Below are positions 1 to 64,000 of a stretch of 64,000 nucleotides of DNA, one piece after another (the stretch's first letter is position 1; each line of letters begins with the position of its first letter). The stretch covers positions 18,476,001-18,540,000 of the forward strand of contig NC_092344.1 of the NCBI RefSeq assembly GCF_963676685.1, read 5' to 3'. The notes below the pieces were generated by a model, which searched no databases, was not told the DNA's origin, and saw only the letters and a list, made by a program, of their open reading frames with translations. Origin of the DNA: Mytilus edulis. Taxonomy: Eukaryota. The translations under genes and the position numbers were made by a program.

Positions 1-411
1 TTAGAGATGACATGACTTCCTTTTAATGATTGTTTATATTCAAGAATATTTCAAAGAAAAGCACATTTTTGACAGCATGTTGTTATATCAAGATAGAATT
101 ATTTGTGACTGTGTCACATTCAAGGTCAAATGTTAAGTATGACTTTAGACAGTGCCACTTACAAACTTGTGTGTTTGGGTGTGAATTTAGATGTTTAAGA
201 GCCTCTCAGTTGTTACATTCCAAATGACCTGTTTAATTTGATTGTAATTTCCTCTAATTCTAACCATCAGCTACCATTTTATGTTTACCCTTGTAAGCTT
301 GGTGTTTTGATAAGCTGAAAAGATATCTAAATTTCGTGTTCAGCAACAAAAAATTTAACATAGAAAACAGCTGTTGTAACAAAATTTTTTAAATCTTTGT
401 GTGTTTTGCAG

Positions 412-3400
412 TTGGAGGACAACCCACCTTGAATGTAGACTTCGAAATGAAGAATACCACCAAGTATAAAGGGGAAATTGTACGTCTTCGTTGTGAGATT
501 TCTGGAAACCCGCTTCCCAAGTACAGTTGGTTCAAAGACAGCATTGAAATTGGAGATAAAGAGGATCGATTCAATGTGAAATTGACGCCATGGGGTTCAA
601 GGTAACAAATTTATGTTTTTTCTTTCAACATTGTAATTTTGATTTTAAAAAAGATTTGGTAACTGCAGATGATTGTATTCTTTCAACATTGTATTTTTGA
701 TTTTTAAAAAGATTTGGAAACAGCAGTAGATAGTAACATGAGTGATTGAAAGTATAGTTTTAAAGTAAAGGTTAAGTTTACTGTTGATGATTTAAACAAA
801 GGAGCGATGCACGAACATAAAATAAACCATTTAGTGGATTAAGATAAATACAAAAACTGTTAAAATAAACTTTTGTTAAGAGTAAGAAAATAAACCAGAT
901 GTAATATCTTCTTCAGCCTATAGTTTTAAATTAGTCAAAGTAATATGGAGTTAATACAAGGATTATATGTTTAGACGAGGGATACCTATCATCTGGTCGC
1001 AAGGAGTTATAAATCTGTTCATGTTGGCAATATTTAACATCTTTTGTATGTAAAATAAGCAACCATGTTCATAGTTTACTTTTTAGGTGTGCAGAAATGT
1101 AAACAATTTTTCGCAAGATAGGTCTTTTCATACTTGTAATTTATTTATTCATGAACTACATGCCACTGTTCAAATGGATTCAAAGCAAGCAATAATAGAT
1201 AAAAAGCTCTTCTGAAAACTTCTAATCTTAAATGTTTATAAAAAGACAAAACTAAAAGTTACAAATAAAAATCATCAAAATAAGACATTGAAAAATAAAC
1301 AACTGTTTTACATAGTTTACATTATAAGTGCTCAGAACTGTAAACAATTTAATGACAAGATGGTGGCAACTGTTCTTGTACATTTCCTGCTTGTTGTTTT
1401 TTGTATTCTTGAACTTCATGCCACTGTACAGTGATGGTTTCAAAACAAATAATAATGGTAAATAGCTATCTGAAAACAAACAAAAACTTAGCTAGGATGC
1501 TGAATTATAGAGAACAGTCATACAAGTGAGAGGTTTAGCTAGCTATAAAACCAGGTTCAATCCACCATTTTCTACATTAGAAAATGCCTGTACCAAGTCA
1601 GGAATATGACAGTTGTTATCCATTCGTTTGATGTGTTTGGACTTTTGATTTTGCCTTTTGATTTTTGATTTTCCTTTTTGAATTTTCCTCGGAGTTCAGT
1701 ATTTTTGTGTTTTTACTTTTCATTAGCAACTTATGAATTAATTTTTTTTTCAGATTAAAGATAGAGAAATCAGTACCCCATGATAGTGGTTATTATATGT
1801 GTATAGCTGCTAACAGGGCTGGGGCCAAAAATGCTACAGCTTATCTACAGATCAAAAATGGTAGGTCAAAGGGGGACAACTGTTTTATAATTTAAGTAAA
1901 TCATAAAGTTCTAAGATTTGGATTTTTATCTCCCAAACACACTGTATATTAACAAGACAGTTTACTACATGTATTCAGTACTTTCACTTTTTTCTTCTTC
2001 AGTAACTAATTTGAATTCTAGTATTTGCAAGTTTTATCCTATTGCTTTACTATTATCAAAATTAATTGGTATTTAAGATTCAGAATGCAATTTAAATTTC
2101 CATTTACAGTGCCACCACCTGCCTAATTTTAAGGTGGAGCCGTACTAAATTATTTCTTTTATCTGTTTAAAAAGCATTAAATTAACCTTTAAAAAATATC
2201 TGAATATTTAATTGTTTTCACCTGCATTCAGCTGAAAGTGTCAGAATTAGCTGAACATTTGTTTAGCTATAATGATAATAAGTTGGCCATTATAGTTCAA
2301 AGGTTATGGAGTTTTTAAATTCTTTGATATCTCAACATGCTTTAAAAAAAATCATCTAGTCTTTATTTAGAATCTTTTAATGTATAGTTTTTTTTATCCT
2401 CAAGCCACCAAATTTTACCATATCATTGTATTTATTTCTAGTTTTTATTTCTTTTCAATTTTCTTAAAAAAATTTAATTTCATATCATTTCATTACAAAT
2501 TAATGATATAAAATTAATTTTAATTTTTACCTCCCTAATATTGTATTTCCACATTTTTTCCATAGAACATCCTCCCAAAAAGGATAACAAGGGTGGAGGA
2601 TCTAAGACTGATGTGGATTCATCATTCCCAGATCTAGGTGATGATACAGATAGGTAAGTTCAGATATAACGTGGAATATTCCTTCTCTGGAATTAAAAGG
2701 TTGTTTATTTTTACATTTGCATATGACAATTTACAATTTCATATGACAAATGTATTTTATGAGCTGAACAGTATATGGATTTATTTTAACACGTGGCTCG
2801 AACTCTTTAAATTTTTCTATTGATTTAGAAAATTATTTTATAAATTCTCTATAAATTTCATTTTGAATTAAAAGAAAGTATCAATAAAAATATTTTTTAC
2901 TTATTGTTTAAGTAAATGAAGTAGTTAAGAAAGAAAGTGTATAAACTAAAGAAGCCTAAACATCTGAAAAATGGTTTAACACTATGACCAAAAAACATGT
3001 ATTAAGTTGCATTTTAAGATGGAAAATTTTCTTTAAAGATTTTCTGGGAAGTATGATCCAGAAATATATAAAAAGTAAGTAATCATTTTAATGGATTGAG
3101 GATTATCATGGCTTCTATTTACATTTTTTAATCTTTTATTAATTTTTTTCCTGACCATTAGTGGGATTTGATACATAACTGGTATATATTTTTAATTGCT
3201 AATGTTTAATTCTAATTTATGAACATATTTTTTTTTCTTTCAAATTTCAAATAAAGAGTGGGTCAGTTAGCATTGCCCAATCTTTTTGAATAAGAACATA
3301 TTAAATTCTTTGTAAATAGAAGCACATATTTAATCCCAATTCTTAATTGTATCTATATATTGTCATCCTGCTTTTGGCTATTCTGCAGCAGTCATTCAGA

Positions 3401-6400
3401 TGTTTATATAGATTTTGATGGCTTGCACTTGCCTTTTGTTAATTATCTGTGTTTCCAATAAACTTCAGTAGCTTTCCACTTCTTTAACTAATCCTATGTA
3501 AAAGGTTTCATCTTGCAGTGACTATACCTGATATATAATGTTATTAAACCTGAATAATAACTATGATCCTTGCAGTGCATAGAGCATTAAGTGCACAAAA
3601 AGAAAAAAAGGAAATTACTTTGAAATTTAACAATACATTGCAAGATGAAAATATTACAATTCTATCCATTCTTAGCTCTAATGTGAATCAATATTTTCTA
3701 TTTGTAACAAAACAGTTAGCTTCAAGCTAATGTTCATTCATTTTTCTCAAGCTTTTCCTAATAATGCTTTGCATAAAAAATTTCATGTTCTTACTCTAAA
3801 TGTAACAACTAATAAGACTATTACACAAGAGATGTTGATCTTTACAATATGCAATTAACCCATGATACTATACAGTTAACCCTTAGGCCTTACACTATAC
3901 AGTTAAACGCTACATGAGCCAACCTTTACACTAAATAGTTAACATTTGCCCAATGGAGTTAACCTTTACACTATATAGTTAACCTTTACACCATACAGTT
4001 AACCTTTACACCATACAGTTAACCTTTACACTCAACATTTTCCCTTATACTAGTTAACCTTTATGCTATACAGTTAACCTTGACACTTTATAATTAACCC
4101 TTATACTTGTTAACCCCTACACTATACAGTTTACCTTTACCTTTAAACAATCAAATTAACCTTTACACTATAGTTAACCCTTACACTACTTAACCTTTAC
4201 ACTAGACAGTTATACAGATTGAAACTAATTATGTAGCATATACATGTCATAAATATGATATTTTATATTAAAAAAAAATACAGACGAGGACCCAAGACTT
4301 CAGACAATCAGTTGCACAAATTTGTAAATTGATAGAAATGCACCATTTCAAATCTTTTTTATTTATGAATATTTCAAATGTGTAAGTTCCTTAAATTTGA
4401 CATAATTTACTGAAATACATGTATGTTGTAAATTTGTGTGCTCATATTATTTTTAAAGCATGTTGTATTTTGTGGTATTTTTTTTTAGATTTTTTAGTTT
4501 GTGTATAAATGTGTAAAGGCAAATGCTTGCTGTTATTTGGTTTTTACATAAATTATAATTAGAATAAAAATGCATTTCAAAGAAAACATGTTTCTCATTT
4601 ATGGTAGGAAAAGACATATTTTAATGGAAAATTGTCAAATAAAGGTATAAAAAATGTGATGTAAAGATATAATATTTTTATTTTTTACAGTGAACAATTG
4701 CCTTTGACTAAAAAATTACATGTAAAATAGATGTACCAATCTGTTATGTGGACAGTATTAAAAAATTGTCAATACATTATATAAAAAAGCATCTATTTTT
4801 CTAGCTGTCAAAATGATTTTATTAATGATACAAAAAAGAAAGCTATCAGATTTTCTTTATACTAACTTTAATTTTACAGATTGAAAGAGGAAAGCAGTGG
4901 TAGTACTAAAGATGACAGCAATGGTTTCTGTCAACCATTTCGAGGAAACATGTGTGCCAGATTTATAGGCAATCAGACAATTTATGTCAATTCTGAGTAT
5001 GCTCAAGGTGTAAAGGAAGAAAAATTTATTGGTATGTATGAATTTTTAATGGCCTATTCAGCAATATTTCAAAAAAGTGTGTTTGAGGGCTTGCACCCTA
5101 GAGTTTCATTCGTTATTTTAATCAATTTATGCATGCTTTTCTGGGAAAAGTAGAGGTCTTAAACTAGGAATCTCCCACCATGGTTCATCCCTTATTCATA
5201 TAATTTTGTAAACAACACTTATTTATGTTCTCCACTTTGATCAATGAAATATATGTTCCGTATTTCATTTTGAAAATTTGTAGTTTAACTACATACAAAT
5301 TTTATTGTGGACAAGGACTGATCAGAAATAGAAATTGCAGATTTTTTATTCCTCAAGTGTAATAGTATTTGACAAACATTTGAATTTAATCAAGGGACAT
5401 AACCTACAATACTATGTTCCACCAAAGACAGAAAGAGTTTCTTTATCTCAGTTAAGATTAAATGTAAGAAGCAAGTGCTCTAAAATACAGACAAATGAAG
5501 CAAGATTAATTTTACCATTAATTGGCTTAATTTTTATATCTATAGATGGATCACTTAGATAAAACGACAGTGTCAATTAAGTAAAATTTTAAGATTTCCC
5601 TGATTTGGGTTTTGGTCATGCAATGGGAAATTGGCCTATTTCCTTTTTTTCCTGCTTCATAATTTATCTAAGATACCAATCATCTTTTACATATTTAGAA
5701 ACTTTTTAGCTAATACTGTCATAATAGAATGATCAAAAGAATTTGTGTGAAAAGGGACATAATCCAGAAAATGTACCATGTAAGTAAAATATTCTTTAAT
5801 TGCTATCTTTGTAGCTGCTTTTACTGTGATTGCTGCCTCCAGTGATATGTCAGCAGAATGTCAGAAGTATGCCATAGAGTTTCTATGTTTCTACACCTTC
5901 CCTTTATGTGATCGTCAACATATCAACCCTACTCCTCGTAAAGTCTGCAGAGACGAGTGTGAAATGCTCGAGGGCACTATCTGTAAAAAGGAATATGTCA
6001 TTGGTAGACATCATCCAATGATAGGTAAGTTTGATGTTTCATTGGTTGATATCTAATTAATGGAATATGTCATTGGTAGACATCATCCAATGATAGGTAA
6101 TATTGATGTTTCATTGGTTGATATCTAATAAATGGAATATGTCATTGGTCGACATCATCCAATGATAGGTAAGTTTGATGTTTCAAAGGTTGATATCTAT
6201 TTTAAATGAAATATGATTTAAAAGTTGCTCTATGTACCGGTAATATGATTTCAATGTTAATGCCTGTTGCTTCTAATGTTTGTCCTATATACTTGTACCA
6301 CTGATATTTGGTAAATAGTGGACACTTCTTTTGATGTTCAAGTAGATAAAATACATTTTAAAATTTTGCAAATGACTTCAAACAGAATTCAAACTGTTAC

Positions 6401-9400
6401 AGTTGTAGTTATAAGGTGCAGTTTCCTGGACAGTGAAGGATTTAGATACCAAAGATCCTGAAAATAATATATATAATTGAAAACAGGGGTTGTGGTGTAT
6501 CAAGTCACCAAACAAAATCCCTACAGGCATTGGACAAAATTAAAAACAATAGAAAAACTTTATTTGCTGTTCTTCATCTTAAAGTCTTAATGAGACATAA
6601 AAAAAATGCAAAAGCACATGCATTGAACACAACTCAGAACTAGTAGCACTATTTTTATAATTTAAGTACTCTTTTTTTTAAGGGGAAGGATTCCTTCCTA
6701 AGTGCTATGACTTACCACCTAGAGGTACCCCAGAGGGAGATAAATGTAAAGGTATTAATGTACCCATTGATCCTACACAACGACCAGAAGGTAAAATTAT
6801 CTTTATGATTTACAGAAATTGAGAAATTACAAAGTCAAGCATATCCATTCAAAGATTCCTTTGTTAATTATAGAAGCTATTCAGATTGTACTGAAAGGTT
6901 TTAAAAAAAAGCTAGTTGTTGAAACCTAAATCGGTTGATTTATGTTATTTGTAAAGTACATTGTACTATTGATAATTTGAAGAACACTTAAACTAATGCA
7001 TTATAAACAATATACGGAAATTGTCATTAATAACACCACTAAAAGTTAGGTAATAGTACAATGAAAAAGCTTTATGAAATATTGGCAAATTAAAGGAGAA
7101 AACTTGTTTTATAACTTTTTATTTTTTTTAATTCTGGCTACATCTGTTAAAAGTTTCCATTCAATCAGAATTAAAATGGTAGACAATAATATCCCTAGTC
7201 AGACACTATACTTAGTGGTTATATTTTATTTTCAAACTTCTGTAATATATTATTTACAAAAGGGATTTGTAACATGATTTTATACTTTCTTTGATATCAA
7301 CACATTGTGTACATTTCAATGCTTATTTACTGATTGCTTGCTTTTTAGTTCACACATGTTATGGTGGTAATGGCATGAAGTACAAAGGATCTATCAATCA
7401 CAGTCGGTCTGGAAGGCCATGTATGAACTGGAAAAATAATCCACATTTTAAAGGCAGTGAATATCCTGATCTAGGTTAGTGATTGATAAAGAAATAAGAA
7501 AACAAACATCTATTTGTCAAATATGTTTTTTTTTTAAAAGATGAGCATCATTTTTGAATTTAACGATGACTACCAAAGCTCTGTATTGAGCAAATGTTTC
7601 TCCTGCAACTTTTGTTAGACAACTGTAAGCCTTTTAGGCATTTCGCTTCTCAGTTTCAAAATAATTATCTTTTCAAAACACTAGTTTATATTGATAAGGG
7701 ATAAATAAAGGAATCCAAAGAGCAAAAAAAATATATATCACTGTGCTTGTTTTCGAGATATTATTAGCCATTGAAATTTAGCGGGAAACTATTCTCTCTT
7801 GACTTTTCATAGCTTTATCATTGACAAGTTTAAGATCTAAAAAAACTATTAAAAAATAATTAAAAATTTTACAGATGGCTTATCATTATATATGTAAAGG
7901 ATTTACTAAAAGAAAAATGGGGGTCACTGGGCAAATTTTTTCAAGGCATTGAAATAGATGAAACCAGAGGATTCTGAAAATCTGACAAAAAATTCAAAAC
8001 ATGACAAGCCAGCTTCCTTAAGTTTGCATATGATTAAAAAATGAAAGGTTTTGTCAAATTTCAATGATACTTTCACCAAACAACATTCTAGGCGAAAGCA
8101 TGGAAAGGGTGGCATACATGATAGACAAACATCTTTATCATATGTTTATCCCTTTATCACTGTAAAAATGAGACATTAAAATCTAAATTGACAAAAAAAA
8201 GTACAGACATTAGCTTTAACTTGGGACAGACACATTAATTTATGTCTGAGTTATAAAGTTTTTGTGAGTTCAATCTTCATTTATCTGTATATTGATAAGT
8301 TAAGATCATTTCTGTTCCATTTATGATCGATATATCATACAGTGAAGCAAAACAAAGATTTTCTGTGCCCTGATAACAGGATTGCGTAACATATTTAATG
8401 ACTTTAAAATATCTTCATAGCTTGTTTGAATCATGTAAATGATTTTTTTCAAATCACACAAAAACTGGGAACTTTTTGTATTTGCATCAATAGAAAATAT
8501 AAATATGCTCATCTATTTTCATCCTTTTTTTGCTCTCATTTCAAAAAACATATGACATATGAATATTTAAAATATTTTGGTCTGATTCTTGTGACTTATT
8601 TTTATGCCCTATTTATGGACATTATTATGCCCCATTTATGGGCATTATTATGCCCCATTTCTGGGCATTATGTTTTCTGGTCTGTGCGTCCGTCCGTTCA
8701 TTCGTACGTCTGTTTGTCTGTCTGTTCATCCGTCTGTCCCTCTTCAGGTTAAAGTTTTTGGTCGAGGTAGTTTTTGATGAAGTTGAAGTCCAATCAACTT
8801 GAAACTTAGTATACATGTTCCCTATGATATGATCTTTCTAATTTTAATGCCAAATTAGAGATTTCACCAATTTTTATGGTCCACTGAACATAGAAAGTGA
8901 TAGTGCGGACGGGGCATCAGTGTACTGGGACACATTCTTGTTTATAAATGACACAAACTTAGAACTTCTTGTATTGTATAGAAAAATATGAGACTCTCAG
9001 CTTTGTTTGGATAAAAACTAAATATTTCATCCTCTCTTTATGCCCTGTCTTTGATACTTTTCTGGTCTTTGCATCTATCCAACCTATATCGGGTGCAAGA
9101 TCTGGCTTCAGGTAGTTTGTGGTTAGTTACATCAACTTAATACTTAGTACACATTTTCATTATGGAGTGACCAAATTAGGGTTTTGACCGAGATAGCACA
9201 GAGAAGTGAACATAGAAATGAGATTGTGGGAGCGGGGCATGGTGTAACATATGGGGTCAAAGGAAACATGTTCTTGTTCTTTTTATTAAGAATAATATTT
9301 AATATTATTATTTAAAAATGTTTTGTAGGAAACCATCATCTGTGTAGAAACCCGAATGGTACATATACAGGACCATGGTGCTATACTGATCCTTCATATC

Positions 9401-12066
9401 ATCATACAGAATTATGTGATATCCCTAAATGTGGTATGTATTTTTATGCCCCCAGTGTAGCTGAGGAGGTATTAAGTTTTACCCTTATCTGTCTGTTTGT
9501 CCATCAATACGTCAGGATTGGTTTCCATTCTCTAACTTAAGTTTGCCTCAACCAAATATTATGAAACTTATACATAATGTTTATTACCAAAAAACTCCAT
9601 ATCAAGTACAAAATTTGGATAGCATCACTTTTACAGGTCTTGAGTTATGTCCCTTTATAACATTACATGCAAGAGTATCATCTGTACCTCATTTATTTTA
9701 AAATAAAAAAAGTTAAAGTTTAATTTATACTTTAAAAGTTTATGGCAGGGATCATCTTGATCATTGTTCAAGACAGTCAACTATCAAGATGAATTGCTGC
9801 AATAGAAACTCTGTACTGGTTATATGTTAGTATTTCATATTGTATTCCAGATTTTTTAGATTTTATATCAAGTGGTTATCTCCCCTTGATATTGTTGGTT
9901 TTTGCTGTTTTACAATGATGAAATTAATGTGCTATCACTGAAACAATCTCCAAATTAACAGTCCTTTCCTGTAGAATAACAGACCTTTTCAGCAGCAAAT
10001 ACATAATAAATATGACTCGCATTCATAAATCCATTTTTCTTACAACAAACTTTTAATATCATCAATGTATGTATTATACTTGCCAAAGAGAAAAGATAAT
10101 AGAAATGTTTGCCTTCATTATTATTGCAATTGTTGAAAAAAAATTGAGCTGAAATTAAAATGTGAGATAGGTGATAGCGATTTAAAAAAATGCAGTATTG
10201 AAAATATCCTATCAAAATACAAAAGTGAGTTATTTTTGTGACTCCTTTCTTGTAACTTTTGAATAAATGATGAAGTAAAAAAAACCTTGCAAAAATTTCT
10301 GAATTAACAGTAATAAATTTGAAAAAAACATTTTATATCTTGATAGATAACAGCATGTTATATTTCAATCAACCATATTTTTTTTTCACTCCTTTTCAGT
10401 TGGTGCTGGTCCCGGTCAAGGAGCTATTGGAGCAGAACCAGTGAACAAATTAATGTATTTAGTACCAGGAATAATTGTACCACTAGCTTTGATAATCTTA
10501 CTTGCCATTGCATGTTTGTGTCAGAGACATAAAAAACAAAAAGATGCTGGTGTCAAAACTAAAGTTGACCAGCCGGCCACTAACATGGAAACTGTTCCAC
10601 TGAAGTCAGCCATGAACGTAAGAGACTTTCCGATATCTTCTATCCGGTTCCTACAGGAATTAGGTGAAGGTCAGTTTGGGAAAGTGTTTAAAGGAGAAGT
10701 GCTTGGTCTCTATGGTGATAATATGATTTCTAAAGTAGCCATTAAAACTTTGAAGGAGAATTCTTTACCCAAAGTTAAGAACGATTTCCGTCGTGAAGTT
10801 GACCTGATGTCTGAACTTAGACATGGAAACATTGTGTGTTTACTTGGTGTTTGTATGAAACAAGAACCTATGTGTATGTTATTTGAATACATGCAACTAG
10901 GTGACTTGCATGAATACCTTGTTACTCATTCACCTAATTCAGATGTTGGGTTATCCAATGAATCGGAAGGTTTAAAACATGCGTTAGAATACGGTGACTT
11001 ATTACACATTGCTACACAAATCGTTGCTGGCATGGAATACTTGTCAAGCCATCATTATGTACACAGAGACTTAGCCGCCAGAAATATACTTGTTGGTGAC
11101 AATATGTGTGTTAAAATCTCAGATTTTGGTCTATCTAGAGATATATATTCACAAGACTATTACAGAGTTCAAAGTAAATCCATACTTCCTGTAAGATGGA
11201 TGCCACCGGAGGCCATTTTGTACGGAAAATTCACCACAGAAACAGATATCTGGTCTTTTGGTGTTGTCATGTGGGAAATATTCAGCTTCGGTTTACAGCC
11301 ATACTATGGTTATTCTAATCCAGAAGTTATTGAAGTTGTAAGAGCTCGGCAAATCTTGCCTTCACCAGAGGAGTGTCCAACAAGAGTATATGGTCTTATG
11401 GTTGAATGTTGGCATGAAGTACCCAACAGGAGACCCACTTTTAGAGAAATACATGCACGTCTTCGAGCATGGAAGACGGAAGTATTAATGTTAAATCCCC
11501 ACTGGAGCTTAAGTCAGAGTCATTCAGCACATTCAGGCAGTACACATCAGAGTTCTCAAAGTGGACCTAGCCATCATAGTAGCACTGGTCCAAGTAATAC
11601 AACAGCACTGACTGGGCTGACAGGAAGTAGTGGCGGATCAGACCCATCATCAACAATGTCACATCCAGGAATGATAGGCCATCCGGGAATGGTCCATCCA
11701 GGAATGGGCCAACCCCCACCAAATTACCAGGATTCAACACGTGTTCATTATTATCCTAACTTAGGTCCGCAACAAATGCAACAGTACCCTGGTCAAGGTC
11801 CTATATTAATGCAAAGAGGACCTCCACCCAATCAGATGCCTAACCATAATGGACCTTCAAAATTATCGCCAGCTGGCTCAATAGCTAGTAGTAAACAATC
11901 ATCTAGTAGTGGTGCTTCATCCAATTATAAACCTAATGTCTCAAACTGTAATACTTTAACTGGACCAGCTACAATAGACGTGTCTGAGTGTCAAAAGTTT
12001 TCAAATTTAATGTCACAGAATAGTTACATTCCAGAACAAAGGACGGTAGATTATAACGAGTGTTAG
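412..12066 (+). CDS. ROR: ROR family receptor tyrosine kinase (Ig - Frizzled CRD - kringle - TM - kinase - Ser/Thr/Pro-rich tail), 5' partial
   Basis: Phase-consistent GT-AG exons: 412-601, 1754-1860, 2566-2653, 4880-5031, 5815-6024, 6683-6790, 7349-7474, 9329-9433, 10400-12066. Domains seen: Ig ([17 protein letters not shown]...DSGYYMC), CRD ([16 protein letters not shown]...CFYTFPLC...[10 protein letters not shown]), kringle ([11 protein letters not shown]...CRNPNG..GPWCYT...CDIPKC), TM ([17 protein letters not shown]), kinase ([27 protein letters not shown]). Signal-peptide exon(s) lie upstream of the window. Confidence 0.96.
1520..1722 (+). mobile_element. Fragment of a dispersed SINE-like repeat (cctgtaccaagtcagga family)
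   Basis: Shares the cc(c/a)aagtcagga core with 26870-26950 and, inverted, ~63735-63780. Confidence 0.5.
3850..4215. repeat. Degenerate ~20-bp minisatellite (tacagttaacctttacacta) in a ROR intron
   Basis: Many tandem, partly diverged copies of gttaacctttacac. Confidence 0.85.
5990..6200 (+). repeat. Three tandem ~72-bp copies spanning a ROR exon end and its splice donor
   Basis: ggaatatgtcattggtagacatcatccaatgatag|gtaa...ttgatatcta repeated at ~5990, ~6062 and ~6134. Confidence 0.9.
8599..8943 (+). mobile_element. Non-autonomous Helentron-type element (HINE / bivalve pearl-like), family A
   Basis: T-rich ends, 5' short palindrome (tgccccatttatgggca, here triplicated), (GTCY)n-like microsatellite tract, conserved body. 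Related copies at 9037-9278 (+, degenerate), 25782-26079 (-) and 54553-54836 (-). Confidence 0.75.
9441..9690 (+). mobile_element. Helentron-type non-autonomous element, family B
   Basis: Starts tttttatgcccc, has a tctgtctg tract and the body tttgcctcaaccaaat. An inverted relative with duplicated core lies at ~50490-51452. Confidence 0.6.
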
Positions 12067-12850
12067 TGATTAGTTATCTCCCCTTGCCAATCAAAAATAA
12101 TGTTAACTATTACAGACCGGTGTATTAGAGCTCCTTTAACAAACCAGGTCTCAGATGTGCTTTGCATGTAGGAACCGACTTCTCATCTCGTACCTCATTA
12201 GTCACATGACATAGTCACATGACATAGTCACATGACATAAAACAAAGTTTATTAATTCATGTAGGGAATATTGAGATGTCAAATTTGTTAAAAACTTTGG
12301 AATAAAGAAGAAAAGTTTAAGACTGTGGTGATTTGAAAATTAGGCATAAAGGGAAGTAACTGTTTGAAATGTTATTTGTTTGTCTGTGCTTGGCAGCCTC
12401 TAAATTGTCACATTAAAGTGCTTATTTGTGTTGATTGTTATATTTGTTTGTTTTAATTTTACAAAATCACTACCAGTTTTGGCTTTGTTTGGAATTTTTG
12501 TTTTTGATTATTACTGTATAAAAATGTTATCGTTTATAGGTATTCAACTTTTACCATAATTTGATTTCCACTTTTCGGCATTTCTGGCAGGAAAAATTGT
12601 TGGAAAATAGAATACATAGGTTTCAAGAAAAATCGTTTTTGATTTAAAAATTCAGTTAGATTTGAAGGTGCTAAACCATCTTAAAGATGGGATATATTCA
12701 TTTTTTTTTTTGCAATATATTACATCATGATTCCATTGTTGCTGGTTTTTTGAATATTATATATATATATAAGTAGATGACAGTATTGTTTTGCATTGCA
12801 TAATATATCAGTATAAGTTTACAGTAGATACAGCATTTTACCATCATTTA

Positions 12851-13035
12851 CTGTAAAATGGGATATTTTTCGTGAGTTTATTTTTCGCTAAAATCATCAT
12901 TGAGGTTGAATTACAAAACTATTCACACTATACAAATTAATCTTTTAGGAAGATGAGAAATACTCGAAAATAAAGCCTCAAATTCAGGTTCTAGCCTGAA
13001 AATTTTAACTCCACGAAAAAATTACCAATTTACAG
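12851..13035. mobile_element. Tc1/mariner-type MITE in the ROR 3' UTR
   Basis: TA|CTGTAAA...TTTACAG|TA termini (TA target-site duplication) with imperfect inverted arms. Confidence 0.6.
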
Positions 13036-14967
13036 TACATTTTTTCAAAGTGTGCTATCAACTCATTTTAACAATTAGTTATAAATATATCATCATTTTA
13101 TTTTCATGATTTAATTTCAAGTTAAGTTTGATAAAAAGATGCAACATATTAGTTCTGAGTCACAGATTTAGTGGAGTAACTAAAACCACTCAGCTATATT
13201 TTTTTTATTTCAGACTGTGAGACATGTTTTCTTGAATAGGAGTATATTTCAGTTCACTGTATTTTACACATTGCCTTTCAGTATTCTTGATTATTTTATT
13301 GAGTTATTCCCCTTTTTTGTTTTTGATTTTTGTTTTGAGGTTAATCAAAATAAGTCTAAATGGCAGTAAGAGAATAAAACATTAAATACATTTGATTTTA
13401 TTTCAATGCTGTGTCTACTCAGAATATAGTTGTCATGGTAACATTTTTGTATATAGTTCACAGCCATATTTTCTTAGTTTTCTGTATATTTTTATATAAA
13501 AATCAAATACCAAAGTAACCTGATCTAGTCACCATTATTTATGATGAAATCCTAAGATTTGAGTGATATTCTGTGTATGTATATATATTTTACTTTTTTT
13601 TTAAGTCAAGTTAATTGACAATTTAAAATAGACCAGTTCATTTGATTTCTCTTCGACACATACAGCATGGATTGATATATATTTTTATAGGTCACATGTT
13701 AGACATGTGGTGCATGTTATACAAAACCCTAGCAAAAACCTAAAACCTAAAACTAATTGCAAACATGTGATTGAAAGAAATTTACAACAATTTATTTTTA
13801 AAGAATTGGCTTTTTCTTATAGATGTAAAATCAAAAATGAATCGACCTTTAAATATTTCTTGTTTCTATAAACAAATCACATTTGGCAAATTTCTTATTA
13901 TTGTTTTTATCCAAAATAGCTGGAATTAAGAAAATGACATTGTATGTGGAAAAATCAAAGAAGAAAAGAATATAGAGATGGACCTTTGTATATTGATTTG
14001 GCCACATAAAGCAATTTAAAATCTTCAGTTAATGTAACTTTTTCCAAATTACAAGTATTACAGTAAAATCTGGTTATAAATTATACCATGAGATTATTAA
14101 GGATGGAGTAGTTTACTTTATAATAGTGAGGATATGTTTACATATCCCCAAAAATATTGTTGTACAAATTGGTTGTGAAGATTTTGCCTTACACATTGAT
14201 AGTTATGGATATGTTACAGTTTTACATGGTTTATGTTAGGAGTTATCTACCTTTCTCACATAAAGATACAAATCATCCTTACAAGATAAGTTGTGTAATT
14301 GGATATCAGAAATACATGCACAGTAGTAGTATCTGAAAATGGATAATGCTGTAGAATTTAACACACAAATACTTTTTACAAAATGTTTTGGCGAGATAAT
14401 ATGAGTCATGGCTTAAAATTGAAATCTTTTTGTACTTAAGCCACTGTATTGTTAAAAAGTTGAAAATTATCAACCATTATCTATAACTGATAAATTATAA
14501 AAAAAAAATTGATTTTTTTTTTAAAAACCATGAATAGTTGAAATAATCTGTATTCAAACCATTGGTCTTAAGCAGCTATGTCTTTTTCAGCAAGCTGTTA
14601 CTTAATATTAGATCAGAATTTCACCTTTTTTCAACTGTAAAAGATTGTATATCAGATTTCTTTAAATCAGTTTTGAATTATGATTTACAGTATCCATGAG
14701 AAATATGTTGTTGAGATTTACACGTTAAGACATTGTCTAAACAAAAGTTAGTTTGTTAATTGGTTGAAAAGTACTAATTAAGAGACCAACTAATTTAGAA
14801 TTTTATTATACAAGTTTGTTAAGAAGTTGATGTATAAAATCAGTGCCTCTGATGTGAGGTTTATAGTTTTGCTTCATTGTAATCCTAAGGCTTACAGGAC
14901 TTTAGTGTAGGTTCTATATTGTATGCACTGTTCATGTCTTGTAAGCTGTGGCCTCTGTTGTCACAAA

Positions 14968-14973
14968 AATAAA
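14968..14973 (+). terminator. Probable polyadenylation signal ending the ~2.9-kb ROR 3' UTR
   Basis: AATAAA followed by a GT-rich tract (tgtgtttgttt, ~14995-15004), just before the satellite begins. Confidence 0.5.
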
Positions 14974-15034
14974 TTTCATAAAACATTACATACTGTGTTT
15001 GTTTACTGTCCACAACCCTTTAGCCATAAGGTAT

Positions 15035-18000
15035 ATATAAGATCTGTTTGAGATCGTCATGAGAAGTCAATATCGCAAACCCCCTATATTCTGTGAGGTT
15101 GTCACAGATAGTCAATATCTTAAACACCCGGTTCTTTGTAAGATCATCATGGATAGTCAACATCTTAAATTTCATGTTCTGTGTGAAATTGTCGTGGATA
15201 GTCAATATCGCAATCACCCTATTCTGTGTGAGATCGTCATGGATAGTCAATACCTTCAACACCCTTCTCTGTGTGAGATCCTATAAAAGAGTAATCACAA
15301 TTACAGCGGATTCCATTGAGTGTGTAGCGAAAGGTATTATCTTTGGTTTAAGCTTGCTTGTTAGCTGAACCGTGAAGTCATTATTAGGTCAGGTATACTA
15401 CCCTCCTTTCGAAGTAGCATAGTCCAACAGACAAATAGATTAGTTTTCTGTCGGACTAGTCTATTCTTAAAGTAGGGTAGTTTACCTAACCTTACAATGA
15501 ATTCACGATTCAGCTAACAAGCAAGCTAACCAGACATTACCTTTGGCTACACATTTAATGGAATCCGCTGTAATAGTTCTTTAACGTGCAGAGAGTATGA
15601 TGACACTCTACAAACAAAAAAAGAGGCACTAATCTTTAAATTTAAGAATTCAGACTGTTTTTAAAAGATTATGCTATATACTGGCTTCAATCTATTGTCA
15701 TTGATGGTTTATATCTTAAACCCTCTGTTCTGTGTTAAATCGTCATGGATAGTCAATATCTCAATTATTCTGTTCTATGTGAGATCGTCATGGATAGTCA
15801 ATATCTCAATCACCCTGTTCTGTGTGAGATCGTCATAGATAGTCAATATCTTAAACACCCTGTTTTGTGTGAGATTGTCATGGATAGTCAATATCTTAAT
15901 CACCATGGTCTGTGTGATAGCCATGAGTTGTCAATATCTTGAACACCTATTTCTGTTTGAGTTCGTCATGGATAGTCAATATCTTGAACATCCTGTTCTG
16001 TGTGAGATCGTCATAAATAGTCAATATCTTAAACCCCTAGTATTATGTAAGATCAACATGGATAGTCAATATCCTAAACACCCTGTTCTACTTGAGATCT
16101 TCATGGATAGTCAATATCTTGAACATCCTGTTCTGTGTGAGATCACTAAGAGTAGTCAATAACTTGAACCCCCTGTTATGTGTGAGATCGTCATGAGTAG
16201 TCAATTTCTTAAAAACCCTGTATTGTGTGATATCATCAATAGTCAATATCTTGAACACCTGTATTGTGTAAGATCATCATGGATAGTAAATATCTTAAAC
16301 ACCTGATCTATGTGAGATCGTGATGAGTATTCAATATCTCAATATTTCTGTGTGAGAACGTCACGAGTAGCCAATTACTCAACCACCCTAGTTGGTCTGC
16401 GGTCGTCATGAGTAGTCAGTATCTCAAACATCATGAATTGTGTGAGATTGCCATGAGTAGTCAATATCTTAAAACCCCTGTTCTGTGTGAAATCGTCACT
16501 GTTAGCCATGATTTGAAAAACCCTGTTCTGTGTGAAATTGTCATGAGTAGTCAATATCTTAAACTCCCTGTTGTGTTTGAGATCGTCATAAGTAGTCAAT
16601 ATCTTAAACACCCTGTTCTGTATGATATCGTCATGGATAGTCGATATCTCAAACCACCTGTTCTGTGTGAGATATGAAAAGTCAAATTCTTGAATATGTT
16701 GTTCTGTGTGAGATTGTCATGGGTAGTCAATATCTTAAACTCCCTGTTGTGTGTAAACTTATAATGAAAAGTCAATTTCTTGATTATCCTGTTCTGTGTA
16801 AGGTCGTTGTGAGAAGTCAATATCTTAAACTGCCTGTTGTCTGCAATATTGTCAGAAGTAGTTAGGATCTCAAACATCCTGTTATGTGTCAAATCGTCAT
16901 AAGTAGTAACTATCTTAAACACACTATTCTGTGCGAGTTTGGTATGGATAGTCAATATCTGAAACACCCTGTTCTGTGTGAGATCGTCATGGATAGTCAA
17001 TATCTTAAACCCCCTGTTCTGTGTGGGATAATCATGGATAGTCAATATCTTAAACCCCCTGTTCTGTGTGGGATAATCATGGATAGTCAATATCTTAAAC
17101 CCCCTGTTCTGTGTGGGATAATCATGGATAGTCAATATTTTAAACCCCCTGTTCTGTGTGGGATAATCATGGATAGTCAATATCTTAAACCCCCTGTTAT
17201 GTGTGTGATAATCATGGGTAGTCAATATATCGAATACCCTGTTATGTGTGAGATCGTCATGGATAGTCAATATTTCAATCACCCTGTTCTGTGTGAGATC
17301 GTCATGGATAGTCAATATCTCAATCACCCTGTTCTGTGTGAGATCGTCATGGATAGTCAATATCTCAATCACCCTGTTCTGTGTGAGATCGTCATGGATA
17401 GTCAATATTTCAATCACCCTGTTCTGTGTGAGATCGTCATGGATAGTCAATATTTCAATCACCCTGTTCTGTGTGAGATCGTCATGGATAGTCAATATCT
17501 CAATCACCCTGTTCTGTGTGAGATCGTCATGGATAGTCAATATTTCAATCACCCTGTTCTGTGTGAGATCTTCATGGATAGTCAATATCTTGAACATCCT
17601 GTTCTGTGTGAGATCGTCATAAATAGTCAATATCTTAAACCCCTAGTATTATGTAAGATCAACATGGATAGTCAATATCCTAAACACCCTGTTCTACTTG
17701 AGATCTTCATGGATAGTCAATATCTTGAACATCCTGTTCTGTGTGAGATCACTAAGAGTAGTCAATAACTTGAACCCCCTGTTATGTGTGAGATCGTCAT
17801 GAGTAGTCAATTTCTTAAAAACCCTGTATTGTGTGATATCATCAATAGTCAATATCTTGAACACCTGTATTGTGTAAGATCATCATGGATAGTAAATATC
17901 TTAAACACCTGATCTATGTGAGATCGTGATGAGTATTCAATATCTCAATATTTCTGTGTGAGAACGTCACGAGTAGCCAATTACTCAACCACCCTAGTTG

Positions 18001-19560
18001 GTCTGCGGTCGTCATGAGTAGTCAGTATCTCAAACATCATGAATTGTGTGAGATTGCCATGAGTAGTCAATATCTTAAAACCCCTGTTCTGTGTGAAATC
18101 GTCACTGTTAGCCATGATTTGAAAAACCCTGTTCTGTGTGAAATTGTCATGAGTAGTCAATATCTTAAACTCCCTGTTGTGTTTGAGATCGTCATAAGTA
18201 GTCAATATCTTAAACACCCTGTTCTGTATGATATCGTCATGGATAGTCGATATCTCAAACCACCTGTTCTGTGTGAGATATGAAAAGTCAAATTCTTGAA
18301 TATGTTGTTCTGTGTGAGATTGTCATGGGTAGTCAATATCTTAAACTCCCTGTTGTGTGTAAACTTATAATGAAAAGTCAATTTCTTGATTATCCTGTTC
18401 TGTGTAAGGTCGTTGTGAGAAGTCAATATCTTAAACTGCCTGTTGTCTGCAATATTGTCAGAAGTAGTTAGGATCTCAAACATCCTGTTATGTGTCAAAT
18501 CGTCATAAGTAGTAACTATCTTAAACACACTATTCTGTGCGAGTTTGGTATGGATAGTCAATATCTGAAACACCCTGTTCTGTGTGAGATCGTCATGGAT
18601 AGTCAATATCTTAAACCCCCTGTTCTGTGTGGGATAATCATGGATAGTCAATATCTTAAACCCCCTGTTCTGTGTGGGATAATCATGGATAGTCAATATC
18701 TTAAACCCCCTGTTCTGTGTGGGATAATCATGGATAGTCAATATTTTAAACCCCCTGTTCTGTGTGGGATAATCATGGATAGTCAATATCTTAAACCCCC
18801 TGTTATGTGTGTGATAATCATGGGTAGTCAATATATCGAATACCCTGTTATGTGTGAGATCGTCATGGATAGTCAATATTTCAATCACCCTGTTCTGTGT
18901 GAGATCGTCATGGATAGTCAATATTTCAATCACCCTGTTCTGTGTGAGATCGTCATGGATAGTCAATATCTCAATCACCCTGTTCTGTGTGAGATCGTCA
19001 TGGATAGTCAATATCTCAATCACCCTGTTCTGTGTGAGATCGTCATGGATAGTCAATATTTCAATCACCCTGTTCTGTGTGAGATCGTCATGGATAGTCA
19101 ATATTTCAATCACCCTGTTCTGTGTGAGATCGTCATGGATAGTCAATATCTCAATCACCCTGTTCTGTGTGAGATCGTCATGGATAGTCAATATTTCAAT
19201 CACCCTGTTCTGTGTGAGATCGTCATGGATAGTCAATATTTCAATCACCCTGTTCTGTGTGAGATCGTCATGGATATATCTAAAACATTCTGTTCTGTGT
19301 GAGATCGTCATTGATAATCAATATTTTAAACCTTCAGTTCTAAGATCTTCATTATGAGTCAATATCTTGAACACCCCTGTAGTAGTAATGTTCTGTGTAA
19401 GATCTTCATTTGTAGTCAAAATCTTGAACATGTACCATATATGAGGTTGGCATGGATACCGTAGTCAATTTCTTGAACAACCCTGTTATAATAATTTTCT
19501 ATGTTAGATCTTCATTGGTAGTCAATATCTTGAACATATACCCTTTAAGAGACATTCTCA
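15035..19560. repeat. 45-bp tandem satellite containing a 1606-bp higher-order duplication
   Basis: Unit tgtgtgagatcgtcatggatagtcaatatctcaatcaccctgttc. Block ~15966-17571 recurs from 17572 (identical ORF translations offset by 1606). Degenerate units continue to ~19770 and at 20310-20440. Interrupted at 15281-15690. Confidence 0.95.
15304..15570. mobile_element. Near-palindromic 267-bp MITE (copy 1)
   Basis: TA|cagcggattccatt...aatggaatccgctg|TA, with arms pairing almost to the centre. Other copies at ~21351-21575 and 53335-53601. Confidence 0.85.
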
Positions 19561-20949
19561 ATGCGAGATCATCATAGGTAGTATTTATCTTGACTATTCC
19601 TATATTAATATGTTCTGTATAAGATTTCCATTGGTACATACTCACATGAACTAATATTCCATGAGTTTCAAGTATAAGCTTGTTTGGAGTGAATTTCACG
19701 TGAGATTTACATGAATTTATATTCACATGAAATTGATGAGTGAAATTTCCCTATGTAGTCAATGTCTTAATGTTTATGACCCCTTCTGTAGCCATTTTTG
19801 TACTAAACTACAGGTATAAGGAATAATAGAGATAGGCCGTTTTGTATATGTACCAAACTTGATGCAAAGCATTATTGTTTACTGTTTTATTGCATTTAAT
19901 AGAAAAAGAGTACTTTGTGGCAAACAAACCAAGATTTTTATAGAAAATCGACAGCATTTAATAAAGAGAAGTTTTTTTATAAAATTTGAAACAAAGATTA
20001 CTCACTTGCTTTTCTATGATGTGTTAGTGTTTATTTTTTACAAAAAGTTCTAACCAACCTGTAAATTCCAAAATACCTCGTGCTGAGTCACTAAAGTCGA
20101 GGTGTACTTGATTTGGTCCATATTTTTATTTGTTTTAGCCAATAACTATATTAATAAACTTTTTTTAGGGAAATCAATGATAGCACTGCATGCAATAATC
20201 CTATATCTATAAGTCCTCAAATTGCCAAATATGAGAGTACAAGGATAAAGGCTGAGGATTTTCTATAAAATTTCCATATGTTTAGCATTGAATCATGACA
20301 AGGGTACATAATCCTTAAACACCCTTGTTATAACTATGTTCTTTGTGATATGTAATGGGTAATCAATATCTGTAAGACCCTGTAGAAGTTATATTCTGTG
20401 TCAGATCGTAATGGGTAGTCAATATCGTGAACACCCCTGATTTTTTTGTTGTTGCTTATGTTCAGTGACAAATAGCTCAAACTTATACATGACGCTGTCC
20501 TTTTATTATCATTTTCTTTTTCCAGTTATGGCATCTTCTTTTACACTATGCAAAAAGTGGACATGACGGGCATACATGCGGAGTACAAAAAGAACAGGCA
20601 ACCTTCTGAGTATATAGCAAATAAACATGCAGCCTTCTTCCGAGTATATTACAGTGCAAAATGTATGTGTGGTAGACGAATTGGGTTTTCATTTATCAAA
20701 TTCAAAGGTTGAAAAAGCTTCCTGTGTGACACGAAAACGGAAGATTTTTCAATTTGTCAGCAAGGCCATTATTAGCCAAACCAATATTCGCATCAGCGAG
20801 TTTATTTTTGCATCAGCTTTTTATAGAAAACACTTGGAAAACGGTGAAAAAAATAGTCCCCACATACCTCCAACCAATGTTCAGTCTATGTACGATGATT
20901 GATTGATTGATCGGTGTTTGCTTTACGCCATATCAGCACACATATGCTA

Positions 20950-21143
20950 TGTTTTGGAGTTGATTGTCACGTCCATTTTCATTGAACTGGTACAATTTTT
21001 GTTTAGGGGCTAACTGAAGCCCGCCTCCGGGTGCGTGATTTTCTCGCTTTGTTGAAACCCCATTGGTGGCCTTTGGCAGTTCTCTGTCCTTTGGTCGGCT
21101 TGGTGTCTGTTTGTTACATTCCCATTTCCATTCTCAATTTCAT
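20950..21143 (+). mobile_element. 3' part of a dispersed SINE-like repeat
   Basis: tttaggggctaactgaagcccgcctccgggtgcg...cccatttccattctcaattt. The same family occurs inverted at 63492-63970 and as a fragment at ~50850-50945. Confidence 0.65.
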
Positions 21144-21327
21144 TTGTTGCAACGAGAGCTATTTCAAATATCTAAAAGTTAATGATATACCATATGTCCA
21201 GGAATTCAAAACTATTATAATTGAATTACTACTGCTGCCCTTTAGGCCGCCACTAGAATATGTATGTTGAATAGGGGCAGGTGTTTCTTTGTGGAATACC
21301 ACCTAAACGGGGATGTTCTATACGGTC

Positions 21328-21695
21328 CTATAAAAGAGTAATCACAATTACAGCGGATTCCATCGAGTGTGTAGCGAAAGGTATTATCTTTGGTTTAAGC
21401 TTGCTTGTTAGCTGAACCGTGAAGTCATTATTAGGTCAGGTATACTACCCTCCTTTCGAAGTAGCATAGTCCAACAGACAGATAGATTACCTAACCTTAC
21501 AATGAATTCACGATTCATCTAACAAGCAAGCTAACCAGACATTACCTTTGGCTACACACTTAATGGAATCCGCTGTAATAGTTCTTTAACGTGCAGAGAG
21601 TATGATAACACTCTACAAACATAAAAAGAGGCACTAATCTTTAAATTTAAGAATTCAGACTGTTTTTAAAAGATTATGCTATATACTGGCTTCAA
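21328..21695. mobile_element. Second copy of the MITE-plus-flank segment 15281-15690, with a 42-bp internal deletion
   Basis: Near-identical to 15281-15690, including the non-MITE flanks (ctataaaagagtaatcacaa ... tatactggcttcaa). Confidence 0.85.
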
Positions 21696-21848
21696 GTTCG
21701 AAAATTGTTCAAGATAGAATAAAAATTATTCATAATTTCTTATCGTAATCCATCAAACTATCATTTTTTTTTTCACTCCCTCTCTTTAATTAAAAAGAAA
21801 TTTTCTACACAGACAACAATAGCAAAAGACGTAAAAACTGAATACTCA

Positions 21849-23030
21849 GGGTAACCGTTCGAATTATTTGCTCTCGGCGGCGTTTTGCATTTGCGCCGAT
21901 CTGCATTACATTTGCGCCGATTTTTTCTTTCATTTGCGCCGATTTTTTTTTTCATTTGCGCCGATTTTTTTACAGGTAAATTACAGGTGAAAAGATATAA
22001 GAAGATGTGATATGAGTGCCAATGAGACAACTCTCTATCCCAGTCATGTTATAGTTGTTTATTCTTTAGTTTTCTATGTTGTGTTATGTGTACTATAATT
22101 GTTTGTCTGTTTGTCCTTTTCATTTTTAGCCATGGCGTTGTCAGTTTTTTGTCGATTATTGAGTTTGACTGTCACTCTGGAATATTTCGTCCCTCTTTCA
22201 TTTACCATTTATCAACCTCTTCCGTAAGCCAGTTGTACTAATGTTATGAATTGTCAATCATAACATGTATATAACTGTTGTCCTCTGCTCACTACGGGGA
22301 GGTGGAGGTAGGGTTTAGAGCAAGATAAATCAATATAAAAGCTATATATTTACATACTTTAAAATCAAGAAGTAAAAACCTAAGATAAAAGCACTCTGTT
22401 AATGCTAAAATGAAGGATTCAAATCCATTAAAACGGAATACATTCAAATCTTAAATCTGTTCTTGTCGAGGGTGTATAGGCAACACATCTAATATATTCC
22501 TACAATTGTCGCTAATTGGGGTCCATCTTTTCTTTGTCTGCCTTACGTACTCTAACTCGCATTTTAACATACGTTACGGCCTCAATTTTCTTGATAAAAT
22601 CTGTGAAAACATAAAAGTTGGGGTGCAGCTGCTCAGAAATGAGGTGGATAGCGTTACAGTTTGCATATATATGTACTTAGTCTGTAGGCTAAGAATGTAA
22701 GACATTTGTCATCAGAAGGAGCGTCAGACATATTGTTAAACGCGAAGCAGTCATTGATTTCATTTGGGGGGAAGGAATGGTAACCCGAAAAAATGGGATA
22801 GCCATTTACCAATGATGCTTAATTTGTCTTTATACTCTCACTCTGTGCTCAGCCCATGTAAAAGTATTAAATTACCTGTAACTTACCTGTAAATCCAATT
22901 AGGAGAAAAAATAAAATCGGCGCAAATGAAAAAATGAAATCGGCGCAAATGAAAGAATGAAAATTTTCAAAATCGGCGCAAATGTCCTTTCCCATGCCTC
23001 TGGGCGGATTTCATTGACGTTTAGGTAACC
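21849..23030. mobile_element. Foldback/MITE-like element with repeat-built inverted arms
   Basis: Left arm: tandem atttgcgccgattttt plus tttacaggtaaattacaggt (~21888-21990). Right arm: the reverse complement (~22869-22985). Confidence 0.7.
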
Positions 23031-25194
23031 TTACCAAGTTATGGTGACACCATTCCAATCACTCAGCTATACATGAGATACAATGCTGCCGATAAAGACA
23101 ATAAATAAGAAGATTATTTTTTCTTCAAATTGTTAAATAATAACACTGTATTAACTAATAAATTTATTATCAAAAATAACTCTATATACATAAAATTTAC
23201 AAAAATAACAATAAATATATTTTTCATAGATTCTCTGAAATATCAAATTCATTATTTTAGATATCACTTTTGTAGATCACATGCATTTGAGGAATTGCAC
23301 TATTATAATGCCAAAAAAATCAGTTTGTGGTCGTGTTCAACATATTTTTGAACTACTTGTTTTTTCAGCAAATATATTGCATCTAAGCCGCATACAATTT
23401 AGTAATATGCATTGTTAGAAAAATAACATATTTAGTACTCAGAAAAAAAGGTTTTATTTGGCAGGGACATTAAAGCAATCTGGCGTTTCCATAATACAAC
23501 ATCAATTACGATACGATTCTTATCATTTGTGGGTGTTTAAAGTGGAATGTCAAAATATAAGCAAAGTCAATACAACACGATGTACTGTTCGAAGTGATTT
23601 TCGTCCAATGTGAATCATTCTCATTGGTACATGATAGGGACAGTTTCTGTCCTTGTAAAAAAATCATGAATAGGTATGATATTGTTAACATTACACTACA
23701 CAATGTCAACACGCATTAGTTAGGCAATCACTAGAAAAGTTAGCCTAAGCAGAAGTCGAGAAATAAATGGAAGTCATATCTGGCTCCCATAAACATGTGA
23801 ATCCAGAGTATATCAAAAAAGTTAACCAAACATTGAAAACACTACCTGTGTTTAAATATTAAGAACAAAACAATTTTATAAATTTCCATACATGTGATAA
23901 TTATTATATCCACGGGGGGATATGTCTTTAAAAACAAACACAATTATTAGAACTAAAAAATAAACAATAAAGAGTATTTTGGGTATCACATGAATGGTTC
24001 AACAAAATAAGAATGTAAAAACACTATCTGTGTTTCTAGAAAACAAAAATTAACATAGTTCAAAAATAATAAAAACTAAAAAAAAAGTTATGCTAGAACA
24101 AACTAAAGGGTTGAGGACTTATTTAGTTAAATCCCCGAAAGGGGGAGGTATGATAAGGTGGAACCGATACGGTCAATGTCATGTCCCTCTTGACATTAAA
24201 AATTTAAGCTTTAAATAAATCAAATGACATTCTTCAGATGTTCATAAGACATTTGATCTGTTGTAAGAAGCCATGACAGTATTCATTTTGTTTTTGTCTT
24301 GAATACAGAATTCAAACCTTGCATTTAATGGCAAAACAGCAAAAAGTCTAACTATATTTACTTCGTTTTGAGATCTTTTATAATGCATTTTAGCGTTAGC
24401 CACAGTCTTTGTTCTTTATTTCAAGGTAACTATACATAAGACGTTAATGTGGATAATATTTCTTTACAAAAATGACTGTGCTCAAGTAATTTGTTTCCAC
24501 AGTATATGTAAAAACGACCATTTTAGGTCAAATATGGAAACTCTGATATTTCTATTTCACCACAGTGAAACTTTAGCATAGTGAAATTAAATCATATTAT
24601 GCCAAGAATTTCACAGCTTAATATTTGTAACAATTCATTTGCAGTTTCAGGGTCTGGGACCTTGAAAGGGATTCTTATCATACCTCCTCTTTTAAATGTG
24701 CACATGAGAGAATATTACAAAGAGGGAGATTTTAATCTTATTTCACGATATTTTTTTGGTAGATAATCTGATCATGCTACTAAGTGGAACACAAACTCGT
24801 ACTTGAAGTAGCAAAACAACAAACGCCATTATTTTGGGCAATGTCTAAAAAGCCGGAAGGTATTTTATACCATAAGATGTTAAACATTAACTATCAATAG
24901 GCATGAATAATTGTTTGCAATTTTGCGTGAATCGAAAAAAATAACCAATATGTATTTACAATATTTTGTAAAAACAATAAAAACAAATCTAAAATATCTT
25001 ATAAACTTAAGATGGTCCTATCGTAAAAAAAATATAAACAGCTAAAGTCAAAATGTTTTTTTACATCACAACATAAAACCTGGTATTTTTTAAGACTATT
25101 TGTTATAATTTTACTGATGCTGCATTTAAAAAACGTCACACTTGATTACACTCTCAATCTAGCTAATATTCTCTCATGCTATAAAACTGTATTT

Positions 25195-28100
25195 TCACCA
25201 CGTTGACCGACGACCAACAGTTATTCGTAGGACTGATCCACATACAGGACAATTAGGATAAGTCTTGACATCCTTCTTGGGAATATGCCAACAGTGGCCA
25301 CATCTCATACGATATTTCTTGAACCTACAGAAAAACGACAAAGTATATGTTTTCGGCAATATTTCTCAAATTGTTCTCCCCACAGTCTCAATTTATAGGA
25401 CAAATAATAAAATCTTGATTGAGTTTACTTATGAAAAAAAAACGTTAACGATGATGATGTCTTCATCACCCAAAGAAGCAACAGAAAAAAAGAAAGGACA
25501 AATATGAGATACATGACAGTTAATTTTAAAGTAGACATTCATATTTCGCGCATATAAAACATGGATCCATTATTGCATTCCATGCATGTTCATAGTTTTA
25601 TTTAAATTTTTCGTTTCCGCTTTCAGAGTTATTTGGTAATCCATACAATTTCGTGTTTTCATCATGACAACATTGAAAATTCAAAAAAAACTATTAAATA
25701 AACGATTCTGCTTATTTTTAGTGTTTGGTACAGGTTGACTGTCAATGTGCAAGTTATATAGAACTGTTTGTCATGGGAAATAAGAATGTGTTCAAAGTAC
25801 ATGGATGTCCCACTCGCACTATCATTCCCTATATTCAGTGGACCGTGAAATTGGTGTCAAAACTCTAATTTGGCATTAGAAATCAGAAAGATCATATCAT
25901 AGGGAACATGTGTACTAAGTTTACAGTTGATTGGACTTCAACTTCAGCAAAAACTACCTTGACCAAAAAATTTAACCTGAAGTGGGACAGACAGACGGAC
26001 GGACGAACGAAAGAACGTACGAACGAACGAACAGACGCACAGCCCGAAAAACATAATACCCATAAATGATGCATAAAAACAGGGAACTCTAATTGTCAAA
26101 AAACACTGCTAAAATCCAAACATAATATCCACACTGATCTGTGTCCACACTTATATAATAAACATCTTGCAAAACAAAATTCGTTGATTGATAGATAATT
26201 GCAAATGCTTTGAAATGCTAACAAATTCTCACAAGATATGAAAGGTGTGTAAATATCATATTTAAAAATTAATCAACTTCCAGAAATAGAATTATACCTT
26301 ATACCACATGCATTACACAATGGAGTACCATCCTCAGCATCTCGCCATAATGGTGTTCTTCTTGTGGAACAGGAGGCACACATTTTGGCTGTAATCAAAT
26401 AGAAAACAAGATAATTATGGAACAGATCTTCAGCAAAAGTAACTTCAGTCAGTTTAGAGGTAGTAATAGTGGAAGTAACGTTTTTTATTAAAAAAAAAAA
26501 TACAGCAATATATATATATATATATATATAATATGTATCGCTATTTACCATTTCTGACAATATTGGACGAGTCCATTATTTATGTCAACGAAGACTACCA
26601 AGAAGCAATACTGTCTGACTAAGTTTCTCCCCCGTTAATATATTCTATTCTATATTAACTCAGGGTTTTTTCAACCACTAAGCAGGAAGCAGGTATTCAT
26701 GAGCCAGATTTCACACTTGTTTTGGTTTCAAAACATGAATTCTTGGTTATGTACACATGCAAATCAGATTACAGTTTCAGTTGTAAAAATTAGTCTCGGA
26801 AATGATAATCATTGACTACATGCAGACAATGCTCATAACTAAAGGCTACTAATGATAAGAATAATATGTTAACCCCGCCACAATCTGTATGCAGAGCTTC
26901 TACCAAGTCAGGAGAGCCTGTAATTCAGTGGTTGTCGTTGGTCGCAGTATATCATATTTAGACTTGGTAGAGGCACCTCATACAGGTTGTGGCGGGTTAA
27001 ACATATTATCTGGTTTCTTGTTTTGTTTATAAGTCAAGTCGGTCGTTTTTTATTGGTATTTTTTTACATTTCGTCATTTTTGTGGCCTTTTCAAACTATA
27101 GGGTTCGTGTTTTTCTTTATTGTTGAAGGCCCTATGTTGGCATGTAATATTGCTTACATTTACGGGGGAATTTATAAATCCTCAACATATATAAAGGAGA
27201 TATTTTCTCATGTTGTGTCTTTGGTCCTCGGTTGTGCTTTCGAACCACGTATGTGGCAGGTGCGCTCGACTCCGATCTTAATTGACAAGAATGGTCAGTT
27301 TTTCAGCCAAAGGTCGGTGTTTATCTCTAGGCAATCCGACTTCCTCCACCAATTAAAACTTACCGTCAAGAAATATGGTATAAGGCTGAAAGTGGCGTTA
27401 TAGGCCAATCAATAAATCTTATTTTCTTTGTCCACAGTCTAAAAAAAAATCTTGAGAAAAGTGAAACCCGAGATAACTCCGATATTTTTACGTGTAGAAA
27501 GCTCTATTATATATTTTTTTTATACGTCATATTTCTTTAAATATCAGACGGAAGCTACCTCTCGGAATATTATTTTAATGCTATATTATGTCGATCTTTT
27601 TTCCACTTATTTCACAAGATCATATTTTGTTCCCTGTAGCAATCCTATAAAAAAAAAATGAAATGAATTTGCAGCTAGGAAGATCGGCGACCATGTCTGT
27701 GATATATATAAAGACTAGGGCGATGCCACTGCCGGTTGAGGTTGTTTTCCCGAGGGTACCACTAGCCCAGTAGTCAGCACTTTCGTGTTGACAATGATAA
27801 CTCATTGATATGGTCATAATCATAAATTAACTGTTGATAAAACTTATAATTTTTCGAAACCCCAAGTATTTTCTACCCTAGGAAGAGATCACCTAAGCTA
27901 TATATTTGGCAAAACTATCGGAATTTTGGGTTATCAATGCTCTTTAACTTTGAACTTAAATTGGTCATTTCTTTTATTCGAGCGTCACAGCCGTTTTTTG
28001 GCTGCAGTTTCCTAATGTCATAAAGGATTATGCAATCATTTACAGTAAAAAAGAATTATCTGGATTGGCTTGTGCATTTCAGCGATGATAACTAGTAATA

Positions 28101-29747
28101 CTGTTTGAGTCTAAAGACAAAATTCTGTTGAAAAATACTGATATTATAGGTCGTGGTATTAAAGAATAACCTACACGAACAAGGGATGTAATAATTAGCT
28201 GTTTCCTGTGATTCTGGTAAATCTTCATCTTCACTCAAAGAGCCATACAATCCATAGAAAGATTCTCCACATTCATGGTTTCTTTTATTCAGCAAATAAT
28301 TCACATTACTATAAAATAAAAAATAAATGCACTTTTGATATTGTTTTATTCACAATCTTAGTCATGTAAAATTTAGAAATGATACTAGAAAGTTGCTACG
28401 TGACGAATTTACAGATGTCAAACGTCACCGTCTTGGGGTCTACATTGACGAACTGACGATACACGTCCAACATTGAGATTTGTGATATTTGACTATTAAA
28501 AATTATCAAATACGACTCTATGTATTTGGATATGAGATAAAAATTTATTGATTTTCATACTTCCCAAAATCATAACTGGTAAGCTGTAAAAGCTACCCAC
28601 CGAACAATGCTATTTTCTATGGTGGCCGGATGCGGCCATTTCGCCGTTTCGTGTTTTCTCGTTTTCTCCTCTCACTTTTTCAACGCGAAATCGGAAAATC
28701 GAGAAATCGAGAAAGCGAAATCGAGAAATCGGGAAATCTAGAAATAGGTAAATCGAGAAATAGGAAAATTTAGAAATCGAGAAATCGGGAAATCGAGAAA
28801 TCGAGAAATCGGGAAATCGAGAAATCGAGAAAGCAAAAACGAGAAAACACGAAAGCGAAAACAAGAAATCGGGAAATCGAGAAAGCAAAAACGAGAAAAC
28901 ACGAAAGCGAAAACGCGAATGGAAATAGAGAAATCGAGAAAGCAAAAACGAGAAAACATGAAAGCGAAAACGCAAAAACGCAAATGAATGATGCGGTCAT
29001 TTCCCCTTTTCGTGTTTTCGCGTTTTCTCCTCTCACTTTTCCAACGCAAAATCGGGAAATCGAGAAATTGAGAAATCGGGAAATCGATAAATCGGGAAAT
29101 CGGGAAATCGAGAAAGCAAAAACGCAAAATCGAGAAATTCATTTCGCGCTTTCGCTTTTTCGCTTTCATGTTTTCGCGTTTTTGCTTTCTCGATTTCTCG
29201 ATTTCCCGATTTTCCTATTTCTCGATTTCTCGATTTTCCGATTTCCCAATTTCGCGTTTGCAAAGTGAAGGAAGAAAACACGAAAACGCGAAAACGCGAA
29301 ATGGCCGCATCTGGCCACCATAGAAATGGCCGCATCCGGCCACCATAATTTTCCATATTCAAAATTTTCGAGGTTCAAAGGCATTACAGGAAGACACAAT
29401 TGTTCCAAACTAAAGTCTAAAGTGCTTGTCCGTGCTCCTAAATTCTATATATTTAGAGGAGAAGCAAACAATTTAATGTTCAACAAAGAGTCATATCGAT
29501 GGTGATGCAGGGCAGAGGTTCGACTTACGCTATTTATTATACTGTAACTACCTGAAGTGTGCTGATATGAATAGGTGACTGTCTCCATCTTTCACGTGGG
29601 TCATCATAGAAACTGTTGCGCCTTTGAATGATGGGTCTGTTTTTGATGCACTTCTAGTTGGTTTATAGCACTTTCTTCTCCTTCTAAATGTTGGAGAACA
29701 TGTATCATCTGAGGATGACGCCTCCGAACTGTCGTCAACAGACATGG
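25195..29747 (-). CDS. ZGLP1: GATA-type zinc finger protein 1 (ZGLP1-like)
   Basis: Phase-consistent exons: 29747-29552, 28308-28175, 26388-26298, 25324-25195 (TGA). Motifs: RRRRKCYKPTRSASKTDPSFKGATV, CASCSTRRTPLWRDAEDGTPLCNACGIR, FKKYRMRCGHCWHIPKK...CPVCG. These match the ZGLP1 signatures rather than canonical GATA1-6. The start may be the ATG at 29745 or lie in an unidentified upstream exon. Confidence 0.9.
25782..26079 (-). mobile_element. Helentron-type non-autonomous element, family A, in the last ZGLP1 intron
   Basis: Reverse complement of 8599-8943, including the gacagacagacggacggacgaacg tract. Confidence 0.75.
27225..27418 (+). mobile_element. Degenerate SINE with a V-domain-like core
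   Basis: B-box-like ttcgaacc, then ggtcggtgtttatctctaggcaatccgacttcctccaccaattaaaact...gctgaaagtggcgtta and a caatcaat tail. Family assignment is from memory. Confidence 0.5.
28617..29347. mobile_element. Foldback-like element with (aaatcgag/aaatcggg)n interior in a ZGLP1 intron
   Basis: TIRs ctatggtggccggatgcggccatttcgc (28617) and gcgaaatggccgcatctggccaccatag (ends 29323). There is an extra tandem TIR copy at 29324-29347 and an internal restart of the left arm at ~28989. Confidence 0.8.
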
Positions 29748-30139
29748 CTATGAAGAAAGATAAAAGTTAGAAAAAATACACAAGGAACTCCAGTTATTAG
29801 TAAATTGGTATAAGTAACGAGTTATGAGTATTGAAGACATGAACGGTCAGCTATACATTGAAAACAATCTGTCAAAACAGGAATATGGATATTATTGAGT
29901 GAATTAACTAGAAGTTAAGGAAAAGGATGTGGCAGTTGCCTTCCTGTGTCTGTATGACTGCACTCAACTCTTCGTTCAATTGCAGACCACCACAGTAACC
30001 AGCGAATTTCAACTGATAGCAAAAAAATCAAATATGTAACATGTATTTTCAGTTGGTTCGATTTTCGTATTTGCAATTTTGTAACTTTGCAACTCGTCCA
30101 GAAAGCGATATTTTCATTGGTGAACAAATCTATTAGTAA

Positions 30140-30433
30140 ATTGAATTAAGGATATACTAAAATCAATTAAGTGTATACTAAAATCGTTATTTTATTATGA
30201 CCTTGATTCCGCGCCTATATATTTCTGTATAAGCTGAATGTTATCCTAAAATCATTTAAGTATATACTGAATTGACTTTAGGATACCCTAAAATGATTTT
30301 AGTATATGCTAAAATCATTTTAGGATATCCTAAAATCAATTTAGGGTATGCTAAAATGTAATTTAGTATATACTGAAATCATTTTAGGATATACTAAAAT
30401 CGATATTTATGACCCTGATTCCGCGCGCCATAG
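30140..30433. repeat. ~22-bp palindromic minisatellite (ttaggatatactaaaatca), probably a MITE remnant
   Basis: Tandem units, plus tatgacc(t/c)tgattccgcgc present twice, ending gcgccatag. Confidence 0.6.
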
Positions 30434-33400
30434 TGAAACTAAAAAAAAATAATTCATTGTTACATTTTCATGCGGTTGTCCCAATTCAGGAACGTTGTCA
30501 GTTTTTGTCTTTGGTAGTATATTGGTGCTTTTTGTCTTTTAAATGATTTTGGGTAATATATGTTCAATAGGCATTAGCTATCAAATTCATGTTTACCAAT
30601 TTTACTTAAATTCTCATCATACAAAAACGTATATCACGGTATATCTAAATTACAAAAAGTCTGAAATGAATAATACATAGACTCGATAATATGTATCAGC
30701 ATTTCGTGATTATTTTTGTTTATCATTCATCTAGTTAATCATTGAGATAACCTCCGAAGACCACCGATGATCATATATTCCGATATAAACATAAACTCTA
30801 TAAATATAAATAGATAGCGACCACGTGCAATTGAATTTTTCTGGGTCTGTTTTAATTCATAATGTAGGTTAAAATAGTATGCTTAACATAGTTTTTTTCT
30901 TTTGTGGATCGCATTAACATGTAATGATTCGTCTATGTTTCACTTTAAATGTAGACATTTTTACATGTGTAACGCCATCTCCAGCAAAGTGTTCAATTAA
31001 AGGTCACAAGAATACGGTTTCAATCAGGTGGAATTATCACTTGCAAGCTAATGACTTTTTAAGGTCGCCAAGTTATTGATGCGTTTACTTATAGTATAGA
31101 CATGGTTCTGGTTGTATCAGATCAAATGCTGATCTTTAGAAAATGATAAAAAGAAGACGTTTTGTACTGATTTATGATACAAATTTCCTAAAGATATTGG
31201 GGATCGGCTGTTGCATTGACGTTTATTAATCAAGACTAAATCTTAATTGAGCAATTTGACCACTAAAATTATCAAAATTACAATTTAAGTTAGTATAAAC
31301 TGTGCAACTTTCAACCATCAAATAATTTCAGTAGAATCTCAGTGTGGTTATAATTTAATTGCTGTAAATATTTTCGGGGTTGCACATTTTGTTCGTTTTG
31401 CCTCAGTCATAGTATTTTTTTTACCCAGTTAAGTTTTTTGATCGTGGAGAATAAACCTTCATACAAGAGAAACCATATTTTCTTGTATTGCAAAACGGGT
31501 ACTCCTAGACCGAATTCTCTGTCTCTATATAGCATATATTGTCTGATCATCATTTCCCTTTTTACTATTTTTTGCTTTATTCATTTTTTTTTGTTTTTGT
31601 TTGCCATATATGCTCAAATTCACCAAAGAGTAAAGGTCAAGTCATACCCAGCTTTTGTAGTTATATACAAAAATATTCTGATATAGTGTACAATTTTGTC
31701 GTACAATAGCTACAATTTTATACAAATTTTTTAGTCCTGAAGTCGTGGAATATTTTTTTACAGGCACGCCTTTTTGACATGACCAGAGATACAGATATAC
31801 TTTACATTTACTGTATCACAAATCTACTCTGAATGTTAAAGTTCAGGTCAACTTGTCCAGGTTTTGACGAGAGGGTAATACGTATTGACAGCACTTGGGA
31901 GAGAGAAAAAACTACAGGCTACTGATGGACGATGTGGCAATGAACAAAAAATCATCCTGTAGAAATTGCTTGATTCACATTTAGAAAGTACACTTTTCTA
32001 AGAAATTGACAACATTCAACAAACATTCAACTATAAGTCGAAATTCATAAAAAAAAAGTTCGTTCAAAATGTATTGTAATTTGTACCTGAATTAATAAGT
32101 TCCGTATAATAAAAATTGTCTCTATAAAATGAGTAGTTAAAATTGTCTATTCGCATGAGCCATAACAGCTAATATAATGGATACCAATGATGCATCATAG
32201 AGTCAAATTCTCTAAGTATAGTACACAACCGACTAAACTAAAGTGGTCAACTTACCTTTTGGTGTCTATGTACCCTGATCAACACAGACTGATTAAAGAT
32301 GAAATCACTGATATGGTCAATTTCTCCTTGGCATGCAGTTGAGTTACCAACAATCGTTGTTTTTTCTGGAAGACTTGAGCTTAATTCCCTTGGATGTACC
32401 TAGTAGTTTCTTGAAATAGCGTCACAACAACGACTCCATTGACTTATTGTCATTTATATGCAAATCGATGTCTATATTTGGGATTTGGCTTCGCACGCTT
32501 TTGGAGAGCAACCGATTGTAATTCATGAACGTAAAGTACATTCGACCACATGGTCCTTTGTGTTAGCTATACGTTCTATGTTACCAAACCTGTTTTTATT
32601 TTATCAAGAAATCATTGTTCACAAAATGAATTTCCGTTACATGATTTCGTGTAAGTAACTCAGTAGCTTATCGCCATCATTACTTTTATTATTTTACATG
32701 ATTTAAGGAAAACAAGTTTCACATTTTCTTTCTTTTTATCGGGAATGTAAATTTTTCACGCACTGTTTTTTTTTTTAAACATGTTTTACTAAGTGTTTTA
32801 GGGGATTTTCACCTGATTTCATTTTTCACATTCGCTTTCACGTCGGTGTGTCGCAGAATTTTTACAGTCGTCTTCTAGTTTGAGAGTTTTGTCTGGCATA
32901 TGATCTCATATCTTTGACCTTATTTCCATGGTTCAGTGACAAAACGTTAAGGTTTCGTGATAACGTCCGTTCCCCATATACGAAAAGCATTATAATCATC
33001 GTTATGTGTAATAGATTTGGTATAAATGATATAAAGATTGTAAGGAGTAAATGTCCGTCTGACATGATTTATCTGACCTTGAATGTCTTGGTTTTTGATG
33101 GCTTGTCCATTCACAAGATAGAAGTGTGGTTTCTTTTCACGGCTTCAAGAACCTCAATAACTTTTTCACTGACTGTTTCGCTCTCTGTTTGCATTGAATT
33201 TATAAGTCTAAATTGTAAATGTCTTCGCATGCAGTCTTGTGTTAGGCAAACATCAAGAAAAAACAAATGTGGTACAATTACTTCCAAAAAGGCGTCAACT
33301 GGTATGTCTCACTGCGTCTATGTGAAAATTCAGCCCGCTTTCTTCTTTACAACATATCTTTTACAAGATGGTGAGGTGTCAAAGAGTGGGAAAAAATAAG

Positions 33401-33499
33401 TCTCACGAAAATGTCCTATCAGAAAAATATAAAGATAAAGATTTTTCTCTCTAGAGGAAAACACAATTGAAAAGACTAGTTAACAATTTTTACGACTGA

Positions 33500-33650
33500 A
33501 AAAAATAAAGAACAGTGAGATTTTGTTACTCAGTAAAGGATTAAAGTATATACCGTCTCCCTCAACGAAATTTGCATGATCTAGCATTGCATCGAATTTC
33601 CATTAATTTGCCAGAAAACTACAGATGTAAATATCATATTGACAATACAG
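33500..33650 (+). pseudogene. Relic of a Penelope-like retroelement N-terminal region
   Basis: Translates EILLLSKGLKYIPSPS...NFH*FARKL-(frameshift)-RCKYHID, resembling the LSKGLxFxPTP...FxRKLR motif of Penelope-like ORFs. Stops and a frameshift are present. Confidence 0.55.
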
Positions 33651-33829
33651 TTATCATGATTAAACGTAGATTCAAATTTCGTTTATCAATGAAGTTTTCT
33701 TATCGTTTTAGGATTTTTCAGTAAAGTCTACGGATATGGATGGTAAACTATACCATATTGATTACGATGATTACGAACTATTTTCAACACATAATAAAAC
33801 TCCCAATTCCTTTTGAAACAATGACAAGA

Positions 33830-34320
33830 AATATATATAGCAATACACTAACCAAAACATGATTAAGATTTTATAAACACATAAAAAATGTTTTATTTAG
33901 AAACAAAGAAGAAAAAATATATAGTGAGTACATAATTGTAATACATTAAACTTTTACTAATGCCAGTAAACACGATTAAGATTTATCCAACACATAAAAA
34001 AATATATTTATAGCAATACACTTACGATCACTTACCATGCTTATCATTTATTCAAAACGTTGTCAGATTTGCACTAAATTGACTAGAAACATTGGAAAAA
34101 CATTTTAATTTATTTCAATGCACTAACCAAAACATGATTAAGAATTATCCAACACATAAATGAAATACTTTTAATATTGTTGTCAGAATCACACTTAAAT
34201 TAAAAACAATTTTTTTTTTATAGCAATAAACTTACCATGATACAAAAAAAAAACTTGTCAGAATCTCACATTATTTAGAAATAATGATATATATTTATAG
34301 CAATACACTTACTAAAACTC
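33830..34320. repeat. Irregular local tandem duplications (atttatagcaatacac...gattaagatttatccaacacataaa)
   Basis: Three to four diverged copies of the same modules. Confidence 0.6.
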
Positions 34321-35649
34321 GGTAGAATTGGGCGCGAACGTGTAGGGTGCAAACGGACTTTGGGTGCGAACGTCGTGTAGGGTGCAATAGTGAAAGGGGG
34401 CGAACGTGGATGGGTGCGAACGGACCCGGATTTAGCCAAACTCCGAAACAGTCGTGACATCTGGCTACGTTTCTTTGTAGAGAAAGGGAAGTATGACCCG
34501 AACGATAACACTGTATGGAGTTTGGGATTTAGCCTCTGCGCAGTTTTCAAGTGAAAACTGTTAACATTTTATTTTAGATATTTTATATATCACATCATCA
34601 ATAAAAAGCGTATTTGCCGCGATTTAAACAAAACCATTCGGAAAGGAAAAGTTCGGAACAGGACATGCGCACATCAGTGGTTGTGAAGATCAACAACATG
34701 GAGGATAACTGAACTATATTTGTGAAAAAAATACCCGATTTATGTCATAAATGTAGAGATATCAGCTTAATTATGAGACAATAACTTAATAGAAAAAGAG
34801 TAGACGAATTAGGTACAATATTTTATTGCCAAATTAATACTCAAAAGGTTCTATAGCCTAACTATAAAGAAGATATAGAAACAAGTGCCTGTGGTTGTAA
34901 AGCTTTATACCTTTATACCTTTATCTTCGGGTCGTTACATAAGCCAAAGGCTTCTACTGACCCCTCATCTTGGATTGTGGTATATGATTTCTCATCTCAT
35001 ACAAGAATATATTTATATATAATATATTAAACTTATCAAAAAATACTTATTTAGGTGTGCGCAGCTGAAACACTTAACACGAACATATGAATTTATATAT
35101 GTTCCAATTTTCGCCATTTAATGCAGACTTAAAATCATTCAGAGTCTTTGCCGTCACCGTTAAATCTGATTAAGTATTTTTAGTCATTTTGTATAATGCT
35201 TGTTAAGGTTAGGCATTTTCCAAATTGCCTGAAAATTCAGTCATTTTACAAAATGTCTAAATTTAGAAAATGCCTGTAACATATATATATTGTTCAGCCT
35301 GTATACCATAATTTTGGTTAATAAATCATTACCTTTATTCAGTACCATTCTATAAAAGCCCTACAAGACTCAAACTCGGTACTGATTACAGATTCGTAGG
35401 GTGCTACACTAACAAATAGAAATAGTAATCCTCTGAGTACGCAACCTACGACCTGTTTTCAGGTATATAAAATTATCCGACACACAACGCTTATAAGAAA
35501 GTTGTCCGTCAACGGAAGTTGGAACCCTCAGCCCCTTACAATAATATTAATAGTACTGGAAAGTTCTTGACTAGGGGTGGGTCTTTTCACCATCGAACAC
35601 TGCCGAACATCTCAAAAACCACCAACCACTAAGAAAAATTGTGATATTA

Positions 35650-35955
35650 TACAATAATTTAATTTTGGATGTAACGCGTCTTCTGATTGGCTGACGTTAT
35701 TTTGTTATGAGCCCATAGACATAATTTAGTCATGTGACCGTGATGTCATCAACGTTTTTTTATGGTTTTCTACGGTTTAAAATGGAATTAAGAATTAAAT
35801 TATAAGAAATGACTAATATTTTTTCTGTCTATTCGAAATAGCATAAAAAATATGGTGCACACTGTTAAATAACCCGCTACTCCCGTTATTCAGTGTGCAC
35901 CAAATTTTTTATGTTATTTCTTCATAGACAGAAAAAATATTACAGTCATTCCTTA
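35650..35955. mobile_element. Dispersed repeat ending in a long hairpin
   Basis: Inverted arms taagaaatgactaatattttttctgtctat...ggtgcacactg / cagtgtgcacc...atagacagaaaaaatattacagtcattcctta. A degenerate relative lies at ~55740-56010. Confidence 0.6.
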
Positions 35956-36567
35956 AATAAAATGATAAAACAAATGAAATTACGTATAATTTAATCAATT
36001 TTTTTTTATTTTTATGGGCATCATTTTTATGTTAAAATTGATAATAAATATAAGGAAAAACGTCTCCTGATTCATCAATCATCACTTTCCGGATTACATT
36101 GTGTGTGTTATTAAAATAAAAGAATTCAAATATATTCATAATTAGTAATCAGTTCAAGCATCCTTGATCTCTGTTCTCAGTTAGATTTTGATATTTGTCT
36201 CTTCTCTTATTATTGGTACTACTATTTTAAAGAAGAAAAAAAATGGAAAAAAATATACTTGAGGTGTCCATGGGGGTCTGCAGAGTTCAAAAAGTGGGGT
36301 GTTATAGACTCTCCCTTTCTGTTTTCTGTAGATATTTGGACTCTTAATCTTCTGATTTGTTGAATTAATAACTTGATTATTATATTTTAGTGACATTTAT
36401 AACGATAAAAGACAAAATAATAAATTTTTGGGGTGTTCAGTGGTGAAAAGACCTACCGCTTGACTAGCACTACTGAACATACATTTTCTATTTATAAACA
36501 TATATTAAAGGATAAAATAATACAAATAATAGTGTTATATCCAGGGTTTACTACAGAATCTGAGATT

Positions 36568-36992
36568 ATAGATTCCTACGCTGCAACAAGTGTATTACGA
36601 TATTTCTCCACTCGAGACAGTTAAATTTTATTATTTAAAGCGCGAGGCTTGCCGAGCTCTTTAAATAACTAAAATTTAACTGTCGAGAGTGGAGAAATAT
36701 CGTAATACACGAGTTATCATGGTTATAGTGTAGGAATCTGTTTCTCTAATGATTTTTATCCTTCTTTTTCAAAGATTTTCAGAAATTTGTGTTCTTTATA
36801 TGCGACGTCATCAGGCATGGTCGCCTTTTTTCATGACGTCACAATAGGAAAATTCAGAAGAAAACAAAACATTTAGACGTCATAATCAAATTTCGACTAA
36901 TCATTTGCCGAGAACAGATTTTTCACTTGTGAGGAGAAATATTTTTCTCACACCAGTCAGGAAATGTGAAAATAGCACAAAAATTAGAGAAA
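36568..36992. mobile_element. Hairpin-headed non-autonomous element (Crypton-like)
   Basis: Long inverted repeat gtgtattacgatatttctccactcgagacagttaaatttta / taaaatttaactgtcgagagtggagaaatatcgtaatacac around a cgaggcttgccgag loop. Confidence 0.55.
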
Positions 36993-37080
36993 GTATAAAA
37001 TTTCTGCTAAAAAGAAAAGTAAAATAAGAAAGGTTTCCTTTTGAACCTATATCTATTTACCAACTAAACATAGAAATATT

Positions 37081-38182
37081 CAGTGGTCTCGCTAGCCCAA
37101 AATAGAAGGGCGCCGCGCCCTGGGTGCCCTCAGCCGCGCCCTGGGTGCCTTCATCCGCGCCCTGTGTGCCTTCATCCGCGCCCTTCTGCCCTGACGTCTT
37201 TTTCCAAAATTCTCTTGTGCCGTTTTGGTAAAATTGCCTTTTGTTTCATCGATTTCTGATCTCCAAGTTAATTACATATCTGACACCTGTGTGATTGCCC
37301 CCAGGTTAATCATGTCATTATAATCAATTACAATGACAAAGACTTCAAAGGTGTTAATATCTAGGTAATTTAATTAGGACAATGTATCTTTTTGTCATAC
37401 ATTTGATGAATGTGTCAGTGAGTGTGATTAGCTTGGGTCGGCATTTTCGATTTCCAAGTCACAATGGAAGAGTGTATAAATGAAGACTTTCATGACTTTA
37501 GAATTGAATTTAAGTCATCAAAATAAAACTATACCTTCAGAGAAATGCCTTCCATCTCAACTTGTTAGCGACAAGCACAGTTTTTAATTAACGCAAACGT
37601 GTTGGAAATTAATTTTGGAGTTACTTCCCCTGTTTTAGCTTATTACAAATTTGTGCTCTAAAAATATTATCTAGTATCAAAAAAAGGAATAAAGAACCAA
37701 TTGAATATATAATAACATAATAATGTTACCTTAAGGATATTAACTGTCTATGAACATATTAAAAAAAATATATTGCAATTTCTGTTTGATAATTATACTT
37801 TTAGCAATCCATGTTCTAAACATTGATAAATTAGTAATACACAAAAAGTTAGAGATAATACGTTTAAAAAGCTGAAATTCTTATAAAAATAGAAGAAAAA
37901 TTCTTCGACAATGGGTAGAGTGAAGCTAAACTATAAACACATAATATGTTGATGAAGATGTACTATATAATTCATAACTACACAAACAATGAAATAAAGA
38001 CTATAGTTAAAATGCATCTTTATTTAAAAAAAAAAACATATACAGTAAAAAAAAAGAGATTCGTTAACTCGTGATACACACAGAAACGTAGACAAAAAAA
38101 ATAGCAGTGCCTTTTCTTATCATAAAAAGTGCCCTGCCCTCCACTGGCACCCTGCCCCTTTTGATTTCTAGCTAGAGCACTG
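37081..38182. mobile_element. ~1.1-kb TIR element (CAGTG...CACTG) with subterminal gtgccc/gcgccc repeats
   Basis: Termini cagtggtctcgctag / ctagctagagcactg, flanked on both sides by aatatt. Confidence 0.7.
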
Positions 38183-38189
38183 AATATTG

Positions 38190-39748
38190 ATATATAAAAG
38201 AGGGACTAACACAAACATTTCCCTCATGTGTAGGATTAAAACAGGGGTGTATATTAAGCCCTACATTATTTTCATTGTATATAAATGAACTGGTTGAAAT
38301 GTTTGACCACAAATGTGATCCGGCATGCCTTGATAATACACAAGTGTCTTGTCTTCTTTATGCAGACGATTTAGTAGTAATATCAGAATCTGCATCTGGC
38401 CTACAAAATGCTTTAGAAAAATTAAATATATTTTGTGAAAAATGGAATCTATCTGTTAATCTTAATAAAACCAAAATTATAATATTCAATAAAGCAGGGA
38501 AAATTATTAAAAAGCACAAATTCTATTATAATGGAAAATTACTAGAGTTAACTGATGAATACAAGTATCTAGGTATAATTTTTAAACCATCTGGATCTTT
38601 TACTACAGCAATTGATCAGTTATGTAAAAAGGCTAGCAAAGCTATATTTTGTATTTGGGCTACTATTAGTTTAGTGAAACAAAATACTACCATCGAGTCA
38701 AACTATGCAAACTTCAGTCCAAATAAAATTCAAATAAAATTTTGCTAAATTTTTATTGGGTGTAAATAAAGGTGCTGTTAATAATGCGGTACTTTCTGAA
38801 TTAGGTTTATTCCCACTTTCATTGTCAGCCCTTAAAAATACAATTAACTTCTGGCTTCATATCATTAATATGGACAGTGAGAGTATGGTAAAGAAAGCAT
38901 ACAATGAAAACTTAAACTTTCCTAATGGTTTTTGTAGTAAATTAAAAGTGTTATTAGGTAAACTTGGTTTTCAGCATGTCTGGGAAAATCAAAACACTTT
39001 TCATTTCAAAAGAAATTAGAAGAGGAATTCGTAAAATACTGGAAACAAGCTCTTTTTTGTGACTCTAAAAATGGTAATAGTCATTGTAATAAACTAAGAA
39101 CATATCACAAAGTTAAAAATAATTTTGAATTAGAAAAATATCTTCTACTGGACCTTAACAAAAGTGTTATTTTTAAAATGGTAAAAATCAGAATTAGTAA
39201 TAGTAAATTACTAATAGAAGTTGGTAGATACATGTATACTAGAACACCTTTAGAACAGAGAATTTGTCCAATTTGTAAGGATGGAATTGAAGATGAGTTC
39301 CATTTCCTCATCCAATGTAAAGCATTAGAACGTAATAGAAATGTACTCTTTTGTAATTTAAATGATATAGTTCCATCTTTTGTTAATATGAGTGAACAAG
39401 ATAAGTTTAGTTTCATTTTGAAAAGTAATGATACGGACATTAGTACTGCAAGTGTAGCTGTAATAAGTGATATGTATGATTTGAACATTCATTTAAAGCA
39501 AACATAATGTTGTTAAGAGCTTTTATAGTATTAAAGCTGATTGTAACAGCTTGAATTAATAATATTGTATGAATAACACCTCCACGCAATGTAAATATAA
39601 AATATGTATCTCTTATCATGATCATGGAGAAAATATGTTTGGTTGTTTTTTTGTTTGTTTGTTTATTTTTTGTATTTGTATTTTGTAAATGTCGGCTGGT
39701 ATCTTTTCTGTATAGGAATTTACACCAATAAAATTATTTGATTTGATT
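38190..39748 (+). mobile_element. 5'-truncated non-LTR retrotransposon (RTE-X-like; CR1/L2 not excluded) with frameshifted ORF2
   Basis: RT motifs GLKQGCILSPTLFSLYINEL, LLYADDLV and YKYLGI. C-terminal RISNSKLLIEVGRY..RICPICKDGIEDEFHFLIQC. AATAAA and an (ATTTG)n tail at the 3' end. Confidence 0.9.
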
Positions 39749-39979
39749 TAGAAATATGTGAGACCTAAGAAGGGGGTAGAGCGATCAAACAAAAGTCTAT
39801 TTATTATCTCAGTGCAAGTGCAACAATATTGTGTTATTTAAAAATAAAAACAGTAATTTTAGGTAACTTTGAAAGTAACAATAAGATTAAATGCTGACAT
39901 CATTTTGATTAAAATATCATACTTATTAAATGCTGTAATTTTTTTTATTATTCATGTACATTTGTAGGTGAGAAAGAAA

Positions 39980-42900
39980 ATGTTTTCAAGAGCTCACCTT
40001 TTGATTGAGAGAGAATATGAGAAACTGCAGAAGTCTCCTCCTTGGGTATGTTTATTTGTTCTTTCCTTTTTTGCTTTGTTGCATAAATATTACTTTTCAA
40101 AATAATTCCTTTTTGAAAAAAGAAAACTTTTGGCCTGAAAAGTTAATGCTGTGTTTGGTAAACACTAAAAGGATATGTTTCTGTCGAGTTTAGCATTAGC
40201 AAGCTACATTCCACCTTTGTTAGGGGGCATCAATATATAGTTGAAGTCTGTAGTTAATGTTCTTATAAGACATTGGTGGGACTAATTTCAGTTATTGTAA
40301 ATCATTGACAAACATATACATGTATTAAAAATCATATATTTTTTATTTAGGGAATAGAAGCCTTACCGTTACAGAATGACAGTTTATTTGAATGGGTAGC
40401 CAAGATAAAAGGCTTGAAGGATTCCTTATGGGAAGGTATTTCATAATCTTACATGTACCTTAGATATTTTAGATAAAGTTAACATAAACATTGTAAATGC
40501 AACACTGAATAGTTTTGGTTCAGTTGTCATTGTCTTAAAAAAAGAATTGGGCATAATTAAAGCAAACAAAAAGAAAAGAAAATTATTTTTCACCTCATTT
40601 CTAATGTGCTGCATTGTTTATTTATGAAATGTCAACCTGTGACCATTTCTTAAGTATGAATAACTAAAGTTGTTGTTATTTCCAAACTAATAACTGTCAA
40701 ACTGTTTGTGTGAATTAGGTTAAAGGGAGATAATTAAATTTTGATGTGTGAACAACTTTTGATGAACATTTATAATTTAATTTTCAGGTGGAATATTTCG
40801 TGTATACATAAAATTTGATGAACATTATAATGTGAGACCTCCTGATGTCTGTTTTCATACCATCCCATTTCACCCTAATGGTAAGTACTATTAATTAATT
40901 ATCTTCAACATAGATAGCACTGGAAGAATGACGTTTTGTAATAGCCTTATCTAATTTTTAAACTAAAGTTTTATATAATTACTATCTTTTGATGGTTGGT
41001 CAAAGTAAAAATGAATTTTTCAAAGGTCAATTAAACCACATATTTACTGAAATTTAAGACAGTATTTTTTTTCGATATTTTTAGAGAAAGCGATGTATAA
41101 ATTTTTTTACCAAAACCAATTGACATCAAACATCTTGCCATAAAGTTACATGTAAAAGCATGTGATGTTTAGTGTGTTTAATTTCCCTTTTCTGTAGCTG
41201 AATATGCTGTTTTATTTTAATCAAATTCATGCAGAAAACCCTTCTAAATTTATACCAATATAGAATACCTTATTATTTATTAAAACAAGACTCATATCAT
41301 GCATGTTCCTTATGTAGATCACTTTATTTTGTTTATTTCAGTTGACATGATCACAGGAAGACCTTGTATAGATTTCCTAGACGATTATTCAAAGTGGCAA
41401 GAGTCCTACAGTCTTTCATTTATATTAATAACGATACAGGTACACGTACATGCATAATTTTAAATTTCCAAGAGTCATAAAAAGTGCAGGTTGACCATCA
41501 GCATCAATTTGGTTTATACTTGTGCTTGGGGATGATAGTTAAAATTAAGTCCAAATTAGAATAGCTATCAACCAGTTATTTACATGTATATCATATTCCT
41601 ACTTCTTTGTTGTGCCAAATTTGCATTAATTTTCATAAAATCAAATGGGATGCACCTGTTACCTTAAATACATAAATTGCATGATCAATCTTTATCATAT
41701 TGTAGAATTTATTATCCAATCCCAACCTGGACAGTCCTGTGAATCCTGAGGCATCAGATATGATTATACATTCACCTCATGCCTATAGACAAATGGTACT
41801 TGACTGTGTTGTAGCTAGTCAGCGTGTTGAAGGTAATAATTAAAACAGGTTATGTTATGTTTTATTTCTTTTGTACCTGTATGTATGAAATTCATGAAAC
41901 TATCAAAACTGGTATTTGTATCCAGCTTCATTCATTGATCATTTTATCTGCATAAGCCTTCAGAGGGAAACTTTTTTTGTAAGAAAAAATGCCAATAAAG
42001 ATATGATAGTTCATCCCATGTTCATCTTTAAAAAAATGTTAAAAAGTAAAGTAAGAAGTAAATTTGCTTAGAGTTGTCTCCCTTTGTCAACAATATGAAA
42101 AATTTAAACAAATTGATAATTTGAAAATATCAAACTGACAGTTGCATATATTGTCTTAAATATGATATTAAATATCAATTAGATAGTTGTCTTGTCTTGT
42201 ATAAAAGTCACAGAGTGTGAGACATATGTAGATTTATGTTTTTGACAGTTTCAGTGATAATTGTTAAAACAATCTTTCTCATGCCTTCTTTTACGTATAG
42301 CCACTTGGTATACAATAGACTTTTTATGAATCATGGAATAATAATTATCTCATACAAGCAAACCAACATTCTGAAGTTAAAGAAATGGAAGTTCTTATTC
42401 TTACTAACACCAAAACATTAATGTAAATTGATTATTGAAAATTTCAATATTTTGATTAAAATATACTGTATAATGACATATACATGTAGCACAAATTGTT
42501 CTTAAATTGAGATAAAGTGGCAGACCTCACTACAAAATATAGATGTTAAATATCCTACTATTGGCATTTCCTTAAAACAATTATTTTGAAGTTAGTTATA
42601 TTTGATAAAACAAATGTTTTAAAGTATTTAATTTATTTTTAGCTGGTGTAACTCCTCATTCCGAGTTGGAGTCGAGAGTGAGATTTGCCACACCCACAGA
42701 AACTACAAAAGTAGCCACAGCTGCTTATAAACCTTCATCATCAAAGATAACAAGATTGTCCTTTGATGATTATCACACAACATGGAGTGGTATAGCTACT
42801 TCTAAACCAGCACAAGAATTGAAAAATCCATGTAAGTTTAAGAATAAGTGAATGAAATTAACCATGTTTGCATGTTGTATGACTTCTAGAATTATTAAAC

Positions 42901-45900
42901 TATTTGATATTATAATATGATAAGGAAATAATGGATTACATTTTTTCTATTATTTTTTTTAGAGTGTTTGCAATTTGAGTTTGCTGAAACTATTGATTTT
43001 ATTACAAAGATTACTCAATTTCCATGTATGTTCACATATCCTCATGAAAAGCAATCAGGGTAAAGGGACTTGACATGGTTGTCCAAGAATAGCAAATAAG
43101 TAAGAAATGACATGAATTATCAAGGTATCCATACAGTTTTCAACAGATTCTGTTTACCTGCATTTTAAGCTAATATAGCTCGATCAGACTCTTATACCAA
43201 TAGCCAAATTGAGCTATAATAGAATTATCTCCCTTGTCAATTTTTCAAAGAAATTCCTGTTATTTGTGAATGATTTTTAAACTTTGCAAAAATAATATGG
43301 TAGCCATGCTGAGTATAGTGTTATTCTATAATTTTGTGCAAGAAAAAATACACCATTTAATTAGCTATATTCCGGAATAATGTTAATAATGTTGTTATGA
43401 AAAATGTCAAAAAGGAGATAAGTCTTTTGATATCTCAATATCTCAATCAAGCTAATTTGTACTAGTCTTGTATTACAACTCCAGTTTCTAGTTAATGTTT
43501 AAAGTCATAAGAAACCTCAAATCCAAAAAAAATAATGCATATGATTTTAATAACTCAATGGATAGTTTTCATTATAAATCTTATGTACATATACTTTTTT
43601 CTGAAGAAAATTCTTTAATTTATTCATATTTAGAAGAAGTTTACTTTATTTGAATAGCTTCCTTCCAGCAAGCAATTCCCCCGAGATATTTTCCGTATGC
43701 AAGGTGACCTCAGTGTGACCCATCTCGTAAAAATCCGGTGACCACAATACGCATGGATGTCCTTAAAATAAACTATTATCTGAATTTACATGTTAAACAC
43801 GTGCTCAATTTCCATGCTTTTTTGTTTATTTTTCGTCAATTGTTGACAAACAGGTGACAATCGTTAAACTTCGGCTTCAAGACACGAACTTTAATTACCT
43901 GCCATATTTTCACAACAACACTGACCGATTGAAAAAAAAAATGACAATTATACGAAATTTACACGAAAAAAATGATAAATTCGAGCACAGAAGACTAAGT
44001 TTATGATGTTTGTATGCATTGGTTCAAGAATTGGAAGAACATTATTTTTCACCGGTCACTCGTTTCTTATGACTTTAAACATTGAATAAAAAAGATAGTC
44101 CATCATTTTTAGCTCACCTGTCCCAAAGGGACAAGTGAGCTTATGCCATCACTTGGCGTCCGTCGTCGTCTGTCGTCTTCTGTCGTCGTAAACTATTTCA
44201 AGAATCTTCTCCTCTGAAACTACTGGGCCTAATACTTTCAAACTTTAACTGAATGTTCCTTAGGGTATCTAATTTATAAATTGTATCCAAAGTTATGATC
44301 TATCAACAAACATGGTCGCCATTGCTAAAAATAGAACATAGGGGTCAAATGCAGTTTTTGGCTTATAACTCAAAAACCAAAGCATTTAGAGCAAATCTGA
44401 CGTGGATAATATTGTTTATAAGGGCAAGATCTATCTGCCCTGAAATTTTCAGATGAATCAGACAACCTGTTGTTGGGTTGCTGCCCCTGAATTGGTAATT
44501 TTAAGGAAATTTTGCTGTTTTTGGTTATTATCTTGAATATTATTATAGATAGAGATAAACAGTAAACAGCAATAATGTTCAGCAAAGTAAGATTTACAAA
44601 TAAGTCAACATGACGGAAATGGTCAGTCCTTTAGGAGTTATTGCCCTTTATAGTCAATTTTTAACCATTTTTCGTAAATCTTAGTAATCTTTTACAAAAA
44701 TCTTCTCCTCTGAAACTACTGGGCCAAATACTTCCAAACTTTAACTGAATGTTCCTTAGGGTATCTAGTTTGTAAATTGTATCCGAAGTTGTGATCTCTC
44801 AACAAACATGGTCGCCATTGCTAAAAATAGAACATAGGGGTCAAATGCAGTTTTTGGCTTATAACTCAAAAACCAAAGCATTTAGAGCAAATCTGACAGG
44901 GAGAATGTTGTTTATCAGGTCAGGATCTATCTTCCCTGAAATTTTCAGATGAATCAGACAACCTGTTGTTGGGTTACTGCCCCTGAATTGATAATTTTAA
45001 GGAAATTTTGCTGTTTTTGGTTATTATCTTGAATATTATTATAGATAGAGATAAACTGTAAACAGCAATAATGTTCAGCAAAGTAAGATTTACAAATAAG
45101 TCAACATGACGGAAATGGTCAGTTGACCCCTTTAGGAGTTATTGCCCTTTATAGTCAATTTTTAACCATTTTTCGTAAATCTTAGTAATCATTTACAAAA
45201 ATCTTCTCCTCTGAAACTACTGGGCCAAATACTTCCAAACTTTAACTGAATGTTCCTTAGGGTATCTTGTTTGTAAATTGTATCCGAAGTTATGATCTAT
45301 CAACAAACATGGTCGCCATTGCTAAAAATAGAACATAGGGGTCAAATGCAGTTTTTGGCTTATAACTCAAAAACCAAAGCATTTAGAGCAAATCTGACGT
45401 GGGTAATATTGTTTATCAGGTCAAGATCTATCTGCCCTGAAATTTTCAGATGAATCAGACAACCTGTTGTTGGGTTGCTGCCCCTGAATTGATAATTTTA
45501 AGGAAATTTTGCTGTTTTTGTTTATTATCTTGAATATAATTATAGATAGAAATAAACTGTAAACAGCAATAATGTTCAGCAAAGTAAGATCTTCAATTAA
45601 GTCAAATTGACCAAAATTGTCAATTGACCACTTAAGGAGTTATTGCCCTTTAAAGACTTTTTTCACAATTTGTTCATCATGTTGACTTACTTTAAAAAAT
45701 CTTCTCCTTTGAAACTGCTGTATCAATTTCAGCCAAACTTAGGCTAAATGAGTTTCAGAGTATCTAGTATAAATTTTATATTTTATTTCCTTGTGTGTCA
45801 AGAAACATAGCATAGCTCCTATGGCTAAAATAGAACATAGGAGAAAATGATTATTGTTTTTGGCTTTTGAAGAAAATAGGACTATCCAAAAAACATTCAA

Positions 45901-48900
45901 ATAAATTGAAAAGCCAAAATAATCATTGATGAGAGATTTAACCAATAGAATTAAGGTGAGCGATTCAGGCTCTTGAGAGCCTCTTGTTTTCTGAAATGAA
46001 ACTTACATTTTAAAATTAAAACAAAATATTACATTTTTGGGGGATATCACACCATGAAAGTGGAAGTTACATTTTTTGTACTATGGAAGTGGTGCAGGAT
46101 AGTAAAATCAGAAAACAGAAAGTAGAGAAAAGTGGTTTTGAATTGTTTATCTTTGTGTCATGAGGTACCTTTTTTTCAAATAAATCACAATTTCACAGAC
46201 CAACAGTGTTTGCATATTTAAGATTAAGATTTGCTTGATACAGGCTTTTGTCCTTATATAAAATCTACTAAAAAAATAACTTGATTTTTTGTCCAGGAAA
46301 CTGTTTATATACAAAGTTATATTTTCAAAGCTTGAAAGCATTGCCGTTATTCAAGATATATAAAGTCAGAAACAAGAATACTTGTCCCAAGTAAATTGAG
46401 GGTTTCCATGAATTATGTTTAACAATTCGAGTACAGGAGACCATTAAAAAAATGTTTAGCATTATTATTTTTGATTTCAGTATTAGAGATAATTAAAGAG
46501 AGTACAGTTTTACAGAAAGTACATTTAGGTCTACCACAGGAAGAAATCGAAGAACAAATGAAAAGACAAATAGAAGAGTAAGAATAACTGACTTTTATTC
46601 TGGGGAAAAAATTAATAGTTAATTTTGAGCTTTCAGTTACTGCAAGTTCTTGAAGGTCCTTAGGCTTAAATTAAAATATTGTTTGTTTGCCCTTTACCGA
46701 CCTACCCTATAAATTAGTTCCAACTGAAAATCTTTTATTTGTATTTACCAGCAATATTTTTTTTTTTATTTCCTACCGAAAATCTTATATTTGTATTTCC
46801 TGTTCAATTTTTTTTTACCAGAATCCTTGGGTTTTATCATCCCTGTATATACTTGAAGAGCAGGGTTCATTTAAAAAAGTTCGTCCAATACAAAATTATC
46901 AACATGTACAAAATATTTTGTTAACGGACATCGTACCCTATGTAGGGATGGCCTTTGGTGATGCGTATATCAGGATGATTATGTTAACGCTGCCTTCTAC
47001 CAGCTTTGACATTTTATTTATATCTGACATGAACCAAAGTCCTGTAAATTGGAGGATAATTGGCAGTAAAATCGCCAAGTTTTCCTTACAGACCATTTAT
47101 AAATGCGATGTAAGATACGTGACATTTGAGTTTCAAGTCTTTTAGATTTTTATTGATAAAACCGGGACACACGAAATTTTTTAAACACTCAAGTCTCTAG
47201 GGTTGTAAGTAAAGTAAGACAAATGCTTAGATGATGATGGAGGGAAATGCACTGCCAGGCAGTGGCTTTATATCAATTCTTGTCAAATATTCTTTTTATT
47301 TCACAGATATCATCTCTGATAATTTCAGATAAAATTTTGATAAAATTTAAAGAATGTCGGAATAAAACATGCTGTAGATTGCACATTGTACAGCTGTTTC
47401 ACAAACCATGCTTGGGAGATATATGATATTAATAAACCCTTCAGTTGAGTTAAACGTACAAGGTACATGTACGTAGTACAGAATACCAGTGCAAATTACA
47501 ACTCTTAAAAGTTCCAGGCATATAAACGTTGAAAATTTGTTGAAGCCCTATATTTTGATAATTTTAAAAAACAAAATAATAGTGCATAAAAATTAACTTC
47601 ACATTCTACATGATATTTTTTTTTCATAACTTCCTGGGACTATTATACTATTAATAGTCCAAGAAACTTTAATAATAGTAAAGATCAGTAAAATCATACT
47701 TAAAACAAAAGCAAATACAGACAAAAATGATATCATGCAGATTTTTTATCTATAAAATAAAATATTATACCTACCTGCCTAACCATGACAAAAAATGTAC
47801 CGAGCCAAGTTATTTTTTGGGAAAGAAATATAACATATTTTACCTACCTACCTACCCTGTCTCAAAAAATAGGGTCGGAAAAGGGCAAACAAACAATATT
47901 TCAATTTAGGCCTTTTATAATGTCATTTAGGAGATATATGTATTGTATTTTAAGTTCCGACAGCATAATTTTTTTTGTGATTTGATTTTCGGAAATTAAA
48001 TTTACTGGTGACGTGTTAGCAGAGACAGTATGTATTCGCGACCATCAAATCACCAATTGATGCTCTCGGAGCTTAAAATACAACAAATATTAGAAAGGAT
48101 GTTGCATTACAATTGTCATTTTATAAATTGTAACAATGTTTCAAGTTTCAAAGATATGTATGAAGTTGTGATATGAATTAGGTGCATGTACTTTGAATGT
48201 CACATCAGATTATAAACTTTTGATCCCTAATAAAGACAATTGACATGTTTCTAACATGGTTATAACCAAGAATATTAGTGAGCACATTGCTACAAGTTCT
48301 TTTTATTTTATATGTTTTCAGACATTCTGCACTGATGTATGGTAATTTTAAAACCAGGCCTAATGAAGAGGATGAAAAAGCTGCCAAATTAGCAAGATTA
48401 AGTAGAATGAAGAAAATATATCTTCCTCCCAGATTATCACCAAGTAAGAACAATCTTACCACTCAAAAAAGAAGAGACAATGTATAAATCTTTAAATTAT
48501 ACCCCACTTAAAAAAAGAGGGGAGGAATATACTGTTTTACCTCTTCATCCCTCCATCTTTCAGTCTGTCAGTCCCATTAATATTTTCTGAAATTTGATTT
48601 CAGGGTTTATATGAGTCAGCTTTACTGTGTGATGCGTTTTCAGATTCATCACTCAACAACTTCCTGTTTACCTTATACTTTAAGCAGGGACAGTGTATCA
48701 TTTATATAATAGTGAGCAGTAGATCAGATTCACTTGTTTAAACTTGTTTTGTTGCATTTTCACTTGAATAAACAAGACTTTCGTGTTGTGGATAGCTGCA
48801 TGTATTATGAAATATGCCTCATTAAATGAAATTCTATTTGATTTGATAAATTATTGTTGGACTATTTTAGATTAATGTTATCATCAGTGGTTAAAATCTG

Positions 48901-49093
48901 ATATAGTTCATAAAAAGTTGATGTTTGAATTTTTATTGTTTCAATAAAAAATTGACCTTATGACCTTTGATATCTTACAGCACCATCAACAGCTCCACCT
49001 CCAACAGGCCACAGAGATGAACCCTGGGAAAATGAAGTTGAAGATCTGGTCACATGGTCTTCTAAACTAGATACTGCTGCTCTTGATGAATAA
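39980..49093 (+). CDS. UBE2U: Ubiquitin-conjugating enzyme E2 U-like, complete CDS
   Basis: Phase-consistent exons: 39980-40045, 40351-40435, 40788-40880, 41342-41439, 41706-41832, 42643-42831, 46481-46577, 48322-48443, 48981-49093. N-terminus MFSRAHLLIERE; catalytic region TIPFHPNVDMITGRPCIDFLD; LSNPNLDSPVNPEA; UBE2U-type extension SFDDYHTTWSGIATSK; C-terminal WENEVEDLVTWSSKL. An acceptor at 39967 implies an upstream non-coding exon. Confidence 0.92.
43503..44074. mobile_element. Kolobok-like non-autonomous DNA transposon
   Basis: TTAA|agtcataagaaac ... gtttcttatgact|TTAA (13-bp TIRs, TTAA target-site duplication, AG/CT ends). Confidence 0.75.
44106..45990 (+). mobile_element. Helentron-type non-autonomous element carrying ~3.3 tandem ~500-bp units
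   Basis: 5' tttttagctcacctgtcccaaagggacaagtgagct, then a (gtc)n tract; units start at 44203, 44699, 45200 and 45698; 3' subTIR aggtgagc and hairpin aggctcttgagagcct followed by cttgtttt. Confidence 0.88.
46662..47913. mobile_element. ~1.25-kb non-autonomous TIR transposon (PIF/Harbinger-like ends)
   Basis: ~50-bp TIRs aggcttaaattaaaatattgtttgtttgccctttaccgacctaccctat / atagggtcggaaaagggcaaacaaacaatatttcaatttaggcct. Confidence 0.75.
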
Positions 49094-49744
49094 ACCAGTG
49101 TTCTTTTATTGTCAAAATCTGTCAGTACAGAACTTAATATTTGATATATGGCCTTGTAGGAGAATCTGCTGAAGGTTCAAAGACAATATATATTTTACTG
49201 TTATACTTAGCAGTGAATAACTAAAGTTTCAACAAGTATCTATGGGCAAAACTTTATAAATAAAGCATAGACTTTAACCAGTCTAGTTTAGAAAATACTT
49301 TTACATTTTTATAGCACACTTTTTTTTTAAATTGTGTGTTGTGGGTAGGAAAAAAAGATCACATTCCATGAAGCTATGTCAAACCACTGTATTGACCTTA
49401 TTTTTATTCAAATAAATATATAAAAGTAGTATATGTGTGTGCTCTGTATGAATGTGTTTGTTTGAGAATGTATCATGATCACATTTAATTATATTTGTTC
49501 ATAAAAAAATACTTTATTTAAAAAGCTGTGATAAATGACATATTTGTGTGAACCTGTTTACTGGTTTTATTTCTCTAGTATCTATAATTGCATTTACTTG
49601 ATTTAAATCTTACTTCTGTTGTATGATTGCCTTACTATTATACTTTTAATAAACCTCTGTGACAGATTTTGTTTTACCTCTATTTTTGCCCATGTAGAAA
49701 AGTCAGTATTTGGTTTCTTAAGTAAATGAAACATGACCTAAACC

Positions 49745-50018
49745 TGCTTATCGCTATTTTGTGCATTTTTCCTTAAATATTTTTTAGTGATCATTTTTCA
49801 TATCATGCTACTCGCTTGAGATGGAAAATTATCGCTAGAAACGAAGGTGGCACGTGGCGTTGCTAATGAAATTGACACGAAATTGACAAAGTTGTCATAG
49901 GTAAAATAGCGATAAACAGATTATCATTGGTCATCTCAACTTGATTGCTTTTCTCCCTTTCGCCGTCCCGGCTCAAGCGAGAAAATCAATCTCGTTGAGA
50001 TGATTAATGATAATCTAT
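49745..50018. mobile_element. Hairpin-bearing dispersed element, copy 1
   Basis: agattatcattggtcatctcaac...gttgagatgattaatgataatct hairpin (49918-50016) preceded by a body shared, inverted, with 52596-52850. Confidence 0.7.
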
Positions 50019-50489
50019 AAATATATAAATGACAATTTCCAACCACAGACAAGGAGAAAATAAAATGTTATATCTAACAGCTGCTTTATTGCAGTTTACA
50101 ATGAAAAAAAACCATGGAATGTTGTTTTAATAGAAAACCTTCCAAAGCATAAATCTGAAAAGGGCCTATACAGAAAATCAAAACCTGTTTTGGGTTGGCA
50201 TGTCCTGATTAGCTTCACAAGTTTAATACATTACACAGGCAACAACTACAAAGTCTTATTAAGGACAATCTTAATTTTTTTTTTCTCACTTGCTTGGTAT
50301 ATTTTCCCCCAGAATACACATTTACCCCATTTAGATGAAAGTGAATAACATGAACTTTTTCAGTACTGAACCAATATAGAATGTTTTTTCACTTTCTAGG
50401 TGTCCTTATCTTTTGCCAAACTAAATCTCCATTGACAATTACTTTACACACAAAACATACTTTTGTCTGGCCTACCAACATTGATACCA

Positions 50490-51452
50490 TAACAAAATAA
50501 ATGTGGAATATGTCCATAGAGACGCAGATGATGCCCCTGCTTGCATATAATGCTATAAATGGACATAACTCGAGAACCGTAAAAGCGCTCCCAAAACTTG
50601 AACTTAGACTGAGTTTGTGGTTAAAAGCATTATATATACTTTTCATTAAATTAAGTTGAGACAATAGAATAGAAATAAAAAAATCAGCAATTTGTTCATT
50701 TGTAAAGGGGAATAACCCTAGAATGGTAATCACAGCGCTTGTAAGCACTGAATAGTAAATATTGCTTTAATTTACCAATAGGAAGTAAAATTGAATATTG
50801 CATTGTATAATGCATTGGTTGTTGTTGATTGAACTACCATTATGGTCAACGCTGCATTGAAGACCTATTGGTGACCTTCTGCTGTTGTCTTTTCTATGGT
50901 CGAGTTGTCTCTTTGACACATTCCCAATTTACATTTTCAATTTTAAAGAAAGTAACTCCAATTTGCAAAGAAGACTTTAAATATTTCTAGAAATGGAGGG
51001 TAAAAATTGCTTTAATTTATCAGTGGAAGGCAAAATTAAACATTGCAATGTATAAAGCATTGATTGTAGTTGATTCAAATATAATCATGGATAAAGGACG
51101 ACTACAATTTCAAAAATTACTTGATTGATATTTTGAGGTAAAAAAATTGTGGTAATAAGCATTGTGAATAATTTTCATAACATTTGGTTGAGGCAAACTA
51201 AAGTTGGAGAACAGAAACAAAAAATTTGGCAATTTTTCCATTTGTAAAGGGGCATTACTCTAGAATGGTAAAAGTGAGGCCACCAAAATTCAAGCTTGAT
51301 CTGTATTTAGTGGTAATAAGCATTGTGTATTAGTTTTATTACATTTGGTTGAGGCAAACTAAAGTTAGAGAATGGAAACCAACTATGGGACGTACGTTCA
51401 GACAGACCAGGGTAAAACTTGATGCCCCCTCCGCTACAGCGGGTGCATAAAA
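50490..51452 (-). mobile_element. Helentron-type family B element(s) with duplicated core, interrupted
   Basis: Reverse-complement match to 9441-9690; repeated ggtaataagcattgtg...catttggttgaggcaaactaaagtt core; ends gggtgcataaaaa. Confidence 0.55.
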
Positions 51453-52595
51453 ATGCTACTATAGACCGTATACCTAATGGATTGGAAACATTTGAAATTG
51501 TGATTTTCTTTCCTTGTAAGAACCAATGTTTATCAAAAGTAACCACCAGTTTTTGTCTCGTCTTGCATTTAGGCGAGAAGCTAACCTGGCAGCAATGGTG
51601 TATACTATTTGTATAAAGCTTTCAGCAGAAGGTTGTACTCCATACCCTGGCTACAGATGCTGTTTGCTGCTAGAAACTAGACAACCATCAATCATATCTT
51701 GGAGATTTTTTAAATGTATTGGCCAAGAAATGTAAAATGAAGAGGACTAACAAATGGATGGGCCATTTCTATATATCTCATGATACATTTTGTGGAGAGA
51801 GCTTTGCTTTAATAGATCTTTATATGATATCCCAATGAATAAAATATGTTTAGAATCAAATCAACTATATCTGATAATCTTTTGGTATCAAAAACTAAAA
51901 TGACATCAATTATTATTATTTACTTTTATTCATTGTCTTCATAGCATATAACAATCAAACATTAAACTAAAAATCAATGTCAAGTTCCCTGCAAATATGA
52001 AAACAAAATCAATCACAGAAAGTACCATTTATAGTTATAGTTATCTTTTTAGTTGGGAAAAGAAGTCTCCATTGATGTCATCAAGACATCTACATGAACA
52101 TCATGTTTGTTCTTTATTAACACTTAATTATTTTTTCAATATTATGTGCTGTTTCTGGATATTAAGCAACAACCAACAACAATTAATCAATCAATCAAAG
52201 GTAATTTCATTTTAAAATATAACTTTAAATGCCTTTCCATGAGAAGGGTTTAAACTCACATTCTCAAACATACAATTCCATTATAAATAAACAAAATGTA
52301 AAAAAAATCCTGAATAATTAAAGTTAATATTTTCAGATCTCACAACAAATAAATGCTTCTTATTTCGTGAAACTATTGTTTTATCAGAAATGTAAAAATA
52401 TCATAATTAAATTCAGAAAGAAATATATGGTATTTAATTCTTGATCTTGATGTGTAGGTAATCAATAAAATCAAACTTGTTTGTTTGTTAACTGAACATG
52501 AATTTGTTTTATTAGGTATGAAAAATACAAAACATTTGAACAATGAAACTGAATCTACATACATCATTAACTTAATATCTTATATTTATAGTCTA

Positions 52596-52850
52596 AGATT
52601 ATCATTGGTGATCTCAACAAGATTGATTTTCGTGCTTATGCCAGTACGGCGAAAGTGAGAAAAGCAATCATGTTGAGATGACCAATGATAATCTGTTTAT
52701 CGCTATTTTACCTATGATGACTTTGTTAATTTCATGGACAACGGCACTTGCACTCTTAGTTTCTAGCAATAATTTTGTATATCACTATTCTGTACTGAGT
52801 AAGAATTTATCAGTCAGTAAGATCAAGAGTAAATGCTTAATGAGCGATAA
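52596..52850. mobile_element. Hairpin-bearing dispersed element, copy 2 (inverted relative to copy 1)
   Basis: agattatcattggtgatctcaac...gttgagatgaccaatgataatctgtttatcgctattttacctatga is the reverse complement of ~49895-50016. Confidence 0.7.
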
Positions 52851-53334
52851 TCAATTTTAATGCTCTGATTGTTTGTGTATATTTGGCATTCTATACTTTC
52901 TACATTGATGCAAGTCATAAGACTCATAACAGAAATGTGTTACGACAAATCTGAGTTAAAGAGTAAAAAATACTGTTTAATAAATTATGATAAAATATAA
53001 GTACTGCGATGTGCTTGTAAATTTATCAATCATTTGTTCCAAACACTAATGAAAATCTTTATTATGAGGTAGAATGAAACAGAATTAATTTCAGGATAAT
53101 TTCCTCAACAATATTATCATCATTGTTCACCAAGAGCAGTTCTGGGAAAAGAAATCATTGTACAACTCTTGAACATCATCTCCAGTAAATAAAAACTATT
53201 TTCAACAATTTAATGCCCATGATGTTATGTTTATATAAATGATCCAAATATTGGCTTGGTGGTTGGTAGAATCTTCAAATAAATAACATGCAAAGAATTC
53301 CAAGAAACATATATTACATGACATGATATTCTTA

Positions 53335-53601
53335 CAGCAGGTTCCATTGAGTGTGTAAACAAAGGTAATATCTATGATTAGCTTGCTTGTTAGCTGGACC
53401 GTGAAGTCATTGTTAGGTTAGGTAAACTACCCTACTTTAAGAGTAGACTAGTCTGACAGAAAACAAATCGATCTGTCTGTTGGACTATGGTACTTTGAAA
53501 GGAGGGTAGTATACCTGACCTAATAATGACTTCACGGTTCAGCTAACAAGCAAGCTAACCAAAAATATTACCTTTTGCTACACACTCAATGGAATCCGCT
53601 G
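53335..53601. mobile_element. Near-palindromic 267-bp MITE (copy 3, inverted, independent insertion)
   Basis: TA|cagcaggttccattgagtgtg...cacactcaatggaatccgctg|TA; the interior is the reverse complement of 15304-15570 and the flanks are unrelated. Confidence 0.85.
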
Positions 53602-53982
53602 TAATTTTATGTGAAGCACAAGCTTCCAGTGAAAAATCAACCAAGTCAAACAATGTGATTTCAAATATCTTGATATTGTCAAGTCAAATGCGATGGAATT
53701 ACAATAAATAATTTCCATCCTAATAATCTGCTATTTAGTATAGAACTTCACAATGTTTTTATCACTCTCTATCTCTTTCTTGTACAAGGCCTAAAAATAC
53801 AATTCAACAATAAAAAACTCATTTTATATAAAAATGTTGTTTTTCATGCTTCCTCCCTCTTGATAACATTGTCAGACTTTTCTTGGTAGAGCTCTATATA
53901 ATTATAATCATTTGTATTTGGTTGAAGTGAAGGTCACACAATGATTCCAATATGAGATTAAAGCTTTGACTATCACTAGATA

Positions 53983-62004
<8,022 letters not shown>

Positions 62005-62312
62005 ATTGGACAACTAGTTTCTATTTTTTCACTTATTTTCGGATTTTACGAAACTTCCGGCTGTTTTGTGTATTGCTGTAGCTTTACATATTAGCATGCA
62101 AGATTGGTGATGACAAAAAAAGCGATACACTCCAATACACTTTATTGATATTTTGCATTATGCTAGGGAATTTAGTGCTGTTTAGTTATGGATATGAAAC
62201 TTAAGTGAATTTTCCAAAGGACGAGTGTAATAAGAATCTGTTTGGATTTCAGAAATGTTGACAGATGACCATTCAAATAGTCTGTTGAAAGGTCAACAAG
62301 ATCTTTTTCAAC
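62005..62312. promoter_or_regulatory. Bidirectional promoter region between FDX2 and CACHD1
   Basis: 308 bp separate the divergent ATGs. ETS-type acttccgg at 62053-62060; YY1/Kozak-like aacatggcg over the CACHD1 ATG. Confidence 0.65.
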
Positions 62313-62609
62313 ATGGCGACCTGTAATCAAAATAGAATTTTAGTTTGTCTTTGTATTTTTATAACAGCCAATTTGACGTTTGTCAGATCTGATAGTACTA
62401 AAAAACGTGATGTGTACAATTATAATGATAAACTTGAACAGGAGGCTTTCAAAGCACTATTCTCTGCTGGTGGATATTTCTCTGACACAAGGCAAGAACC
62501 AGTTGACCCTAAAATTTTAGGTGGAATAAGAATTCAGATAGAAGCTTTGAAGTTGTGGTCTCAATTAAGACAAACAGCAAATGTTGAATTAGGGATTCCG
62601 CAAATGCAG
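62313..62609 (+). CDS. CACHD1: First coding exon of a VWFA and cache domain-containing protein 1 (CACHD1-like); gene continues beyond the window
   Basis: Signal peptide (ILVCLCIFITANLTFVRS). Exon ends EALKLWSQLRQTANVELGIPQMQ|gtagg, which resembles the CACHD1 N-terminal EAxxLAxQMRRLAxEELGVxxMQ segment as recalled. Neighbourhood with ROR and UBE2U supports the call. Confidence 0.72.
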
Positions 62610-63491
62610 GTAGGCTACATGTATTTGAAAAAAAGTCTTGAGATCCTGTAATTAAAAGCTTCTTACATGAACATGTATAAATATTTTTTTCTTAGAATGA
62701 TAAATGAACATGAATGACTTGTCTGAGTTGTCCCTAGTGTACGAAACTGGTTGACAGGTCCGTTCACCCAGATTAAACATGTTCGCCCTGAAACTGATCG
62801 CAATGAGTTCATTCACCTCTAGAGGAGGGTGGTAATGCCCTTTTACGTCGGGCGTCAAACAGTTATTTTCGGCTACCATTAGCGTCAAATTGGTAAAATT
62901 TTACTGTGATTCGTCAAAGGTCTCAAATAATTATCATTACTGTTATTTTGGAAAAAAATTAACTTCGTTCATCAAAATCATTTCGTCTTAAAGAAAGTGT
63001 ACATTTTATTGTCATGCACTAAAAATGACCGTTAATGTCATTTGGCAAGAATTTTTATGGTTATACGTCATGAAAGTACCCCCAATACTACCATTATAAA
63101 GTCTGCTCGCGCTGGATTCCTTCTCACTACTTTTATTAATGAAATATTAATATTATGGGTATTACAGTTAAATAAACCTTATTCAGATTTTTATATGGTA
63201 TGAATTCTTGAAAATTCACAAAACACATGGAAATAACTAAAAGTTGGCTTGTTTTGGCGCATTAATATGTCATAATAATAGTTCTCACTGATCACTGTAA
63301 TTAAATTATTTGGTTGCAGCAATTCCAATATTTGGCAAATTTTCAAAAAAACTCCAATATATTCTGTTCCAATAATAAACATTAATATGCAACTAGACAA
63401 CAGTAAAAAAAAAAAGAGCAAATGAAACCTGGGCAAACCGGTACATTTATTTTGGTGAACAGGTACTAGGACGAGCCTGAATCAGGGTGAA

Positions 63492-63970
63492 CAATAAAAT
63501 TGAGAATGGAAATGGGGAATGTGCCAAAGAGACAACAACCCGACCATAGAGCAGACAACAGCAGAAAGTCACCAACAGGTCTTCAATGCAACAAGAAATT
63601 CTCGCACCCGGAGGCGTCCTTCAGCTGGCCCCTAAACAAATATATACTGGTTCAGTGATAATGAACACCATACTAAACTCCAAATTGTACACAAGAAACT
63701 AAGACCTAAAATGATACAAGACTAACAAAGGCCAGAGGCTCCTGACTTGGGACAGGCGCAAAAATGTGGCGGGGTTAAACATGTTTGTGAGATCTCAACC
63801 CTCCCCCTATACCTCTAGCCAATGCAGAAAAGTAAACACATAACAATACGCACATTAAAATTCAGTTCAAGAGAAGTCCGAGTCTGATGTCAGAAGATGT
63901 AACCAAAGAAAATAAACAAAATGACAATAATACATAAATAACAACAGACTACTAGCAGTTAACTGACATG
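63492..63970 (-). mobile_element. Long copy of the dispersed SINE-like repeat
   Basis: Contains the reverse complement of 20950-21143 and of the cccaagtcaggagcct core. Confidence 0.7.
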
Positions 63971-64000
63971 TGTTCATGAATCTGTGTCTGTTCGCTCAAA

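What the first reader, a model, noticed from the sequence alone, without database searches (positions are those of the whole stretch)
412..62609. ROR-ZGLP1-UBE2U-FDX2-CACHD1: an apparently ancestral gene block interleaving two human paralogous regions
Seen: five consecutive genes, ROR(+), ZGLP1(-), UBE2U(+), FDX2(-), CACHD1(+). Established (from memory of the human annotation): ROR1, UBE2U and CACHD1 are consecutive and co-oriented on 1p31, followed by RAVER2 and JAK1. ZGLP1 and FDX2 are adjacent and co-oriented on 19p13 with FDX2 upstream, next to RAVER1 and close to TYK2. RAVER1/2 and JAK1/TYK2 mark the two regions as paralogous. Here the three + genes reproduce the 1p31 order and the two - genes reproduce the 19p13 order and relative orientation. 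Inference: this is the single-copy block of the protostome-deuterostome ancestor, split in vertebrates by whole-genome duplication and reciprocal, strand-sorted gene loss. Such long retention suggests shared regulation, for example ROR or ZGLP1 enhancers embedded in neighbouring genes or paired promoters.
Basis: partly seen in the sequence, partly recalled or inferred. Interest (0 to 1): 0.9.

Follow-up and report, generated by a model that had tools for sequence, protein, structure and literature searches.

The report
Mussel gene block mirrors two human regions
Five neighbouring mussel genes (ROR, ZGLP1, UBE2U, FDX2, CACHD1) sit interleaved in the order expected if one ancestral block was later split between human 1p31 and 19p13, a clean example of a known pattern rather than a new kind of biology.

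Summary
The window is Mytilus chromosome-scale contig C1, 18.476-18.540 Mb. It carries ROR(+), ZGLP1(-), UBE2U(+), FDX2(-) and the start of CACHD1(+), on alternating strands. Each identity was checked exon by exon. All named ZGLP1 hits are ZGLP1. The UBE2U core exon hits only human UBE2U among solved structures. FDX2 exons hit human FDX2 best. CACHD1 exons hit only CACHD1.

RNA reads confirm the FDX2 introns. They also place the 5' ends of FDX2 and CACHD1 about 50-75 bp apart, so the two genes share a bidirectional promoter.

Papers confirm the human orders PGM1-ROR1-UBE2U-CACHD1-RAVER2-JAK1 and ZGLP1-FDX2-RAVER1-TYK2, and the 2R paralogy of JAK1/TYK2 with the RAVER genes. In the snail Batillaria, ZGLP1 and ROR carry consecutive locus tags.

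An ancestral single-copy block followed by reciprocal loss is therefore the best reading. The predicted RAVER and JAK genes are not within about 160 kb downstream of CACHD1, where tetraspanin genes lie instead. Sorting by strand has a 1-in-16 chance.

This is a new member of a known kind (doubly conserved microsynteny). An earlier scan note on this same window (s1-838130) covers the ZGLP1-UBE2U pair.

The parts
408..12066 (+). ROR receptor tyrosine kinase, exons 2 to last. Exons: Ig 408-611 and 1752-1859; linker about 2564-2651; Fz/CRD 4887-5066 and 5808-6029; 6682-6789; kringle 7348-7476 and 9325-9432; TM, kinase and tail 10405-12066. Exon 1 (signal peptide) lies upstream of the window.
   Evidence: Pfam gives PK_Tyr at E 7.4e-98 and Fz at 1.8e-9. 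tblastn of P0001 (947 aa, Ig-Fz-Kringle-kinase) is collinear from residue 30 to 947. Named hits are ROR or ROR1-like. The linker exon was aligned.
15697..19331 (.). 45-bp minisatellite of about 82 copies in the tail-to-tail spacer between ROR and ZGLP1.
   Evidence: Tandem Repeats Finder, score 3649. It explains the long repeat ORFs seen.
25195..29745 (-). ZGLP1 (GATA-type zinc finger protein 1), 182 aa. Four coding exons: 29745-29554, 28313-about 28180, 26386-26294 (GATA finger), and 25326-25198 plus the stop.
   Evidence: P0189 'ZGLP1 [Mytilus edulis]' aligns at about 100% over all four exons. Pfam GATA at E 6.8e-13. All named hits are ZGLP1. Three exons are collinear with gar, mole-rat, spider and Nematostella ZGLP1.
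38275..39507 (+). Retroelement fragment (reverse transcriptase) in the 10.2-kb head-to-head spacer between ZGLP1 and UBE2U.
   Evidence: Pfam RVT_1 at E 5.8e-13.
39980..49093 (+). UBE2U-like E2. Exon 1 is 39980-40045 (ATG, GT donor). UBC core exons are 40351-40440, about 40784-40879 (HPN), about 41335-41445 (catalytic Cys) and about 41706-41840. C-terminal extension exons are about 42699-42848 and 48971-49090, with the stop at 49091.
   Evidence: In the PDB, exon 41284-41454 hits only 1YRV (human UBE2U) at E 3.5e-8. Exon 40781-40891 has 1YRV as its top hit. Pfam UQ_con. Splice sites were read. It is single copy in the genome.
53983..62011 (-). FDX2 (mitochondrial ferredoxin 2). Exon 1 is 61846-62011 or more (ATG at 62004). 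Then 60416-60468, 59078-59185, 58403-58490 (Cys cluster), about 55573-55632, and the last exon about 53986-54105.
   Evidence: RNA joints with GT..AG on the - strand at 58490/59078, 59185/60416 and 60468/61846, plus a 1275-nt spliced contig. PDB top hits are human FDX2 2Y5C and 8RMC, at E 2e-7 and 3.7e-14, against adrenodoxin at 3e-5. The C-x5-C-x2-C motif was found.
62012..62064 (.). Shared bidirectional promoter core between the FDX2 and CACHD1 5' ends.
   Evidence: The FDX2 mRNA contig reaches 62011. The CACHD1 mRNA contig starts at 62065. Stranded read ends cluster at 62062 and 62086.
62065..62609 (+). CACHD1 exon 1: 5' UTR, ATG at 62313, signal peptide and N-terminal helix. The gene continues off-window to about C1:18,581,159 (about 43 kb in all).
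   Evidence: A 3795-nt RNA contig covers 62065-62609, with a CAG|GT donor. Exon 1 is bridged to CACHD1 by the transcript fragment P0134, which hits 8S7C at E 9e-22 from the exon-1 helix onward. Downstream exon L004:9147-9416 hits only 8S7C at E 1.7e-12. The TM and tail exons were seen.

Best explanation
This is a conserved, ancient microsyntenic block. [quoted passage not shown]

The vertebrate whole-genome duplications copied the block. One copy (human 1p31.3) kept ROR1, UBE2U and CACHD1. Its sister (19p13.2) kept ZGLP1 and FDX2. The mussel locus therefore reads as an interleaving of the two human regions, which is doubly conserved synteny with reciprocal gene loss.

In the unduplicated genome, part of the linkage is probably held by promoter sharing. 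FDX2 and CACHD1 are transcribed divergently from 5' ends only about 50-75 bp apart (shown here). A breakpoint there would damage both genes (inferred). After duplication each copy could lose one partner by decay without any breakpoint, as Irimia et al. 2012 proposed for co-regulated pairs.

Steps shown: gene identities, order, strands, the shared promoter, and ROR-ZGLP1 adjacency in a gastropod. Steps inferred: the ancestral state, and selection as the cause of retention.
For: - Gene identities.
- UBE2U is single copy in the genome.
- Alternating strands and exon coordinates.
- Human orders from papers: PGM1 ROR1 UBE2U CACHD1 (PMC5618647); ROR1 CACHD1 RAVER2 JAK1 across vertebrates (PMC4422726); ZGLP1, FDX2, RAVER1, ICAM3 and TYK2 at 19p13.2 (PMC8731227).
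- JAK1/TYK2 arose by 2R, with RAVER paralogues beside each (PMC3296744).
- FDX2 lies upstream of ZGLP1 on one strand in a mammal, shown by read-through protein P0161.
- In Batillaria attramentaria, ZGLP1-like is BaRGS_00013701/KAK7495061.1 and ROR is BaRGS_00013702/KAK7495062.1, on the same 1.88-Mb scaffold.
- ROR and ZGLP1 are on the same chromosome in Pinctada imbricata and Liolophura sinensis.
- Bidirectional FDX2-CACHD1 promoter from RNA.
- Looser linkage fits too. A PGM-family gene lies 1.17 Mb away on C1, and PGM1 flanks ROR1 in human. The only PDE4 gene is also on C1.
- Reciprocal loss of co-regulated pairs after duplication is an explicit published scenario (PMC3514665).
Against: - RAVER and JAK flank the block in both human paralogons, but they were not found within about 160 kb downstream of CACHD1. 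Exon-level scans also found none on C1 between 15.9 and 32.5 Mb. The upstream side of ROR could not be read.
- Only one extra adjacency (ROR-ZGLP1, in a gastropod) supports conservation outside this genome, and that is still within molluscs.
- Capitella has ROR and ZGLP1 on different scaffolds. The spider Uloborus has them on different chromosomes.
- One UBE2U exon (41706-41840) matches another E2 better than 1YRV.
- Vertebrates have broken both head-to-head pairs, so promoter sharing cannot be an absolute constraint.
- The human gene strands on 1p31 are from memory.
Confidence: 0.7

Rival explanations
1. Secondary interleaving. The bilaterian ancestor had two separate small blocks, ROR-UBE2U-CACHD1 and FDX2-ZGLP1, perhaps on one chromosome. 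They became interdigitated only in the molluscan or bivalve lineage through local rearrangements.
For: Nothing outside molluscs was shown to have the interleaved order. RAVER and JAK do not continue the block here. ROR and ZGLP1 are unlinked at scaffold or chromosome level in Capitella and Uloborus.
Against: This needs at least two insertions that happen to preserve the order and orientation of both blocks. It also needs them to fall exactly between genes whose human orthologues lie in sister paralogons. The gastropod adjacency of ROR and ZGLP1 pushes the interleaving back at least to the bivalve-gastropod ancestor.
Confidence: 0.15
2. The block is ancestral, but its survival is neutral. It would be a passive remnant in slowly rearranging genomes, with no shared regulation. 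The close FDX2-CACHD1 promoters would be incidental.
For: Both head-to-head pairs were separated in vertebrates without obvious harm. The ZGLP1-UBE2U spacer is 10.2 kb and tolerates a retroelement. The ROR-ZGLP1 spacer tolerates a 3.6-kb minisatellite. Linkage is lost in a spider and possibly in an annelid.
Against: A 5'-5' arrangement with a spacer under 1 kb is the published signature of constrained, co-regulated ancient pairs (PMC3514665). The FDX2 and CACHD1 5' ends are about 50-75 bp apart. Five consecutive genes kept over more than 500 My is more than typical neutral decay leaves.
Confidence: 0.3
3. The resemblance is an artefact of loose orthology calls. The E2 and/or the GATA gene would be lineage-specific relatives rather than true UBE2U and ZGLP1 orthologues, so the match to two human regions would be partly coincidental.
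For: Every exon-level search used a short query. One UBC exon prefers a different E2. No gene trees were built. The C-terminal UBE2U motifs were recognised from memory only.
Against: ZGLP1 is supported over three collinear exons by vertebrate, arthropod and cnidarian ZGLP1 proteins, and it is already annotated ZGLP1 in Mytilus. The catalytic-loop exon of the E2 hits only human UBE2U among all solved E2s. ROR, FDX2 and CACHD1 are unambiguous.
Confidence: 0.05

Closest known systems
Doubly conserved synteny, meaning interleaved sister regions after whole-genome duplication. From my own knowledge: Kellis 2004 for yeast, Jaillon 2004 for Tetraodon, Putnam 2008 for amphioxus versus human.
   Same: One unduplicated region maps alternately onto two paralogous regions of a duplicated genome. 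Each gene is kept in only one of the two regions, and order is preserved.
   Different: Here the outgroup is a mollusc rather than a close pre-duplication relative. The block has only five genes. The flanking ohnologue pairs that define the paralogons (RAVER, JAK) are not part of the mussel block.
Conserved ancient microsyntenic pairs (CAMPs) and genomic regulatory blocks (Irimia et al. 2012, PMC3514665; Touceda-Suarez et al. 2020, PMC7530604).
   Same: Ancient linkage of unrelated genes. There is a 5'-5' pair with a spacer under 1 kb (FDX2-CACHD1). Developmental genes (ROR, CACHD1, ZGLP1) sit next to housekeeping 'bystanders' (FDX2, UBE2U). Duplicates were dismantled after 2R by reciprocal loss, exactly as those papers propose.
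   Different: I could not check whether this block is in their lists, because no supplements are held. No enhancer, conserved non-coding element or co-expression evidence was obtained here. In vertebrates the head-to-head partners ended on different chromosomes.
Bilaterian ancestral linkage groups (Simakov et al. 2022, PMC8809688).
   Same: Chromosome-scale co-location is expected for these genes. PDE4 and a PGM gene lie on the same mussel chromosome.
   Different: Linkage groups preserve chromosome membership, not order. This block preserves order and orientation at the 100-kb scale.

Membership tests
ROR receptor tyrosine kinases | Ig, Frizzled-type CRD and Kringle ectodomain, followed by a TM segment and a tyrosine-kinase domain. 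| tested here: met
   Pfam Fz and PK_Tyr match window exons. All exons are collinear with P0001, which carries I-set, Fz, Kringle and PK_Tyr.
ZGLP1 (GATA-type zinc finger protein 1) | A single GATA-type finger of the LWRDAEDGTPLCNACGIRYKKY type, followed by a second CxxC...CxxC module at the C-terminus and preceded by a DPxF(K/R)G motif. | tested here: met
   Three collinear exon matches to ZGLP1 of gar, mole-rat, spider, scallop and Nematostella. Identity to the annotated Mytilus edulis ZGLP1 is about 100%. No GATA1-6 protein appears among the named hits.
UBE2U | A UBC core with the HPN motif and catalytic Cys, closest to UBE2U among all E2 families. | tested here: met
   HPN lies in exon 40781-40891 and the Cys in exon 41284-41454. 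Exon 41284-41454 hits only 1YRV, at E 3.5e-8. For exon 40781-40891, 1YRV is the top of 223 E2 hits. Exon 41706-41840 does not discriminate. No gene tree was built.
UBE2U | A long C-terminal extension beyond the UBC fold, with conserved motifs. | tested here: inconclusive
   Coding exons continue to 49093. The resemblance of two motifs to the human UBE2U tail is from memory only. The solved structure lacks the tail, and the atlas search gave nothing.
FDX2 (mitochondrial ferredoxin 2, adrenodoxin-like) | The [2Fe-2S] Cys-x5-Cys-x2-Cys cluster motif, and an FDX2-type C-terminus rather than the FDX1/adrenodoxin type. | tested here: met
   The motif was found. For the last exon, human FDX2 scores E 3.7e-14 against adrenodoxin at 3.1e-5. 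Exon 3 hits FDX2 and no FDX1 chain at E <= 1; one other iron-sulfur cluster binding protein (2mj3) scores weakly, E 0.25.
CACHD1 | An alpha2delta-like ectodomain (VWA-N, VWA, cache), a single TM segment and a cytoplasmic tail, closest to CACHD1 and not to CACNA2D. | tested here: met
   Off-window exons and the bridging fragment P0134 hit only 8S7C (CACHD1) in the PDB, with no alpha2delta chain. The TM and tail exons were seen. Pfam VWA_N did not ring at this locus in the exon-wise genome scan.
Doubly conserved synteny block with reciprocal ohnologue loss | Each outgroup gene has its orthologue in exactly one of two regions, and order is collinear in both. | tested here: met
   Human orders come from papers and from P0161. 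ROR2 on a third paralogon is from my own knowledge.
Doubly conserved synteny block with reciprocal ohnologue loss | The two regions are shown independently to be sister paralogons. | tested here: met
   Literature only: JAK1/TYK2 and RAVER2/RAVER1 (PMC3296744). Other pairs (PDE4B/A, ATG4C/D, KANK4/2) are from my own knowledge.
Doubly conserved synteny block with reciprocal ohnologue loss | The same linkage occurs in further unduplicated lineages. | tested here: inconclusive
   ROR-ZGLP1 adjacency was seen in one gastropod. The two genes share a chromosome in a pearl oyster and a chiton.
Co-regulated ancient gene pair (bidirectional promoter type) | 5'-5' orientation with an intergenic distance under 1 kb. 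| tested here: met
   The FDX2 and CACHD1 transcript 5' ends lie at 62011 or beyond and about 62065.
Co-regulated ancient gene pair (bidirectional promoter type) | The pair itself is conserved across phyla and is co-expressed. | tested here: not met
   In human the partners are on different chromosomes. Other phyla and co-expression were not tested. In the four runs laid, FDX2 and CACHD1 were not covered by the same runs.

The most novel reading that the evidence does not exclude
The alternating-strand block is a pan-bilaterian, possibly eumetazoan, regulatory unit. Same-strand genes would be functionally coupled, for example by transcriptional read-through, as FDX2 into ZGLP1 still shows in mammals. 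Head-to-head genes would share promoters. After 2R the unit would have been resolved strand by strand rather than gene by gene, which would explain why all + genes went to one paralogon and all - genes to the other.
Probability: 0.1. Interest if true: 0.65.

Novelty: new member of a known kind. Interest (0 to 1): 0.4.

Why it matters
This is an unusually tidy, five-gene illustration that a mollusc locus can reconstruct the pre-duplication state of two human regions. It dates UBE2U and ZGLP1, both often treated as vertebrate germline genes, to at least the bilaterian ancestor. It also gives a concrete, testable case of a bidirectional promoter pair (FDX2-CACHD1) that was split by reciprocal loss after whole-genome duplication. 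It does not change the current understanding of genome evolution, since hundreds of ancient microsyntenic blocks are known.

Tried and rejected
- The JAK-specific Pfam models (Jak1_Phl, FERM_F2, SH2_1, FERM_F1) rang nowhere in the genome. This is uninformative and does not show absence.
- Pfam VWA_N found other loci on C1 and C12 but not this CACHD1.
- CACHD1 exon 1 alone hits nothing in the PDB or Pfam. It was resolved only through the representative search and fragment P0134.
- The motif scan and ROR-based tblastn found no kinase or RNP-1 motif downstream.
- Pfam on the 150 best-scoring ORFs after CACHD1 gave only Tetraspanin, Promethin and DUF6594.
- CDC37_N gave only a weak hit with stops on C10.
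- The ESM Atlas search of the UBE2U tail exon gave nothing.
- Cluster look-ups of the CACHD1 exon-1 fragments gave no names.
- Pinctada accession and locus-tag numbers disagree with each other, so only 'same chromosome' is claimed.
- Papers: no article mentions this block. The supplements of the two microsynteny papers are not held.
Every search was exon by exon, by reference.

Full report
**Where the window is.** The window is G000:C1:18,476,001-18,540,000 of a 1.37-Gb assembly with 14 chromosome-scale pieces and about 31% G+C. The annotated protein 'ZGLP1 [Mytilus edulis]' (P0189, CAG2207500.1) matches four window exons at about 100%. Identical or near-identical entries exist for M. galloprovincialis, M. 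trossulus and M. californianus. The genome is therefore a Mytilus of the edulis group or a very close relative.

**ROR.** tblastn of a 947-aa ROR (P0001, with Pfam I-set, Fz, Kringle and PK_Tyr) is collinear from residue 30 at 408-611 to the stop at 12066. One more exon lies at about 2564-2651. Pfam on window exons gives PK_Tyr at E 7.4e-98 and Fz at 1.8e-9. Named relatives are ROR or ROR1-like from molluscs, annelids, arthropods and amphioxus. The signal-peptide exon lies upstream of the window.

**ZGLP1.**
- The gene has four coding exons on the minus strand: 29745-29554, 28313-about 28180, 26386-26294 and 25326-25198.
- Every named hit of the GATA exon is 'GATA-type zinc finger protein 1' or ZGLP1.
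- Three exons are collinear with ZGLP1 proteins from gar, a mole-rat, spiders, scallop, unionids and Nematostella. These exons carry the N-terminal DPxF(K/R)G motif, the GATA finger and the C-terminal second CxxC module.
- ZGLP1 therefore predates Bilateria and is already annotated in bivalves, for example the Pinctada margaritifera mRNA AJF48836.1.

**UBE2U.**
- Exon 1 is at 39980-40045, with an ATG and a TGG|GTATGT donor. UBC-core exons follow at 40351, 40781, 41284 and 41706. Further coding exons at about 42699-42848 and 48971-49090 end at a TAA at 49091.
- Among all solved structures, the exon with the catalytic cysteine hits only 1YRV, human UBE2U, at E 3.5e-8.
- The HPN exon has 1YRV as the best of 223 E2 hits.
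- The following helix exon does not discriminate.
- The exon is single copy in the genome.
- Two tail motifs look like the human UBE2U tail, but that is from my memory and was not verified.

**FDX2.**
- RNA reads and a spliced 1275-nt contig give GT..AG introns on the minus strand at 58490/59078, 59185/60416 and 60468/61846. The 5' end is at or beyond 62011.
- Human FDX2 is the top solved relative for exon 3, at E 2e-7 with no FDX1 hit.
- For the last exon, FDX2 scores 3.7e-14 against 3.1e-5 for adrenodoxin.

**CACHD1.**
- Exon 1 (ATG at 62313) has no direct database match.
- An exhaustive HMMER search found 22 short relatives. One of them, the 232-aa transcript fragment P0134, runs on from the exon-1 helix into sequence that hits only CACHD1 structure 8S7C, at E 9e-22.
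- P0134 also finds exons 2-4 at 9.5-12.2 kb beyond the window end.
- An off-window VWA exon (L004:9147-9416) hits only 8S7C, at E 1.7e-12.
- TM and tail exons end the gene at about C1:18,581,159.
- An RNA contig covers 62065-62609, and the donor is CAG|GTAGGC.

**Anatomy of the block.**
- The strands alternate + - + - +.
- ROR and ZGLP1 are tail to tail, 13 kb apart, with a 45-bp by about 82-copy minisatellite between them.
- ZGLP1 and UBE2U are head to head, 10.2 kb between their ATGs, with a reverse-transcriptase fragment between them.
- UBE2U and FDX2 are tail to tail, about 4.9 kb apart.
- FDX2 and CACHD1 are head to head, with transcript 5' ends about 50-75 bp apart. That is a genuine bidirectional promoter.

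**Comparison with human.**
- Papers give the order PGM1, ROR1, UBE2U, CACHD1 (PMC5618647).
- They give ROR1, CACHD1, RAVER2, JAK1 conserved across vertebrates (PMC4422726).
- They place MRPL4, ZGLP1, FDX2, RAVER1, ICAM3 and TYK2 at 19p13.2 (PMC8731227).
- JAK1 and TYK2 are 2R sisters, each with a RAVER neighbour (PMC3296744).
- A squirrel protein named 'ferredoxin-2 isoform X8' (P0161) is the FDX2 N-terminus fused to the ZGLP1 C-terminus. FDX2 therefore lies upstream of ZGLP1 on one strand in mammals, as it does in the mussel.
- The three plus-strand mussel genes thus reproduce the 1p31 order, and the two minus-strand genes reproduce the 19p13 order. With several thousand shared gene families, this cannot be coincidence.

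**Other species.**
- In the gastropod Batillaria attramentaria, ZGLP1-like (BaRGS_00013701, KAK7495061.1) and ROR (BaRGS_00013702, KAK7495062.1) are consecutive on one 1.88-Mb scaffold.
- In Pinctada imbricata and the chiton Liolophura sinensis, the two genes share a chromosome.
- In Capitella they are on different scaffolds, and in the spider Uloborus on different chromosomes.

**The RAVER/JAK prediction.**
- I read 200 kb beyond the window. After CACHD1 come two or three unassigned genes, three tetraspanin genes and a promethin-like ORF.
- No RRM, kinase, FERM or SH2 match appears among the 150 best-scoring ORFs. No kinase or RNP-1 motif is present either.
- Genome-wide exon scans with PK_Tyr and RRM_1 show no hit on C1 between 15.9 and 32.5 Mb apart from ROR. 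Only part of the candidates were scored.
- The upstream flank could not be fetched.
- So the prediction is not met downstream, and it is unresolved upstream.
- Looser linkage does survive. A PGM-family gene sits 1.17 Mb away (roughly a 0.5% chance for three loci), and the only PDE4 gene is on the same chromosome.

**Interpretation.**
- The simplest history is an ancestral single-copy block that was duplicated in vertebrates and thinned reciprocally. This is the classical doubly-conserved-synteny pattern.
- Irimia et al. 2012 explicitly foresee reciprocal loss of co-regulated pairs after duplication.
- The strand sorting is equivalent to alternate retention. It has probability 2/32 under random retention between two copies, so it carries little weight.
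- The bidirectional FDX2-CACHD1 promoter gives a concrete reason why a breakpoint there would be selected against in an unduplicated genome. But vertebrates separated both head-to-head pairs, so the coupling is dispensable once a spare copy exists.
- Neutral persistence remains a serious rival for the cause of retention.

**Novelty.** No paper mentioning this block was found. The supplements of the microsynteny surveys are not held. The gene annotations themselves are already public for Mytilus. I rate this a new member of a known kind, of moderate interest.

**Method notes.** All searches were made exon by exon, by reference.

Noticed in passing
window 63495-63971: A roughly 476-bp interspersed repeat in CACHD1 intron 1. 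At least 40 copies at 96-98% identity are spread over all chromosomes. It is very abundant in RNA reads on both strands, at depth 200-570.
   Followed up: partly
window 58597-58656: A 60-nt segment inside an FDX2 intron has RNA depth of 330-390, while its flanks are near zero. Reads run on into unlike sequence on both sides with one consistent consensus. It is therefore a piece of an abundant transcript or repeat encoded elsewhere.
   Followed up: no
window 15697-19331 (also 15043-15280): A 45-bp minisatellite of about 82 copies. It contains a higher-order duplication of about 1.6 kb, shown by identical ORFs at 16375-16611 and 17981-18217.
   Followed up: partly
window 28687-28941: An imperfect (GAAATCGA)n array in ZGLP1 intron 1. 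It gives long spurious ORFs on both strands.
   Followed up: no
G000:C1:112,062,565-112,108,518 (-): A second very strong single-exon ROR-like kinase domain (E 9e-90) has RRM exons about 45 kb away on the same strand. This may be a ROR-family paralogue next to an RRM gene, and it is a lead for RAVER.
   Followed up: no
G000:C14:29,328,182-29,341,109 (+): Two tyrosine-kinase-like domains lie in tandem within 13 kb. This is a JAK-like architecture and a candidate JAK gene on another chromosome. The JAK-specific Pfam models gave no significant hit there.
   Followed up: partly
G000:C1:44,213,031-44,230,434 (-) and C3:19,693,085-19,698,987, 19,808,268-19,810,574 (-): Tandem arrays of near-identical kinase-domain ORFs. 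The C1 array has ten units spaced 1,868 bp apart, all with the same score.
   Followed up: no
G000:C1:19,705,631-19,707,270 (-) and C1:118,289,927-118,307,900 (+): A phosphoglucomutase-family gene lies 1.17 Mb from the block, and the only PDE4 gene is on the same chromosome. Human PGM1 flanks ROR1, and PDE4B and PDE4A lie in the two paralogons.
   Followed up: partly
L011, L017-L018, L022 (C1:18.62-18.74 Mb, - strand): A cluster of three tetraspanin genes lies downstream of CACHD1. A 185-aa single-exon ORF with no Pfam match sits at L009:1146-1700.
   Followed up: partly
P0161 (Ictidomys tridecemlineatus): The RefSeq model 'ferredoxin-2, mitochondrial isoform X8' is an FDX2-ZGLP1 read-through fusion: the FDX2 N-terminus joined to the ZGLP1 zinc fingers.
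   Followed up: partly
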